64,000 bases of DNA from an uncultured Dokdonella sp. (GTDB lineage Bacteria; Pseudomonadota; Gammaproteobacteria; Xanthomonadales; Rhodanobacteraceae): positions 11,558-75,557 of the forward strand of contig CAZORA010000007.1 in the NCBI GenBank assembly GCA_964582225.1. Direction: 5' to 3'. Under the pieces are notes generated by a model. That model was not told the origin of the DNA. It worked only from the letters and a program-made list of their open reading frames with translations, and ran no database searches. Shown piece after piece: positions 1 through 64,000 of this stretch. The position numbers and the translations under genes are program-made. Numbering within the stretch: the first letter of the stretch is position 1; each line of letters begins with the position of its first letter.

Positions 1-528
<528 letters not shown>

Positions 529-560
529 CCGCTGTTTCGTTCCACCAACCCCGCTACTGA

Positions 561-863
<303 letters not shown>

Positions 864-911
864 TCATCCGGTACAGCGGCGGCGACGCCGCCGCCTTTCG
901 GGAGCAACGAG

Positions 912-1382
912 ATGGGTCTCAACATCACCCTCGTGGTCCAGGGCCTGGCGTTCTTCGCCGTGGTCTGGGTGGTCATGAAGTTCGGCTGGCCGCACATCAT
1001 CGGCGCCATCGAAGAGCGTCAAAACAAGATCGCCGAGGGGCTTTCCCAGGCCGAGCGGGCGCGCAAGGATCTCGCCGACGCCGACGCCAAGGTGGCCGAG
1101 GAGATCAAGAAGGCGCGCGCGGAAGCCGCCTCGATCATCGACAAGGCCAATCAGCAGGCCAGCCAGATCGTCGACAAGGCCCGCCAGGACGCGATCGTCG
1201 AAGCGACCAAGCAGAAGGCGGTCGCCGCCGCCGACATCGAGGCGCAGGCCCACCGCGCCCGCGAGGAGCTGCGCGGCAAGGTCGCCGCGCTGGCGGTGGC
1301 CGGCGCCGAGAAGATTCTGCATCGCGAAATCGACGCCGGCGCCCACAAGGCGCTGATCGACGAACTCGTGACCGAGATCTGA
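912..1382 (+). CDS. atpF: ATP synthase subunit b
   Basis: N-terminal TM (NITLVVQ...KFGWP) then coiled coil IEERQNKIAEGL; operon position. Confidence 0.97.
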   Translation: MGLNITLVVQGLAFFAVVWVVMKFGWPHIIGAIEERQNKIAEGLSQAERARKDLADADAKVAEEIKKARAEAASIIDKANQQASQIVDKARQDAIVEATKQKAVAAADIEAQAHRAREELRGKVAALAVAGAEKILHREIDAGAHKALIDELVTEI

Positions 1383-1386
1383 GGCG

Positions 1387-1920
1387 ATGTCCAACGCACT
1401 GACCCTGGCCCGCCCTTACGCCCGCGCCGCCTTCGAGCTGGCGCGGCCGGCCGGCACCCTCGCCGACTGGTCCGCGCGCATCGGCTTCGCCGCCGAAGCC
1501 GCGGCCGAGCCGCAGGTGACCGCCCTGTTCGGCGACCCGCGCGTCGGCCCGGACGAGCTGGTCGGCCTGCTGCTGCCGCCGGGCGAGGCGGGCGACTCCG
1601 TTTTCGCCCGCTTCCTCCAGGTGCTGGCGGAAAACGGCCGGCTGCGCGTGCTGCCGGAAGTGGCGGCGCTGTTCGAACAGCTGCGGCAGGACGCCGAGCG
1701 CAGCCTCAAGGTGCGCGTGCGCTCGGCGGCACCGATCGACGCGGCCGAACTCGACAAGTTGAAGGCGGCACTGAAGCAACGCTTCCAGCGCGAGATCGAG
1801 ATCAGCCAGTCGATCGACCGCGAGGTTCTGGGCGGCGCAATCATCGACGCCGGCGATCTGGTGATCGACGGCTCGGTGCGCGGACGCCTGGCGCGGCTGG
1901 AGCAAGCGCTGACCCACTAG
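1387..1920 (+). CDS. atpH: ATP synthase subunit delta
   Basis: [29 protein letters not shown] motifs. Confidence 0.97.
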
Positions 1921-2014
1921 CAATGCACGACCGTGCCGGCCCTCTGGCTTGTGCGGCAGCAAGACCAACCACATTCATGGGCCGCCGCAGCGGCGCGTGA
2001 CACAGGAAACGAGC

Positions 2015-3562
<1,548 letters not shown>

Positions 3563-3639
3563 ACGGTCCGCCGCACGACCGCACGCGCGGTCGTCGCGGC
3601 CCCGGCTGATCCGTTCCGCAGGCACAGCGAGCACAGAGC

Positions 3640-4503
3640 ATGGCAGGCGCAAGAGAAATCCGCACCAAGATCAAGAGCGTGCAGAACACCCGCAAGGTGA
3701 CCAGCGCGCTGCAGATGGTCTCGGCCTCGAAGATTCGCCGCGCGCAGGAGTTGATGCGCGCCTCGCGGCCCTACGCGCGCGCCATGCGTCAGGTGATCGG
3801 CCATCTGGCCCGCGCCAACACCGAGATCAAGCATCCGTTCCTGGCCGAGCGCAGCGAGATCAAGCGCGTCGGCTACCTGATCGTGTCGACCGACCGCGGC
3901 CTCTGCGGCGGCCTCAACTCGAACCTGTTCCGCACGCTGCTGGCCGAGATCCGCGACTGGCACGCCAAAGGCGTCGAGGTCGATGTGGTGTGCATCGGTC
4001 AGAAGGCGACCCAGTATTTCCGCCGGCTCAAGGTCAACATGGTCGGCAGCGTGACCAACCTCGGCGAGAAGCCGCAGGTTGCGCAGCTGATCGGCGTCAT
4101 CAAGGTGATGCTCGACGGCTATGCCGTCGGCACGCTCGATCGCCTGAATCTGGCCTACAACGATTTCGTCAACACCATGGTGCAGCGCGTTGCGGTGGTA
4201 CCACTGCTGCCGCTGCCGCCAGCCAACGATCTGCAGTCAGCGCACGGCTGGGACTACCTCTACGAGCCCGACGCCGAGACCGTACTCGAGCACGTGCTGA
4301 CGCGCTACATCGAATCGCTGGTGTATCAGGCGACGCTGGAAAATCTAGCCAGCGAGCACGCCGCCCGCATGGTGGCGATGAAGAGCGCCTCGGACAACGC
4401 CGACAAGGCCATCGACACCCTGACCCTGGTCTACAACAAGGCGCGGCAGGCTGCGATCACCCAGGAAATTTCGGAGATCGTCGGCGGTGCGGCAGCGGTG
4501 TAA
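3640..4503 (+). CDS. atpG: ATP synthase subunit gamma
   Basis: [41 protein letters not shown]. Confidence 0.99.
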
Positions 4504-4519
4504 ACGCGATCGTCCTTGA

Positions 4520-6058
<1,539 letters not shown>

Positions 6059-6155
6059 GCCGCCGGCAGCTTCGCAGCCCCCGGATCGAGCCGCGGCCGA
6101 CCCGGCGCCGCCCCACCCCGCAGTCCGACTGAACGAACCAAGCGAGAACCCGTCC

Positions 6156-6578
6156 ATGAGCACCATCCGCTGCGACATCGTGAGCGCCGAAGCCGAAATC
6201 TTCCGCGGCGAAGCGTCGATGGTCATCGCCACCGGCGAAATGGGCGAGCTCGGCATCGCGCCCCGCCACACGCCGCTGATCACGCGGCTCAAGCCCGGTC
6301 AGGTGCGCGTGCTGCAGGAAAACGGCGAGGAGCTGTTCTTCTACATCTCCGGCGGCATGCTCGAAGTGCAGCCGAACCTGGTCACGGTACTCGCCGACAC
6401 CGCGATCCGCGCCCGCGACCTCGACGAGGCCGCCGCGCGCAAGGCCAAGGAAGATGCCGAGCGCGCGCTCGCCGACCGCTCCGGCGCGCTGTCGATCGCC
6501 GAAGCGCAGGCTCAGCTCGCCCAGGCCGTCGCCCAGCTGCGCGCTCTGGAGCAGCTGCGGCGCGCGCTGAAGCACTGA
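6156..6578 (+). CDS. atpC: ATP synthase subunit epsilon
   Basis: [23 protein letters not shown]; last gene of operon. Confidence 0.98.
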
Positions 6579-6600
6579 GGCGCACTCATCCATGGTTCGC

Positions 6601-6635
6601 CGCAAACGCCGACGCAAGCCGGCGTTTGCGTTGCT
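6601..6635 (+). terminator. Hairpin terminator after atp operon (possibly bidirectional)
   Basis: 11-bp perfect stem CGCAAACGCCG / CGGCGTTTGCG, 8-nt loop, weak T tail, just after atpC stop. Confidence 0.7.
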
Positions 6636-6737
6636 GCACCGTGCACCACGACGACCGCCGCGGGTGGTTCGCCTGCTGGTCTTCGCCGCCTTCGCCAACA
6701 CCAGGCTTGTCGGCTGCCGAATGCGGCCGCACGGACC

Positions 6738-6970
6738 GTCGAAGCTGTCCACGAAAATGATCTCACTGCGCGTCATCGCGAGATGATCATGGACGCTGGT
6801 GTTGCCTTTCCATGCCGGATACCCGCTCGGTCCGCTCGCCGGCAGCACGCGAATGAGCTGAGATCCCTGGTGCCAGCGGCACTGCGTCGATGCTCCAGTC
6901 CGTGGTCCCCGTGCCCGCGCCGGGAGGGCCAGCGCCACCGCTGCCCATGCAACGGTGGCGCCGGTTTCAT
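6738..6970 (-). pseudogene. Decayed gene for a secreted protein
   Basis: ATG AAA 5 nt after previous stop, then out of frame a signal-peptide-like GATVAWAAVALALPARA; same frame later gives EIIFVDSFD (6738-6764). Confidence 0.4.
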
Positions 6971-6974
6971 GCGC

Positions 6975-7667
6975 TCAGTCGTAGTCCCACAGCACACGCA
7001 CCTTCTGCAGCCTCATGCCGGAACCGACGCAGGTGTTGAAGGTGGCACGCACCTCGTAGCTGCAGCGGGTGCTGTTCACCCAGCGCCCCGGACCGACATG
7101 CGCGTTCAGCCAGACTGGCCCGGGCGCATCGGCGGCGCTGGTGACCGGGCCGGCGAATCCCACCACGGTACGAAACGCGGGATCGGGATTGTTGGTGCGC
7201 TGGCAGATTTCCCATAGCGACACCTCGACGCCGGCCGTGGTGGACTCATCGACCGCCCACACGTCGATCCAGGTGATGCGGTGGTCGCTGGGAAACTCGA
7301 TCGCCGCATCGGCTACCCTGACCGGCGAGCCGGGTTTGCAGGACACGCTGGTGCTGCTGTCGAATGTCGTCAGCGCGCCCTGGCCGCGGAAGTGGAAATC
7401 CGGGCCGGCCACCGAAGTCCAGATCGGGTCGACCAACGGGTTGGGTGCCTGCGGGCTGGCGCCATCGCGGGCGAGGCGCGCAGCGAGCAGATCGCGATGA
7501 TCGAACGCGGGCGCCCGCCACACCTCATCGGTCAGCGGGTCGAAGCCGAGGGCGCGGATCTCGGCCGGGTCGGTGACCCGCACGTCGCCGGGCAGGGGAT
7601 CGGCCAGGGCCACCGTGCCCAGGGCCAGACCGGACAGGACGACCACAAGGGCCAGAGGGGTCTTCAT
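6975..7667 (-). CDS. Secreted hypothetical protein, paralog P3
   Basis: GAGGTG SD before MKTPLALVVVLSGLALGTVALA signal peptide (alternative start 7685 overlaps upstream stop as ATGA); 4 Cys in mature part; motif blocks shared with neighbours. Confidence 0.85.
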   Translation of the reverse strand: MKTPLALVVVLSGLALGTVALADPLPGDVRVTDPAEIRALGFDPLTDEVWRAPAFDHRDLLAARLARDGASPQAPNPLVDPIWTSVAGPDFHFRGQGALTTFDSSTSVSCKPGSPVRVADAAIEFPSDHRITWIDVWAVDESTTAGVEVSLWEICQRTNNPDPAFRTVVGFAGPVTSAADAPGPVWLNAHVGPGRWVNSTRCSYEVRATFNTCVGSGMRLQKVRVLWDYD

Positions 7668-7681
7668 CGTGGTCACCTCGT

Positions 7682-8272
7682 TCATGGCAGGTCGTGGTCG
7701 ATGTTGGTGTTGAACATGCCGCGGAAGATGCGGTCGGGAATGTCCGCCTCGATGAACACCTTCTGCACGTAGGACGTGCCGGTGGTGCAGGGCACGGTGC
7801 TGATGTCGAAGCGCACTTCGGCCCAGTAGCGGCAATCGAGGTTGACGGGTGCGTCGCCGACGGGCATGGAGCTGATGTAGTAGCCGTCGGCGTTCCCGTT
7901 CGGGATTGCGCTGGCCAGTTCCGTCGTGGTCGGGTTCAGCTCGTTCTGGGTCATGCAGCTCTTGACCACGCGGGTCGTTGCCGCGGGCGCATTGGAGGTG
8001 CGGCGCCCATACACGTTCACGAAGGCGATCCTGTAGCGGTCAGGCATCGTGAACGGATAGCGCACGATGTGTGGCGTGCCGCGTGTGGCGGCGTTCGTGC
8101 ACAGGTAGCCGCCGTTGGAATGGGTGAAGTCATCGGCCGTCTGCGCCGGTTGCCCGGCCACGCCGGCGATCTCGCGATACTCGCGGTTGTGGAAGATCAC
8201 GCTGTCGTTGGCCAGCGCGTTGGAGGCGAGCAGGCAGCCGGCGAGCGTCGTCATGGAGAGTGCGTTGCGCAT
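7682..8272 (-). CDS. Secreted hypothetical protein, paralog P2, with DRIFRGMFN tail
   Basis: AGGAG SD before MRNALSMTTLAGCLLASNALA signal peptide; 4 Cys in mature part. Confidence 0.85.
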   Translation of the reverse strand: MRNALSMTTLAGCLLASNALANDSVIFHNREYREIAGVAGQPAQTADDFTHSNGGYLCTNAATRGTPHIVRYPFTMPDRYRIAFVNVYGRRTSNAPAATTRVVKSCMTQNELNPTTTELASAIPNGNADGYYISSMPVGDAPVNLDCRYWAEVRFDISTVPCTTGTSYVQKVFIEADIPDRIFRGMFNTNIDHDLP

Positions 8273-8286
8273 GTTCAGGCTCCTGT

Positions 8287-8910
8287 TCATTGCCCGTGCT
8301 GCACGCGGATCTTGCGCACGGTCGAGGTGTCGCAGTTGCTGAACTCGACGTAGGCCCAATAGGTGCAGACATGGGCATCGGTGACCGGTTCGCCGGCCAC
8401 AGGCGTGCTCACCGTGAAGCTGCCGGCACTGGTTCCACTACTGATATCGGCGAGATTCTTGTTCACCGGCGCGCTGGCCGCACCGAGGTCGGGCAGGCAG
8501 GATTCGCGCAGGATCACCCGGATGTCGTTGGTGGCCGAAAAATCCTGCCCCCACATGCGGAAGAACTGAAGCTTGCGTCCGTGCGGAATGGGCAGGCGCG
8601 CATAGGCCCAGCGGCTGGACGCCGGTTCCACACACCAGAAGCTGGCGGTGTCCTGGTGGGTTGCGATCGGCAGCCCGTTGCCGCTGGAACGAAAATCCAC
8701 CCCCAGCACGTTGGTCCAAGTGACATCGGGCAGCATCTCGGCCGGCAGCAGCTCGGCTTCGGCGATCCCGGCATCGGCGTCGAACGCCCACGGTGCGGAC
8801 TCGGCGCTGGTCGAAATGGCCCCGCCGGGCGCCTGTTCATCCAGCGGTGGGGCCGCGCTGGCGACGCCCGTGAACAGTGCCAGGGCGATGGTCAAGCAGG
8901 TTCGTTGCAT
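8287..8910 (-). CDS. Secreted hypothetical protein, paralog P1
   Basis: GGAGA SD; signal peptide MQRTCLTIALALFTGVASA; 4 Cys in mature part; motif blocks shared with P2/P3. Confidence 0.85.
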   Translation of the reverse strand: MQRTCLTIALALFTGVASAAPPLDEQAPGGAISTSAESAPWAFDADAGIAEAELLPAEMLPDVTWTNVLGVDFRSSGNGLPIATHQDTASFWCVEPASSRWAYARLPIPHGRKLQFFRMWGQDFSATNDIRVILRESCLPDLGAASAPVNKNLADISSGTSAGSFTVSTPVAGEPVTDAHVCTYWAYVEFSNCDTSTVRKIRVQHGQ

Positions 8911-9202
8911 GATTGTCAGCTCTCCGGTTCAGGTTTCGCGATACGACGACCGACGTGGCGGGGAAGCCGCATCGCCGCGCGTCGATGGTGCAGCGCCGTT
9001 CGGCGATGCGATTGCGCCCGGCGCGCACGCGGCGCGGCCCGGATCGACCCATCTGGAAACCTACTAGCGCGAAATCGCGCGCAAACCAGACATGTCGTGC
9101 ACAACTGGATCGAGCGTGCGGGCCGGGCGCAGCGCCTCAAGCGCGTGTTCGGCATTCATCATTGCATCGCCATGCGGTGGCGATGTCTGCGCAAGACGCA
9201 CT

Positions 9203-10786
9203 CTATTGCCGCGCCAAGGCCTTGCGCAGAGAATCGAGCAGCGCGCCGTAGCGGCCCGCTCGCGCGGTATCTTGGCGGATCGGCTGGCGCACCTGGGTGG
9301 CGCTGGCCGTGCGTACGCTGCGTTCGGCTTCGAAGAAACGCAGGCAAGCCGGATCGAACGGCAGCGCGCAAAACTCGAGCAGGGCGCGCGTCTGGGCTTC
9401 CGTGTCAGCCACCAGCGCCTCGTAGGACTGCGCGCGGATATGCGCCGGATCACGCGCCTGCCAATGCTGCATGGTCTCGGCGTAATCGTGGAAACAGGCG
9501 ACCAGGTCGCCGAGGTCATAGCTGTATTCGTGACCGGCCCAGAATATCTGGCGGAAGCAGGACAGGCAGGTTTCCAGCGGATCGCGCCGGCAGTCGATGA
9601 TGTGCGCGCCCGGCAGCATGGCGCGGATGGCGCCAACCAGCATCCAGTTGCCGGGGGTCTTGTCGGTGAAACGCGGGCGCCGCTGGCGCCACTTGGCAGT
9701 GCGCGCGAGGTAATCCTCGCCGAGGCGCTGCCAGTCGGTCGGCGTGACGTCGGTCACCCAGGCCGGAAACGCCTTGCCGCGACGGCGCGATTCGGCGCCT
9801 ATCAGCATGCCCAGATCGGTCAGCTCGCTGCCGCCTTCCACTTCGGGGTGGGCGGCGAGGATCTGCTCGGTCAGCGTGGACCCCGAACGCGGCAGGCTGA
9901 CGACGAAGATCGCCTCGCTCCCCAGCGCCGCGTCGGGCGCGCGGGCCACGGGTCCATCGAAGGTCATCCTCAGCTGTCCGACCCAGGCATGGAAGGCAGC
10001 GGCATTCCACGGAAAGCGCTGGCGACCGAGACGATTCGCCGCGAGGTAGGCCGAGTAGGCGTCGGCGTAGCGCGCCGCATCCTCCAGCGCACGGGCGCGG
10101 GCAAAAGCCAGGCCGATGCGCTCATCCAGCGACAGGTCCTTGTTTTGGACGACCGTCTCCAGCGCCGCCAGATCGTCCTGCGTGAAACATAGCGACTTCA
10201 GATTGGCCAGACCCCACCAGGCGTGTCCAGAGGTGGGCTTGAGCGCGAGAAACTGCCGGTACTGGGCCGCCGAGGCGTCGCTGCGCCCCAGCATCATCAG
10301 CGCCTCGGCCAGCAGAAAATGCGCGGACTCGAGCGCCGGTTCAAGCTCGAGCGCGCGCCGCAGCGGCGTCAGCGAATCATCCAGGCGCGCCTCCAACTGC
10401 AGCAGCTTGCCAAGGTTGAACCACCCCGCGGCATCGCTCGGCGCAAGCTCACAGGCACGACGCAGCGTGGCTTCGGCGCCGGCCGCGTCGCCGAGGTCGG
10501 CCAGCAGGCGGCCGAGCTCGCCGTGCAGCGTAGGATTGTCCGGCAGGCGCTCGAGCGCCTGCCGCAGGGCAGCCGCAGCCGCAGCGCCCTGCCCCATTGC
10601 GCGCAGCGCCGCGGCGTGCGCCACGAGCAGGTCGACGTCATGGGGAGCCGCCCGCAGCGCCTCCGCAAGGCAGCGCTCGGCGCCGACAAAATTGCCCTGC
10701 GCGAGGAGCCGGCGCGCGAGCTGCAGCTGCCGCTGTCGATCCGCCGGCACGCCGGATGAGGCCACGGGGGAATCCGCCGGACTCAT
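9203..10786 (-). CDS. TPR-repeat-containing PAPS-dependent sulfotransferase
   Basis: N-terminal TPR-like helical repeats; 5'-PSB motif FVVSLPRSGSTLTEQIL, DKTP, 3'-PB motif RRDPLETCLS, VRTASATQVRQPI; start set at ATG 10786 after GGGGGAG. Confidence 0.92.
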   Translation of the reverse strand: MSPADSPVASSGVPADRQRQLQLARRLLAQGNFVGAERCLAEALRAAPHDVDLLVAHAAALRAMGQGAAAAAALRQALERLPDNPTLHGELGRLLADLGDAAGAEATLRRACELAPSDAAGWFNLGKLLQLEARLDDSLTPLRRALELEPALESAHFLLAEALMMLGRSDASAAQYRQFLALKPTSGHAWWGLANLKSLCFTQDDLAALETVVQNKDLSLDERIGLAFARARALEDAARYADAYSAYLAANRLGRQRFPWNAAAFHAWVGQLRMTFDGPVARAPDAALGSEAIFVVSLPRSGSTLTEQILAAHPEVEGGSELTDLGMLIGAESRRRGKAFPAWVTDVTPTDWQRLGEDYLARTAKWRQRRPRFTDKTPGNWMLVGAIRAMLPGAHIIDCRRDPLETCLSCFRQIFWAGHEYSYDLGDLVACFHDYAETMQHWQARDPAHIRAQSYEALVADTEAQTRALLEFCALPFDPACLRFFEAERSVRTASATQVRQPIRQDTARAGRYGALLDSLRKALARQ

Positions 10787-10992
10787 CAGCACTCCCCCGG
10801 CAGTCCTGCGCTGCAGCGCGCACCGCGCTCGATGTTGATTGTCGATTTCATGACTCACCCGCTGGCGGCGGTCGAACTCGGGTCCATCGCGACACTGTAG
10901 CAAGGCACGGCGTCGGCCATAGCCGCGCGGCTGATTCCCTTTCGGTGACGTCATCCATAGAATGAAAGTTCGCTCTGCATGAAAGGATGCAC

Positions 10993-12360
10993 ATGGCGGA
11001 TTCCGCGCTGCATGTGATCGTGCTTGCCGCCGGCGAGGGCAAGCGCATGCGCTCGAAGCAGCCCAAGATGCTGATGCCGCTGGCCGGCAGCCCCATGTTG
11101 GCGCACGTGCTGGCATTGGCGCGCCGGCTGCAGCCCGCGCGCATCCACGTGGTCTACGGCCACCGTGGCCGCGAGGTGCGCGCGGCGGTCACCGACCTGG
11201 CTGACCTCGACTGGGTCGAACAGGCGCAGCAGCTCGGCACCGGCCATGCGGTGATGCAGGCACTGCCGCAGATCCCCGATGCGGCGCGAGTGCTGATCCT
11301 CTACGGCGACGTACCGCTGATTCGTGTCGCCACCCTGTCGGCCCTGCTCGCGATCGACGCACCGCTCGCCGCCCTGATCACCCGACTCAGGGATCCTTCG
11401 GGCTACGGCCGCGTGCTGCGCGATGCAGACGGACGCATCCGCTCGATCGTGGAGGACCGCGACTGCAGTCCCGCCGAGCGCGCCATCTCCTGGATCAACA
11501 GCGGGATCCTGACGGCGAATGCGGCCCGCTTGCGCGCCTGGATTGCTCGCCTGACCAGCGCCAACGCCCAGGGCGAGTTCTATCTCACCGACATCTTCGA
11601 TGTGGCCAGCGCGGCCGGCGAGCCCGCTGCGGCCTGCGAATGCGGCGATCCGAACGAAGTGCTGGGCGCCAATGATGCCTGGCAGCTGGCAACGCTCGAG
11701 CGCATCTGGCAGCGGCGCCGGGCGATGGAGCTGGCGATGGCGGGAGTGCGCTTCGCCGACCCCGGCCGCTTCGACGCGCGCGGTGAGATCGTGGTTGGGC
11801 GAGACGTCTCGATCGATGTGGACGTGATCCTTGAAGGTCTGGTAGAGCTGCAGGACGATGTCCATGTTGGCCCTTACTGCCATATCCGCAACTCAACCCT
11901 GGCCGCTGGCACTGTGCTGCGCTCCCACTGCAACCTGGACGGGGTCATCACCCATGGTCCCTGCGAGATCGGCCCGTTCGCGCGGCTGCGGTCGGGCACC
12001 GAGTTGGCCGCCGGCGTGCGGGTCGGCAACTTCGTCGAGCTCAAGCAGACCAGCATCGGCCGCAACAGCCAGGTCAATCACCTGAGCTATCTCGGCGACA
12101 CCAGCCTGGGCGCCGACGCCAATATTGGCGCCGGCACCATTACCTGCAACTATGACGGCGCCGAAAAGCACCGCACGATCATCGAGGACGGCGCCTTCAT
12201 CGGCTCCAACAGCGCGCTGGTCGCGCCGGTGCGGATCGGCTGCAACAGCACCATCGGCGCCGGTTCGGTGATCGTCAGCGACGCGCCGGAAGGCGAGCTG
12301 ACCCTGGCCCGCGCGCGTCAGCAGACGGTCGCAGGCTGGCGCCGCAAGCGCGCGCGCTGA
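10993..12360 (+). CDS. glmU: Bifunctional UDP-GlcNAc pyrophosphorylase/glucosamine-1-P acetyltransferase
   Basis: [29 protein letters not shown], hexapeptide repeats, [11 protein letters not shown]. Confidence 0.97.
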
Positions 12361-12387
12361 GTGCCGGCGGCCCGACCGGAGGATCCG

Positions 12388-13677
12388 ATGCAGGTAGAGC
12401 TGCCCGAGCTTGAGCACGCGCGGCTTGCGATCATCGGCCTCGGCTACGTCGGCCTGCCGCTCGCGGTCGGCTTCGGCAGACGCCGCCCGACTCTGGGCTT
12501 CGATATCAGCGCCGCACGCATCGCCGAGCTCGAGGCGGGCCACGATCACACTCTGGAAGTGTCGACGGCGGAGCTGGCCGCCGCTCGCGAGCTGCGCTTC
12601 TCTGCCGATCCCGCCACGCTGGTTGGCCAGGATGTCTTCATCGTCAGCGTGCCGACGCCGATCGACGACGCCAGGCGGCCCGACCTCGCTCCGCTCAAGG
12701 CCGCTAGCCGCACGGTCGGACGCGCAATGCGCCGCGGTGGCGTGGTGATCTTCGAGTCCACCGTCTACCCCGGCGCTACCGAAGAGGTCTGCGTGCCGAT
12801 CATCGAGCGCGAATCCGGCCTGCGTTACCGCGTCGATTTCCACGCCGGTTACAGCCCCGAACGCATCAACCCCGGCGACCGCGAGCATCGCCTCGAGACG
12901 ATCTGCAAAATCACTTCCGGCTCGACTCCCGCGGCGGCCGACTTCGTGGATGCCCTGTATCGCAGCGTGATCAGCGCGGGCACTCACAAGGCCTCCAGCA
13001 TTCGCGTGGCCGAGGCGGCCAAGGTGATCGAGAACACCCAGCGCGATCTCAACATCGCTCTGATCAACGAGCTGGCGCTGATCTTCCATCGCCTTGGCAT
13101 CGACACCGGCGACGTGCTGGCGGCGGCGGGCACCAAGTGGAACTTCCTGCCGTTTCGACCTGGCCTGGTCGGCGGCCACTGCATTGGCGTCGACCCGTAT
13201 TATCTGACCCACAAGGCGCAGCAGGTCGGCTACCACCCGGCGGTGATCCTCGCCGGTCGGCGCATCAACGACGACATGGGCGCGCACGTCGCGCAGCGGG
13301 TGATCAAGCTCCTGACCCGACGCCGCATCCTTGTCGCGGACGCCCGGGTGCTGATTCTCGGCCTCGCGTTCAAGGAGAACTGCCCCGACCTGCGCAACAC
13401 CCACGTGATCGACGTGATCCGCGAACTCGAGAGCTACCAGGCGCAGGTCGCGGTGTGCGACCCGTGGGTCGAGCCGGGAGAGGCGCGGCGCGAATACGGG
13501 ATCGAACTCGTCGCCCTGCCGCAGCGAGCGGAGTACGACGCCGTCGTGCTCGCCGTCGCGCACCGCGAGTTCGTCGCCCTCGGCGCCGCTGGCGTGCGCG
13601 CGCTGACCCAGCCCGCAGGCGTGGTGTTCGACGTCAAGCAGGCGCTGCCACGCGAGGCGGTCGACGACCGCCTGTGA
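12388..13677 (+). CDS. tviB: Nucleotide-sugar (UDP-HexNAc) 6-dehydrogenase, TviB/WbpO family
   Basis: GLGYVGLPLA, ESTVYPG, SPERINPGD, GGHCIGVDPYYL, FKENCPDLRN; GGAGG SD. Confidence 0.85.
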   Translation: MQVELPELEHARLAIIGLGYVGLPLAVGFGRRRPTLGFDISAARIAELEAGHDHTLEVSTAELAAARELRFSADPATLVGQDVFIVSVPTPIDDARRPDLAPLKAASRTVGRAMRRGGVVIFESTVYPGATEEVCVPIIERESGLRYRVDFHAGYSPERINPGDREHRLETICKITSGSTPAAADFVDALYRSVISAGTHKASSIRVAEAAKVIENTQRDLNIALINELALIFHRLGIDTGDVLAAAGTKWNFLPFRPGLVGGHCIGVDPYYLTHKAQQVGYHPAVILAGRRINDDMGAHVAQRVIKLLTRRRILVADARVLILGLAFKENCPDLRNTHVIDVIRELESYQAQVAVCDPWVEPGEARREYGIELVALPQRAEYDAVVLAVAHREFVALGAAGVRALTQPAGVVFDVKQALPREAVDDRL

Positions 13678-13692
13678 ATCCCAGGAGTCCGC

Positions 13693-14718
13693 ATGCGCAT
13701 CCTCATTACCGGCGCCGCCGGGTTCATTGGCTCGGCCCTGAGTGCATACCTGCTCGCCCGCGGCGACGAAGTGCTCGGCTATGACAACCTGAACCCCTAT
13801 TACGACCCGCGGCTCAAGCGCGCGCGGCTGGAGCGGCTGGTTTCGCAGGCAGGCTTCCGCTTTGTCCAGGCCGGCATCGAGGATCGCGCTGCGCTCACCG
13901 AGAGCTTCAGCAGGTTCCGTCCGCAGCGGGTGGTCAATCTCGCCGCGCAGGCTGGCGTGCGCTACTCGTTGGTCAACCCGCACGCCTATGTCGAGAGCAA
14001 CCTGGTCGGTTTCACCAACGTGCTCGAGGCCTGCCGGCACGGCGAGGTCGAGCACCTGGTCTACGCCTCGTCGAGCTCGGTCTACGGCGCGAATCGCAAG
14101 CTGCCGTTTTCCGTGCAGGATTCGGTCGACCATCCGGTCAGCCTTTACGCGGCAACCAAGAAGGCCAACGAGCTGATGGCGCACACCTACAGCCATCTTT
14201 ACGGCCTGCCGACCACCGGGCTGCGCTTCTTCACGGTCTACGGCCCGTGGGGGCGACCGGACATGGCGCTATTCCTGTTCACGCGCAAGATCCTCGCCGG
14301 CGAGCCGATCGAGGTCTTCAATCACGGCCGCCACAGCCGCGACTTCACCTACATCGACGATATCGTCGAGGGCGTAGTGCGCACACTCGACCGGGTGGCA
14401 GCGCCGAACGCGGACTTCGACCCCATCAAACCCGATCCGGCCACTTCGAGCGCGCCGTACCGGGTCTACAACATCGGCAGCCATCGACCGGTGGAGCTCT
14501 CGCGCTATATCGAGCTCATTGAGGATTGCCTCGGCCGGCGCGCCGAGAAAAAGCTGCTGCCGATGCAACCCGGCGACGTGCCCGACACCTACGCCGACGT
14601 CGAGGAGCTGATCCGCGACACTGGCTACGCACCGAGCACGCCGGTCGAGCTGGGCGTGCGCCGCTTCATCGATTGGTATCTCGAGTTCTACGCCGCGCCG
14701 CGGAGCAGCTCGGATTGA
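13693..14718 (+). CDS. NAD-dependent epimerase, UDP-glucuronate 4-epimerase-like
   Basis: [43 protein letters not shown]. Confidence 0.92.
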
Positions 14719-14767
14719 CGTGCTTCGCCCGAAGGCGTCACGAAGAAGCTGCACGAGCGGCGGGGTG

Positions 14768-14795
14768 AAAAAGGGCCGGCCCGCGGCCCCGGCCT
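14768..14795 (-). terminator. Probable intrinsic terminator for cysteine synthase gene
   Basis: On minus strand AGGCCGG...CCGGCCC followed by TTTTT, between convergent genes. Confidence 0.55.
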
Positions 14796-14857
14796 GAAGT
14801 CAGACCCAGGCACCACGGGCCGGCTCTCCGGGGAAGCGGAACCGGCTCGGCAGATCG

Positions 14858-15901
14858 TCAAGCTGCCTGTCGGGCAGCGGGCGTCGAGGGGAAGGCGCGG
14901 TCCAGCCAGTCGGCCACCGGCAGGCCGCGCTCGCGCAGGAACGCCGGGTTGTAGAGTTTGCGCGCGTAGCGCGCGCCACCATCGCAAAGCAGGGTAACGA
15001 TCACGTGACCCGGACCGAGCTCCCGCGCCAGACGAATCGCACCAGCCACGTTGACACCCGAGGATCCGCCAAGGCACAGCCCTTCCTCGGCCGCCAGTCC
15101 ATGCAGCAACGGCAGCGACTCGGCGTCGGGGATGCTCCACGCGGTATCGATCCGCGCATCCGCGAAATTGGCGGTGACCCGGCTCGAGCCGATGCCTTCC
15201 GTGATGGAATTGCCTTCGGCGACGAGCTCTCCGTGCAGAACCTGATTGGCCAGCGCCGAGCCGGCCGGATCGGCGAGGGCAACGCGCACATCCGGTCGAT
15301 GCGCTTTGAGCCCTTCGGCAACTCCGGCGAGGGTGCCGCCAGTACCGGCCGAGCAGACGAATCCGTCGATCTTGCCGGCGGTTTGCTGCCAGATTTCCTG
15401 AGCGGTGGTAGCGACGTGGAAATCGCGGTTGGCGGTGTTGTCGAACTGGTTGGCGAACCAGGCACCGTTCGGTTCGCTGGCTGCGCGGTCCTCGGCCAGC
15501 GCGCGGGCGACATGCACATAGTGATGTGGGTCGCGGAACGGCACTGCCGGGACGAGACGCACTTCGGCGCCGGTGAGACGCAGCGCGTCGATCTTCTCCG
15601 GGCTTTGCGTCTGTGGCATCACGATGACCGTCCGGTAGCCGCGGCTCGCACCGACCAACGCGAGACCGATGCCGGTGTTACCGGCGGTACCCTCGACCAG
15701 CAGCCCGCCCGGGCGCACCTGCCCGCGACGTTCAGCATCGTTCAGCATGCCGAGCGCGGTGCGATCCTTGATCGAGCCGCCGGGATTCAGAAACTCGGCC
15801 TTGCCAAGGATTTCGCAGCCCGTGAGCTCGGAGGCGCGCCGCAGCCGCAGGAGCGGCGTGTGACCCACGGCGGCGGAAAAGTCCTGGAGTACGTCGACCA
15901 C
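14858..15901 (-). CDS. cysK: Cysteine synthase (PLP-dependent)
   Basis: KAEFLNPGGSIKDR, EGTAGNTGIGL, GTGGT, EGIG; GTG start after GAGAGG (alternative 15922). Confidence 0.88.
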   Translation of the reverse strand: MVDVLQDFSAAVGHTPLLRLRRASELTGCEILGKAEFLNPGGSIKDRTALGMLNDAERRGQVRPGGLLVEGTAGNTGIGLALVGASRGYRTVIVMPQTQSPEKIDALRLTGAEVRLVPAVPFRDPHHYVHVARALAEDRAASEPNGAWFANQFDNTANRDFHVATTAQEIWQQTAGKIDGFVCSAGTGGTLAGVAEGLKAHRPDVRVALADPAGSALANQVLHGELVAEGNSITEGIGSSRVTANFADARIDTAWSIPDAESLPLLHGLAAEEGLCLGGSSGVNVAGAIRLARELGPGHVIVTLLCDGGARYARKLYNPAFLRERGLPVADWLDRAFPSTPAARQAA

Positions 15902-16103
15902 GGTAGATACCTCTCGAATCACCGCTCAAGCGCGCAACGCATCGGCTTGCCGGGGCTGCGCGTCGGCCCTTCAGATTTCAAAAGGAACGACCGTCAGCTT
16001 GCAGCTCGCGCCCAAGCCAGTGAAATGAGATTCGGGTCTCGCTCGATAAGCGCAAGGCATATGCGGCGACGTCGTTCAGGCTCGACGCCGCAACGCTGGC
16101 GCC

Positions 16104-17396
16104 TCAGCGCCTGGAGATTTCGACGTAGTCGCGCCGCGTCGAGCCGATATAGACCTGTCGCGGGCGGCCGATGCGGGTTTCCGGGTCGACGTGCTGCTCC
16201 AGCCAGTGCGCGACCCAGCCGGCAGTGCGGGCGATCGCAAACATGACGGTGAACATGTCGGTCGGGATCTTGAGCGCCTTGTAGATGATGCCGGAATAGA
16301 AGTCGACATTCGGATAAAGCTTGCGCTCGATGAAGTAATCGTCCTTGAGCGCCGCCTGCTCGAGCTCCATCGCCACATCGAGCAGTGGATCGTCGACGTG
16401 CAGGTCTTCGAGCACCTTGTGGCACATGTCGCGGATGATCTTGGCGCGCGGATCGAAGTTCTTGTAAACACGGTGGCCGAAGCCCATCAAGCGGAAACCG
16501 GACTCCCGGTCCTTGGCGCGCGTGACCGCCTTGCCGACGTTCTTCACGTCGCCGATCTCGCCGAGCATCTTCAGCACGGCCTCGTTGGCGCCGCCATGCG
16601 CCGGACCCCACAGCGCGGCAATGCCCGCGGCGACACAGGCGTAAGGGTTGGCGCCGGTCGAGCCAACCAGGCGCACGGTCGAGGTCGACGCGTTCTGCTC
16701 GTGGTCGGCGTGCAGGATGAACAACAGGTCGAGTGCGCTGGCGACCACCGGATTCAGCTCGAGCGGCTCGCTCGGCACCTCGAACATCATGTGCAGAAAA
16801 CGCGAGACGTATTCGAGATTGTTGCGCGGATAGCGGATCGGCCAGTCGATCGAGTAGCGATAGGCGGCCGCGGCGATGGTCGGCATCTTGGCGATCAGGC
16901 GAATCGCCGCCAGATGGCGCTGCTCCGGATCGCCGAGGTCGAGCGTGTCGTGATAGAACGCCGACAGCGAGGCGATCGAGCCGCACAGCATCGCCATCGG
17001 GTGCGCGTCGTGATGAAAGCCGCCAAGAAACTTCTTCAGCGACTCGTGCATCATCGTGTGATGCGTGATCTGGTGCTCAAAGGCGGTGAACTGGGCGGGC
17101 GTGGGCAGCTCGCCGTTGATGAGCAGGTAGGCGACTTCAAGAAAGCTCGACTGCTTGGCCAGCTGCTCGATCGGGTAGCCGCGATACAGCAGGATGCCCT
17201 TCTCGCCGTCGATGAAGGTGATCGCGCTGCGCGTCACCGCAGTCGCGGCGAAGCCCGGATCGAAGGTGAAGTAACCCGCGTCCCGATGCAGGTGCGCGAT
17301 GTCGATCGCCGGGTCGCCGAGCGTACCGGCAACGACCGGAAGCTCGGCGCGGTGGTCGGAAGTCGAGTTGGAAAGATGGACGATATCGTTGGACAC
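16104..17396 (-). CDS. gltA: Type II citrate synthase
   Basis: [44 protein letters not shown]. Confidence 0.98.
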
Positions 17397-17648
17397 GGAG
17401 TGCTCCTCGCTGCGGGTCGCGGCGGTATCACGACCGCGCGAAAGACGCCGTCGCGTACGCGCCAGACAGCGACCGCGAAGCGCTGATTATTGCACAGCAG
17501 CATCCCGGCCTGGCGGCGCCAAGCTGAACTCTCGCGATCTGGAAGCGCACACGCCGCCGCAGCGCACTGCCGCAGCGGTATTCAGCAAACTCAGGAACCG
17601 GAACGCAGTGCAATCGGTCGCTGCGCCGCAGCAATCCGTCGCGCCGCC

Positions 17649-17891
17649 TTACTTGACGTAGCGGCGGCGGAATTTCTCGACGCGGCCCGCGGTATCGAGG
17701 ATCTTCTGCTTGCCGGTAAAAAACGGGTGCGAGTGGCTGGAGATTTCCACCTTAACCAGCGGATACTCCTCGCCGTCTGTCCACTGGATCGTCTCCTTGC
17801 TGGAGATGGTCGAGCGGGTCAGGAAGGCGAAGTCGCTGGACAGGTCCTGAAACACCACCGGCCGATACTCGGGATGGATGTCGGCTTTCAT
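17649..17891 (-). CDS. rpmE2: 50S ribosomal protein L31 type B (no Cys zinc ribbon)
   Basis: [16 protein letters not shown]...[21 protein letters not shown]. Confidence 0.96.
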
Positions 17892-17972
17892 GAGGGCTCC
17901 GCAGATACCGCGAATGAAGTGAGCCGCGTATTCTACTGCGCGCGCTTGCCTGCGCACAACTCGACTTCAGGC

Positions 17973-20075
17973 TCAGGCGCCGGCGTAGCGCGCGGCACCG
18001 CCGAACCAGCGGTCCACCAGACGATCCACCCGCTCGAGGTGATCGCGCAGCAGGATCGCGCCGACCCGCTGCACCTCGGGCAGCAGATTCGCATCGCGCA
18101 CCAGGTCCGCCACGCGCAGCGCGAGCTGGCCGGCCTGTCGAGTACCGAGCAGCTCGCCCGGGCCGCGCAGCTCGAGATCTTTCTCGGCGATGCGGAAGCC
18201 GTCGGCAGTATCGCGCAGCAATTCGAGACGGGCCCGCGCAAGGCGCGAGAGCGGCGGTTGGTAAAGCAGCACACAGCTCGACTCGGCGCGGCCGCGCCCG
18301 ACCCGACCGCGCAGCTGGTGCAGCTGGGCAAGCCCCAGGCGCTCGGCGTTCTCGATCACCATCAAACTCGCGTTGGGCACGTCGACGCCGACTTCGATCA
18401 CCGTGGTGGCGACCAGCAGGCGGGTTTCGCCGACCTTGAAGGCGTCCATCGCGACCTGCTTGTCGCGCGCCTTGAGTCGTCCGTGCACCAGCCCGATCCT
18501 GCACTCCGGCAGGGCCGCGGAAAGCTCGGCGAAGGCGCTTTCCGCGGCCTGCGCTTCGAGCTGCTCGGACTCCTCGATCAGGGTGCAGACCCAGTAGGCC
18601 TGGCGGCCCCCGGCGCAGGCGACGCGGATGCGCTCGATCACCTCGGCACGGCGAGCGGCGGATACCGCCACCGTGCGCACCGGCCTGCGCCCCGGCGGCA
18701 GCTGGTCGATGATCGAGACGTCGAGATCGGCGTAGGCAGTCATCGCCAGCGTGCGCGGAATCGGCGTCGCGGTGAGCACCAGCTGATGCGGAACCACGGG
18801 TCCGTGCTTGCGCCGATCGCTCAGGCTGAGGCGCTGGTGCACGCCGAAGCGATGCTGCTCGTCGATGACGGCGAGGCCGAGCCGCGGGAAATGCACGCCT
18901 TCCTGCATCAGCGCATGGGTGCCGATGGTCACCGGCGCGCCGGCGGCGATCGCCGCGAGGGCGCGCTCGCGGGTGCGCCCGACCACCTTGCCAGCAAGCC
19001 ATACCGGCTCGATCCCGAGCGGTTCGAACCAGGCGCGCAAGAGGCTGTGGTGCTGCTCGGCGAGAAGCTCCGTGGGGGCAGCGAACGCCGCTTGCCGGTC
19101 GGCCTCGACGGCCGCCAGGATCGCCAGCGCGGCAACCACGGTCTTGCCCGAACCAACATCGCCCTGCACGAGGCGCAACATCGGTCGCGCGCGGCGCAGA
19201 TCGGTGAGGATCTCACGGTTCACGCGCTGCTGCGCGGCAGTCAGCGTGAACGATAGCTGCTCGAGGAGAGCATCGCGCAGGCGACCGTCGCCGCGCAGCG
19301 CCGGCGCACGGCGATTCTGCACCGCAAGCCGCATGCGGCGCAGGCTCAGGTGGTGGCTCAGAAGCTCCTCGAAAGCGAGCCGCCGCTGCGCCGGATGGCG
19401 ACCGCTCGCCAGCGCGGCGAGATCGGCATCCGGCGGCGGGTGATGGGCGATCAGCAGGGCCTCGCGCAGCGCCATGAGTCGCAGCGGCTGGCGCAGCTCG
19501 GCCGGAATCAGCTCCAGCTCGTCTCCCGGAGGCAGCTGGCGCAAGGCCTCAGCGACCAGCGCGGAAAGGCGTCGCTGACCGAGGCCGGTGCCGCTCGGGT
19601 AAATTGGCGTCAGCCGCTCCTCCAGCGGCGGATCGCCGCCGGCAGCGATCCGCTGAACCTGCGGATGGATGAATTCCGGCCCTTGCGGACCGAAGCGTAC
19701 TTCGCCGAAGCAGCGCAGGCGCAGGCCGGTCGCAAACTGGGCGAGCTGGCCGTGCCTGAAATGGAAAAAGCGCAGGCCGAGACGCGCGCCCGCCGCATCG
19801 CACAGGGCGACCCGCAGCTGCGGGCGGCCAGCGAAGCTGCAGCTCGCGCCTTGCACCACCCCCTCGACCAGCGCCGGGGTCCCGGCGCGCAGGTCGGCGA
19901 CCGGCGTCAGGCGGGTGCGGTCCTCGTAGCGCAGCGGCAGGTGGAACCACAGATCCTGAACTCGCTGCAGGCCGAGCCGAGCCAGCGCGGCGGCCAGCGC
20001 CGGGCCGACTCCCGCCAGCGAGGTGACCGGGGCGAGCCCAGCGGCAAGTGCCGCCGGAGGAGCAGCCGACGCCAC
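17973..20075 (-). CDS. recG: ATP-dependent DNA helicase RecG
   Basis: QGDVGSGKT, DEQHRFGV, TATPIPRTL, QLHQLRGRVGRG, DLELRGPGE. Confidence 0.98.
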   Translation of the reverse strand: MASAAPPAALAAGLAPVTSLAGVGPALAAALARLGLQRVQDLWFHLPLRYEDRTRLTPVADLRAGTPALVEGVVQGASCSFAGRPQLRVALCDAAGARLGLRFFHFRHGQLAQFATGLRLRCFGEVRFGPQGPEFIHPQVQRIAAGGDPPLEERLTPIYPSGTGLGQRRLSALVAEALRQLPPGDELELIPAELRQPLRLMALREALLIAHHPPPDADLAALASGRHPAQRRLAFEELLSHHLSLRRMRLAVQNRRAPALRGDGRLRDALLEQLSFTLTAAQQRVNREILTDLRRARPMLRLVQGDVGSGKTVVAALAILAAVEADRQAAFAAPTELLAEQHHSLLRAWFEPLGIEPVWLAGKVVGRTRERALAAIAAGAPVTIGTHALMQEGVHFPRLGLAVIDEQHRFGVHQRLSLSDRRKHGPVVPHQLVLTATPIPRTLAMTAYADLDVSIIDQLPPGRRPVRTVAVSAARRAEVIERIRVACAGGRQAYWVCTLIEESEQLEAQAAESAFAELSAALPECRIGLVHGRLKARDKQVAMDAFKVGETRLLVATTVIEVGVDVPNASLMVIENAERLGLAQLHQLRGRVGRGRAESSCVLLYQPPLSRLARARLELLRDTADGFRIAEKDLELRGPGELLGTRQAGQLALRVADLVRDANLLPEVQRVGAILLRDHLERVDRLVDRWFGGAARYAGA

Positions 20076-20193
20076 CTCAGCCGCCCCGGCCGCGATCTCC
20101 GCGCGGCGGGAGCGGGACGAGCGGGTCCGACGAGGAGCTCGGCGTCCGACCCGTCAGAGCCATCGCATCTGCGCTGGCGCCGGTTTCACCCAT

Positions 20194-20580
20194 TCAGGCG
20201 TCGAGAACCGCCACCAGGTCGATTTCCACCTGTGCGCCGAGCGGCAGCGCGGCGACGCCGATCGTCGAGCGCGCCGGAAACGGCTCGCTGAAATACTGCT
20301 TCATCACCTCGTTGACGGCGGCGAAGTTGCCCAGGTCGGTCAGATAGATTCCCACCCGCACGACGTGCTCGAAGCGGGCACCCCCCGCCGCCAGCACCGC
20401 GCGCAGATTGTCGAAGACCTGCCGTGCCTGCGCCCCGACGTCGCCCGGCACCAGCTTGCCGACGCTCGGATCGAGCGGCGTCTGGCCGGACAGATACAGG
20501 GTGTTGCCGACGCGAACGGCCTGCGAGTATGGGCCGATGGCCTTCGGCGCCTGATCGGAATGAACAATGCTGCGGCTCAT
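20194..20580 (-). CDS. ridA: RidA/YjgF family enamine deaminase
   Basis: APKAIGPYSQAV, YLSGQ, FPARS, VEID. Confidence 0.93.
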   Translation of the reverse strand: MSRSIVHSDQAPKAIGPYSQAVRVGNTLYLSGQTPLDPSVGKLVPGDVGAQARQVFDNLRAVLAAGGARFEHVVRVGIYLTDLGNFAAVNEVMKQYFSEPFPARSTIGVAALPLGAQVEIDLVAVLDA

Positions 20581-20661
20581 GGAAGCTCCGGCGAGTGGGA
20601 AAACTGCCCGAACTCTCGACTTGGCGACGCGAAAAGTCAACGCTGCGAGCGCCGCGGGGCT

Positions 20662-22848
20662 CTATACGGGGTGTCGACGCACCGCGGTCACCACGTGCAG
20701 CCGGCGCACGCCGCGGATCACGTCGGCCAGGTGCTTGCGATCGCGCACCTCGATCGTGAACAGCAAGGTCGCCGCTGCCAGGTCGCGTTCCTTGTACTCG
20801 ACGTTTTCGATGTTGGAGCCCACTTCCGCCACCGCAGCGGCGACCTGAGCCAGCACGCCTGGCTTGTTTTCCACTTCGATGCGCAGCTCGACCCGGTAGT
20901 CGCCCTGCACGTTCGCGTCCCAGGCGATTTCCACGCAGCGCTCGGGCAGCTTGCGGAACTCGGGCACATTGGGGCACTCGATTCGGTGCACGACGATGCC
21001 CTTGCCGGTGGACAGATAGCCCATGATCTCGTCGCCAGGCAGCGGGTGACAGCAGTTGCCGAAGCTGAGCACGCCGCGCTCGCTGCCGCTGATCAGGATC
21101 TTCTCACGGCTGTGACGGACTGCCGCGTGCGAATGCTCGCCGCCGGCCGCGAGCAGGGCCCGCGCGACCGCGTCGGCCACCCGGTTGCCGAGCGCGATGT
21201 CGGCCAGCAGATCCTCCAGGCGCCGGTACTTCTGCTCGCGCAAATAACGCTCGAGCAGCTCCGAACGAACCGCCTCGAGCGACGATCCGACGCCGTCCAG
21301 CGCGCGGTCGAGCATGCGGTGGCCAAAGTCGATCGCATCTTCATGCTGCAGGCGTTTCAGATGGTGGCGAATCGCGGTACGGGCGCGGCTTGACACGACC
21401 CACTCGAGCCACTGCGGCGAGGGCTGCGCCGAGGGTGCGGTTACGATCTCGATGGTCTGCCCGCTGGTCAGCGGCGTACGCAGCGGAATCAGGCGCTTGT
21501 CGGCGCGAGCGGCGACCGCATGGTCGCCGACGTCGGTGTGTACGGCGTAGGCGAAGTCGAGCGCGGTGGCATTGCGCGGCAGGGCCAGAATCTCGCCCTT
21601 GGGCGTGAACAGGTAGACCTCATCGGGGAACAGGTCGACCTTGACGTTATCAATGAACTCCAGCGACGAAGGCGTCTGGGTTTCGCGATCGACCAGACCC
21701 GACACCCACTCGCGGGCGCGGCTTTGTGCGCTGTTGGCCGGCAGGCCGTCCGTTTTGTAGACCCAGTGCGCAGCGACGCCGCGCTCCGCCACCGCATCCA
21801 TTTCCTCAGTGCGAATCTGAATTTCGATAGGCGCCTCGAAGGGCCCGAATAGCACCGTGTGCAGCGACTGGTAGCCGTTCGCCTTGGGAATCGCAATGAA
21901 GTCCTTGAAGCGTCCGTCGAGCGGCTTGTAGAGAGCGTGCACCGCGCCCAGCGCGCGATAACAGTCGGCCACATCGGCCACCACCACGCGAAAGCCGTAG
22001 ACGTCCATGACCTGGGCGAACGACTTGTGATCGTTGCGCATCTTCGTGTAGATGCTGTACGGCGACTTGATGCGGCTGTGTACGCGATGGCGGATGTGCT
22101 CGGCCTCGAGCTTCGCGTTGAGCGCCTCCTCGATCCGTCGCATCGCTTCGCGGCGGTTGCCGAGCACGGTGCGGATGCGCCCAGCGATGATCCGGTGTCG
22201 GTCTGGATACAGGCGGCGAAAGCCGAGATCCTGCAGCTCGAGGCGAATCTTGTTCATGCCCAGACGCTGCGCGATGGGCGCATAGATCTCGAGCGTCTCG
22301 CGGGCGATCCGGCGGCGCGACGCCGGCTCCATCGAGTCGAGCGTGCGCATGTTGTGCAAGCGGTCGGCGAGCTTGATCAAAATGACGCGCAAATCGCGCG
22401 CCATCGCCAGCAGCATCTTGCGGAAGCTCTCCGCGGCGGCTTCCTGGCGGCTGCGGAAGCGCAGCTTGTCGAGCTTGGTGACGCCGTCGACCAGCTCGGT
22501 CACCGTGGCGCCGAACTTTTCCGTGATTACCGCGGCTTGGAGCGGCGTGTCCTCGAGGGTGTCGTGCAGGATCGCGGTGATGATCGTCTCGACGTCCATG
22601 CCGAGCTCAGCGAGGATGCTCGCCACCGCCACCGGGTGCGTGATGTAAGGCTCACCGCTCTTGCGCGTCTGTCCCGCGTGCGCTTCGGCGGCCAGCAGGT
22701 ACGCATCGCGCACTTGAGCAAGCTGCTTCGCCGGAAGATAAGCCTCGAGCTGCTGCTCGAGCGAGCGCGCATAGGCCGGAAGGTCCGACGATGCCGGCTC
22801 ATGCGCCGCCCGCGGCGACGTGGGCGCGGCGCCGGTGCGGCTTTTCAC
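20662..22848 (-). CDS. spoT: Bifunctional (p)ppGpp synthase/hydrolase
   Basis: HD motif LHDTLED, KLADRLHNMRT, RFKDFIAIPKANGYQSLHT, TGS and ACT domains. Confidence 0.97.
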   Translation of the reverse strand: MKSRTGAAPTSPRAAHEPASSDLPAYARSLEQQLEAYLPAKQLAQVRDAYLLAAEAHAGQTRKSGEPYITHPVAVASILAELGMDVETIITAILHDTLEDTPLQAAVITEKFGATVTELVDGVTKLDKLRFRSRQEAAAESFRKMLLAMARDLRVILIKLADRLHNMRTLDSMEPASRRRIARETLEIYAPIAQRLGMNKIRLELQDLGFRRLYPDRHRIIAGRIRTVLGNRREAMRRIEEALNAKLEAEHIRHRVHSRIKSPYSIYTKMRNDHKSFAQVMDVYGFRVVVADVADCYRALGAVHALYKPLDGRFKDFIAIPKANGYQSLHTVLFGPFEAPIEIQIRTEEMDAVAERGVAAHWVYKTDGLPANSAQSRAREWVSGLVDRETQTPSSLEFIDNVKVDLFPDEVYLFTPKGEILALPRNATALDFAYAVHTDVGDHAVAARADKRLIPLRTPLTSGQTIEIVTAPSAQPSPQWLEWVVSSRARTAIRHHLKRLQHEDAIDFGHRMLDRALDGVGSSLEAVRSELLERYLREQKYRRLEDLLADIALGNRVADAVARALLAAGGEHSHAAVRHSREKILISGSERGVLSFGNCCHPLPGDEIMGYLSTGKGIVVHRIECPNVPEFRKLPERCVEIAWDANVQGDYRVELRIEVENKPGVLAQVAAAVAEVGSNIENVEYKERDLAAATLLFTIEVRDRKHLADVIRGVRRLHVVTAVRRHPV

Positions 22849-22891
22849 CCCGCTCCGCTCCGATCGCTACCGCGGTAGCGCGAGAATTTCA

Positions 22892-23185
22892 TCAAAGATC
22901 GTCGCCGCCTTTGCCGAGGTCGTCGTCCACTTCGGCCGCGGCCCACTCGAGCGCCTCGCGCTCCGCGCGCTCGCGCTCCTGGCGATCGATCTCCTCGATC
23001 ATCGCCTTGTTGACGGTACCTTCGGCGATTTCGCGCAGTGCGACGACGGTCGGCTTGTCGTTCTCGTCGTCGACCGTCGGCGTTGCGCCGCGCGCGATCT
23101 GGCGCGCACGCTTGGTGCCCATCAGCACCAGCTCGAAGCGGTTGTCCACCACCTTGAGGCAATCTTCCACCGTGATCCTGGCCAT
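22892..23185 (-). CDS. rpoZ: RNA polymerase omega subunit
   Basis: [26 protein letters not shown]. Confidence 0.98.
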
Positions 23186-23387
23186 CGCTGTCTCCACTGC
23201 AAAATCATTGGCCAATCATGGCCTTAAGGTTTGTGATTATACTGTCGCAAATTTGTGCGTTGCAATGTGCCCGCAGAGCGTGCTCGGCACGTGCAGCGAC
23301 GGCTGCGCCAAGCCGGCGTTTCGCGTAGCCTTGCGCTTCGGCGCCGACCCCCATCCGGCGCCCGGGACAAGCAGAAAAAAGACCCAC

Positions 23388-24206
23388 ATGCGCCTCCTTC
23401 GCCAGCCCCGCGACGCCCGCGTCGTCCTCCTCGCCATCGGCTTCGCGCTGCTCGCCGGCTGCACCATCGCGCCGCCGCGGACGGACGATCCTTGGGAGGG
23501 CTTCAACCGCAAGGTACACGTTTTCAATGATGCCGCCGACAAGGCGGTGATCCGGCCGCTGGCGGTCACCTACCGCAAGCTCACCACGCGCACCATGCGG
23601 CGCCTGATCACCAATTTCTTCGCCAACATCCAACTGCCGATTTCGATCATCAACGACTTGCTGCAGGGCGCCCCCGTTGATGCGGCGCACAATACCGCAC
23701 GCATGGCGGTGAACAGCACCGCCGGGCTGCTCGGCCTTTTCGACCCTGCGAGCGAGATGAATCTGGCGGCGCGGAGAACCGACTTCGGTGTCACCCTGGC
23801 GCGCTGGGGGCTGCCAGAGGGACCCTATCTGGAGCTGCCGTTGGTCGGTCCGACCACTCCGCGCGACGTCTGGCGGCTGCCGGTCGACAACCGCTTCAGC
23901 CCGCTCGGCTGGTACGCGCGCGAGCACGATTTCACCCTGCATGCGGAATATCTGCCGAACTTCCTGTATTTGGTCACCCTGCGCGCATCGGCCATCGACG
24001 CCGAATCCTTGCTGGAAGGCGTCTACGACCCCTATCTGTTCTACCGCGACGCGTACCGCCAGCGTCGGCTGCACGAGATCTACCGGGGCAACCCGCCGGC
24101 CGAGCTGATCGAGCGCCTGCAGGGCGCCGACGACGAGGATATTGACGACCTGCTCGAGCAGCAGCGCGCCTGGGAACGGGAGCAGAAAAAACCGCAAGCA
24201 CACTGA
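23388..24206 (+). CDS. mlaA: MlaA/VacJ outer-membrane lipoprotein
   Basis: Lipobox LLAGC, DPWEGFNR, NSTAGLLGLFDPA, DFGVTLARWG, GPYLELPLVGPTT, DPYLFYRDAY. Confidence 0.94.
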   Translation: MRLLRQPRDARVVLLAIGFALLAGCTIAPPRTDDPWEGFNRKVHVFNDAADKAVIRPLAVTYRKLTTRTMRRLITNFFANIQLPISIINDLLQGAPVDAAHNTARMAVNSTAGLLGLFDPASEMNLAARRTDFGVTLARWGLPEGPYLELPLVGPTTPRDVWRLPVDNRFSPLGWYAREHDFTLHAEYLPNFLYLVTLRASAIDAESLLEGVYDPYLFYRDAYRQRRLHEIYRGNPPAELIERLQGADDEDIDDLLEQQRAWEREQKKPQAH

Positions 24207-24254
24207 GTCGGAGGGGTCGGCAGCAGCGCGCAGCCAACGTCCGACAGCGTGCGC

Positions 24255-24572
24255 TCAGGAGGCGGCGTCCGCCGAGATTCCGAGCAGACCCTCGACCTGA
24301 CAGAGCTGCGCCAGCGCGTGCAGCGCCGCGGGTGCCCGCTCCACCTGCAGCCGCATGCCGCGTGCTGCGGCGCGGGCCGCCCAGGCGAGCAATAGCGCCA
24401 GCGTAGCGCTGTCGATGTCCTCGAGACCTGCGGCGTCGAGCTTCAGCTCGCCGCCACGCCCGAGCAGCTCCTCGCTGCGCGCCAGCGCGGCCTTCACTCC
24501 GGCAAAACCCGCCGTTCCGCTCAGGCGCACGCGATCCGGCGCGAGGCGTTCGATTTGCAGCGTGCCGCTCAC
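24255..24572 (-). CDS. mlaB: STAS-domain protein MlaB
   Basis: IDSATLALL STAS motif; start overlaps mlaC stop. Confidence 0.85.
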   Translation of the reverse strand: MSGTLQIERLAPDRVRLSGTAGFAGVKAALARSEELLGRGGELKLDAAGLEDIDSATLALLLAWAARAAARGMRLQVERAPAALHALAQLCQVEGLLGISADAAS

Positions 24573-25213
24573 GAGCCCTTCGGAGCCTCCCCCTGCATGC
24601 CCTCGAGCGCCGCCCGACCCTGGCTCTCGAGACGCACGATCAGGGCGTCGAGCCCGGTCTTCTGGATCTCCGCGCCGACCTGGTTGCGGTAATTGGTGAT
24701 GTAGGAAATGCCCTCGATGATCACATCGTAGGCCTTCCAGTCGCCGTCGCGGGTCTTGCGGAACGCGTAGTCGACCGCAATCGTCTTGCCGTCGTCCAGC
24801 ACCACCTGGGTGCGCACGATCGTGCGCTTGTCGTTGGTCTCGCCCTTGAACGGCAGCACGCGCACCTTGCCGCGGGTGTAGTTCAGCAGACCTTCCGCAT
24901 AGCGGTCGACCAGGGAGTCATAGAAGGCCTTGGCGAAGCGCGCGCGCTGCTCGGGTGTGGCGCTGCGCGCGTACTGGCCGAGCACCAGGATCGAGGCGTA
25001 GTCGATGTCGAAATGCGGCAGGAACACATCGTCGATCAGCTCGATCAGCCGCCGGTGGTCCTGCTGCAATTCGGCCTTGCGACCGCTGACCGCCTGATCA
25101 AGCTCGTCGGCGATCTTCTGCACGATCTGATCGGGCGCGGCGGGCGCCGCGCGGACCGGCGCCGCGGCCAGGGCCAGCAGGGCGGCAAAAGCACAGACCA
25201 GAATGCGCAACAT
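24569..25213 (-). CDS. mlaC: Phospholipid-binding periplasmic protein MlaC
   Basis: Signal peptide; WKAYDVIIEGISYITNYRNQ. Confidence 0.94.
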   Translation of the reverse strand: MLRILVCAFAALLALAAAPVRAAPAAPDQIVQKIADELDQAVSGRKAELQQDHRRLIELIDDVFLPHFDIDYASILVLGQYARSATPEQRARFAKAFYDSLVDRYAEGLLNYTRGKVRVLPFKGETNDKRTIVRTQVVLDDGKTIAVDYAFRKTRDGDWKAYDVIIEGISYITNYRNQVGAEIQKTGLDALIVRLESQGRAALEGMQGEAPKGS

Positions 25214-25222
25214 GACGGCTCC

Positions 25223-25735
25223 TCAATGATGGGTTTCTGCGTCCGACGAGTCCGGCGGCGGGTTTTTGCTGCCGGAAGACGAGCCGCTGCCGACCAGGAA
25301 CTTGCCGATCAGATCCTCGAGCTGCATCGACGACTGGGTCAGCACGAAGCGGTCGCCGTCCTTGAACATGTCGGGCGAACCGCCGGGCTGGATGCCAACG
25401 TACTGGTCGCCAAGCAAACCGCTGGTGAATATCGAGGCCGAGGAGTCGTCGGGGATGTCCCTGTAGCGCTCGTCGATGGCGAGTTCGACCTCGGCTTCGA
25501 GCTGCTGTGGATCGAGCGCGATGGACTGTACCGAGCCGATCCGCACGCCCGCGAGCTTGACCGGCGCACGCAGCTTCAACTGGCCGATATTGCCGAAGCG
25601 CGCGGTCAGGGTATAGCTCGGCCCCTGGCTGAAGTTCGCCACCGAGGTGGTCTGCGTGGCGAGATAGGCGAGCGCCGCGAATCCGAGAACGATGAACAGG
25701 CCGGTACCAACCTGAAAGGAGCGTCGCTGGGTCAT
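25223..25735 (-). CDS. mlaD: MCE protein MlaD
   Basis: N-terminal TM, FGNIGQLKLRAPVKLAGVRIG, TSGLLGDQYV. Confidence 0.95.
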   Translation of the reverse strand: MTQRRSFQVGTGLFIVLGFAALAYLATQTTSVANFSQGPSYTLTARFGNIGQLKLRAPVKLAGVRIGSVQSIALDPQQLEAEVELAIDERYRDIPDDSSASIFTSGLLGDQYVGIQPGGSPDMFKDGDRFVLTQSSMQLEDLIGKFLVGSGSSSGSKNPPPDSSDAETHH

Positions 25736-25848
25736 GACATGAATCCGCTGAACTGAAGCGCAGCGCGCGGGCTCCGCGCGGTCGGATGGCTTCGCGTGGC
25801 CCCGCCGACAGGCGCGGCGGGGGACGGCTGGATGAATCGGTGGGTCAC
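25732..25848 (-). CDS. Putative 38-aa small ORF between mlaE and mlaD
   Basis: GAGGAG 8 nt before GTG; 39 codons; TGA overlaps mlaD ATG (ATGA). Confidence 0.35.
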   Translation of the reverse strand: MTHRFIQPSPAAPVGGATRSHPTARSPRAALQFSGFMS

Positions 25849-25867
25849 GATATCGACTCCTCGCGCA

Positions 25868-26638
25868 TCACATCAGGAACGCGGTCATCACGAAGTCGAG
25901 CGCGAGCACCACGATCGACGAGGCAACCACGGTGCGCGTGGTCGCATAGGCCACGCCTTCGCTGGTGGGCGGCGTGGTATAGCCCTGGAACACCGCGATT
26001 AGCGCCACGACGGCGCCGAAAGCGACGCTCTTCCAGACGCCATTGATCACGTCCTTCCAGACGTCGACGCTGGAAGTCATGTTGGACCAGAAGCTGCCGT
26101 TGTCGAGGCCAAGCCAGGACACGCCGACCAGGTGCGCGCCGAAGATGCCGAGCGCATTGAAGATGCAAGCGAGCAGCGGCATCGCGATCAGCGCACCCAG
26201 AAACCGCGGTGCGGCGACGTAGGCCAGCGGATCGACCGCCATCATCTCCATCGCCGCGAGCTGGTCGGTCGCCCGCATCAGGCCGATCTCGGCGGTGATC
26301 GAGGTGCCGGCGCGCCCGGCAAAGAGCAGCGCCGTCACCACCGGACCCAGCTCGCGGTAGAGCGAGAGCGAGACCACGGTACCGAGCGCTGCGGTGCCGC
26401 CGAAGATCGACAGCACGTAATAGAGCTGCAACCCCAGCACCATGCCCACGAAAAGCCCGCTGATCATGATGATGACCAGGCTCATCGCGCCGGCGAACCA
26501 CACCTGGCGAACGGTCTCGCGGAAATAGCGCAAGCTGCCCGGCAGCGCGCCCAGGATCTGCAGCAGAAACAGGCCGCAGGCGCCCACCGGGGCCAGCAGG
26601 TCGCCGAAGCTCGCACTGAAACGGCGCGCCGCGCTCAC
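25868..26638 (-). CDS. mlaE: ABC permease MlaE
   Basis: RELGPVVTALLFAGRAG, EIGLMRATDQL, GVAYATTRTVV. Confidence 0.96.
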   Translation of the reverse strand: MSAARRFSASFGDLLAPVGACGLFLLQILGALPGSLRYFRETVRQVWFAGAMSLVIIMISGLFVGMVLGLQLYYVLSIFGGTAALGTVVSLSLYRELGPVVTALLFAGRAGTSITAEIGLMRATDQLAAMEMMAVDPLAYVAAPRFLGALIAMPLLACIFNALGIFGAHLVGVSWLGLDNGSFWSNMTSSVDVWKDVINGVWKSVAFGAVVALIAVFQGYTTPPTSEGVAYATTRTVVASSIVVLALDFVMTAFLM

Positions 26639-27474
26639 GAGAGCCGCTCCGCCGCCGGCGGAAAGCCGAGATCCGTCGCGTAGTCCCGCGCCGGATACTG
26701 GAACGGCACGGGCCCGTCCGCCTCACCGCCGAAGAACTGCCGGGTCCAGGGCGAATCGCCCTTCGCCAGCTCCTGCGGTCGGCCGCTCGCCACGATCCGC
26801 CCGCCGGCCAGCAGATAGACGAAGTCCGCCACCCGCGAAACCGCCGAAAACTCGTGGCCGACCAGGATGCTGGTGATGCCCAGCGTATCGTTCAGGGTGC
26901 GAATCAGCTTGACCACCTGATTGAGCGCGATCGGGTCGAGACCGACGAAGGGCTCGTCGTAGAGGATCAGCATCGGATCGCGCACGATCGCGCGAGCGAG
27001 AGCGACGCGCCGCGCCATGCCGCCCGAGAGCTCGTTCGGCATCAGCTCGGCGGCGCCACGCAGGCCGACCGCCTGCAGCTTGGTGAGCACGATGTTGCGC
27101 ACCAGCTCCTCGGGCAGATCGAGGTGCTGGCGCAGCGGAAAAGCGACGTTTTCGAACACGCTGAAGTCGGTCAGCAGTGCCGAATTTTGAAACAGATAGC
27201 CGATCTTCTCGCGCAACCCGAACAGGTCCTCGCGCCTGAGCCGCGGCACGTCCTGGCCGTCGATGCGGATGCTGCCGGCATCCGGCCGGCGTTGCCCGGT
27301 GATGTGGCGCAGCAGGGTGGTCTTGCCGCAGCCGCTCGGCCCCATTACCGCGGTCACCCGGCCGCGCCGGACGTCGAGATCGACGCCCTCGAAGATGGTC
27401 TTGCGACCGAGCACCGTGTGCAGGCCGCGCACTTCGATCAGCACGGGCGCGTCCGCAGTCGAGGTTTGGCTCAC
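26635..27474 (-). CDS. mlaF: ABC ATPase MlaF
   Basis: GPSGCGKT, LSGGMARRVALARA, LYDEPFVGLDP, GPVPFQYP. Confidence 0.95.
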   Translation of the reverse strand: MSQTSTADAPVLIEVRGLHTVLGRKTIFEGVDLDVRRGRVTAVMGPSGCGKTTLLRHITGQRRPDAGSIRIDGQDVPRLRREDLFGLREKIGYLFQNSALLTDFSVFENVAFPLRQHLDLPEELVRNIVLTKLQAVGLRGAAELMPNELSGGMARRVALARAIVRDPMLILYDEPFVGLDPIALNQVVKLIRTLNDTLGITSILVGHEFSAVSRVADFVYLLAGGRIVASGRPQELAKGDSPWTRQFFGGEADGPVPFQYPARDYATDLGFPPAAERLS

Positions 27475-27543
27475 GGCATCCGATCTCGCGGCTGGAAGGA
27501 ATTCAGGGCGCGCGGCGCGGCGCCGAACTCGCAGGCCGCCAGC

Positions 27544-28194
27544 TTAGCCGAGGCCTGCCGAATCCCGCCAGCCGCGCACCTCCCCGGCCAGCAGATCGCG
27601 CAGCAGCGCTTCATTGCGGGCGAGCTGGGTCGCAGTGCGCAGGCGACGTGCGGAGACGATCGAGCGCAGGTCGCCGAGCGCGTCGGCAAACTCGTCGTTG
27701 ATCACCAGATAGTCGAACTCGTGGGCGTGGGCGACTTCCTCGCAGGAGGCGGTCAGGCGCCGATTGATGGTGGCCGCGTCATCGGACGCGCGAGTGCGCA
27801 AGCGTCGCTCGAGCTCGACGCGCGAAGGCGGCAGGATGAACACGCTGAGCGCCTCGGGCAGCGCCGCGCGCACCTGACGGGCGCCCTGCCAGTCGATTTC
27901 GAGCAGCACGTCGCGGCCCTGCGCCAGCAGCGGCTCGACCGCGCTGCGCGAAGTGCCATAGCGATGCCCGAACACCTCGGCGTGCTCGAGGAACAGGTTC
28001 TGCTCGACCATCCGCGCGAACACCCCCTCGTTGACGAAGTGGTACTGCTCGCCGTCGCGATCCTGCGGCCGCAACGGCCGCGTGGTGTGCGAGATCGACA
28101 GCGCAATCTCCGGCTCGCGCTCGAGCAGGGCGTGCACCAGGCTGGTCTTGCCGGTGCCCGACGGCGCCGAAATGATGTAGAGGGTTCCGCTCAC
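27544..28194 (-). CDS. gmk: Guanylate kinase
   Basis: SAPSGTGKTSL, SHTTR, YGTS, LEIDWQGARQV. Confidence 0.97.
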   Translation of the reverse strand: MSGTLYIISAPSGTGKTSLVHALLEREPEIALSISHTTRPLRPQDRDGEQYHFVNEGVFARMVEQNLFLEHAEVFGHRYGTSRSAVEPLLAQGRDVLLEIDWQGARQVRAALPEALSVFILPPSRVELERRLRTRASDDAATINRRLTASCEEVAHAHEFDYLVINDEFADALGDLRSIVSARRLRTATQLARNEALLRDLLAGEVRGWRDSAGLG

Positions 28195-28284
28195 GCAGCA
28201 TCACCGCGGGTGAAAAACAAAATGGAAACAGGCGTTCCGGCGCGCGTCAACCGCTGCCGCGATGCCGACCGCGACCGACGCCGG

Positions 28285-29142
28285 CTACTCAAGATTCTGC
28301 ACCTGCTCGCGCATCTGCTCGATCAGCACCTTGAGCTCGACCGCGGCCGAGGTGGTCTCGGCGTCGGCGGCCTTCGAGCCGAGGGTGTTCGCCTCGCGGT
28401 TGAATTCCTGCATGAGGAAGTCGAGGCGCCGCCCGATCGGCTCGGCGAGGCCGGCGATGCGGCGCGCCTCGGCAATGTGGGCGTCGAGTCGATCGAGCTC
28501 TTCGTCGACATCCAGACGCTGCAGCTGCAGCACGACCTCCTGCTCCAGTCGACCCGGATCGAGCGGCTGGCGCAGCTCCGCCAGGCGCGCGTCGAGCCGC
28601 GCCCGCAGCGCCTGGCGAAGCGCCGGCAGATGCGCGCGCACTGCGCCGGTGATGCGCTCGATCGCGTCCAGGCGTTCGCCGAGAAAAGCCCCCAGGCGCG
28701 CGCCTTCACGCTCGCGGGTGGCGATCAGTTCGTCGAGCCCGCGGTCGAGCAGGTCCAGCGAGGCGTCACTCAGGCCCTGGCGATCGAGCGGCTCCTCGAG
28801 CAGCAGCCCCGGCCAGCCGAGCAGGCTGGTGAAATCCACCTGCAGCACCGGAAATTTCGCCGCCAGCAGATGCGCGGTCTCGGCCAGGCGCGCGGTGAGA
28901 GCCGCGTCGAGCGTGATTGCGGCGGCGTCCGCGCGCGGCTTCCAGCGAAGACTCAGATCGACTTTGCCGCGACCAAGGCGCGAGCTCACCCGCTCGCGCA
29001 GCGCCGGCTCGAGCGCGCGCAGCTCGTCCGGCAGGCGCAGGCCGAGCTCGAGCCAGCGGTGGTTGACCGAGCGCAGCTCGAAGCTCAGCGAGCCGCGTGC
29101 GGTATCGGCCTCGACGCTGGCGTAGGCGGTCATGCTGCGCAA
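28285..29142 (-). CDS. yicC: YicC family endoribonuclease
   Basis: [46 protein letters not shown]; start TTG 29142 or ATG 29133. Confidence 0.95.
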
Positions 29143-29236
29143 TGGAGGGCTCCCGCAGGCGAATCCCGCGCAAGGTAGCACAGCGCGCGGCCCGTCCGCG
29201 GCTAGACTAGGCGGCTGTTTCGAAGCCGGATCCGAG

Positions 29237-29968
29237 ATGCCCATTCCGACCCGTCCAAGCGGCCGCGAGGCCGACCAGCTGCGTCCGCTCATGATCGAGC
29301 GCCACTACACCCACCACGCCGAAGGCTCGGTGCTGATCGGCTGCGGTGGCACCCGCGTGCTGTGCACGGCCAGTGTCGAGGAAAAGGTGCCGCCCTTCCT
29401 GCGCGGCAAGGGTGAGGGATGGGTCACGGCGGAATACGGCATGCTGCCGCGCGCCACCGGCCAGCGCACTCAGCGCGAGGCGGCGCGCGGTGGCCAGGGC
29501 GGACGCACCATGGAGATCCAGCGCCTGATCGGCCGCGCGCTGCGCGCCTGCGTCGACCGCCAGGCGCTGGGTGAGCGCACGATCACGCTCGACTGCGACG
29601 TGCTGCAGGCCGACGGCGGCACCCGCACCGCCTCGATCACTGGCGCCTACGTGGCCCTGGTCGACGCGGTGCGCTGGCTGCTCGAGCGCCGACTGCTCAA
29701 GCGCGATCCGATCCACGGCGCCGTCGCTGCGATCTCGGTCGGCATCTGGCAGGGCTTGCCGGTGCTCGATCTCGACTACGCCGAGGACTCCACTTGCGAC
29801 ACCGACATGAACGTGGTGATGAATGACGGCGGTGGCTTCATCGAGCTGCAGGGTACGGCCGAAGGTCACGCCTTCCGGCGCGAGGAAATGGACGCCCTGC
29901 TGCAGCTCGCGACGGACGGCATCGAAGCCCTGATCGCCGCGCAGCGCAGCGCCCTGGCGCGGGACTGA
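29237..29968 (+). CDS. rph: Ribonuclease PH
   Basis: [38 protein letters not shown]. Confidence 0.98.
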
Positions 29969-29973
29969 CGCGC

Positions 29974-30573
29974 GTGCGCCGGGTCGTCGTCGCCAGCGGC
30001 AACGCCGGCAAGATCGCCGAGATGCGCGCGATCCTCGCCGGCAGCGGGTTCGAACTGGTGGGGCAGCACGAGCTCGGCATCGTCGAGGCGGAGGAAACCG
30101 CGCCGACCTTCATCGAGAACGCGCTGGCCAAGGCCCGCCACGCCTCGCGCGCGGCGCGCCTGCCCGCGCTCGCCGACGACTCCGGCCTGTGCGTGGACGC
30201 GCTCGGCGGCGCCCCCGGCATCCGCTCGGCGCGCTACGCGGGCCGCCACGGCGACAGCGCAGCGAACATCGCGCGCCTGCTCGGCGAGCTCGAAAAGTGC
30301 GGACCTGGAAGCCGGCGCGCGCATTTCCACTGCAGCATCGTGCTGCTTTCCGATCCCGACGATCCCGCGCCGCTGCTGGCCGAAGGGCGCTGGAACGGAA
30401 GCATCCTCCTGGCGCCGCGCGGCAGCGGCGGGTTCGGCTACGACCCAGTGTTCCTGCCGGCCGACGGCGACGGACGCAGCGCCGCCGAGCTCGACTGCGC
30501 GAGCAAGAACCGCCTGAGTCACCGCGCGCTGGCGCTGGCGCGGCTGCTGGAGCTGCTGGCGGCGGCACACTGA
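29974..30573 (+). CDS. rdgB: dITP/XTP pyrophosphatase
   Basis: ASGNAGK, ADDSGL, PGIRSARYAG, GFGYDPVF, KNRLSHR. Confidence 0.96.
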   Translation: MRRVVVASGNAGKIAEMRAILAGSGFELVGQHELGIVEAEETAPTFIENALAKARHASRAARLPALADDSGLCVDALGGAPGIRSARYAGRHGDSAANIARLLGELEKCGPGSRRAHFHCSIVLLSDPDDPAPLLAEGRWNGSILLAPRGSGGFGYDPVFLPADGDGRSAAELDCASKNRLSHRALALARLLELLAAAH

Positions 30574-30743
30574 AGGTGTTATGCCCTCCACGCATGCGCT
30601 TGAATGCGTGACGCACTTGGCGAATCGGCCGTGAAATGACGCACGATGCGACCGTCAGGCGTGCCGCTTAAACCGCTTGCAGTCATGTGCCAGACTACCG
30701 CCGCGGCCAGTTCGGCCGCACGATGCTTCACGGAGATCATCCT

Positions 30744-31325
30744 ATGTTTCGCAAATCAACGCTCAGCGCCGCACTCGCAGTCGCACTTCTCACGGTCGGC
30801 GGCTCGGCCTGCGCAGAACCTTCCTCGAGCGGCTCGCAGATGAACGCCGCACCCATCGTTTTCCAGCACCTGCCGGGCGCCGACAACGCGCTCGAAAACG
30901 GCAACGCGCCACTGGCAGGCACGCACTACTATTTCGTTCCAGCCGGCGGGTTCGTGCGCCGTGACAGCATCAATTCGCTGGCGAACGTTGGCCTTGGCTG
31001 CATCGGCAGCGATGTGAATGCGACCCTGAACGCCGACGTGCAGCTCCCCGCAGGCGCCGAGATTCTCGGGGTACGGATTTTCTACCATGCGCCCAATGCG
31101 GGAGACCAAATTCGCGGCTGGTTCACGAGCTATGACGGTGCCGGCGGCTATACCGACCTGATCAGCGCATCGACCACCCAGACCGGCGGCTACTTCAGCG
31201 AATACTTCACGCCCGGCACGACGTTCAGCATCGATCCCGTCACATTCGCCTATGCCCTCAACACCCGCTTCTTAGGTTCGACCGATGTCGAGATGTGCGG
31301 CATGCGCGTTTTCTGGCAAGACTGA
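30744..31325 (+). CDS. Secreted hypothetical protein, paralog P4
   Basis: GGAGA SD; signal peptide MFRKSTLSAALAVALLTVGGSACA; motif blocks shared with P1-P3 and P5. Confidence 0.85.
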   Translation: MFRKSTLSAALAVALLTVGGSACAEPSSSGSQMNAAPIVFQHLPGADNALENGNAPLAGTHYYFVPAGGFVRRDSINSLANVGLGCIGSDVNATLNADVQLPAGAEILGVRIFYHAPNAGDQIRGWFTSYDGAGGYTDLISASTTQTGGYFSEYFTPGTTFSIDPVTFAYALNTRFLGSTDVEMCGMRVFWQD

Positions 31326-31337
31326 CGGGAGATCGCC

Positions 31338-31991
31338 ATGAACAATCATCAAATCCGGCGGCGATCGACACTACAGCCGCTGGGCTGGGCGCTCGCTGGT
31401 CTACTCGCATCGGCCAGCGTCGGCGCGGCGCCAGCCGAAATGCTTTCCTCGGCCGAAGGCCGAGCTGCAGCGGCGCCGCCGACCAGCCAGGTCGCAGTCG
31501 ACGCCAGCGCCCTCGACGCAATAACGCCCGCCGCGCTGACCTGGAATTACCTCAACGTGGCCGGAAGCATCTTCCAGGACCGTCAGGATACGGACACCTT
31601 CTATACCGATCTTGGGGATGGCTGCGTGTATCTGACGGCCGGCAATCGCCTGGAGACCAAGCTGATGCTGCCGGAGGGCGCCTACGTTCGTTACGTGCGC
31701 GCCTTCTTCTACGACACGAGCCCTCAGGATCTCTACGTCTGGCTCGTGAAGTTCGATGGCGCAGGCATGAATCAGGATCTCAGATATGTGACTTCGAGCG
31801 GTGACAGTGGCTACGGGACGACCTTGAGCAGTCTCGTCAACTACACGGTCGATCACTACGAGAGCCCGCTGTCTCTGGTGATGGGATCGTACGTTCATGA
31901 CTCCAGTCTGCAGCTCTGCGGCGTCAGGATTGCCTACTACACGGCGCAACAGATGCTGGACGATACGATCTTCAAAGACGACTTCGACTGA
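31338..31991 (+). CDS. Secreted hypothetical protein, paralog P5, ending DTIFKDDFD
   Basis: GGGAG SD; signal peptide ending ASVGA; clear similarity to P4 (GC, LPxGA, DGAG, CGxR). Confidence 0.85.
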   Translation: MNNHQIRRRSTLQPLGWALAGLLASASVGAAPAEMLSSAEGRAAAAPPTSQVAVDASALDAITPAALTWNYLNVAGSIFQDRQDTDTFYTDLGDGCVYLTAGNRLETKLMLPEGAYVRYVRAFFYDTSPQDLYVWLVKFDGAGMNQDLRYVTSSGDSGYGTTLSSLVNYTVDHYESPLSLVMGSYVHDSSLQLCGVRIAYYTAQQMLDDTIFKDDFD

Positions 31992-32084
31992 AGGCTTGCG
32001 CCGCGTCGAACGGACGTTCGGCGCGCGCGGCGCGGCTGCGGACCTTGATCGCAGCCGCGCCGCCCGCACGGCGTAGAATGCGGC

Positions 32085-33260
32085 ATGCTGCTGGCGCCGC
32101 CGCTTTCGCTCTACGTCCACGTCCCGTGGTGCGTCAAGAAGTGCCCCTACTGCGACTTCAATTCGCACGCGCAGCGCGGCGCCCTGCCGATCGATGAGTA
32201 CGTCGCGGCGCTGCTCGCGGATCTGGCCCGCGACCTGCGTGAGCACCGCGGCGCGATCGGCGATCGCTCGATCGAAAGCGTATTCTTCGGCGGCGGCACG
32301 CCGAGCCTGTTCCCGCCGTTGGCGATCGCGCGCATCCTGGCCGGCGTCGCCGCGCAGATCGAGCTCGCCGCCAGCGCCGAAGTCACGCTCGAAACAAACC
32401 CCGGCACGGTCGAGCACGGGCGCTTCGACGGCTATCTCGCGGCCGGGGTCAACCGGCTCAGCATCGGCGCGCAGAGCTTCGACGACGCGCTGCTGCGCCG
32501 CCTCGGCCGCATCCACTCGGCCGGCGAGATCGAGCGCGCGGTGAAGCGGGCGCAGGCCGCCGGCTTCGACAACGTGAACCTCGACCTGATGTACGCGCTG
32601 CCGACGCAGACCGTGGCCGGCGCGCTTGCCGACCTCGCGCGGGCGCTGGCGCTGGCGCCGACCCACGTCTCGCACTACCAGCTCACCATCGAGCCGAACA
32701 CGGTGTTCGCCAAGCGGCCGCCGCCGCTGCCCGACGAGGACAGCGCCTGGGACATGCAGGAGGCCTGCCAGCGCGCGCTCGCCGCGGCCGGCTACGCGCA
32801 GTACGAGGTGTCGGCCTACGCGCGCCCTGGCCGTCGCTGCGCGCACAACCTCAACTACTGGCACTTCGGCGACTATCTCGGCATCGGTGCCGGCGCCCAC
32901 GGCAAGCTGAGCGACCCCGCCAGCGGCGCGGTCGTGCGCACGACCAAACTGACGACGCCGCAGGGCTATCTCGAACGCGCCGCGCGCCGCGAAACCTTCG
33001 GCAAGGAAACCACGGTCGATCCGCGCGAGCTGCCCTTCGAGTTCATGCTGAACGCGCTGCGCCTCGTCGAAGGGGTGCCGAGCGCGCTGTTCGGCGCGCG
33101 CACGGGGCTCGCCGACTCCGCGATCGCGCGCCCGCTGGCGGAGCTCCGCGCGCACGGCTGGCTCGAACCCGACCCGGCACAGATCCGCCCGACCGCGCAG
33201 GGCCAGCGCTTCCTGAACGACCTGATGGCGGCCTTCCTGCCGCCGCCCGCGTCCTCATAG
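32085..33260 (+). CDS. hemW: Radical SAM heme chaperone HemW
   Basis: LYVHVPWCVKKCPYCDFNS, FGGGTPS, YEVSAYA, HNLNYW. Confidence 0.95.
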   Translation: MLLAPPLSLYVHVPWCVKKCPYCDFNSHAQRGALPIDEYVAALLADLARDLREHRGAIGDRSIESVFFGGGTPSLFPPLAIARILAGVAAQIELAASAEVTLETNPGTVEHGRFDGYLAAGVNRLSIGAQSFDDALLRRLGRIHSAGEIERAVKRAQAAGFDNVNLDLMYALPTQTVAGALADLARALALAPTHVSHYQLTIEPNTVFAKRPPPLPDEDSAWDMQEACQRALAAAGYAQYEVSAYARPGRRCAHNLNYWHFGDYLGIGAGAHGKLSDPASGAVVRTTKLTTPQGYLERAARRETFGKETTVDPRELPFEFMLNALRLVEGVPSALFGARTGLADSAIARPLAELRAHGWLEPDPAQIRPTAQGQRFLNDLMAAFLPPPASS

Positions 33261-33692
33261 CAGGAACATCGCCCGCGCGAAGAACACGATGCCGACCATC
33301 AGACCCAGCACGATGCGGTGCGTATAGCGAAAGCGACAGGGGCTCATGCGTCCGCGCAGCCCCGCCCAGATCGTGCTGACGAACACGCCGAGCACGCCGA
33401 AGGCCAGCAGCACCTTGAGGTTCAGCATCACTCCGAAGCGGCTGTCGAGGCAGCCGAAGCCGGGGCAGCGCACCGAATACATGGCGAAGCCGCTCAGAAA
33501 CAGCAGCAGCACGACCAGCGGCATGAAGCGTCGCGCGCGTCTCAGGATCAGCTCTTCGATCCGCGCCATTTCGGCGGCGGCGAGCTGCCGGTGAAAGCTC
33601 TCGATCACCAGCACCTCGAACGCCACCGCGCCGACGAAAACGATCGCGCAGGCCAGGTGCGCGAGTTGAATCCAGCCGTACCAGGCCGCCAT
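33255..33692 (-). CDS. Four-TM membrane protein, CopD-like uncharacterised family
   Basis: GGAGG SD; HLACAIVFVGAVAFEVL, LKVLLA, H in last helix. Confidence 0.75.
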   Translation of the reverse strand: MAAWYGWIQLAHLACAIVFVGAVAFEVLVIESFHRQLAAAEMARIEELILRRARRFMPLVVLLLFLSGFAMYSVRCPGFGCLDSRFGVMLNLKVLLAFGVLGVFVSTIWAGLRGRMSPCRFRYTHRIVLGLMVGIVFFARAMFLL

Positions 33693-33770
33693 TGATCGTC
33701 CTCCCGCGCATCGGGCGGCCGGATCGAGCAGCCGCCCGCGCAGGATCGACGCGCCGCCGCCGTGATCGCC

Positions 33771-33784
33771 TTGATGCAAGTCAA
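33771..33784. promoter_or_regulatory. FNR/ANR/DNR-type box
   Basis: TTGAT-GCAA-GTCAA, 9/10 match to TTGAT-N4-ATCAA, about 80 nt upstream of the membrane-protein gene. Confidence 0.65.
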
Positions 33785-34114
33785 GTCAGCGGTGAAGCCC
33801 ATCGTGCCGCGGCAAGCCAACCCGGCAATGCCGTCGCATAGCGACCGGGAACATCCGGGCAGGCGGCGTTCGTCTCGCCGCTTCCGCGCGCACCGCGGAG
33901 GTCGCAGATGAACGCTTCAGCATCCGGGACGCGCGGTCGCCTCAGCGCGCGGCGGAGCGAGGCGCCTGTTGTTTTCAGCGATCTAGCGTCGAAAGCCGCC
34001 CGCTTCACGGACATGACGAACTGCCTCGGATCTTCCTGGGCTTTGCAGCCGGCTCTGCGCGCTACCGGAAGGCCGCTAGGCGCGTCGCGCCTCTTCGCGT
34101 ACACTGCGCTCACC

Positions 34115-34360
34115 ACGGGTGTCCCGCGCGCGGCTCTCGCGCACGGGGTGAAACGGGAAGCTGGTGCGAGCGCCGACGGTCGAGCCGACCGCCGCCGATC
34201 AAGGCCAGCGCTGCCCCCGCAACGGTAAGCGAAGCAAGATGGGCCATGCGCCACTGCCGGAAACGGCGGGAAGGCGGTCCATCGGATGTGCACTCGCAGC
34301 GCGTGATCACCACGCGACAGCGCGTACCCATCATCCGCAAGCCCGGAGACCGGCCCGCGG
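34115..34360 (+). ncRNA. Cobalamin riboswitch
   Basis: AAACGGGAAGCTGGTG (34151), CTGCCCCCGCAACGGTAA (34211), GCCACTG..GGGAAGGC, B12-box AAGCCCGGAGACCGGCC (34339); upstream of BtuB-like gene. Confidence 0.95.
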
Positions 34361-34490
34361 CAGGCGCGTTTGCGCCATGGCTCCAGGCGTTGCGGCGGGC
34401 AACGGACGGGCATGGTCCGTCCCGGTCCGCGCGCGCCCATCTCGCCTTCCTTGCCTGGTTTCTGCGGGTGTGCAAGTGAAGGAGTGATCC

Positions 34491-36314
34491 ATGCGTTCCG
34501 TCCTATTTCTCACCGCGCTCTGCGGCGCGTTCGTCCTGTCGCCCCTGCGGGCCGAAAAAATCGACCTGCAGCCTACCGTCCAGGTGACCGCCTCGCGGGT
34601 CGCCGAAACGGTGGATGAAACCCTCGCCGACGTCAGCATCATCACCCGGGCGGACATCGAGCAGAGCGTCGCCCGCGACACCCTCGACCTGCTGCGCCTG
34701 CAGCCGGGAATCGACTTTTACCGCACCGGCGGCCCCGGCAACCAGACCTCGCTGTTCCTGCGTGGCACCAACTCCAACCAAGTGTTGGTGCTGATCGACG
34801 GGGTACGCGTGTCCGCCGTCACTACGGGCGCCTTTGCCCTGGAGCACCTGCCGATCGATGCGATCGAGCGGATCGAGATCGTGCGCGGACCGCGGGCCAG
34901 CTACTGGGGTTCGGACGCAATCGGCGGGGTGATTCAGATCTTCACCCGTCGCCTCGAAGGTCCGCGCGTCGCGGCCACCTACGGCAGCTACGAAGATGGT
35001 TCAGCGAGTGCGGGCTTCGGCCACTGGGACGGCGCCGACGGCTTCAGCGTGCAGCTCGGTGCGCGCCACGTCGACGGCTTCTCGGCCACCAACCGGGGCA
35101 TCTGCGCCGGCCCGGAGGATCCGTACTGCATCTGGGATCCGGACGATGACGGCTATCGCAACATCAACCTGGTGGCGCGCGGTGCGCGGGCCATCGGCAG
35201 TCAGGTCCTGTCCGCGATGTTGTACCGCAGCCAAGGCAAAGTCGAATTCGATCAGGGCAGCTCGAAGGTGCGCGAGCAGGTCGCCGGCATTTCGCTCGAG
35301 GGTGAGCTGGCGGCAAGCTGGAGTCACCGCCTGAATTTGGGCGACGCCCGCGAGCATCTGCGCACTCCAGCCTTCGGCGCGGAATATGAAACGCGCCGCC
35401 AGAGCTTCCTGTGGCAGAACGAATTCCGCATCGACTCCCGCCAGCGACTCGTCGCCGGACTCGACTTCGTGCGCGAGCGCGGCCAAACGCTCGACACCTT
35501 CGCCGGCGTGGCACGCTACCGACACACGCGCGACAACCGCGCGCTGTTCGCCGGCTGGCGTGGCGAGTTCGATCACATCGACGCGGAACTTGCCACGCGA
35601 CGCGACGACAACACGGTGTTCGGCGGCGCCAATACCGGTTCGGCGGCACTCGGCTGGCACAACGATCGCGGCCTGCGCCTTTACGCGAGTCTCGGCCAGG
35701 GTTTCCGCAGCCCGACCATGAACGAACTCTACGACCCCGGCTACGGCGGCTGGTTTGCCGGCAACCCGACGCTGCGGCCGGAGCGCTCGCTGAACAGCGA
35801 ACTGGGGCTGGAAGCGACGTTTTCCGCAAATCAGCGCCTCAAGTTCAATCTGTACTCGAATCGGGTGTGGAACCTGATCAGCTTCACTGGCCCACAGAAC
35901 CAGGCCGAAAACATCGCTCACGCGCGCATCGACGGCGCCGAACTCGGCTGGATGGCCGAACTCGGAGGCTGGTTCGGCAGTGTCAACTACACCTGGCAAC
36001 GCGCCCGCGATCGCGACACCGGCATGGCACTTCTGCGTCGCGCACGCAACAAGTTCTCGCTTGTGCTGGAGCGGCGATTTCTGGAGCGCCTGAGCCTCGG
36101 CGCGGAGGCGCTGTGGATCGACCGCCGGCCTGACGTCGGCGGCGTCGCGCTGGGCAGCTACGCCCTGCTCAACCTGCGTGCGCGCTGGGACATCGATCAC
36201 AGCTGGAACCTTGGGTTGCGGCTGGAGAACCTCACCGATCGCGACTACGAGTGGGTCCGCGGTTACAATGCATCCGGGCGCGCGGCCCACCTGGAAGTCA
36301 TCTGGCGTCCGTAA
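34491..36314 (+). CDS. btuB: TonB-dependent vitamin B12 receptor
   Basis: Signal peptide, VQVTASR TonB box, LRGTNSNQVLVLIDG, ERIEIVRGPRAS, C-terminal beta strand; riboswitch upstream. Confidence 0.9.
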   Translation: MRSVLFLTALCGAFVLSPLRAEKIDLQPTVQVTASRVAETVDETLADVSIITRADIEQSVARDTLDLLRLQPGIDFYRTGGPGNQTSLFLRGTNSNQVLVLIDGVRVSAVTTGAFALEHLPIDAIERIEIVRGPRASYWGSDAIGGVIQIFTRRLEGPRVAATYGSYEDGSASAGFGHWDGADGFSVQLGARHVDGFSATNRGICAGPEDPYCIWDPDDDGYRNINLVARGARAIGSQVLSAMLYRSQGKVEFDQGSSKVREQVAGISLEGELAASWSHRLNLGDAREHLRTPAFGAEYETRRQSFLWQNEFRIDSRQRLVAGLDFVRERGQTLDTFAGVARYRHTRDNRALFAGWRGEFDHIDAELATRRDDNTVFGGANTGSAALGWHNDRGLRLYASLGQGFRSPTMNELYDPGYGGWFAGNPTLRPERSLNSELGLEATFSANQRLKFNLYSNRVWNLISFTGPQNQAENIAHARIDGAELGWMAELGGWFGSVNYTWQRARDRDTGMALLRRARNKFSLVLERRFLERLSLGAEALWIDRRPDVGGVALGSYALLNLRARWDIDHSWNLGLRLENLTDRDYEWVRGYNASGRAAHLEVIWRP

Positions 36315-36466
36315 TTGTGACGTTTTGTGACATCATCTGACGCGCCGCTCGCACGCCGCCCGCAGTCTGGACAATGCCTGCGGGCGGCGCGTGCTGCCGA
36401 TCGATAACCGGGGAAGCGCGGCGCGACGGCAGTTCCTAAGGATTGGCGCACGCCTGCCACAGATGG

Positions 36467-38857
36467 ATGAGCAAGACGGCCGTGGATGAACCGCGAAGCG
36501 GGCAGAACTTGAGCGCGCGAAGTGACCTTCCCTCACGCGTAAAAGCGGCGTGTGAAGAGCTCCTGACCATTGCCGAGCAGCGCTTCAAACCACTGCTGCG
36601 CGAAGTGCTCGACAGCTACGAAAACGCGCTTTTCGGGCTCGCCGAGAAAGCCGCCGACAACGCGGAGCAGCAGCGGCAGTTCGAAGCTCTGCATCAGATC
36701 AAGCTGGGGCGCAAGCAGGTCGAGCCTGGCTTCCTGCAAAGCTTGGACGAGGATGTGGCTCGTCTGCGCGACGACGCATCACCGGTTGCGCAGGCTGCCC
36801 GAAGCCAACCCGAGCTGGACGCCGAGCCGCTGGAGCTGGTCGAGAGCGAAGAACTGGACGAGGAGCTCGCGCTGCGCGACATCGCCAGTCGAGCCGAAGT
36901 TCGGCATAGCGAGGCCCTGTATCTGCTGGCCCACCGCATCGCCGTGCTCGACGCGGCACCCGTGCTGGCGAACGATGAGCTGCCATTCGGGCCGGCCCGC
37001 TTGTGCGACGCATTTCGTGGCGCACTGGCGCCGTGCCGGCTGACGGTTGCGGCGCGACTGCTCGCCTATCGCCAGTTCGAGCAGGGCCTGAGCCGGGCGT
37101 TGGGCGATTTCTACGCAGCGCTGAACGAGTCGCTGGCGCAGCAGCGGATTCTGCCCAACCTCAAGTTCCGCAGTGCGAGCTACCGCCGCGCAGCATCCGG
37201 CGCTGCCTCCGCGAATGAGACGCCTACCGACGGAACGCCGCCTGCCGAGATCGATCCGCAGCCCGAAAAAGGCGCGGCAGCGCCCGCTCCGGCGCAATCC
37301 GCGGGCCTTTCCGGGACTGCAGCCGCGGTGCTGCGCGCAGCGGCGGGGCTGCTGCCGAAAGCGCCGTCGAGCCAGGCCGGCATTGCGCCCAGAGCCGCCC
37401 CCTCACGCGCCAGCTCCCCCCCGCCGGGCGCAGCGGCCGCTGCATCGGAGGCAAGCGACCTGTACCAGAACCTGCTGGGGCTGATCCGCCAGCATCGACA
37501 GCTCGATTCAGGCCCCAGCGGAAGCGCGCCTGCGCGTGAGGCGGCCAGCACCAGCGAGCTGCAGGATCTGCTGGACGGACTGCAGCGGAGCCCCGCCACC
37601 GCCGCCGGGGTCGCTCGCCACGACAGCGAATTCCTGAAGAATGCGCTGCTCGTCAAGCTGCGCCGCACGAGCCCCACCGGACATCCACGCACGCTGGGTG
37701 AGTCGGACGCGGACACCGTCGATCTGGTCGGAATGCTGTTCGACCACATCGCCAACGAGTTGCAAGAAAGCAACGAAACCCGTTCGCTGCTTTCGCGGCT
37801 GCACATCCCCGTGCTGCGCGTAGCGCTCGCGGACCAGACCTTCTTCACCCGTCAGGACCACCCGGCACGCGAGCTTTTGAATACGATCGGCGAAGCGTCG
37901 ACGCGCTGGGCCGACGATAGCGATACCGATCTCATCGGCAAGATGCAGCGTCTGGTCGATCAGGTGGTCAGCGATTTCAACGGCGACGTCAGCGTCTTCG
38001 CCAAGCTGCTCAAGGATCTGACGCAGTACATGCAGACCCTCGCACGCCGCGCCGAGCTCTCGGAGCGCCGGCTGATCGAGGCGGCGCGCGGGCGCGATCG
38101 CTTCGAGGCCGCGAGCAGCACGGCCAAGGCCGACGTCCAGCGCATCCTGAACGAGAGCACGCCCGATCCCTTCGTCAAGACCCTGCTCGAGCGTGCGTGG
38201 ACCGATGCCCTGGCGCTCAGCGCGCTGCGTCACGGCATCGCCAGCGACGAGTACCAACGCGCGGTCGACGCCGCCAAGCAGCTTGCCACCGACCGCAGCG
38301 CGGCCGCCAGCGACGAAAAACTGCGACAGACTCTGGACAGCGGACTACGGCAGATCGGACTGCACAAAGACGACGTCCGTAACGTGTTCGACGGACTGTC
38401 CGTGCCGAAGGAGAAGGCCGAGAACGCCGCCGAGAATCTGGATGCGGCGCTCGAGGCACACCCGCGCCTGGGCGGACAGACCAAGACTCCGCCTCCCGCG
38501 CAGCCGACCGAGTCGATCCCCCTCGGCGAACGCGAAGCCGAACAGCTGGCCAGACTGCGCCGCACGCCTTTCGGTACCTGGTTCGAGTTCATTTCCAACC
38601 AGCAGGGCGATCGTACGCGACAGAAGCTCGCCTGGTATTCGCCGGTCAGCGGGCGCTGTCTGTTCGTGAACCAACGTGGCATGCACGCATCGGATCGCAC
38701 GCTGAATCAGCTGGCGCGTGACATGGTGCGTGAACAGGCGTTCATCGTCGAGGAGACCCAGAGCGGCTCCTTCATCGATCGCGCGTTGGCCGTGGTCGCG
38801 GCCAAGCTGCGCAAATCGCTGTCGCCCCGGCGACTGGCGAGCGGTGCACCAGCATGA
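36467..38857 (+). CDS. DUF1631 family protein
   Basis: DLVGMLFD, LHIPVLRVALADQTFF..HPARELLN, GTWFEF..KLAWYSP..LFVNQRG. Confidence 0.85.
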   Translation: MSKTAVDEPRSGQNLSARSDLPSRVKAACEELLTIAEQRFKPLLREVLDSYENALFGLAEKAADNAEQQRQFEALHQIKLGRKQVEPGFLQSLDEDVARLRDDASPVAQAARSQPELDAEPLELVESEELDEELALRDIASRAEVRHSEALYLLAHRIAVLDAAPVLANDELPFGPARLCDAFRGALAPCRLTVAARLLAYRQFEQGLSRALGDFYAALNESLAQQRILPNLKFRSASYRRAASGAASANETPTDGTPPAEIDPQPEKGAAAPAPAQSAGLSGTAAAVLRAAAGLLPKAPSSQAGIAPRAAPSRASSPPPGAAAAASEASDLYQNLLGLIRQHRQLDSGPSGSAPAREAASTSELQDLLDGLQRSPATAAGVARHDSEFLKNALLVKLRRTSPTGHPRTLGESDADTVDLVGMLFDHIANELQESNETRSLLSRLHIPVLRVALADQTFFTRQDHPARELLNTIGEASTRWADDSDTDLIGKMQRLVDQVVSDFNGDVSVFAKLLKDLTQYMQTLARRAELSERRLIEAARGRDRFEAASSTAKADVQRILNESTPDPFVKTLLERAWTDALALSALRHGIASDEYQRAVDAAKQLATDRSAAASDEKLRQTLDSGLRQIGLHKDDVRNVFDGLSVPKEKAENAAENLDAALEAHPRLGGQTKTPPPAQPTESIPLGEREAEQLARLRRTPFGTWFEFISNQQGDRTRQKLAWYSPVSGRCLFVNQRGMHASDRTLNQLARDMVREQAFIVEETQSGSFIDRALAVVAAKLRKSLSPRRLASGAPA

Positions 38858-39210
38858 GCGGGCAGCAGCGAAGGCGCGCCGAGCGCAAGCGGCCGACCGT
38901 GCCGCTGCAGGTCATCGACGTGATGACCGACGAGCCGATCGGCCGGGTGGGCGATCTCTCCGCGGAGGGCATGCTGCTGATTTCCGAACGGCCAATCCGC
39001 GACGATGCGCTCTATCAGTTCTGCTTCCATCTGCCCGACGCCAACGGCACGCTGCACCCGATCGAGGTCGGGGTGCATCAGGCCTGGAGCGGCAAGAGCA
39101 ATACCGACGGGCGCTGGTGGATCGGTTTCCGCATCATCGACATCGGCAGCGACGAACACCGTCGCCTGGTGAAGTGGGTGGCGGCGCCGCAAGCGGCCAG
39201 CTTCCGCTGA
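38854..39210 (+). CDS. PilZ-domain protein
   Basis: RRAER (RxxxR) and DLSAEG (DxSxxG); ATGA overlap with DUF1631 gene. Confidence 0.9.
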   Translation: MSGQQRRRAERKRPTVPLQVIDVMTDEPIGRVGDLSAEGMLLISERPIRDDALYQFCFHLPDANGTLHPIEVGVHQAWSGKSNTDGRWWIGFRIIDIGSDEHRRLVKWVAAPQAASFR

Positions 39211-39391
39211 TCGCGCCGCGCGACGACGGTCGATCCGCAACTGCGCTCGCGAAGTTCCGAACCGGCTCGTCGCGCTTGCGAAGGCGCGCACCCAGCGATT
39301 CCCAGGCGTTGAAAGCAAAAGCGCTGGGAGTCGGTCGTCATCGAAACGCGGAGCGATGACCGCCGGCGCGGAACTTTGCCCGAAGCGGCGA

Positions 39392-40057
39392 TCAGGCGCT
39401 CGCCGCAATGCGCTCGGCAGAGGACAAAGGCCGATACGCGCGCAGGAAGAGGGCAACGGTCGCCGCGATATGCGCGTCCACGTCGGCCGCCGACACCGGC
39501 TCACAGCAGCCATACAGCATGCGCGCGTGCAGATCGCCCTTGAGCAGCGTGAAAAACTGCCGGGCGGCCACGCCGACGTCGGTGATCTCGAGCTGGCCGG
39601 AGCGGACGTGCCGATGCAGGAACTCCTCCAGATCACCCTGCAGGCGCTGCGGGCCGGCCTCCAGAAACAGGCGCACGAGTTTCTGCGAGAGCCCGCCGCC
39701 CGCGATCAGCAGTCGATGCAGGGCAACGGCTTCTGGCGTGGTGATCAGGGCGAAATACGCGCGCGCGATCGCTTCGAGCTGCAGCGGAAGCGGCTCGTGC
39801 TGATCGACATCGAACAGCGTATCCGGCATCTGTTCTTCGCAGTTCGCGCGAATCGCCTGAGCGAACAGCGTCTCCTTGTCCGTGAAGTGGCTGTACACGG
39901 TCAGCTTCGAGACGCCGGCTTCGCTCGCAATCGAGTCCATGCTGGTCGCCTCGAAACCGGAAAGCGGAAACAGGCGCTTGGCGGCTGCCAGGATCGCAGC
40001 ACGCTTTTCCGGGTCTTTCGGTCGCCCCGGACCACAATTCTTGACGACAAGCGACAC
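39392..40057 (-). CDS. TetR/AcrR family regulator (AefR-like)
   Basis: GRPKD, SMDSIASEAGVSKLTVYSHFTDKETLF HTH. Confidence 0.93.
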   Translation of the reverse strand: MSLVVKNCGPGRPKDPEKRAAILAAAKRLFPLSGFEATSMDSIASEAGVSKLTVYSHFTDKETLFAQAIRANCEEQMPDTLFDVDQHEPLPLQLEAIARAYFALITTPEAVALHRLLIAGGGLSQKLVRLFLEAGPQRLQGDLEEFLHRHVRSGQLEITDVGVAARQFFTLLKGDLHARMLYGCCEPVSAADVDAHIAATVALFLRAYRPLSSAERIAASA

Positions 40058-40084
40058 GATCGGAACGCTGGACAGGTTGCTGAA

Positions 40085-40116
40085 GGTTCTTTACTATACC
40101 ACGCAGTACAAGAACC
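40085..40116. promoter_or_regulatory. Inverted repeat, candidate TetR operator
   Basis: GGTTCTT-TAC ... GTACAAGAACC in an AT-rich patch of the divergent promoter. Confidence 0.5.
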
Positions 40117-40204
40117 GTTTTTCGCAGCACGCAACCACCGGACTGGCTGTTCTCGTCTGGTTTGCGTGACGGCCATGCGCGCTGCCGAGGAGCTCGTTGC
40201 ACCC

Positions 40205-40654
40205 ATGCAATCGAACGCAAGCCCCTGCCTGCACGCGGGCGAGGTTTCACCCGCTGCCATGGCCATCGCAAGTCTCGCCCTGCGCCTTGCGCAACGCGCG
40301 TTCTCGGCTGCGATCGAAGCCACCGGCGCCCGGGTTCCACTTCGACAGCAGCGACTGCGCGCCGCTGCGCGAGCCGCCTGGCGAACGCTCTCGGGCGACG
40401 AACAACCGCTGCTCTGCCGCTGGCTCGCGCTGCAGCAGCTGGCGCAGCCCAGCGTAATCGAACTCGACCGGATCGACGCGCGCCTGGCGCGGCGAGTGAA
40501 AGAGCTCGGCGGCACCGCTGGCGCGCCACCCGATGACCGACGGATATCCGACGTCCGGCCGACACTCGCGGTGCCTGCGGGTTTCGGCAGCTCGCTGCGC
40601 ACGGAACCGCTCCAGCGCGGAACGCGACGGCCCGATTTGCTCGCCGCCGGGTGA
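40205..40654 (+). CDS. Hypothetical helical protein upstream of pcm
   Basis: GAGGAG upstream of ATG; fills the tetR-pcm gap, co-oriented with pcm-tolC. Confidence 0.5.
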   Translation: MQSNASPCLHAGEVSPAAMAIASLALRLAQRAFSAAIEATGARVPLRQQRLRAAARAAWRTLSGDEQPLLCRWLALQQLAQPSVIELDRIDARLARRVKELGGTAGAPPDDRRISDVRPTLAVPAGFGSSLRTEPLQRGTRRPDLLAAG

Positions 40655-40700
40655 GTGCCTATCCTTCGCTCCCCTTCAGGCCGCCCCGGAGACGGCAACG

Positions 40701-41360
40701 ATGGCGATGAACTTCGAGCAGGCCAGAATCAACATGGTCGAAAACCAGGTGCGGCCCTGGGACGTGACCGACTCGCGCGTCCTGGAGACGCTGGCTGCAG
40801 TGCGTCGCGAGAATTTCGTACCCGAGCGTTACCGCACGCTGGCGTTCGCCGACCTGATGCTGCCGCTCGGCCACGGCGAGGTCATGCTGAAACCGGTGGT
40901 CGAAGGACGCCTGCTGCAGGCGCTGGCGCTGGAAGGTGATGAGAAGGTGCTCGAAATCGGTACCGGCAGCGGGTTTCTCACCGCCTGTCTCGCCCGTCTC
41001 GCAGCCAGCGTGACCAGCATCGACATCCATGCGGAGTTCAGCAAGCTTGCACGCACTCGCCTGGCCGAGGCAGGAACGCGGAACGTACAGATCGAGACCG
41101 CCGATGCGTTCGCCGGATACCGCCCCGCAGCGGCGTTCGACGTGGTCGTCGTGGGCGGTGCGGTGCACGCGGCGAGCGACGCGCTGCGCGAGCTGGTCGC
41201 CGCAGACGGACGCCTGTTCGCCTTCGTCGGCACCACCCCGGCAATCGAAGCCCGGCTCTACACCCAGGCCACGCCGGCGCGCTGGCAGGAACAGAGCCTC
41301 TTCGACACGGATGTACCCTATCTGCGCAACGCCGCACCGCCGAGGCGCTTCGCACTCTGA
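40701..41360 (+). CDS. pcm: Protein-L-isoaspartate O-methyltransferase family
   Basis: ARINMVENQVRPWDV, VLEIGTGSGF; usual position before tolC. Confidence 0.9.
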   Translation: MAMNFEQARINMVENQVRPWDVTDSRVLETLAAVRRENFVPERYRTLAFADLMLPLGHGEVMLKPVVEGRLLQALALEGDEKVLEIGTGSGFLTACLARLAASVTSIDIHAEFSKLARTRLAEAGTRNVQIETADAFAGYRPAAAFDVVVVGGAVHAASDALRELVAADGRLFAFVGTTPAIEARLYTQATPARWQEQSLFDTDVPYLRNAAPPRRFAL

Positions 41361-41513
41361 GCCGCCCAACCAATTGCCCATCCACGTCGCTGCCGCGTGA
41401 ACTATGCTCCGCTGAACGCTCGCTGGAGAACGTGCGGATTCCGCCGCGATTCATGCGGTCGACGGCATCTTGCTCCGGCGCAGCCCAGGCGGCACAACGC
41501 CCAAGGACTTACG

Positions 41514-42899
41514 ATGATTCGCATTAGCCGACTCTCCCTGGCCCTGGTTCTCGCCCTGGGCCTGCCCGTCGCCCAGGCGGACGATCTGCTCGACATCTAC
41601 CGGGAAGCACGCGCCGCCGATCCAACCCTGGCCGGCGCCGAGGCGAGCAAGCTGGCGACCGACGAAGGCGTCGTGCAGGCACGCGCCCAGCTGCTGCCGC
41701 AGCTCGGCGCCAGGCTCGACTACACCCACAGCCGTGGCGGAGAGAATGGCATCGTCATGGCGCCGGACCCACACGACCCCTCGCAGCGCGTCGCCGCCGA
41801 TGGCCTGACTGCGACGACACACACCCGCTCGATCGGCCTGCAGCTCAGCCAGAGCCTGGTCGACATCAGTCGCTGGACCTCGCTCAAGGCGAGTCGCTAC
41901 GCCGCCGATTCCGGCGCGGCCACGCTGGAGGCCGCCCAACAAGACCTGCTGGTGCGGGTGGCGAACACCTATTTCGGCGTGCTGAGCGCGATCGACGCGC
42001 TCAAGTTCGCCGACGCCAACGAAAAAGCCCTGGCGCGCCAGCTGGAGCAGGCGCAGCAACGCTTCGAGGTGGGTCTCGCCGCCATCACCGACGTCCACGA
42101 CGCGCAGGCGCAGCACGACCAGGCAGTGGCCAGCGTAATCGCCAATCGCAACGCGGTCGACCAGGCACGCGAAGCGGTGCGCCAGCTTACCGACAAGGAA
42201 CCCGGCGAATTCAAGCGCCTGCGTGATGAGCTGCCGCTGGACCGCCCCACGCCGGCAAGCCCCGAAGACTGGGTGCAGGTTGCCCTCAAGCAGAACCCGG
42301 CGTTGCATGCGGCCTCACTGCAGGTGGACGCCGCCAACACGAACATCCGTACGGCGCAGGCGGGGCATCTGCCCACGCTGAGCGCGCAGCTCGGCTACTC
42401 GCGCATGCCCACCTGGGGCGACCAGCGCTTCGGCGGCATTGGCAGCTTTCCACAGTACGCGGGCGATCCGAAATGGGGTAGTTCGATCACGCTGAGCCTC
42501 AACGTGCCGATCTTCAGCGGCGGCTTTACCCAGTCGACCGTGCGTCAGGCCGTGCATAACCGCGACTTCGCGCAGGATCAGTTCGAATTCAACCGACGCC
42601 TGGTGGAGGCGACCACCCGCAACAACTATCGCTCGGTCATTGCCGGCGCGAGCGAGGTCGAAGCCACACGCGCCGCTGTGGTGTCGGCGCAAAGTTCGGT
42701 CGAGGCCACCCAAGCCGGCTATGAGGTCGGCACCCGCACGATCGTCGACCTGCTGATCAGCCAGCAAACTCTGCTCGCGGCGCAGAGCAGCTATTCGGCC
42801 GCGCGCCACGCCTTCGTGCTCGACGGACTGCTGCTGAAGCAGGCGGCCGGGGTGATTGAACTCGGCGACCTCGAAGCAATCAACGCCCTGCTCGAGTAG
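41514..42899 (+). CDS. tolC: TolC family outer-membrane channel
   Basis: Signal peptide, DDLLDIY, RFEVGL, AGHLPTL, GYEVGTRTIVDLL. Confidence 0.95.
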   Translation: MIRISRLSLALVLALGLPVAQADDLLDIYREARAADPTLAGAEASKLATDEGVVQARAQLLPQLGARLDYTHSRGGENGIVMAPDPHDPSQRVAADGLTATTHTRSIGLQLSQSLVDISRWTSLKASRYAADSGAATLEAAQQDLLVRVANTYFGVLSAIDALKFADANEKALARQLEQAQQRFEVGLAAITDVHDAQAQHDQAVASVIANRNAVDQAREAVRQLTDKEPGEFKRLRDELPLDRPTPASPEDWVQVALKQNPALHAASLQVDAANTNIRTAQAGHLPTLSAQLGYSRMPTWGDQRFGGIGSFPQYAGDPKWGSSITLSLNVPIFSGGFTQSTVRQAVHNRDFAQDQFEFNRRLVEATTRNNYRSVIAGASEVEATRAAVVSAQSSVEATQAGYEVGTRTIVDLLISQQTLLAAQSSYSAARHAFVLDGLLLKQAAGVIELGDLEAINALLE

Positions 42900-42942
42900 A
42901 ACGACGCCTTGCCGCCGCCGCAAGGCTTGCTCTCAGCCGCTA

Positions 42943-44253
42943 TCAGACCTCGGCATCTCCGGTCGTCGTCGACGTGCGCGCCGAGGATGCAAGCAGGCGC
43001 TCGATGATTTCCATGGTGCGAGCCACGGCGCCCCGCTCACGCTGCATGAATGCGCGGGCAGCAGCGCCCATGCGGCGGCGCTCGGCGCCGTCCGACAGCA
43101 GATGCAGCACGCTCGGGCCCAGCTCGCTGGCACCGGCGATGCGCACGGTGGCCCCCGCCGCGATCAGGTCCGTCGTGACCTCGGCGAAATTGAAGGTATA
43201 GGGGCCGACGATCACCGGCCGCGCCAACGCTGCCGGCTCCAGCAGGTTGTGGCCGCCCACCGGCACCAGGCTGCCGCCGACGAACGCCGCGTCGGCCGCC
43301 GCATAGAACTGGATCAGCTCGCCCATCGAGTCGATCACGAAGCACTGGCAGCGCCCGTCGGCAGTGCCGTCCTCGCTGCGCGAGCCGGTGTGGAAGCCAT
43401 AGCCGCGGCAGGCCGCGAGCACCGGCTTGAAGCGCTCGGGGTGACGCGGCGCGATCAGCACGAGCGCATCCGGAAAGCGCCGCAGCACCTCCGCGTGCGC
43501 CTTGAGCACGGCGATCTCTTCACCCTCATGGGTGCTCGCGGCAATCCACACCGGGCGCGCGCTGCCCGCGGCCTCGTGGAAGGCCTGGCCCCACTCGCGC
43601 ACGCCCGCCGAGATCTCGAGGTCGAACTTCAGATTGCCCACCACCGCGATGCGATCCTCAGGCGCACCGAGCGCACGCAGACGCTCACCATCCGGGGCCG
43701 ACTGCGCGGCGACGAAATCCGCGCAGCGAATCGAGCGGCGAACCAGCGGCTGAATCGGCCAGTAGCCGCGCAGCGAGCGCTCGGACAGGCGCGCGTTGGC
43801 AACCAGGATGGCGATCTTGCGCGCGGCGCAGGCCATGAATAGATTGGGCCAGATTTCGGTTTCCATGATGACCGCGATGCGCGGCCGGATGCGATCGAGA
43901 AAGCGCTTGACCGCACGCGTCAGGTCATACGGCAGATACACGTGAAACACGCGGTCGCCGTAGAGCTGCAGCACCCGATCCGAGCCGGTCGGGGTGACGG
44001 TGGTGATGACCAGCCGGCTGTCACGATGCCGCGCCATCAGCGCATCGATCAGCGGCGCCGCCGCGTTGACTTCCCCCAGCGACACCGCGTGTACCCAAAT
44101 GCTGTCGCGCAGCCCCGGGTCCGGGAAAAAGCCGAAGCGTTCGCGCCAGCGCGCAAAATAGCCGTGATATTTCAGCCCGCGCGCCGTCAGCCGATACAGC
44201 ACGTAAGGCGTGAGCAGGTACAGGGCCAGGGCGTAGATGAAACGCTGCAGCAC
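42943..44253 (-). CDS. waaA: Kdo transferase
   Basis: WVHAVSLGE, YLPYD, ETEIWPN, GNLKFD, ASTHEGEE, GGHNLLEPA. Confidence 0.97.
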   Translation of the reverse strand: MLQRFIYALALYLLTPYVLYRLTARGLKYHGYFARWRERFGFFPDPGLRDSIWVHAVSLGEVNAAAPLIDALMARHRDSRLVITTVTPTGSDRVLQLYGDRVFHVYLPYDLTRAVKRFLDRIRPRIAVIMETEIWPNLFMACAARKIAILVANARLSERSLRGYWPIQPLVRRSIRCADFVAAQSAPDGERLRALGAPEDRIAVVGNLKFDLEISAGVREWGQAFHEAAGSARPVWIAASTHEGEEIAVLKAHAEVLRRFPDALVLIAPRHPERFKPVLAACRGYGFHTGSRSEDGTADGRCQCFVIDSMGELIQFYAAADAAFVGGSLVPVGGHNLLEPAALARPVIVGPYTFNFAEVTTDLIAAGATVRIAGASELGPSVLHLLSDGAERRRMGAAARAFMQRERGAVARTMEIIERLLASSARTSTTTGDAEV

Positions 44254-44375
44254 GAGTGCGATCGACGAACAGTGATCGCGCAGTATAGCGGTCGCCTATC
44301 GACGCCAAGGCGGGCCCCGCCGCACCAACGTCGCTGCATCCCGCGCAAAGCGGACGCTTCGCCGATAATCGGCGG

Positions 44376-45296
44376 ATGCTGCAGTCTCCTCCGCCGTTTC
44401 ACCTCGCCCTGCTCGCACCCCGCCACTGGGCCGCCTGGATCGGCATCGGCTGCATCAAACTGCTGACGCTGCTCCCGCGCAGCTGGCTGCTGGCCGGCGG
44501 ACGCGCCGCCGGCTCGATCTCCGGACGCCTCATGCGCAGCCGCCGCCATGTGGCGTTGCGCAATCTCGCGCTGTGCTTCCCCGAGTTGTCCGCGACCCAA
44601 CGCGCGATCCTCCTGCGGCAGACCCTGCGTGACAGCGGCCTGATGATGGCCGAGTTCAGCCTGGCCTGGATGGGTTCGCGCCGCGCGGTCGAGAGCATCC
44701 CGCTCTCAATCGAAGGCCTCGAGCATCTGCGACAAGCGCGGGAGGCGGGCCGCGGCGTGCTGCTGGTCGGCGCGCACTTCTCGCACCTGGAACTCTGCGC
44801 GCGGCTGGTCTCGATGCGCGTGCCGATTGCCGGCATGTACCGCCAACATGACGACGCCGCCTTCGAGTGGGCCATTCGGCGCGCGCGTCTGCGCTATGCG
44901 GAAGCGATGTTCACCAGGGAGCAACTGCGCCAGAGCGTGCGTCATCTGAAGCGCGGCGGCGTCCTCTGGTACGCGCCCGATCAGGACATGCGCGGCAAGG
45001 AGACCGTCTTCGTGCCCTTCTTCGGCGTGCCGGCCTCGACCATCACCGCCACGCATCACCTGGCGCGGCTGTCGGGTGCGCTGGTGATGCCCTTCTTCCA
45101 TCGCCGGCTCGATCACGGAGGCTATGCCATCCGCATCGAAGCACCGCTTGCCGATTTCCCCAGCGCCGACCCGGTTGCCGATACCGCCCGCGTCAACGCC
45201 TGCATCGAGCGCATGGTGCGCGAGGCGCCGAGTCAGTATCTGTGGCTGCACAAGCGCTTCAAGACCCGGCCTCCGGGATGGCCCGCGGTCTACTGA
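44376..45296 (+). CDS. lpxL: Lipid A late acyltransferase (LpxL/LpxP)
   Basis: RNLALCFPE, HFSHLE, WYAPDQD, QYLWLHKRFKTRP. Confidence 0.92.
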   Translation: MLQSPPPFHLALLAPRHWAAWIGIGCIKLLTLLPRSWLLAGGRAAGSISGRLMRSRRHVALRNLALCFPELSATQRAILLRQTLRDSGLMMAEFSLAWMGSRRAVESIPLSIEGLEHLRQAREAGRGVLLVGAHFSHLELCARLVSMRVPIAGMYRQHDDAAFEWAIRRARLRYAEAMFTREQLRQSVRHLKRGGVLWYAPDQDMRGKETVFVPFFGVPASTITATHHLARLSGALVMPFFHRRLDHGGYAIRIEAPLADFPSADPVADTARVNACIERMVREAPSQYLWLHKRFKTRPPGWPAVY

Positions 45297-46537
45297 GCCA
45301 CGGTAGGCGGCGCCTCATCGCGAAGCCCCAGCGCGCCACAGTAAAGCGCGACGAGCCACCAGAAGAATAGTCCCCACCACGCCGAATAGAAGGCTAGATG
45401 GGTGTTCAAGGGGAACGTCATGGCAAGCAGTGCGAGCGCCGGTGCGCGAGCGGCGCGGCGCGCCGACGGCCCGGCGCGCTGCCAGCCGCGCAGCGCGAGC
45501 GCGCCGCCGAGAAGCCAGCCGAGCAACCCGATCAACCCGGTCTCGCTCAGCACTTCGAGCAGGATCTGGTGCGCGTGAGCGGCACCCGTACCCGCGCTGG
45601 CATCGATGAAATCATCACCCGGCAACGCATATCGCGGATAGGCATGGCGAAAGCCGCGCACGCCAACGCCGGTGCAAGGATGGTCGCGAGTCATCAAGAA
45701 CGCGACCCGCCAGATCCGCAGCCGCCCGGCCAACGCCGCGTCGAGCTGCTGCGGACCGCCCGCGAAGGCCAGCAGACTGCGCTCGATGCGCGCTTCGAAG
45801 CGCGGAGAATCGCGCAGCGCCAGGCCCGCCACTACGCCGACCGCCAAAGCCAGGGCCAGTAACGCGCCAGCAAAGCGACGCAGGTTCCGCGTCTCGCCCC
45901 AGCCGATCACGAGGCAAACCAGCAGGTAGGCGACCCAGGCGGCACGCGAGCCCGCCAGCAGCACCGGCACCAGTAGCGCGAGCAGCGCGAACACCAGGCC
46001 TGGACGGCCGAAACGATCGCGCGCGGCGAACAACATGAAGGGAGACAGCACCGCCAACACCGGACCGAACTTCAGGTTGCCGGCGCCGAAGATGCCGGAA
46101 ATGCGCTCCTCTTCGGCTGCTCCGGCAAGCCCGTAGCCGGTCAGCATCTGCACGCCGGCGTCGATCAGCCAGAGCGCGACCACCAGCGCGATTGCGTTGC
46201 GCAGGCGCCGGGCACGGTCCGCGCCGCCGAGCGCCCAGACCGCAAACCACGCGAAAGGCAGGAAGCGCAGCCCGGCCGCCACGGTCGACCAGCTCTTGGC
46301 CGGAGCCACCGCCAGGGGCGCGGACAGAAGTTCGGGCAACCAATAGCAGGCAAACAGAGCCGTGGCGAGCCGCGCCGCAGGCAAACCCAACAACGACGGC
46401 TGACGCAGCGCCAGCAGCAGCCCTGCGAGGGCGCCAATCAACCACGGCAGCTCCGCCGTGCGGCCGACCGGCAGCAGCACGACCACTGCCGCAAGCACCA
46501 GCAGGGGCCAGGCATCGAATCGGGCAGCGGCGCGCAT
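45290..46537 (-). CDS. O-antigen ligase family protein
   Basis: Multi-TM, AGSRAAW, GVGVRGF, HAHQILLE. Confidence 0.88.
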   Translation of the reverse strand: MRAAARFDAWPLLVLAAVVVLLPVGRTAELPWLIGALAGLLLALRQPSLLGLPAARLATALFACYWLPELLSAPLAVAPAKSWSTVAAGLRFLPFAWFAVWALGGADRARRLRNAIALVVALWLIDAGVQMLTGYGLAGAAEEERISGIFGAGNLKFGPVLAVLSPFMLFAARDRFGRPGLVFALLALLVPVLLAGSRAAWVAYLLVCLVIGWGETRNLRRFAGALLALALAVGVVAGLALRDSPRFEARIERSLLAFAGGPQQLDAALAGRLRIWRVAFLMTRDHPCTGVGVRGFRHAYPRYALPGDDFIDASAGTGAAHAHQILLEVLSETGLIGLLGWLLGGALALRGWQRAGPSARRAARAPALALLAMTFPLNTHLAFYSAWWGLFFWWLVALYCGALGLRDEAPPTVAQ

Positions 46538-46610
46538 GGATCGGGTTCCTCCGACGGCGGGCAATCGACGCTGGCGGCGCAGTCCGGATCGCGCGACGGA
46601 AACGGCCGCT

Positions 46611-47738
46611 TCAGGCCTGCGCGCCGCGTGTGGAGGCGAGTTCCGTGTAGAGAGCCAAGGTGTCGTGCTGCATGTCGGCCAGACGGTAACGGGTCAAGGG
46701 AGCAATCGCCGGCGCAGCACGCAGCAGCTCGGCGGCGCGCTCGACCAGGCGCTCGCGATCATGCGGCGGCACACGCCCCGATGGATACAGATCGACCAGC
46801 AATTCGCCCACCCCGCCGTGATCGTAACCGAGCACCGGCCGACACAGCGCCAGCGCCTCGATGACCGTGCGGCCAAAAGACTCCGGCTTGTCGGAAAGCT
46901 GCAGCACCAGGGCCGACTGCGCATAGACGTCGCGCGCGTCGTCACGCTGCGCGCTGATGACCAGCCAATCATCGACGCCGAGACTGCGCGCGAGCTGCTC
47001 GAGCTCGGCCACGTAGGCTTCCCGCCCGGCCTGTCGCGCCCCCAACAGCAGAAGCCGTGCCGGCACGTTGCGCGCCTTCAGGTCGGCGAGCAGCGTAATG
47101 GCGTCGCGATGTCCCTTGAGGCGCGTGCCGCGTCCGGGCAGCGTCAGCAGGGGCGCACCGGCAAGCTGCGGAAACTCGGCGAAAAACCACTCGCGCCAGG
47201 AGCCATCCGGCTGGTAGCCGTAAGGAAACTCGGCCGGGTCGACGCCGCGCGGGATTACCAGCAGCTTGCCCGGATCGGTATTCGGGTAACTCCGTAGCAG
47301 ATAGTCGCGCACGCTGTTCGACACGCAGATGACGCGCTCACCGCGCGTCATCACCGCGCTGTAGCGGCTGCGGCTGTTCATGCCGTGGGCGGTGGTGACG
47401 AAGTGCGCACGCGCGCGCAGACCGCGCAGCGCGAGCCAGCCAAGCCAGGCCGGCAGCCGCGATCGCGCGTGCACGATGTCGACGCGCTCGCGAACAACGA
47501 GCGCGCGCAGGGCGGCAACTCGCGTCAGGCTGTTGAGCGACTTCACCCCGATCGGCATCTCGAGGTGCTCGCTGCCCTCTGCGCACAGCTGCGCAACCAT
47601 GCGGCCACCGCCGGAAACGACGATCGAACGATACCCGGCGGCGACCAGCGCGCGGCCGATCTCCAGCGTCGAGCGCTCCGCTCCGCCAGCCTCCAGTGCC
47701 GGCACCAGCTGCACCACGGTCACCGAATTGGCCGGCAC
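46611..47738 (-). CDS. GT4 glycosyltransferase
   Basis: GGAERSTLE, HARSRLPAW, PESFGRTVIEAL. Confidence 0.92.
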   Translation of the reverse strand: MPANSVTVVQLVPALEAGGAERSTLEIGRALVAAGYRSIVVSGGGRMVAQLCAEGSEHLEMPIGVKSLNSLTRVAALRALVVRERVDIVHARSRLPAWLGWLALRGLRARAHFVTTAHGMNSRSRYSAVMTRGERVICVSNSVRDYLLRSYPNTDPGKLLVIPRGVDPAEFPYGYQPDGSWREWFFAEFPQLAGAPLLTLPGRGTRLKGHRDAITLLADLKARNVPARLLLLGARQAGREAYVAELEQLARSLGVDDWLVISAQRDDARDVYAQSALVLQLSDKPESFGRTVIEALALCRPVLGYDHGGVGELLVDLYPSGRVPPHDRERLVERAAELLRAAPAIAPLTRYRLADMQHDTLALYTELASTRGAQA

Positions 47739-47750
47739 GGCGAAAATACC

Positions 47751-47966
47751 TCAGTCGACCAGGCTGTACTCCGCGCTGCAGTAGGGACAGCGCGCGTGAC
47801 CTCCTTGCTGGTCGAGCGGCAGCCAGACCCGTGGATGTGCGTTCCACAGGGACATCTCGGGAGTCGGGCAGCTGAGCGGAAGCTCGGCCCGGGTGACCCG
47901 GTAGTGCCGATGGGCGCTCGGGGTGATCGATGATGCGGAGCTGGAACTGGAAGCGGGACTCGACAT
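47751..47966 (-). CDS. CHCC-type zinc-finger protein
   Basis: LSCP...HPRVWL...CPYC. Confidence 0.88.
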   Translation of the reverse strand: MSSPASSSSSASSITPSAHRHYRVTRAELPLSCPTPEMSLWNAHPRVWLPLDQQGGHARCPYCSAEYSLVD

Positions 47967-48293
47967 GGGAGGCTCCGTGCGTGAAACCTCCAAAGTTTAC
48001 AGCACGTTTCATGCCAACATTCCCCGCCTGAGCCTCCAGCGACCCGCCGCACGGTAGACACGCTCAGCTGCGCGCGTAGTGGACTCCGACCTGGCACGTG
48101 AAGCATCGAGCTGCAATCCGCTCGCGGCTCCTGCGCGGCGACATGGCTTCGGCAAACGACGGCCGATCACCCGGCCCACCGCGAACCTTTCTCAGCGCAG
48201 CCAATTTCCGCGTTCGATTTCACAAGACCGACCTACGTCGCGCCAGCCCGCTAGAATAAGCGCGTTTCAACCACCAAACTGGCGGAGGAAAAC

Positions 48294-49544
48294 GTGGACA
48301 TCAACAAGCTGATCGCCCGCGTCAAGGCGATTCTGATCGCACCCAAGACGGAATGGCCGGCCATCGACGCGGAAAACACCAGCACGGCCGATCTGTACAA
48401 GAACTACATCCTGATTCTGGCGGCGATTCCCGCAATCGCGGGCTTCATCAAGGGCAGCGTGCTGGGCTACAGCATCCCCTTCGTCGGTCATTTCCGCGTA
48501 CCGATCGGTAGCGGCCTGTCGAGCGCGATCGTGAGCTACGCGCTGGGCCTCGTGGCGGTCTATCTGGTCGCCCTGATCATCGACGCGCTGGCGCCGAAAT
48601 TCGGCGCCCAGAAGAATCAGCAGCAGGCACTCAAGGTTACGGCCTATGCCTGGACCGCGAGCTGGATCGCCGGCATCGGCCTGATCCTGCCCGGCATCGG
48701 CTGGCTGATTGCGCTGGCTGGCGGAATCTACGCGATCTACCTGCTCTACCTCGGGCTGCCGGTGCTGATGAAAGCACCGCAAGACCGGGTCGGCGGCTAT
48801 ACCGCCGTCAGCATCATCCTGGCGATCGTGCTGATGTGGATCATTGCCCTGATCGTCGGCGCAATGGCCGGCACCTCGATGGGCAGCCACGCGCTCAACC
48901 AGCTTGGCAGCAGCGACAGCAATGTGACCATCGACAGCGACAGCGCGCTGGGTAAGCTCGCAGCCATGGGCCAGCGGATGGAAGAAGCCAGCAAGAAGAT
49001 GGAGCAGGCGCAGAAGTCCGGCGACAGCGAGGCCACCGGCAAGGCGATCGGTTCGATGCTCGGCGCGATCAGTGGAAGCGGCGAGGTCGAGGCGCTGGCG
49101 CCCGACGCGCTCAAGCCCTTCCTGCCGCAGACGCTGGCCGGCCTGCCGCGCACCAAGTTCTCCGCCGAACGCAGCGCCGCGCTGGGCATGCAAATCGCCG
49201 AGGCCGAAGCGACCTACTCCGACGGCAACCGTGAGCTGCAACTCGAAATCAGCGACCTCGGCAGCGCCAAGGGTTTTCTCGCGCTGGCGGGCTTCGCGGC
49301 GATCGGCAGCGAAAGCGAGAGCGACCACGGCTATGAAAAGACCTATCGCCAGAACGGTCGCCTGATTCAGGAAGAGTGGGACAGCAGCGCCAAGCGCGGC
49401 AAGTTCAGCATCATCCTGGGCGAGCGCTTTCAGGTGGAGCTGAGCGGCAGCGCCGGCAGCATGGAGGAGCTGAAGGCCGCCGCGGCCAGCATCGACCTCG
49501 GCAAGCTCGAGGCGCTGAAGAATGCGGGCGTGAAAAAGGGCTGA
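48294..49544 (+). CDS. Yip1 family membrane protein with C-terminal soluble domain
   Basis: RVKAILIAPKTEW, five TM helices, YLLYLGLP, long hydrophilic tail; GGAGG SD. Confidence 0.85.
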   Translation: MDINKLIARVKAILIAPKTEWPAIDAENTSTADLYKNYILILAAIPAIAGFIKGSVLGYSIPFVGHFRVPIGSGLSSAIVSYALGLVAVYLVALIIDALAPKFGAQKNQQQALKVTAYAWTASWIAGIGLILPGIGWLIALAGGIYAIYLLYLGLPVLMKAPQDRVGGYTAVSIILAIVLMWIIALIVGAMAGTSMGSHALNQLGSSDSNVTIDSDSALGKLAAMGQRMEEASKKMEQAQKSGDSEATGKAIGSMLGAISGSGEVEALAPDALKPFLPQTLAGLPRTKFSAERSAALGMQIAEAEATYSDGNRELQLEISDLGSAKGFLALAGFAAIGSESESDHGYEKTYRQNGRLIQEEWDSSAKRGKFSIILGERFQVELSGSAGSMEELKAAAASIDLGKLEALKNAGVKKG

Positions 49545-49605
49545 CGCTCCGGCAGAGGGTCAGCCCCGAGCCTCACGCGGCGTGCGGCTCCCGCGCGCCG
49601 CCGAT

Positions 49606-50205
49606 TCAGCCGTTCTCGCTCGCCGTAGCCTTGGCGAGCGCTTCGACGGTGATCTGCAGGCGGATATCGTCGCTGATCAACGGCGCATACTGCTTGATTC
49701 CGAACTCGGAGCGCTTGAGCACGCCGGTCGCGTTGAAGCCAGCTGCCTGCACCTTGCTCATCGGATGCTTGCCGACGCGATTGACCGTAACGTCGAGCAC
49801 CAACGGGCGCACTACGCCGTGCAGATCGAGGTCGCCGGTGACCTTGAGCCGATCCTTTTCGGCGCCAGCTTCCACCTTGGTGCTGGTGAAGGTCGCCACC
49901 GGATAGGTCGCCACGTCGAAGAAATCCGCCTTCTGCAGGTGTTCATCGAGATCCGGCACATTGGTGTTGACGCTGGGCAGAGCGACCGTCACCTTGAGGC
50001 TCGAGTTCTCCGGCGCTTCCGGATCGAACTGCAGCGTGCCCTGCACCGAGCCGAACTGGCCCGAAGGATTGGAAAAGCCGAAATGACTCCAGCTGAATAC
50101 GATCTGGGTGTGGTGGGGATCGAGCTCGTAGGCGTCCATCGCCGCGTGCGCGGGGATCACGCCGACGAGGGCGAAGGCAACGGCCAGACCAAGTTTCTGC
50201 AGCAT
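49606..50205 (-). CDS. YceI family polyisoprenoid-binding protein
   Basis: Signal peptide, LDPHHT, HFGFS, DFFDV..YP, GDLDLHGV, RSEFGI. Confidence 0.93.
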   Translation of the reverse strand: MLQKLGLAVAFALVGVIPAHAAMDAYELDPHHTQIVFSWSHFGFSNPSGQFGSVQGTLQFDPEAPENSSLKVTVALPSVNTNVPDLDEHLQKADFFDVATYPVATFTSTKVEAGAEKDRLKVTGDLDLHGVVRPLVLDVTVNRVGKHPMSKVQAAGFNATGVLKRSEFGIKQYAPLISDDIRLQITVEALAKATASENG

Positions 50206-50289
50206 GCGGATTCTCCTCGGCAAAACGAAGCGGGAAGTTCGGGCGACACAGGGTGCTGGAACGACGCCGGTCGCACAAGGCCTCAGCAT

Positions 50290-50304
50290 GAAACATAGTG
50301 TTTC
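50290..50304. promoter_or_regulatory. Palindromic operator-like site
   Basis: GAAACA-TAG-TGTTTC between divergent yceI-like and ELM1-like genes. Confidence 0.45.
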
Positions 50305-50364
50305 CGACGGCATCCGCTGCGCGCCCGTGGGCCTCGATCCGCGCAACCCGAGGGCCTGCGGCCG

Positions 50365-51396
50365 GTGAACTCGACCAATCCCGTACGGTGCTGGGTCGTC
50401 AGCGATGGTGCCGCCGGCAATGAGCGCCAGGCACTGGCACTGGCTCACGCGCTCGGTCTCGCACCGGAGGTCCTGCGCATCCATTTACGCCAGCCCTGGG
50501 CGGCGCTGGCGCCGCGCCTAGCCTGGGGCGCGCGAGCCGCGGTGCGCGACGAGCGCGGCAATTCGCTCGCACCACCCTGGCCCGAGATCGCCATCGGCTG
50601 CGGCCGCCGCGCCGCCCTGGTCACCCGCGCGCTGCGTCGCTGGAGCGCAGGCTACAGCTTCAGCGTGCAGATCCTGAATCCGCGTATCGACGCCCGCCAT
50701 TTCGATCTCATCATCACCCCGCAGCACGACGGCGTGCGCGGCGCCAACGTGCTGCGCAGCATCGGCGCGCTCAATGCGGTCGACCAGGCCTGGCTCGCCG
50801 CCGGTCGCAGTCGCTTCGCGGCGCTGGGAAGCCTGCCGGCACCGCGCACCGCGGTCCTGATCGGCGCCTCGACCCGCGCCCAGAAGCTCGATGCCGCCTA
50901 CTTCGATGCCCTGTTGCGGCGGCTTCGCGCGCAGCAACAAACGAGCGGTGGGACGTTCCTGGTCAGCGTCTCGCGCCGCACCCCGCGATCGACGGTCGAG
51001 CGCCTGCGCGCCGCATTCGCCGAGTTTCCCGGCCGCTTCTGGGACGGCGGTAGCGACAACCCCTACGCCGGCTTCCTGGCCTGGGCCGACCGCATCGTGG
51101 TCACTCCGGATTCGGTCAACATGCTGAGCGAGGCCTGCGCCACCGGCAAGCCGGTTTACACCTTTGCGTCGAAGCCGATCCTCGGCAAGCTCGCGCAGCT
51201 GCACGCGGCACTCCTCGCCAGCGGCCATCTGCGCCGCCTCGACGCCGCCGACCAGTGCGCGCTGACGGCACCGCTGCGCGAAACCGCAGCCATCGCCGAA
51301 CTGGTGCGCCAGCGCTGGCGGCAGGCGCGGGGCGGCTTCGATCCGGCGCCAGGCGCCAGCAGCATCGCGGCGGAGCGCATAACGAGGAAGGGCTGA
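50365..51396 (+). CDS. Mitochondrial-fission ELM1 family / nucleoside-diphosphate-sugar-binding protein
   Basis: SDGAAGNERQALALA, FDLIITPQHD, NPYAGFLAWAD..VTPDSVNMLSEA. Confidence 0.88.
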   Translation: MNSTNPVRCWVVSDGAAGNERQALALAHALGLAPEVLRIHLRQPWAALAPRLAWGARAAVRDERGNSLAPPWPEIAIGCGRRAALVTRALRRWSAGYSFSVQILNPRIDARHFDLIITPQHDGVRGANVLRSIGALNAVDQAWLAAGRSRFAALGSLPAPRTAVLIGASTRAQKLDAAYFDALLRRLRAQQQTSGGTFLVSVSRRTPRSTVERLRAAFAEFPGRFWDGGSDNPYAGFLAWADRIVVTPDSVNMLSEACATGKPVYTFASKPILGKLAQLHAALLASGHLRRLDAADQCALTAPLRETAAIAELVRQRWRQARGGFDPAPGASSIAAERITRKG

Positions 51397-51539
51397 GCGA
51401 GGCCTGAAGCGGCCGACCCCCGCTCTTCACTACCACGACGGCGGGAGTCCCGCGCTTCTGATCGCAACGGGCTGAAGTGAACGTATGCGCGCCTGCGTTG
51501 ACAACGGCAGGAACCCCCCCCGCCGCGATCGACGCCAAT

Positions 51540-54500
51540 TCAGCGGCGAGTCGCTGTTTCCGCAGGTAGCGCGAGGTCGAGACCGCAGCGCGCGGCGATC
51601 TCGCGCACACTGCGGCATGTCTGCTCGAGCTCCGCGTCGCACCCGACCAGGCGCGGGCACGCATCCAGCGTGCAGCGCAGTGCCCGTCCCAGTAGCTCGG
51701 CGTGGGCCACCGCCAGAACCTGCGCGTCGGCTGCGGTCAGAACCCCGACGCGCGCCGCAAGCTCGATCAGATCGGCGCCGTTGCCGCTGTCGAGGAGTTC
51801 CGGGTGCCGTTCAGCGTGCTGCAGCACCAGCGCCTGCAGCAGGAAGGCGATATCGACCAGGCCGCCGCGGCCCTGCTTGAGATCGAAGCGCGCCGCATCG
51901 GAGCGATCCTGCTGTTCGCGCCAGCGCTCCCGCATCGCGGAGATCTCGACCTGCGTCTGCGCGCCGTCGCGCGGCAGGGACAAGAGCTCGCGGCGGAGTC
52001 CGGCGAAGCGCCGCGCGGTGCGCGCGTCGCCGGCCACCGCGCGGGCGCGAACCACCGCTTGCAGCTCCCAGAGCCAGGCGCGCTCGCGCTGATAGCCTTC
52101 CCATGCGGAAAGACTCAGCACCAGCATGCCGGTGTTGCCATCTGGACGCAGGCGCACGTCGACTTCGTACAGGCGGCCGGCGCGGGTCGGCAGGTCGAGC
52201 AGATGCACCACCCGTCGCGCGAGCTTCGCATAATAGCGCGCGGCGTCGAGCGGGCGGGCGCCGTCCGATTCGCCAGGCGTCCGCTCGCTGTCGTAGATGA
52301 AGACCAGATCGAGGTCGGAATTGAAACCGAGCTCGGCACCTCCAAAGCTGCCATAAGCGATGACACTCAGGCCCGCGGACGGCGCCGCGTCCGCCGCCCA
52401 GATGCCCAGATCGGAAGGCTGCTCAGCGCCAAACCGCGCGCCGTCGGCCCGCGGCGCCGCAAGCGCGGCCTCGGCCGCCAGTAGCGACCCATCCGGCTCG
52501 GCCACAGGCGCCCATCGATGCAGCGACGGTGACGCTGCGCCGGCCCCGTTGAAGCGCCCGTGAGCGGCGACGAGCTCGCGCTCGGCTATCCGCAGCACGG
52601 CGCCCAGCACGCCTTCCGCAAGCTCGGTCAACGCCCGTGCGCAGGCGCGGGCGTCCAGCGCGCCGCCGATGAAGGCCAGACCAATCCGGAACAGCGCCGA
52701 CTGGCGCAGCTCCTGGATCAGCTCGATTTCCGCTTCCGGATTATCCGGCCCGAGCGTAGCCAGCCGCCGCGCCAGCTTGTCCGCAAACGCGTTGCCGCGC
52801 GGTGGCGTCTGGTCGAGCCGTGCGTCGAACAGCTCGTCGAGCAGCAGCGGGTGCGCGATCACCCGCTCGGCGAGGAAGGCGCTCGCGGAAAACACCTCGA
52901 CCAGCCGGCGCAGAGCGGCCGGCTGTTCGTCGAGCAGCGCCAGATACACCGAACGTCGCGCCACCGCCTGCACCAGGCGCAGCAGTCGCAGCAGGCAGGC
53001 TACGGGTTCCGGCGTTGCCGCTGCCGCGGCGAACAGCGCGGGCATCAGCCGGTCGAGCCGCGCCCGCGCCCGCGCCGACATGCTGCGCAGGCTGCTGCCC
53101 GCCAGCAAGGTGGCGATCGCATCGAGCACCGGCTGTGGCGGGTGAAAACCCGCTTCCTGCAGAAACTCGGCGCCCACGTCGCCAGCCTGGGTGGCGCGCC
53201 AGAAGGCCAACCAGCGCGCGCTCCCGGCGTGCTGCCGCTTGCGGGCATCGACTGCCATCAGGCTGGCGAACTCCTCGGCCACGATCTCACGGGTGTGCCG
53301 CAGCGCCTGCTCAAGCGCGGCCCAGTCGGGCAGGTTCAAGGCGAGGGCGAGCCGCTCGCGCTGCTCGGGAGCGGCCGGGATCTCGTGGGTCTGGCGATCG
53401 TCCAGCATCTGCAGACGGTTTTCCATCTGCCGCAGAAACCGATAGGCTGCGCGCAGCCGAGCCGCGCGCCCCGCCTGCATGTAGCCCAGCTGCTCGCAGG
53501 CGGCCAGCGCCGGCAGCAGGCCGCGAACCCGCAGCGCCGGCTCGCGGCCGCCGCGAATCAGCTGCTCGAGCTGCACGATGAACTCGATCTCGCGGATACC
53601 GCCGCGACCGAGCTTCAGGTTGTCGGCGAGGTCGCGGCGCGCCACTTCGGCGTCGATCAGGGCCTTCATCTCGCGCAGACCGGCAAAGGCACCGTAGTCG
53701 AGATAGCGCCGGAACACGAAAGGTCGCAGAATCTCCAGGAAGCGCGCGCCCGCCGCGCGGTCGCCCGCCACCGGGCGCGCCTTGATCCAGGCGTAGCGCT
53801 CCCAGTCGCGACCCTCGCGCTGGAAGTACTGTTCCATCGCCGCGAATGACAGTGCGAGACGGCCGGAACTGCCGAAGGGCCGCAGGCGCAGGTCGACCCG
53901 ACACACATAACCGTCCGCGTCGCGGTCGGCGAGCAGCGACACGAAGGCTTGCCCGAGGCGAGTGAAATATTCGTCGGCATCGAGCGCGCGCACGCGCTCG
54001 CCCGCCAGCGCCGCGCTGCGGCCCGCTTCGGCGTAGGCCAGCACCAGATCCACGTCAGAGGAAAAATTGAGCTCGGCGCCACCGAGCTTGCCGAGCGCGA
54101 ACACGACCAGGCGCTGGCGGCGACCGGCGGCATCGCGAAGCAGGCCGTGGCGCGCCTCGACCTCGCGCTCGGCGCCGCGCAGGGCGGCTTCCAGGCAAGA
54201 TTCGGCGAGCGCGGACGCACCGCTCAGGGTGCTCTCGAGCGAGTCGGCACCGTTGACGTCGCGCCAGATCAGGCGCAGCGCCTCGCGAAGCCGGAAGCGA
54301 CGCAGCTCGCGGCGCAGCGCGGCACCATCCCGCAGCCCTTCGAACACCACGGCACGGGCGTCCGCGGGCCGCGGATCGGCCATCAGGGCGAGGAACTCCG
54401 CTCCCAGCAGAGCCGGCTCCGCGAGCAGGCTGGCGTGGGCGAAATCGCTCGCGAGGAGCACCCGCTGCAGCTGCTCGGTAACGCCGGCATCATCGTGAAA

Positions 54501-54596
54501 CGGCACGCCCGCGTCGCGACAGGCCACGGCCAGGCGCAGCACTCGCTCATGCAGAAAATCGATGGTGGCACGCGACCACGACGGGGCGGAGCTCAT
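51540..54596 (-). CDS. glnE: Glutamine synthetase adenylyltransferase/adenylyl-removing enzyme
   Basis: Two NT domains GKLGGAELNFSSDVDL and YGSFGGAELGFNSDLDL, DLRLRPFG, DVRLRPDG; start set at MSSAPS. Confidence 0.95.
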   Translation of the reverse strand: MSSAPSWSRATIDFLHERVLRLAVACRDAGVPFHDDAGVTEQLQRVLLASDFAHASLLAEPALLGAEFLALMADPRPADARAVVFEGLRDGAALRRELRRFRLREALRLIWRDVNGADSLESTLSGASALAESCLEAALRGAEREVEARHGLLRDAAGRRQRLVVFALGKLGGAELNFSSDVDLVLAYAEAGRSAALAGERVRALDADEYFTRLGQAFVSLLADRDADGYVCRVDLRLRPFGSSGRLALSFAAMEQYFQREGRDWERYAWIKARPVAGDRAAGARFLEILRPFVFRRYLDYGAFAGLREMKALIDAEVARRDLADNLKLGRGGIREIEFIVQLEQLIRGGREPALRVRGLLPALAACEQLGYMQAGRAARLRAAYRFLRQMENRLQMLDDRQTHEIPAAPEQRERLALALNLPDWAALEQALRHTREIVAEEFASLMAVDARKRQHAGSARWLAFWRATQAGDVGAEFLQEAGFHPPQPVLDAIATLLAGSSLRSMSARARARLDRLMPALFAAAAATPEPVACLLRLLRLVQAVARRSVYLALLDEQPAALRRLVEVFSASAFLAERVIAHPLLLDELFDARLDQTPPRGNAFADKLARRLATLGPDNPEAEIELIQELRQSALFRIGLAFIGGALDARACARALTELAEGVLGAVLRIAERELVAAHGRFNGAGAASPSLHRWAPVAEPDGSLLAAEAALAAPRADGARFGAEQPSDLGIWAADAAPSAGLSVIAYGSFGGAELGFNSDLDLVFIYDSERTPGESDGARPLDAARYYAKLARRVVHLLDLPTRAGRLYEVDVRLRPDGNTGMLVLSLSAWEGYQRERAWLWELQAVVRARAVAGDARTARRFAGLRRELLSLPRDGAQTQVEISAMRERWREQQDRSDAARFDLKQGRGGLVDIAFLLQALVLQHAERHPELLDSGNGADLIELAARVGVLTAADAQVLAVAHAELLGRALRCTLDACPRLVGCDAELEQTCRSVREIAARCGLDLALPAETATRR

Positions 54597-54698
54597 GCGC
54601 CGATTGTGGCAGGCGCCGCGGACCGGCGACCACTGCCGCAGGCGATCGCCGCAGCATAACCATCCGTTCACCCAGTTCATGGCATCGTCTGCGCCCGC

Positions 54699-56561
54699 AT
54701 GAACCGACCGAATACTGCCGACCGCTCGAAGCCGCGCCAGCCCGCGGGCGCGCTTGCCGCCGCTAGCCTGCTGCTGATCACGGCCGCCGTGGCGCTCCTG
54801 GATCCGGCGGTCGCAAGCGCCCCGAGCGCAGGGTCTCCGCAGTGGCTTGGCGTCGTCGGCCTGAACTTGCTGCCGCCGCTGATCGTGTTCGCCCTCCTGC
54901 TCGCAGCCACCGGACGCGCGCTGTTCTCCGCGTGGTTGGTAATCCTGCTGCTGACGGCGCTCCACGCTGCCAACGTGGCCAAGCTCGCGACGCTCGAAAT
55001 GCCTCTCCTGCCGGCGGATTTCCAGCTGCTCGCAAACCCGGGGCCGACCCTCGATCTGCTTTGGAAGTACGTCCATGTAGGGCTCGGGCAGTGGCTCCTG
55101 ATCGCCCTCGCCGCACTGATCACCGCGCTGCTCTGGCGCCTGTACCCGCGTGTTTTGTCCGGCATGCATCGCGCTGTGCTCGGGGTGCTTGCGCTCGTGG
55201 GCGGCGCCAGCCTGGTCACGGGCAGCGCGCCTTGGCCGCGCCTTTTCGATGCCAACGCGCTCGGCTTCCAGCTCTGGGAGCAGACGCTCAGCAGCGCGCG
55301 CGTCGGTCTGCTCGGAAATCTGGTGCTGTACAACTGGCAGATCGGCAGCGGCGACATTCCCAGCGGCGATCACGTGCTCGCTGCGCGCTTTCTCGAACGC
55401 CATCGCGCGGCCCTCCCTGACCGCGACCATCGCTCGCAAAAGGCTCGCCCTCTACCCGATATCGTCGTCGTGCAGAGCGAGTCGCTGTTCGATCCGGCGC
55501 GCGTCAGCGGCGTAGTCGAGAACCGCTGGCTGCCGGCCTACCACCGCCTGAGCCGGCGGGCGACCGCCGGCGATCTGTGGGTACCAACCTTCGTCGGCGG
55601 CACCATCCGCACTGAATTCGAGGTTCTCACCGGCGCGCCACTGACGAGCCTCGGCGGCGTACAGTATCCGTGGCTCGAGCTCAAGCACGCCGACTACCCG
55701 AATCTTGCCCGACTGCTCGGCGCACACGGCTACCGTCGTATCGCGATCCACCCCAACCCGGCCGCATTCTGGAATCGCGCCCGCACCTACCCCGCACTCG
55801 GCTTCGAGCACTTCATCGACAGCACTCAGTTCGATGGCGAACGCATCGTCGGCCTGTTCCTTTCCGATGCGGCCATGACCGACCGCATCCTGGCCGAACT
55901 GGACGAAAGCGAAGGGCCACACTTCGTGTTCGCGATTTCCATGGAGAACCACGGCCCCTTCGACTGGCGGCCCAACCTCGATCCCGAACGTCTCGCTCGG
56001 CTGCAGATGCCGCCTGCCCTCGACGCCGGCGGTCGCCTGTGGTTCGGCAACTACCTGTATCTGCTGGACGACGCCGACCGCGAGCTAGGGCGCCTCGCCC
56101 AGGCCCTGCACAAGCGTCGCCGGCGCACGCTGCTGCTCTTTTACGGCGACCATTTGCCCGGCCTCGCGCCGGTCTACCAGCAGCTCGGCTTCAAGAATGG
56201 TCGCCAAGCCATCGAGCAACCGGTGCCTTGGCTCCTGCTCGACACTGCAAGCAAGCGCGCGAAACGGCTAGACACCCACAGCTGGATGCTCCCCGGACTC
56301 CTGCTCCGCGCGGCGGGCCTCCACGATGCGGCCTGGTTCGACCTGGTTGCCGACCTCGCCCTCGACCCCGCCTTCGATCCCACCGAGCCGCAGGCCGCCG
56401 AGGGACTCGAAGCGCTCGCCCGTCTCCAGCTTCGCGGTGAACTGGACCCATTGCTCGCGCAGCTGCAATCCAGTCGCGCGCGCGGTTCCGCCGATACGCA
56501 AGCGGCACAAGCACACGCCCCGAGCTCGCCGGCCTCGCCCTCGACGGCGGCGCCGAGGTGA
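54699..56561 (+). CDS. LTA-synthase/sulfatase-like membrane phosphotransferase
   Basis: Five N-terminal TMs; QSES, GGTIRTEFEVLTG, SMENHGPF, YGDHLP. Confidence 0.88.
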   Translation: MNRPNTADRSKPRQPAGALAAASLLLITAAVALLDPAVASAPSAGSPQWLGVVGLNLLPPLIVFALLLAATGRALFSAWLVILLLTALHAANVAKLATLEMPLLPADFQLLANPGPTLDLLWKYVHVGLGQWLLIALAALITALLWRLYPRVLSGMHRAVLGVLALVGGASLVTGSAPWPRLFDANALGFQLWEQTLSSARVGLLGNLVLYNWQIGSGDIPSGDHVLAARFLERHRAALPDRDHRSQKARPLPDIVVVQSESLFDPARVSGVVENRWLPAYHRLSRRATAGDLWVPTFVGGTIRTEFEVLTGAPLTSLGGVQYPWLELKHADYPNLARLLGAHGYRRIAIHPNPAAFWNRARTYPALGFEHFIDSTQFDGERIVGLFLSDAAMTDRILAELDESEGPHFVFAISMENHGPFDWRPNLDPERLARLQMPPALDAGGRLWFGNYLYLLDDADRELGRLAQALHKRRRRTLLLFYGDHLPGLAPVYQQLGFKNGRQAIEQPVPWLLLDTASKRAKRLDTHSWMLPGLLLRAAGLHDAAWFDLVADLALDPAFDPTEPQAAEGLEALARLQLRGELDPLLAQLQSSRARGSADTQAAQAHAPSSPASPSTAAPR

Positions 56562-56638
56562 TCGCTCTCGAACACCAGGTTCGTCTGCAGCGCCTGCTGC
56601 CGGGACGCAGTTGGTGTTGGCGAGCTTACGAGCGACCC

Positions 56639-56672
56639 GCCGACCCGACCCGACGATTCGGATCGGGTCGGC
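56639..56672. terminator. Hairpin between convergent genes
   Basis: GCCGACCCGA / TCGGGTCGGC 10-bp stem; no clear U tract. Confidence 0.4.
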
Positions 56673-56767
56673 GCGCGCTCACGGAATCAGGGGCGGGACG
56701 TCCACGCCGCGAACGGCGAGCGTCGCGCGCAGCAGGTTGGGGTCAGCGCGGTCGGAGCAACTGGCTG

Positions 56768-57277
56768 TCAGTCGCTTTGGGCAACCAAGGCGGAATAGCT
56801 CTTGCGCGCCGCAAGAAAGAGGTCGAAAGGGAACTTGATCGGTACGCCTTCGAGGGCGGCGGCGAGCATTTCGAGGTGGCCTTCAAAGCCAGCACAGGCC
56901 TTGGCGATGTCTTCGTCTGCGGGAACGCGCACGCTGAGGACGAGACGGGTGCCGGCGTCGACGTCGAAGAGCTCCCAGCGCAGGGGCCGTTCAGGCTGCT
57001 CGCCGCGGCTCCAGGAGTAAGCGAGGACGCGCCCGGGAGTGAAGTCGAGAAGATGGCTGTCGATCACCTGACCGCTGTCGGCGAAGTCGATCCGCACGGT
57101 GCCACCGGGGCGCTGGTCGATCGATCCGGGGGCCAGCCATTCAGCCATCGCGGCGGACTCGGTAAGGCGACGCCAAAGCTCCGCCGGCGCGTGGTCGAAC
57201 TCACGCTGCAGCACGCCTTCGAAGCCACCAGCAGCAAGACGGCGAATGGTTCCGGGCTTGAACTCGTCTACGCTCAC
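56768..57277 (-). CDS. SRPBCC/AHSA1-like protein
   Basis: AAGGAG SD before GTG; REFDHAPAELWRRLT..EWLA, LAYSW, GTRLVL. Confidence 0.85.
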   Translation of the reverse strand: MSVDEFKPGTIRRLAAGGFEGVLQREFDHAPAELWRRLTESAAMAEWLAPGSIDQRPGGTVRIDFADSGQVIDSHLLDFTPGRVLAYSWSRGEQPERPLRWELFDVDAGTRLVLSVRVPADEDIAKACAGFEGHLEMLAAALEGVPIKFPFDLFLAARKSYSALVAQSD

Positions 57278-57359
57278 GGCAGCTTGCTCCTTGGCGAGTA
57301 AGAGCCGACAGTGTAGCGAGCGCGGGCGGGCGCGCGGCTGAGCGGAGTCAGCTCGCGTC

Positions 57360-60300
57360 TCAGCGCACGTCGCGGCCTGGCTCGGGGCGGACGATCGGCT
57401 TCCAGGGAACGACCGGCGGGCTGCTTCCGAGACCGCCGGCGCAGAAGTCTTCCGGGTGTACGTCGCGCTGGTCGGGACAGCCGTCGAAGGTCCTGGCAAT
57501 CGCCCTGAGCGGTGTGTCCCAAGGCGTCACCCGCTGCACGCAGGTCGGCTCGGGCGCGGCGATGCGCTGCGCGGGCACGTTGAAGCTCGCCGGCAGAGTG
57601 AAGCTGAAGCCGGGGCAGCCGGCAGGTGGGCAGTCGGGGAGCGCCCTGGCCCAGGAGCAGACGGCGTCGTGCTCCGCGCTGCCGTCGGCGCTGACGCACT
57701 GTTCGCCCTGCACCCGGCAGAACGAGCGCGGCTGGCAGCTGTAGTTGAGCTCGGCCTGCTGGTCGGCGAGCGTCGGCGCGGGGAAATCGGCGGCGCCGAA
57801 GGTGATCTCGTAGATGCCGCTGGCCGGGTCGTCCTGGTACCAGCCGCTGTGGGTTGGCGCGCCGGGCTGCGCTGCAAAGGTCGGTGGGTTGGTGCCGATG
57901 TGGGCACGCAGGAGGCCGATGCTCGCCGGGTCGAAGTCGGCGCCGACGTAGATGCGATAGGTCTGGCTGGTGCCCTGGTCGGCGTAGAGCTGGAAAAGGT
58001 GATAGGTCTCGCCGGCGCGGAAGACGGTGCGGTCGCAGGCGCCGCCGCCGGGGATCGCGTGGCAGGCCTGGTCCTGCAGTTCGCCGGAGGCGCTGGTGTC
58101 GATGAAATAGGTGCCGCCGTTGACCGTGAGCGAACTGCGCTGGCCCGTCTCTTGACCCATCATGCGCATTTCGTGCGCGATGCCCTCGTCTGTTTTCTCC
58201 ATCCGATTCTGCCGGATCAGCGGCACGCCGTAGCAGCGCTCGCTGGTGCAGGTCTTGCTCCAGTCGCCGCCGACCTGGGTCGGGTAAATCACGGTGGTGA
58301 CGAAGTGGTAGGGGCTGGTGCGCGAGGATTCGGCCGACTTGCACTCGGTGGAGTCGATCGGCCCGGCAAAATATTGGTCGTTGTTGACCACGGTGCTGTT
58401 GACGAAGCCGGTCAGGGTGCCGTCATCGTCGTTCAGCACCGTCTGGCGGTCGTTGCCGGCGAAGCCAACGAAAGTGTTGCGGTCCCAGACGCAGTATTTC
58501 TCCGCCAGCTTGTCGTAATCGGTTTCGAAGCTGCCGTTCTTGTAGAAGGGCGTGATCACGTAGTGGCGCGTGTCTACGTTCTCGAAGTAGAGATCGCGCG
58601 AGTGGAAGGCCGGTGGGTAGTAGAAACCGTTCGGCTGCTTCCAGCCAATCGCCGCGTTGGGCATGTAGCAGCGCCCGCCGCTGCGCAGCAGGCCCTTGAC
58701 CGTACCGGCGAGCCAAGCGCTTTGCCGCTTGCGGCTGCTCGCGGCCGGCTGGCAGCTGCCGACCCGGTTCGCCTCATCGACGAAAGGACTGCAGTCGTCG
58801 ACAGTTCGCGAGTGGATTTCGAGATACGCGTTCGATTCCTGCCAGGCCGGCCCGTCGTAGACGCTGAACATGCGCTGGTACATGCCGAAGTTGTCGATCT
58901 GGTGGCTGATGCCCTCGTCCTTCGACAGGCAGTAGTTTCCCGGCCGGTTGCCGGCCGCGTCCGTCGCGCATTCGAGAGCCTGTGGATTGAAGGGCCCCCC
59001 GTCGGAGGCGTAGGGATTGTCGGGCTGGGTGCTGCCGACGAAAGCGCTCTTGCGCACCAGCGCCCAGTGCCCCGGGACCACGTCCGACTCGCTGTAGCCG
59101 CCGCCAGTGACCATGGTGAGACCGGCTTGCTGCACGTCGGTAATCACGCTGTCAGTCACCAGATACCACTGCGGGCGCAGCCAGATCGCGGCGAAATTGA
59201 AGGTGGCCCAGTTGAACGAGGTGTTGAAGCGATCGAGCACGGTGACCATGCAGTTTTCCAGCCGGTCGCCGCCGCAGCGCGGCAGGGTGCTGCAGTCTTC
59301 GCCGCTGCACTGGGTGGCGAAGCGACCACCATCGCCGAGCAGCGGGTAGTAATCGGCGTCCGGCGCCTGTGGCACCAGGGGGTTCGACACCGGACGCAGG
59401 GTCAGCCCGGGATCGCCGCCGCTCTGCACGCCATGGCAGGCGGAGGTGGCGGTCACGGTCTGGAAGGCGGTCATCGCAGTCGAGCAGAAGTTGCCCTCGA
59501 AGGATTGCAGTGGGGTCATGCCGGCGCGATCCAGTGAGCTCTGCATCGAAGCGTAGGAAGTCCACTTCATGCTGCGCGACATGCCGCTGTTGGCACCGTC
59601 CAGAAGCCAATAGCAGGCGCCGCAGGTGCCGGCGCCGACCGCCATGTTGTCAGTGAACCGATTCCAGCCGTTCATGATCCAGAACACGGTCGGATGGTCG
59701 TAGTCGGACTTGAAGGGCATGCGATCGGCGTCGCTGCCGTCGTCGAGCGCCAGGATGCCAGGTACCTTGCGCGGGTTCTGCGCGTTGTCTACCGCGGCGC
59801 GGGCGAATACGCCGAGGTTGGCGGTGAGCACGTTGTCGGTTTCCGTGCCGTCCTCGAGATAGAAGCCGTGACCGATCGACTTGTAGCCGATGTTGCGCTC
59901 GAGATAGACGTTTTGCGCACCATGCAGGACCACCCATCGGGTCATCGATTCGTTGATCGAGGAATCGCGCAGGAAGGTGTCTTGCGGCACGTGGCGCACG
60001 AGGTGGAAGTGCACGGGATAACGCCCCATCACTCCGCCCTGGCCGAGCTGGCGGAACTCCACGCCCTGGATCTGCGCCTTGGCGAAACCCTGCCGGATGA
60101 CCACGTGACCGCCGTAGTAGTAACCGCTGGCCTCGTCCGGAAACGGCTCGCCGGAGTGGTCGCCGGCTGAGGCGATCTGGATCGAGCGGCTGAGCACACC
60201 AACCGCGGCGCGAGTCTCCAGCGCCTCGCCGTTGCCAGTGCGGGTCGGACCGACGCTGAGCGGAGTCTGACCCAGCGAGTAGCGCTTGCCGTTATGCGCG

Positions 60301-61244
60301 AACTGCACGCCGTTTGTCAGCGGAATGCTGGTCACACAACTCACGTCCGCACCCACCGTCAGCGTTTCCGAGTGGCCCGGCAGGTAGTCGGTGCTGGTCA
60401 GGACGATTTCGTCACCCTGTGAAAACGACAGCGGGCGATCCACCTGCAGCTGGTTCGCGCCCGGCTCTACCGAGGCGGCGAGCCGCGCCCAGCTGCTCGC
60501 GCTGCTCGTGGGGTAGCTCGCGCCGCACTCACCGCGTCCGGCGAAGCTCGCGCCCTTGCGGCCGTAGAGCTCGAGCGTGCCACCATAGGCAACGCCCAGC
60601 ACCTTGCTGCCGAAATAGCCCTGGCGACCCTGTGCGTCACGACCGCCGGCATGCGGCAGCGGGTGATAGGAATAGAAGTAATCGTGGGCGATCTTCGGGT
60701 CATCCTTGGCGTTGGGGTAGGTCTCCTTCAGGTTCGCGGCCTCGATCGTGCGCGCGCTGTTGGCCGGCAGCCACTTGCCGCTTGCGTCCAGGTTGGAGTT
60801 CCAAACTTCATCGGGAATGCCGCAGTGCCCCTGTTCATCAGACTGGCAGATGACGCCGGTAACTTCGGCGTGGGGGTTGGCGGCGACCGGGTCTTCGCCC
60901 CAGAGGCGAATGACGAGCCGGCCGCCGTGACTGCCGATCGGCGCTGCGGGACTGCCGGCGCGGAGCGTGCCACCGTTTTCGACGAGGATATTGGCGGCGC
61001 TGAAGTCGATCTGTTCGTCGGCGAACTCGAGCGTACCGCCGCGGACGATGTGCAGGTTACCGAAGCGGTAGGTGCCGGCGTGAACGCAGGTCCAGGTGTC
61101 GATCACACGTTCCGCGTCGGTCATCTGCTGCGGCAGATCTTCGACACAGCCGCTCTGCGCACGGGCGCACGGCAGAACGCCGGGCAGCAGTGGCAACCCC
61201 AGGGCCAGCAGCGCGCAGGCCGTCCGGTGAAGAAGCGTAATCAT
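57360..61244 (-). CDS. Secreted G8-domain beta-helix protein, TMEM2/CEMIP-like
   Basis: Signal peptide, G8-like start, AVGVLSRSIQI, GQGGVMGRYPVHFH, LHG..N.G..GHGFYLEDG.E..N, VFWI; Cys-rich. Confidence 0.85.
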   Translation of the reverse strand: MITLLHRTACALLALGLPLLPGVLPCARAQSGCVEDLPQQMTDAERVIDTWTCVHAGTYRFGNLHIVRGGTLEFADEQIDFSAANILVENGGTLRAGSPAAPIGSHGGRLVIRLWGEDPVAANPHAEVTGVICQSDEQGHCGIPDEVWNSNLDASGKWLPANSARTIEAANLKETYPNAKDDPKIAHDYFYSYHPLPHAGGRDAQGRQGYFGSKVLGVAYGGTLELYGRKGASFAGRGECGASYPTSSASSWARLAASVEPGANQLQVDRPLSFSQGDEIVLTSTDYLPGHSETLTVGADVSCVTSIPLTNGVQFAHNGKRYSLGQTPLSVGPTRTGNGEALETRAAVGVLSRSIQIASAGDHSGEPFPDEASGYYYGGHVVIRQGFAKAQIQGVEFRQLGQGGVMGRYPVHFHLVRHVPQDTFLRDSSINESMTRWVVLHGAQNVYLERNIGYKSIGHGFYLEDGTETDNVLTANLGVFARAAVDNAQNPRKVPGILALDDGSDADRMPFKSDYDHPTVFWIMNGWNRFTDNMAVGAGTCGACYWLLDGANSGMSRSMKWTSYASMQSSLDRAGMTPLQSFEGNFCSTAMTAFQTVTATSACHGVQSGGDPGLTLRPVSNPLVPQAPDADYYPLLGDGGRFATQCSGEDCSTLPRCGGDRLENCMVTVLDRFNTSFNWATFNFAAIWLRPQWYLVTDSVITDVQQAGLTMVTGGGYSESDVVPGHWALVRKSAFVGSTQPDNPYASDGGPFNPQALECATDAAGNRPGNYCLSKDEGISHQIDNFGMYQRMFSVYDGPAWQESNAYLEIHSRTVDDCSPFVDEANRVGSCQPAASSRKRQSAWLAGTVKGLLRSGGRCYMPNAAIGWKQPNGFYYPPAFHSRDLYFENVDTRHYVITPFYKNGSFETDYDKLAEKYCVWDRNTFVGFAGNDRQTVLNDDDGTLTGFVNSTVVNNDQYFAGPIDSTECKSAESSRTSPYHFVTTVIYPTQVGGDWSKTCTSERCYGVPLIRQNRMEKTDEGIAHEMRMMGQETGQRSSLTVNGGTYFIDTSASGELQDQACHAIPGGGACDRTVFRAGETYHLFQLYADQGTSQTYRIYVGADFDPASIGLLRAHIGTNPPTFAAQPGAPTHSGWYQDDPASGIYEITFGAADFPAPTLADQQAELNYSCQPRSFCRVQGEQCVSADGSAEHDAVCSWARALPDCPPAGCPGFSFTLPASFNVPAQRIAAPEPTCVQRVTPWDTPLRAIARTFDGCPDQRDVHPEDFCAGGLGSSPPVVPWKPIVRPEPGRDVR

Positions 61245-61536
61245 GGTTGGAACCTCCGCAGCTGCGACTGGCGCACGTCGCGGGCTCGGCGCAGGATGCG
61301 GGGGACGACGCGGCTGGTGTTCACGAGAGTTTGCATCTCACGCCAGTTTCAGCAAGCGAATTCAGACGTAAATTTTCGTGTCGAACCCGAGCGTGGAGGA
61401 GCACTGCTGGCGGCGAGTCACCGGATCATCCCGAACCACCCTGCGTCAACCCACGTCCCGCGGTCACCCGCGTCACCCCCTTTACAGCACCATGGCGGCA
61501 TGGTAGTCGGATTCCTGGCCACCCCCGAGCCGCCTG

Positions 61537-62850
61537 ATGATCGTCTGCCCTGGTTGGATCGCGCGTAACGCCATCGGCCTGCACCGCGCCGCTGGCGCAC
61601 TGGCTTGCCTGACCGCGTTGTGCGTCGCCGCCCCGGCGCAGGGCCGCAGCGTGCCGGTCGACTCGGTGCCGGCGCTGCGCAATGCGCTGGCCGCCGCGCA
61701 GCCGGGCGACGACATCGTGCTCGCAGCCGGAGCCTACGCGGTCAGTGGCAACCTGACGGCGGAAGTCGACGGCACTGCCGCGGCGCCAATCGTGCTGCGC
61801 CCAGCGACGCCGCGGAGCGTGCTGCTGCGCTTCGCCAGCGCCGGCACGGCCGTCGAGGGCTTCAAGGTATCCGGCGCCTGGTGGCGCTTCGAAGGCCTCG
61901 ACATCGAAGGCACCTGCGCCAGCGACAGCGACTGTGAACACGCGTTTCACGTCATCGGCGGCGCCGATCACCTCGTGATTCGCGACTGCGAACTCCGCGA
62001 CTTCAACGCGCAGATCAAGGCGAACGGCATGGTGCTCGGCGCGGACATGGTCTTTCCAGACGACGTGCTGATCGAGCGCAACCTGCTGTACGACACGCGC
62101 GCGCGCAATACGGCGAATCCGGTGACCAAGATCGACGTGGTAGGCGGCCGGCGTTGGATCGTGCGCGCGAACACCATCTACGACGGCCAGAAGGGGGGCG
62201 GCGACGAGGTCAGCTATGCCGCCTTCCTCAAAGGCAACTCGCGCGACGGCCTGTTCGAGCGCAATCTGGTGCGCTGTGCTTGGCATACGGCGGGGGGCGT
62301 GCGCATCGGCCTGTCGTTCGGCGGCGGCGGCACCGGCGCGCAGTACTGCGAGGACGGCAGCTGCGAGACCGAGCACCAGAACGGGGTCATGCGCAACAAC
62401 CTGATCATGGACTGCAGCGACGTCGGCATCTATCTGAACCGCGCCGCGAACAGCCGGATCGAGCACAACACGCTGTACGCGACGAGCGGCATCGACGTGC
62501 GCTTTACCACCTCGAGTGCGGACCTGCGCAACAACCTCTTGAGCGGCGTGATCCGCAACCGCGATGGCGGCACTCACACGGCGGAAGGCAACCTGAGCGG
62601 GATCACGGTGGTGACATTCGCCGCCTGGTTCGTCGATCCCGCCAGCGCCGATTTTCGCCTGCTGGACGGCGGCGCTTTCGTCGACCAGGGCGCGCCGGCG
62701 CCGCTCGTCGTCGACGATTTCTGCGGCACCGCGCGCAGCGATGGCCTACCCGACATCGGCGCCCTCGAGTACCAGCCGGACGCCCGCTGCGCCACGGACA
62801 TTGGCGGCGGCGGGATCGGCGAACGCATTTTCGCCAACGGCTTCGAATGA
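61537..62850 (+). CDS. Secreted right-handed beta-helix protein (chondroitinase-B/pectate-lyase-like) ending ERIFANGFE
   Basis: Signal peptide, LRNALAAAQPGDDIVLAAGAY, repeated IxxNx strands, DFRL..DFCGTAR..PDIGALEY tail. Confidence 0.82.
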   Translation: MIVCPGWIARNAIGLHRAAGALACLTALCVAAPAQGRSVPVDSVPALRNALAAAQPGDDIVLAAGAYAVSGNLTAEVDGTAAAPIVLRPATPRSVLLRFASAGTAVEGFKVSGAWWRFEGLDIEGTCASDSDCEHAFHVIGGADHLVIRDCELRDFNAQIKANGMVLGADMVFPDDVLIERNLLYDTRARNTANPVTKIDVVGGRRWIVRANTIYDGQKGGGDEVSYAAFLKGNSRDGLFERNLVRCAWHTAGGVRIGLSFGGGGTGAQYCEDGSCETEHQNGVMRNNLIMDCSDVGIYLNRAANSRIEHNTLYATSGIDVRFTTSSADLRNNLLSGVIRNRDGGTHTAEGNLSGITVVTFAAWFVDPASADFRLLDGGAFVDQGAPAPLVVDDFCGTARSDGLPDIGALEYQPDARCATDIGGGGIGERIFANGFE

Positions 62851-62949
62851 ACGGCCGCGCGTCGGTACCCGAAGGGCACGGCCGCGAAGATCGCCGGCCG
62901 GCCCTGCGCAGCCCGTGAGGCGAGGTTCAAGGCGGCATCGGAAGGGGAT

Positions 62950-63999
62950 TCAGGACACGACTTCCACCCGATTGCGGCCGGATTCCTTCGCCCGGTACAG
63001 GGCCCGATCGAGCGCCTTCAGGTCGATTCCAGCGCCGTTTGCGGAACAGACGGCGATGCTCACCGTCAGCGTGAGCGCTTGATCCTGCCAGACCCAGGGC
63101 GTCTCGGCGAGGGCTCCCTGGATGCGCACCGCAGCGGCGTGTGCTGCAGCGCGATCGGTGCCGGGGAACAGGATCAGAAACTCCTCCCCGCCCCAGCGCC
63201 CGAGCGCATCGACACTCCGCAACTCCCCGCGCAGCACATCTGCAACGTAGCGCAGTGCGGCGTCGCCTGCGGCGTGGCCGAAACGGTCGTTGATGCGCTT
63301 GAAGTGATCGATGTCGAGCATGAGCGCACCCAGCGGTTCGCTTCTGCCCGCGCTGCGTTGGCTGTCCGCCTCCAGGCGCTCGCTCAGAGCGCGTCGATTC
63401 AGGCAGGCGGTAAGCATGTCGTGGTTGGCCAGATGGTTGACCTCGCGCACCAGCCGGGCCGCCGCGAGTCCGATCAGACCGGCATTCGCCACCAGCATGA
63501 CGAAGAACGCGCTCCACAGGAGCGGAATCGAGACTCCCTCCTGCGTCGACTCGTACGGCAAGACGACTTCCGGCCAGAACGCCAGGCCTAGCGCGCGGAC
63601 GAACATGAGGAGGCCCAGCAGGGCAAACACGAAGGCGACGACGTTCAGCGGGAAGCGGAATATGCGCTCTTGCTGGCGGGTGCAGTCCTGAGCAAAGCGC
63701 AGGGCGATCCAGCCCAGCGGGAGGGAAAACAGGATCCCCCGCGGGCGGATCGCAAACTCCGGGTAGGGGATAAAGGCGGAGGCACCGGAAGCCAGCGCGA
63801 CGATGAACAGCGATTCGCGCAGTCGCGGGGGAAGCTGGCGAAACGTACGCACGCCGTTGCGGAACGCCACGGCGCACAAGAGCACCAGCAGGTCCGCGAA
63901 CCAGTAGTGCAGCCAGAAATCGAAATGGGTGTCGATCCGCTTGCGCCCGAGGATCAGGATGAGCCCGACCACCAGCAGCAAATTCCCCAGCGCAAAACG
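62950..63999 (-). CDS. Membrane-bound diguanylate cyclase (5' truncated by window edge)
   Basis: Multiple TMs, DMLT, DIDHFKRINDRFGHAAGD, RSVD I-site, GGEEF. Confidence 0.93.
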   Translation of the reverse strand, partial: RFALGNLLLVVGLILILGRKRIDTHFDFWLHYWFADLLVLLCAVAFRNGVRTFRQLPPRLRESLFIVALASGASAFIPYPEFAIRPRGILFSLPLGWIALRFAQDCTRQQERIFRFPLNVVAFVFALLGLLMFVRALGLAFWPEVVLPYESTQEGVSIPLLWSAFFVMLVANAGLIGLAAARLVREVNHLANHDMLTACLNRRALSERLEADSQRSAGRSEPLGALMLDIDHFKRINDRFGHAAGDAALRYVADVLRGELRSVDALGRWGGEEFLILFPGTDRAAAHAAAVRIQGALAETPWVWQDQALTLTVSIAVCSANGAGIDLKALDRALYRAKESGRNRVEVVS

Positions 64000-64000
64000 C

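Follow-up and report, generated by a model that had tools for sequence, protein, structure and literature searches.

A nine-residue tag without a transmembrane helix co-occurs with a second type II secretion system in Dokdonella and its relatives

The motif D-x-I-F-x-[DNS]-G-F-[DE] ends 41 genes in the genome of an uncultured Dokdonella sp., and we read it, with a probability of about 0.5, as a linear and portable targeting signal, devoid of a transmembrane (TM) helix, for a lineage-specific second type II secretion system (T2SS). More broadly put, the tag probably acts as a label, so far undescribed, that directs proteins across the outer membrane. The motif is real and far more widespread than the window, i.e. 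the stretch of 64,000 nucleotides that was analysed. With tens to more than 100 tagged proteins per genome, paired with one T2SS clade, this reading is directly testable.

A preliminary description of the window had listed four such peptides. All were found at their coordinates and on their strands (Table 1), and a six-frame scan of the window with [ILV]F..[GSDMN]F[DENQ] matched these four only. The three intact carriers have signal-peptide-like starts, as had been described. In the AF2 model of the beta-helix protein, residues 421-437 were without secondary structure and the pLDDT fell from 74 to 47, so that the tail is predicted to be unstructured and outside the fold. The P2 copy is a degenerate variant with M at position 7. 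The three-gene run that holds P2 has a second copy on contig C15, where the P2 paralogue also has a degenerate end, DRIFRGTFS plus 8 residues. Searches of Pfam and NCBIfam with P2 and P5 (about 200 residues) gave no family match. The fourth peptide had been assigned to a decayed ORF, which found no support: its frame has 264 residues to the next stop and lies antisense over atpC. Codon bias was absent around this string and blastx gave no significant homologue (best E 1.8); the string may be the remnant of a gene.

Table 1. Tag copies, their carriers and adjoining genes in the window
Feature	Position	Strand	Remarks
Tag ERIFANGFE	62821..62847	+	Final 9 residues, stop next
Tagged secreted right-handed beta-helix protein, 437 aa	61537..62850	+	Partial choice-of-anchor Q segment immediately ahead of tag
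Tag DTIFKDDFD	31962..31988	+	Final 9 residues, stop next
P5, tagged secreted protein, ~217 aa, no named family	31338..31991	+	
Paralogue of P5 without tag	30687..31325	+	Adjoins P5 upstream; blastp E 8e-7 to P5
Degenerate tag DRIFRGMFN	7709..7735	-	Stop 8 residues further on
P2, tagged secreted protein, 202 aa	7682..8290	-	Second gene of three-gene run
Secreted protein without tag	8287..8910	-	Gene 1 of P2 run
Secreted protein without tag	6975..7667	-	Gene 3 of P2 run
Tag-like string EIIFVDSFD	6738..6764	-	No supported gene; chance or remnant

The 41 tagged genes of the genome fall into 32 unrelated clusters. By a crude heuristic, 37 of the 41 have a signal-peptide-like start, compared with 551 of 2,219 comparison genes, which bears out the proposed enrichment of the tag at the ends of proteins with signal peptides. 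A loose form of the motif was observed within 20 residues of the stop in 47 of 2,386 crudely called genes, against 2.9 expected from its internal rate. F4 was kept in 41 of the 41 carriers, F8 in 40, and I3 and G7 in 36 each. Alignment of the tails shows that conservation is limited to nine columns; these are followed by 0 to 19 residues, mostly polar, and TM segments beyond residue 45 were found in 0/41 carriers. The motif had been described as terminal. This stands insofar as C-terminal ends are enriched, but copies also occur after the signal peptide and at domain junctions. Tandem copies were seen in L071, and some internal copies stand ahead of further domains. The latter would suit a peptide that has no part in sorting and is either the relict initial strand of a beta-sandwich fold or an element of stability; presumably, the longer acidobacterial form of the tag resembles the start of jelly-roll domains. 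This explanation is very improbable, given that the four residues are kept across 32 unrelated clusters and that the tag reaches up to 128 copies per genome, has an all-or-none distribution and swaps with known anchors.

No defined family was met for the motif in Pfam or NCBIfam: signal models of NCBIfam gave no match to 6 proteins of the window, another 18 carriers or 5 tails, and those of Pfam none to 28 tails, in searches whose HMMER filters may lose very short matches. The ESM Atlas gave no usable match to the tail. Full-text literature searches, which included the literal tag strings and covered few subscription papers and no supplements, returned no paper on the motif.

The tagged cargo includes enzymes (S8, M12B, M14, M28, M64, GH44, endonuclease I) and domains of adhesin-like and other kinds (DUF11, GEVED, LRR, choice-of-anchor Q); it consists of typical surface hydrolases and adhesin-like domains with soluble folds. 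Among the best 120 homologues of the beta-helix protein, 113 carry the tag and in 7 its position is occupied by a PEP-CTERM-like tail. Of 73 homologues of a small domain, which together with the tag makes up proteins of about 90 residues, 65 end in the tag; of the 8 others, 2 have a terminal dockerin, 3 an LPxV/I-type tail, 2 an FFRL-type tail and 1 a TM tail. Judged from these sequences, PEP-CTERM-like tails, dockerins and other tails can take the place of the tag where the domains are homologous. The earlier proposal, that the tag is modular and TM-less and serves for sorting or anchoring through a secretion or outer-membrane partner, is supported by this swapping, by the 41 carriers in 32 unrelated clusters, by the enrichment on proteins with signal peptides, by the lack of a matching family model and by the co-occurring secretion machine described below. 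Moreover, the cargo has what is expected of T2SS substrates, a Sec- or Tat-like signal (37/41, by the same crude heuristic) and no membrane anchor. Two other functions were rejected. The tag is not a canonical PDZ ligand, since it ends in D or E, is often followed by 1-19 residues and has N-terminal copies; nor is it a BAM beta-signal or autotransporter end, because the carriers have soluble folds and the tail lies outside the fold in the AF2 model.

Phylogenetic profiling, which the preliminary description had proposed as the way to co-occurring machinery, turned up a second T2SS. The genome (G000) has an Xps-type cluster on contig C43 and a second set, gspC-N in all, with gspG-N on C2 and gspC-F on C14. 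Over 151 genomes of the family the tag is all-or-none, and a second GspK at E <= 5e-66 was found in exactly the 38 tag-rich ones. The split genus g278 has it in 5/5 tagged and 0/4 untagged genomes. Among 140 genomes of the order, all 94 with the second T2SS have at least one tag match and 86 have at least two; among the remaining 46, which lack it, there are 31 with zero tags and 4 with at least four. In family f2 (18 genomes), the sole genome with many tags (G560, 16 tags) is also the sole one with the second-type GspK. Across the class, generic T2SSs are frequent (GspH match in 181 of 300 scored genomes) and the tag is rare (2/300, one match each), which ties the tag to one T2SS clade. The tag is also present in named Dokdonella and Marinicella isolates, and its variation by lineage (DRFE in G496, DSFE in f237) is what co-evolution with a reader would lead one to expect. 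The tag and the second T2SS look ancestral in the order; because of this, and because related genomes are not independent, the match between them rests on few losses. The genes profiled were those of the T2SS and C25, and some better-fitting reader may exist beyond them.

A single component of the second T2SS showed a tag-linked change. The pair Cys47/Cys119 of GspH is present in 21/21 sequences from tag-bearing genomes (2 of them held out of the alignment) and in 0 of 39 others (0/7 from genus g297, 0/2 from Xcs, 0/30 from other Gammaproteobacteria). It is missing in the solved GspH structures 2QV8 and 2KNQ, and an ESM Atlas search with GspH returned GspH families only. For this reason GspH is our first candidate reader of the tag; the pair may also be simply a clade marker. 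The PDZ-bearing GspC, which is of the HR+PDZ type in the second T2SS, is the second candidate. Its PDZ domain was rejected as a marker of the tag, since it is common to the GspC of tag-less g297 and Xcs and no column was tag-specific. In GspI, GspJ and GspK, the only columns that are constant among tag-bearers and differ in the two negatives are weak ones (GspK D72, G228), and for GspM and GspN there was no sequence from the negatives for comparison.

The match between tag and T2SS has exceptions. In f239 (17 genomes) the second GspK is absent and Cys-type GspH occurs in none, and the second GspD is absent in the 3 genomes tested. Relaxed tag matches occur in 12 of the 17 (16 in G569, 10 in G557, 7 in G465, 4 in G456), and those inspected are true terminal or post-signal copies. 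Among 151 genomes of Acidobacteriota (the phylum of a Thermoanaerobaculia MAG), 4 carry 5-15 copies of the longer form IFxDGFESGDTSAW. No GspK above the Pfam cut-off was found in these four carriers; all that three of them have is the general T2SS-like cluster of Acidobacteriota, present too in tag-less G586, and of two weak matches to a Gammaproteobacteria-type GspK one proved to be a ComEA-like gene and the other a PilQ-like secretin. Finally, the 7 genomes of genus g297 have a second T2SS and 0-1 tags; their GspH is devoid of the Cys pair and, in a quick tree with weak support, groups with the generic sequences.

Tags without a detected second T2SS, in f239 and Acidobacteriota, would be expected of an extracellular docking peptide resembling a minimal dockerin, which would hold the exported enzyme on a surface scaffold or an outer-membrane receptor; the second T2SS would then track the tag only because the cargo has to be exported by some route. 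The swaps with dockerins and membrane anchors, the placement at either end or internally and the tandem copies point in the same direction. So would Wenzhouxiangella AB-CW3, whose protease activity was reportedly on the cells and not in the supernatant (PMC7691419), if this strain carries the tag. However, no scaffold was seen in the neighbourhood of the loci that were read, those of tagged genes, the T2SS and C25, and the tag is tied to one T2SS clade whereas generic T2SSs are far commoner in the class. We consider docking possible but unlikely.

A single gene for a PorU-like C25 peptidase was found in 38/38 tag-rich genomes of the family and in 0/113 others. It fits the family as well as the second T2SS does, which counts against the T2SS-specific reading. 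The catalytic His (GHGG) and Cys are kept in 16/16 aligned sequences, the closest solved relative is PorU (6ZA2, E 8e-10), and a PMT-type glycosyltransferase adjoins C25 in G000, in acidobacterial G581 (32% identity) and in G572. In f239, C25 occurs in 3/17 genomes, all among the four tag-richest. These data would agree with a sortase signal, C25 cutting near the tag and joining the cargo to a surface glycan in a type IX-like manner. As an obligatory sortase, C25 was rejected because many tag-rich genomes of the order are without it: it was not found in tag-bearing G560, G558, G483, G453 and G557, in 12/17 genomes of f241 and 11/17 of f238, or in f236 and f237. C25 domains also occur in 72/151 acidobacterial genomes, mostly tag-less, N-terminal tags do not suit C-terminal transpeptidation, and the end of the C25 protein is a worn tag too, which would be expected of cargo. 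A sortase signal is thus improbable.

Our preferred reading, a targeting signal for the second T2SS, can be cast as a series of steps. Cargo would be exported by Sec or Tat, as the signal-peptide-like starts suggest, and would fold with the tag left as a free arm, mostly at the C-terminus and in fewer cases at the mature N-terminus, in line with the observed positions and the predicted disorder. The arm would then dock uncleaved on the second T2SS, its two Phe and the Ile presumably in a pocket, with the pseudopilus-tip adaptor GspH as first candidate partner and GspC as second, and the cargo would cross the outer membrane via the secretin. In Rhodanobacteraceae, C25 and the PMT-type glycosyltransferase might, speculatively, attach the cargo to a glycan on the surface, as an optional step, since many tag-rich genomes are without C25. 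Equally speculatively, the untagged partner genes and the proteins of about 90 residues with a small domain plus tag may mean that untagged proteins are carried along. The combination of a nine-residue signal at either protein end, a dedicated T2SS with a disulfide-remodelled GspH and an optional PorU-like glycan-anchoring sortase is put forward more tentatively. If portable, the tag would offer a minimal handle by which folded proteins can be exported. Should it serve docking instead, it would still be an uncatalogued TM-less sorting signal, one that defines the surface proteins in several families of Xanthomonadales and in some Acidobacteriota.

Known systems share part of these features. 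The tripartite CTERM signals (GlyGly/rhombosortase, MYXO/myxosortase, Synerg, PEP/exosortase) are, like the tag, short, present on dozens of unrelated carriers, patchily distributed and linked to T2SS, and PEP-CTERM-like tails take the tag slot. The tag differs in being acidic, without TM helix or basic cluster, in occurring N-terminally too, and in implying no intramembrane protease. The gene at C2:124891-125406 (no Pfam match) we take to be exosortase-H-like. The dockerin (PF00404), a folded calcium-binding duplex bound by cohesin, is another portable docking module and takes the tag slot in two homologues; no cohesin-type partner was identified for the tag. Among T2SS substrates, the PelI loop is a known determinant. 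The Ig-fold of VesB is another, read by the PDZ of EpsC (PMC12369372), and it is reported that cargo with GlyGly-CTERM and MYXO-CTERM requires a T2SS and that Synerg-CTERM co-occurs with a divergent one (10.1101/2023.06.07.544157). Such a determinant can be grafted to other proteins, and the second T2SS too has a GspC with HR and PDZ; the PelI and VesB determinants are, however, folded and substrate-specific, whereas the tag is a common linear motif.

The beta strand at the C-terminus of PilC/PilY1 is also a terminal peptide of about 10 residues linked to a type IV filament tip. Acting as such a donor strand, the tag would complete the sheet of GspK or PilX and license pseudopilus assembly for each cargo; its length and position match those of the PilC strand (PMC13533445), and it tracks a GspK clade. 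This is very improbable. Strand complementation of GspK was ruled out on sequence, because the second GspK retains the usual last strand (..VRVVMRSRG.., by inspection) as in its orthologues, unlike the strand-lacking acceptor of PilC/PilY1. In addition, the PilY1 of G000 has a different end sequence, the tag has dozens of carriers instead of one adhesin, and its copies away from the C-terminus, N-terminal or internal, would be unable to thread the tip centre.

The C-terminal domain (CTD) of the T9SS, paired with PorU, is likewise a TM-less signal on folded cargo, and C25 and glycan genes co-occur with the tag in the family. The CTD is a folded domain of 70-80 residues as opposed to nine for the tag, and C25 is dispensable for tag carriers across the order. 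If the proposed mechanism is true, the T9SS-like logic of tag, export and anchor would operate here on a T2SS.

The four motif strings of the preliminary description are all present and are the sole six-frame matches to the loose motif in the window (n = 4). Two are directly followed by a stop codon and a third lies 8 residues short of one. The fourth, formerly assigned to a decayed ORF, was left out of the tag count because its frame, which runs antisense to atpC, continues for 264 residues before a stop and shows neither codon bias nor a homologue. In an AF2 model of the beta-helix protein, the last 17 residues had no secondary structure (pLDDT down to 47), and the tag is predicted to be a free, unstructured tail. 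A run of three genes for secreted proteins of about 200 aa, without named family, carries a degenerate tag in its middle gene only; the genome holds a second copy, and similar runs occur in one of five same-genus genomes. Since each run has one tagged gene, the three proteins may be exported as a complex. The window also contains a cobalamin riboswitch (84.5 bits).

Among the 2,386 genes called in this Dokdonella genome with our own crude gene caller, [ILVM]F...F[DENQ] was observed within 20 residues of the stop in 47, where the internal rate predicts 2.9; three of the 47 encode cytoplasmic enzymes and are evident chance matches. A stricter pattern retained 41 genes (at least 80 aa, with stop), which fell into 32 blastp clusters and gave the composition D32/E5, x, I36/L5, F41, x, D24/N7/S6, G36, F40, D22/E17. 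By a lenient heuristic, a signal-peptide-like start without internal TM segment was found in 37 of the 41 tagged genes versus 551 of 2,219 others (Fisher p 3e-18), the enrichment test that had been proposed. The cargo comprises peptidases (S8, M12B, M14, M28, M64), GH44, endonuclease I, PQQ-type dehydrogenases, DUF11, GEVED, LRR and choice-of-anchor Q proteins. We put the probability that the tag serves sorting or anchoring in one way or another at about 0.9; that it has no sorting role is very improbable. Extra copies lie directly behind signal peptides or at domain junctions, and therefore a free C-terminus is not required. Tandem tags spaced 27-36 bases apart were seen at locus L071 and in genomes G558 (contigs C3, C33, C44, C55), G321 (C16) and G483 (C1). 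Some secreted proteins of about 90 aa consist of one short domain plus tag (L064, L102, L127, L141, L170 and the table), and are possibly adaptors; one such gene of this genome follows that of a large untagged S74-domain protein.

The tag occupies the slot of an anchor. The tag or a variant of it closes 113 of the beta-helix protein's 120 best homologues; the other seven finish in a PEP-CTERM-like tail, whose motif, helix and Arg cluster start from the same position as the tag. Similarly, 65 of 73 homologues of the 90-aa tagged protein L127 have a terminal tag, while the eight most distant carry dockerins (two, PF00404), LPxV/I-type tails (three), FFRL-type tails (two) or a TM tail (one). Two neighbouring genes with a common N-terminal segment differ at their C-termini: one has VPAL.. 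followed by a helix and an Arg cluster, a tail of the TM type, and its neighbour has the tag. A surface docking peptide is an unlikely reading of the tag, and a PilC-type donor strand a very improbable one. A report on a Wenzhouxiangella strain describes its protease activity as cell-bound (PMC7691419). The tail matched nothing in NCBIfam or Pfam, and a search of literature listings found no paper on the motif. The tag is real and very probably an uncatalogued sorting signal.

To follow the distribution of the tag, D-x-I-F-x-[DNSG]-G-F-[DE] was searched at the DNA level, the reversed pattern giving no match in any of the 151 family genomes. In these, 37 had 12-128 matches, G342 two (23 with a relaxed pattern), G400 one and 112 none; across the class, two of 300 genomes had one match each. 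Among 80 of at least 124 matching records, the named ones include Dokdonella, Rudaea, Marinicella, Aquimonas, Ahniella, Pseudolysobacter and a Thermoanaerobaculia MAG. Variants include DRFE in G496 (60 relaxed matches) and DSFE in family f237. In Acidobacteriota, the phylum of that MAG, four of 151 genomes had 5-15 matches of a longer form, IFxDGFESGDTSAW (L330-L342), the protein mostly ending 7-12 residues past the core.

The pilin-like genes were examined because of PMC13533445. The genome encodes two type II secretion systems (T2SS), an Xps-type cluster on contig C43 and a second one whose genes are divided between C2 (gspG-N) and C14 (gspC-F). The nearest named homologues of its GspC come from Dokdonella sp. 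In the suggested profiling for co-occurring machinery, applied to a handful of candidates, the 38 family genomes where the second GspK reached E <= 5e-66 coincided exactly with the 38 that are rich in tags. Genus g297 (seven genomes, 0-1 tags) gave intermediate matches (1e-31 to 3e-43), and the remaining 106 weak or no matches. In the split genus g278, the second GspK occurs in 5/5 tagged versus 0/4 untagged genomes. Of 140 order genomes, 91 have the second GspK (four g316 matches are weak, one of them checked by locus) and three more its GspD; at least one tag match was found in 94/94 of these and at least two in 86, counted mostly with the strict pattern and with the relaxed one for 20 genomes. 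The 46 genomes without this system are 12 of this genome's own family (no tags), 17 of f2 (0-1) and 17 of f239 (0, 0, 0, 0, 0, 1, 1, 1, 1, 2, 2, 3, 3, 4, 7, 10, 16). Tag and second T2SS appear ancestral in the order, and the co-occurrence thus reflects a few losses rather than 140 independent trials.

We infer, at even odds, that the second T2SS recognises the tag; GspH would be the first candidate reader and GspC the second. When GspH, GspI, GspJ and GspK of tag-bearers were set against those of two tag-less systems, one difference stood out clearly: mature GspH of the tag-bearers has Cys47 and Cys119. The pair is present in 21/21 GspH of tag-bearing genomes (two outside the profile-building set), and in 0/7 of g297, 0/2 Xcs and 0/30 other class sequences (29 best matches plus G060); the solved GspH 2QV8 and 2KNQ also lack it. 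The modelled protein folds like an ordinary GspH (pLDDT 93; best match 2QV8, E 1e-8) and places Cys47 in its long helix and Cys119 in a strand; the two could form a disulfide. The pair may be only a clade marker. In a quick tree, g297 GspH grouped with generic GspH (support 83-85), which would explain why g297 has a second T2SS and 0-1 tags. That system (L248-L256) resembles a generic gammaproteobacterial T2SS, with weak support, and may have been acquired separately. Against the T2SS link, f239 has real tags yet only Xps-type GspH, and the second GspD was absent from the three f239 genomes tested. In acidobacterial carriers the only T2SS-like cluster is general to the phylum, and tag-less G586 has it too.

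A tagged gene for a PorU-like C25 peptidase adjoins gspC, and the tag could be the signal of a C25 sortase. PF01364 passes the cut-off, with a single gene per genome, in exactly the 38 tag-rich family genomes versus 0/113 others, the catalytic His and Cys are intact in 16/16 aligned sequences, and among solved structures PorU is the best relative. However, direct searches of five tag-bearing genomes turned up no C25, nor was it found in most of families f241, f238, f236 and f237, and it is widespread in tag-less Acidobacteriota (72/151 genomes of the phylum), so that this role is improbable and we regard C25 either as cargo or as a dispensable step in anchoring. In this genome and two acidobacterial carriers the gene is accompanied by a PMT-type glycosyltransferase (35-38% identity between the phyla for C25, 32% for PMT), possibly a cross-phylum glycan-anchoring module. 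Wzt and glycosyltransferase genes lie close to the pair in some loci.

Coordinates of features in the window and in related loci
Feature	Location	Strand
Beta-helix protein	window 61537-62850	+
Excluded string	window 6738-6764	
Cobalamin riboswitch	window 34100-34372	+
Three-gene run	window 6975-8910	-
Second copy of the run	C15:46410-48376	-
Neighbours, common N-terminal segment	C3:55090-55590; C3:55664-58597	
Short domain plus tag	L146:15365-15658	
C25 with PMT-type glycosyltransferase (this genome and two acidobacterial genomes)	L149:11240-15256; L365:4751-10260; L366:1806-7624	

That the tag is in full a new case of a linear T2SS signal has slightly poorer than even prospects; if true, a long-standing question would be answered directly. 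CTERM signals are reported to send cargo through a T2SS (10.1101/2023.06.07.544157), and the tag would work alike, as a T2SS-linked signal. It is no member of the CTERM signals, having neither TM helix nor basic cluster, and the contrast drawn earlier with such TM-type signals holds. With the T9SS it shares the lack of a TM segment and a PorU-like neighbour, but it differs in not being a CTD.

Follow-up and report, generated by a model that had tools for sequence, protein, structure and literature searches.

Two rows of small, apparently exported proteins in the window, as we call the whole 64,000-nucleotide stretch of DNA analysed here, raise the question of what these proteins are and why only one gene of each row carries a short C-terminal tag. 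The preliminary description had reported five ORFs sharing ordered sequence blocks. All five were found at the coordinates listed below, every quoted block was recovered letter for letter, and a direct sequence count returned the described four mature Cys in each of P1-P3 and two in each of P4 and P5. The tags on P2 and P5 were absent from that description, as was a second trio of the family on contig C15, outside the window. Signal peptides of P1-P5 were assigned by eye; A, B and C denote trio positions.

8287..8910, minus strand: P1, trio position A, 207 aa; signal peptide, predicted 4-Cys jelly-roll domain (residues ~63-207), no tag
7682..8272, minus strand: P2, trio position B, 196 aa; signal peptide, 4-Cys domain, C-terminal tag variant
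7712..7735, minus strand: tag variant DRIFRGMF on P2, read from sequence; tag on B in 24/24 trios
6975..7667, minus strand: P3, trio position C, 230 aa; signal peptide, 4-Cys domain, no tag
6738..6767, minus strand: 10 codons resembling the tag, immediately after P3 and outside any intact gene; perhaps the remnant of a decayed tagged gene
30744..31325, plus strand: P4, pair gene 1, 193 aa; 2-Cys domain, no tag
31338..31991, plus strand: P5, pair gene 2, 217 aa; predicted 2-Cys jelly-roll domain and C-terminal tag
31962..31988, plus strand: tag DTIFKDDFD on P5; pLDDT 45-58 in the monomer model, that is, low confidence

The mature Cys lie at residues 93, 138, 182 and 193 of P1, 58, 106, 147 and 162 of P2, 110, 155, 202 and 213 of P3, 86 and 185 of P4, and 96 and 194 of P5. 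Ahead of the domain, P1 has an N-terminal extension of ~45 aa and P3 one of ~60 aa with a conserved TDPAE-x-x-A-x-GF motif; in P2 the extension is nearly absent. Intergenic gaps within both cassettes are 12-14 nt, a GGAG/GAGG-type site precedes every start, and promoter and terminator scans gave signals at chance level only. The flanking genes are, as we take it from their translations, atpC and a TPR-sulfotransferase-like gene, and rdgB-like and hemW-like genes. The idea that P2 (LAGC at residues 10-13) and P4 (Cys23) are lipoproteins was set aside, since relatives, inspected by eye, keep a later A-x-A site and not the lipobox Cys.

By sequence comparison, the five proteins are one family without a name. 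Pairwise phmmer linked P1, P2 and P3 to each other (E 1e-9 to 0.03) and P4 to P5 (E 1e-13), and barely linked the two clusters (best 0.009 among 5 sequences). Profile comparison with hhalign joined trio and pair (probability 96.1, E 2.8e-9, 132 columns). An HMM of 2-Cys members only, some rows of which had come from a trio-profile search, matched 38/39 trio domains at E<1e-3 and placed the 8 family ORFs at the top ranks among 24,573 ORFs of the genome. Thus, a profile of one cluster does find the other, as the proposed kinship predicted. The family comprises 724 clusters at 50% identity. That no named family had been recognised also held up: Pfam and NCBIfam were blank for P1-P5, and Pfam gave 0 convincing matches over 39 and 38 family members. 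One natural two-domain fusion with a single tag was seen (P0073); among 7,993 candidates screened for longer fusions, none turned up, which is weak evidence. The family domain also forms the end of fibre-like proteins of 400-580 aa, which are presumably trimeric, judging from their repeat motifs; two such relatives had no match in a PDB sequence search.

Structure models were confident for both clusters (pLDDT 92.7 for P1 and 91.4 for P5), and in each the domain alone folds as a complete sandwich with no missing strand. The P1 model matched 2zew (Z 11.6, rmsd 3.5, 129 aligned) and the P5 model 7ay3 (Z 11.6, rmsd 2.8, 118 aligned); overall, both matched CBM16/CBM36 entries at Z ~11-11.6 over 118-133 residues with identity <=16%, and the two models had their target entries and the matched ranges in common. 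P1 and P5 are thus predicted to be CBM-like jelly rolls of galactose-binding-like topology. The suggested disulfide-stabilised beta-sandwich gains from these two models and from the finding that Cys1 and Cys4 were lost jointly in 21/140 relatives, against 3 single losses. The predicted fold suggests lectin or adhesin activity. No sugar-binding residues were identified, and no CBM family was matched by Pfam (P1-P5; 39 and 38 members) or by PDB sequence profiles. Kinship with C1q/TNF is less favoured: CBM-type folds rank above TNF in the structure lists, TNF ligands stand low in Foldseek lists (TM 0.38-0.48, below CBMs), and Pfam C1q/TNF profiles matched none of P1-P5 or of the 39 and 38 members. 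The P5 model lends no support to the tag joining the domain that it follows as an additional strand; the tail has a pLDDT of 45-58 there.

The gene order of the trios is fixed. Among 45 clusters examined, 14 of which reach the end of a locus or contig and could be incomplete, all 24 trios (15 genomes, several families) had the order untagged-tagged-untagged, and no trio without a tag or with two tags was seen. Two tags occurred in 0/17 two-gene rows, pairs such as P4-P5 carrying one (G104:C14 was left out of the pairs because it is one gene split by a stop), and in the one quartet the second and fourth genes were tagged. The family also occurs as single genes and in arrays of 1-6 members, with at least one bounded single tagged gene (G225) among them; because pairs and this single gene exist, three different subunits are not obligatory. 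In a tree of 13 trios from 7 genomes, built with tails removed, genes grouped by trio position (100/98 for B and 87/54 for C, with 2 changes required for A), giving 2 changes in total compared with a shuffled mean of 18.9. When 149 database representatives were classified with tail-less profiles, the tag was present in 14/17 B-type proteins by pattern, with variants recognised by eye in the other 3, and in 0/21 C-type proteins. Positions A and C carry conserved N-terminal extensions and B does not. These ordered trios, with position-specific lineages and the tag on the middle gene only, are new here. The earlier phrase 'diversified tandem arrays' is less exact: trios have been duplicated whole, and every position forms a separate lineage, which favours the other suggestion made then, subunits of a heteromeric surface structure. 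No gene neighbour was common to all cassettes (20 loci and 3 regions of this genome). Another pair of adjacent genes in this genome, DUF1800 and DUF1501, also carries one tag, and a literature search that covered few subscription papers returned nothing relevant on the tag or the one-tag arrangement.

The tag itself extends well beyond the family. Its pattern, D-x-I-F-x-x-G-F, occurred in 37 ORFs of this genome compared with 0-1 in shuffles, and it ends dozens of unrelated exported proteins, among them Sec-type and Tat-type precursors, mostly hydrolases; no NCBIfam model matched the tag in 20 tagged proteins. In this genome it was also found N-terminally and between domains, and five relatives carry it within the loop that precedes the final strand, so that a terminal position is not required. 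Within the order, 170/301 genomes have the tag, which can end dozens of exported enzymes in a single genome, and 86 have five or more; the family was found in 48/170 tag-positive and 4/131 tag-negative genomes.

A candidate partner was found on contig C13. G000:C13:3180-4688 encodes 503 aa with a signal peptide directly after gspD, the only gene of the gsp cluster present on that contig. It matches a 'cell surface protein' of Comamonas at 29%, and both stand in a gspD-to-PPIase context. From this context, its size and the Comamonas match, and not from alignment to NpdA, it is likely an NpdA-type S-layer protein: it lies directly downstream of a gsp gene, is about 50 kDa and has a signal peptide. 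Passages of the NpdA report name Dokdonella and Sedimenticola among npdA holders (PMC10765051). An NpdA-like ORF was present in 163/170 tag-positive genomes of the 301, and in 86/86 genomes with five or more tags, a co-occurrence whose independence is overstated because the genomes are kin. In this genome's own family it was found in 9/9 tag-positive compared with 1/36 tag-negative genomes; in family f2, only G156 (1/46) had a tag or an NpdA-like ORF. A Sedimenticola bin outside the lineage had both. Conversely, 49 genomes had the NpdA-like gene without tags, 7 had 1-4 tags without the gene, and the tag-rich acidobacterial Thermoanaerobaculia bin G353 (16 tag matches) yielded nothing NpdA-like when searched with this query.

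Relatives also show a replacement for the tag. A single C-terminal SLH domain (PF00395) was present in 15/26 chosen relatives, mostly longer ones, and the tag in 0/31 SLH rows. In Acidobacteriota, SLH members form arrays; in one example, comprising three trios and one quartet, each protein bears a single SLH. No SLH was found in P1-P5 or in the whole genome. Since SLH in a diderm may keep proteins periplasmic, the swap of tag and SLH speaks for envelope anchoring and not for surface exposure.

Taken together, we tentatively propose, with a confidence slightly short of even, that the cassettes encode CBM-like jelly rolls assembled as hetero-oligomers, the tagged subunit docking the complex on the surface. 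P1-P5 would very probably be exported by Sec and form disulfides. The products of one cassette probably join as a hetero-oligomer, judging from sequence patterns, given that ordered trios and pairs with one tagged gene make mixed complexes fastened by that tag likely; whether this oligomer would be specifically a trimer, A+B+C or 2:1, is an even call. The tag would, in our judgement, rather be a non-covalent docking peptide than a cleaved anchor, and the one tagged subunit would bring the entire complex along and dock it at the cell surface, possibly on the S-layer. An NpdA-type S-layer, secreted through the type II system encoded next to it, is a conceivable and somewhat doubtful partner of the tag. 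On the fold models, there is an equal chance that the exposed face binds glycans, with mixed subunits giving combinatorial specificity.

The one-tag rule would fit equally well if the tag were an export signal for type II secretion, the hetero-oligomer folding in the periplasm, leaving on its tagged subunit and then being released or bound elsewhere. In that case, the link to NpdA would reflect the gsp cluster beside npdA and not the S-layer itself. The genome does have two loci of gspD type, and the NpdA-like ORF follows immediately after one of them; tagged proteins include Sec-type and Tat-type precursors, mostly hydrolases; and pilin-tip proteins in type IV filaments read short terminal strands, as one study describes (PMC13533445). 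We nevertheless regard export as an unlikely role, because SLH, a binding module, replaces the tag on the same domain. Furthermore, type II secretion is common in the order containing family f2, yet tags occur in only 1/46 genomes of that family.

Two further readings do without the docked mixed complex. The subunits could act separately as monomers or homotrimers, the tagged one held at the surface and the others free or periplasmic, with the cassette kept for co-regulation. This would agree with the complete folding of each domain alone (pLDDT 92.7, 91.4), with the existence of single genes and arrays of 1-6, and with the usual solitary action of CBM-like modules; however, fixed order, position lineages and one tag in 24/24 trios, with no untagged or doubly tagged trio seen, are hard to obtain from co-regulation alone, which makes separate action decidedly improbable. 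Alternatively, the proteins could build a regular filament or lattice, either with base, shaft and tip subunits or as a cement-like S-layer coat, B being the anchor and the extensions of A and C being propeptides or connecting arms. This would account for the conserved extensions on A and C and their absence from B, and the fold neighbours include phage cement proteins whose N-terminal arm lies under the next monomer. Against it, the modelled domains are complete in their strands, 20 loci have neither a chaperone nor an usher nor any other neighbour in common, and there is one gene copy per type with no sign of a major subunit; we consider such a polymer very unlikely. The docked hetero-oligomer is the reading we prefer. 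Its extension to a general display system is a rather speculative step: in bacteria like Dokdonella and their relatives, a peptide of nine residues, free to change its place in the protein, would plug enzymes and complexes that are exported into an S-layer of NpdA type, with one plug for each complex, the cassettes being mix-and-match heterotrimeric lectins that use one plug or three single SLH domains.

The cassettes offer the cleanest test bed for the tag: a tagged subunit stands beside one untagged subunit or two, nature supplies variants with the tag in a loop as well as an exchange for SLH, and the NpdA-like S-layer can be named as a candidate partner. If the proposal is true, it would be an undescribed way of decorating the S-layer in Gram-negative bacteria and would provide a small portable tag usable for surface display; operon-encoded heterotrimeric lectin-fold adhesins would also be unusual in bacteria.

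Among known systems, the tag resembles PEP-CTERM, IPTL-CTERM, GlyGly-CTERM and LPXTG in being a short motif that ends dozens of unrelated exported proteins. It differs in having neither a transmembrane helix nor a basic tail (tails were read directly) and in occurring also N-terminally, between domains and in a loop. The likeness to the NpdA S-layer and its gsp cluster lies in the placement of the C13 ORF after gspD, its size and its signal peptide; the relevant passages (PMC10765051) describe no docking tag and no S-layer-associated lectin-fold complexes. Passages on SlpA and LysBT1 report that single SLH domains trimerise (PMC12285257), and the acidobacterial relatives share one SLH per chain, here behind the family domain, whereas P1-P5 and their genome lack SLH and have one tag per cassette in its place.

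The domain itself can be compared with several folds. CBM6, CBM16, CBM22 and CBM36, which are monomeric modules, share the jelly roll across the whole domain; in contrast, P1-P5 have <=16% identity, no Pfam CBM match and no attached enzyme domain, are single-domain proteins from stand-alone genes in ordered cassettes, and belong to a family with two conserved disulfide pairs. Among named clusters, DUF6623 (PF20328) came closest in language-model features (0.80, 0.81), and it was also a neighbour in structure (TM 0.53/0.69, below the tool's bar), but its Pfam model matches no family member and no ORF of the genome. Phage cement proteins (Pam1 7eel, KHP40 7dou) are small beta-sandwiches trimerising on a surface, 7dou being a fold neighbour (Z 9.1, rmsd 3.1, 116 aligned) and 7eel a weak profile match (E 0.017); these neighbours are trimeric (PMC9698820), and trimeric fold neighbours score no higher than the CBM matches. 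Bdellovibrio MAT fibre tips (PMC10769870) similarly place a small trimeric beta-sandwich at a fibre tip, as the family domain ends fibre-like proteins. The known cement proteins and MAT tips are homotrimers, whereas P1-P5 have signal peptides and no phage context: PHROGs gave 1 weak match in 38 family members, and no capsid-module setting was found, the flanks being the genes named above. Finally, if the general display reading were right, the A/B/C design of C1q would be paralleled in bacteria on another fold.

The five genes form two cassettes on opposite strands, and re-reading the sequence returned the same ORFs, motif blocks and cysteine counts as the preliminary description. A further intact trio in unchanged order and a decayed P1-like remnant lie on contig C15 of the same genome (G000).

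Window 8287-8910, minus strand: P1, position A of the trio
Window 7682-8272, minus strand: P2, position B
Window 6975-7667, minus strand: P3, position C; trio P1-P2-P3 flanked by atpC and a TPR-sulfotransferase-like gene
Window 30744-31325, plus strand: P4
Window 31338-31991, plus strand: P5; pair P4-P5 flanked by rdgB-like and hemW-like genes
G000:C15:46413-48472 (L001:6414-8473): second intact A-B-C trio, 43-62% identity to P1-P3
G000:C15:27402-27656 (L018): P1-like decayed remnant with an in-frame stop

The flanking genes are named as we take them to be from their translations, and the C15 remnant sits just upstream of what are presumably rpmB-like and rpmG-like genes. Within cassettes, genes are 12-14 nt apart with a purine-rich site upstream of every start; the signal peptides of P1-P5 were called by eye. 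GC content is ~0.61 across P4-P5 (window 30744-31991) versus 0.70-0.73 in the flanks, a pattern as for an inserted cassette.

The two clusters are scarcely linked by pairwise scores, but a comparison of profiles by hhalign joined them (probability 96.1, E 2.8e-9, 132 columns). An HMM of the two-cysteine type (38 rows, part of them gathered with the profile of the four-cysteine trio type) put the eight family ORFs on top among 24,573 genome ORFs and, with E<1e-3 as the limit, matched trio domains in 38 of 39 cases. Among 1.84 billion, the trio profile matched 724 representatives at E<=0.001, of which 275 reach <=1e-10; it also matched 52 of the 301 genomes of the order. The earlier failure to recognise a named family was also borne out: Pfam and NCBIfam name nothing for P1-P5, and Pfam gave nothing convincing across 39 and 38 family members. 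Kinship with DUF6623 is only a lead. The best named match to P1 comes from a Dokdonella sp. (hypothetical protein, 75% identity), so that a Dokdonella-like host is probable. The family is real, unnamed and more structured than the first reading suggested.

Models of the P1 and P5 domains (pLDDT 92.7 and 91.4) have identical strand order and cover the same target ranges in CBM-type jelly rolls at <=16% identity, in line with the single fold envisaged for both clusters. P1 matched 2zew (Z 11.6, rmsd 3.5, 129 aligned) and 2w5f (11.4), and P5 matched 7ay3 (Z 11.6, rmsd 2.8, 118 aligned), 2cdo (11.2) and 2zew (11.1). Because many rows tied, the match gives fold class and not function; the predicted class is the CBM-type jelly roll, an already known fold. 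Among the 140 of 149 representatives spanning all four cysteine columns, 116 keep all four, three lost one, and 21 lost the first and fourth jointly, a pattern that suggests 1-4 and 2-3 as the disulfide pairs and fits the stabilisation suggested earlier.

Of 41 near genomes, 7 have relatives of P1, almost always as trios, and 6 have relatives of P5, chiefly as pairs. A tree of 13 trios clusters by gene position with tails removed or not (B 100/98, C 87/54, A split in two) and needs two position changes in total versus a shuffled mean of 18.9. The trio therefore duplicates and moves as one block. Across 20 loci, the cassettes have no neighbouring gene in common.

The C terminus of P5 is formed by a D-x-I-F-x-x-G/D-F-D motif, and that of P2 by a variant. 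This tag terminates 37 of 14,100 G000 ORFs of at least 100 aa, versus 0-1 in 20 shuffles, and lies at a non-C-terminal place in 11, some directly behind a signal peptide. The tag is mobile. Of the 20 tagged proteins scanned, most are peptidases or other enzymes that are exported, and in none is the tag covered by an NCBIfam model.

G000:C4:115842-117683 (L076): multiheme cytochrome-like protein, C-terminal tag
G000:C8:75176-76927 and C22:33892-35649: tag right behind an apparent signal peptide, not C-terminal
G000:C6:61678-64972 (L195): untagged DUF1800 gene beside a tagged DUF1501 gene that has a Tat signal, a further pair with a single tag

Cassettes carry one tag. Among 45 clusters, 14 of which reach an edge, all 24 trios are untagged-tagged-untagged, these being kin and hence not 24 independent events. 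The 17 two-gene rows have the tag on gene 2 in 13 by pattern (one of these being just one gene, interrupted by a stop) and two more by eye, on gene 1 in two (one truncated), and two tags in none. In one quartet, genes 2 and 4 are tagged; three further rows are single genes. In five second genes the tag sits in a loop ahead of the last strand, a placement that would suit a docking peptide; this insertion excludes a cleaved membrane anchor. Literature searches turned up no account of the tag or of the one-tag arrangement. A natural protein, P0073, has two tandem family domains and a single tag. Downstream of P3, window 6738-6970 (minus strand) holds an ATG and, out of frame with it, a tag-like stretch; this may be what is left of a fourth gene that had a tag.

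A candidate partner recognising the tag (reader) is encoded directly behind gspD.

G000:C13:3180-4688 (L194): 503-aa ORF with signal peptide, two genes ahead of PPIase

Among plasmids it has a single match (29% over 77%), to a 'cell surface protein' of Comamonas in like context. NpdA, according to PMC10765051, is an S-layer protein of ~52 kDa encoded downstream of a gsp cluster and listed for Dokdonella and Sedimenticola; by this description, the C13 ORF is likely an NpdA-type S-layer gene. The tag pattern occurs in 170 and an NpdA-like ORF in 212 of the 301 genomes (both 163, tag only 7 with 1-4 tags each, ORF only 49, neither 82), and the reversed pattern gave one match overall. All 86 genomes with at least five tags have the ORF, as do 9/9 tag-positive versus 1/36 tag-negative genomes of the family to which G000 belongs; in f2, one family of the order, a single genome (G156) of 46 has either. 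Kinship among genomes inflates every one of these counts. Of 45 genomes chosen for loci with SLH domains (PF00395), where a shorter tag pattern was counted, 43 have 0-4 matches and no NpdA-like ORF match. A Sedimenticola bin has family members and the ORF along with eight tags. In a bin of Thermoanaerobaculia (G353, L134), 16 tag matches and SLH proteins come with no ORF match, which argues against the S-layer as sole reader.

We propose that subunits would leave via Sec, form disulfides and build a complex of A+B+C or of 2:1 composition. Its tagged member would take this complex along the type II route and dock it on the S-layer, and the outward faces of the complex would bind glycans. This whole mechanism is tentative, a little short of an even chance. 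That the tag serves solely in export is unlikely; strand addition at pilus tips (PMC13533445) offers a parallel. Subunits independent of one another are slightly less likely still, and a filament or lattice is the least likely of the three. If the tag does dock at the surface, the multiheme cytochrome-like protein would be located there. The one-tag rule, the loop insertion, the S-layer candidate and the swap of tag for SLH make tag function directly testable.

This swap is seen in relatives: 15 of 26 chosen ones have one C-terminal SLH. The 31 SLH rows are all untagged, and SLH is absent from G000. Of 71 loci, most of them acidobacterial, 33 have the family domain, frequently as arrays; in SLH arrays every member of three trios and one quartet has one SLH. 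The domain also terminates exported proteins of 400-580 aa with fibre-like VGIG-type repeats (L057, L060, L066, L067, L069), which we take to be trimeric; Pfam gave no hit on the four of them scanned, and two fibre-like relatives had no PDB sequence match. SLH, fibre-like and phage-cement hints together would favour a trimer. Single SLH domains make three-prong trimers (PMC12285257), the fibre-like relatives compare with the MAT fibres of PMC10769870, and phage cement proteins, trimeric according to PMC9698820, are weak neighbours of the family (7eel, E 0.017; 7dou, Z 9.1).
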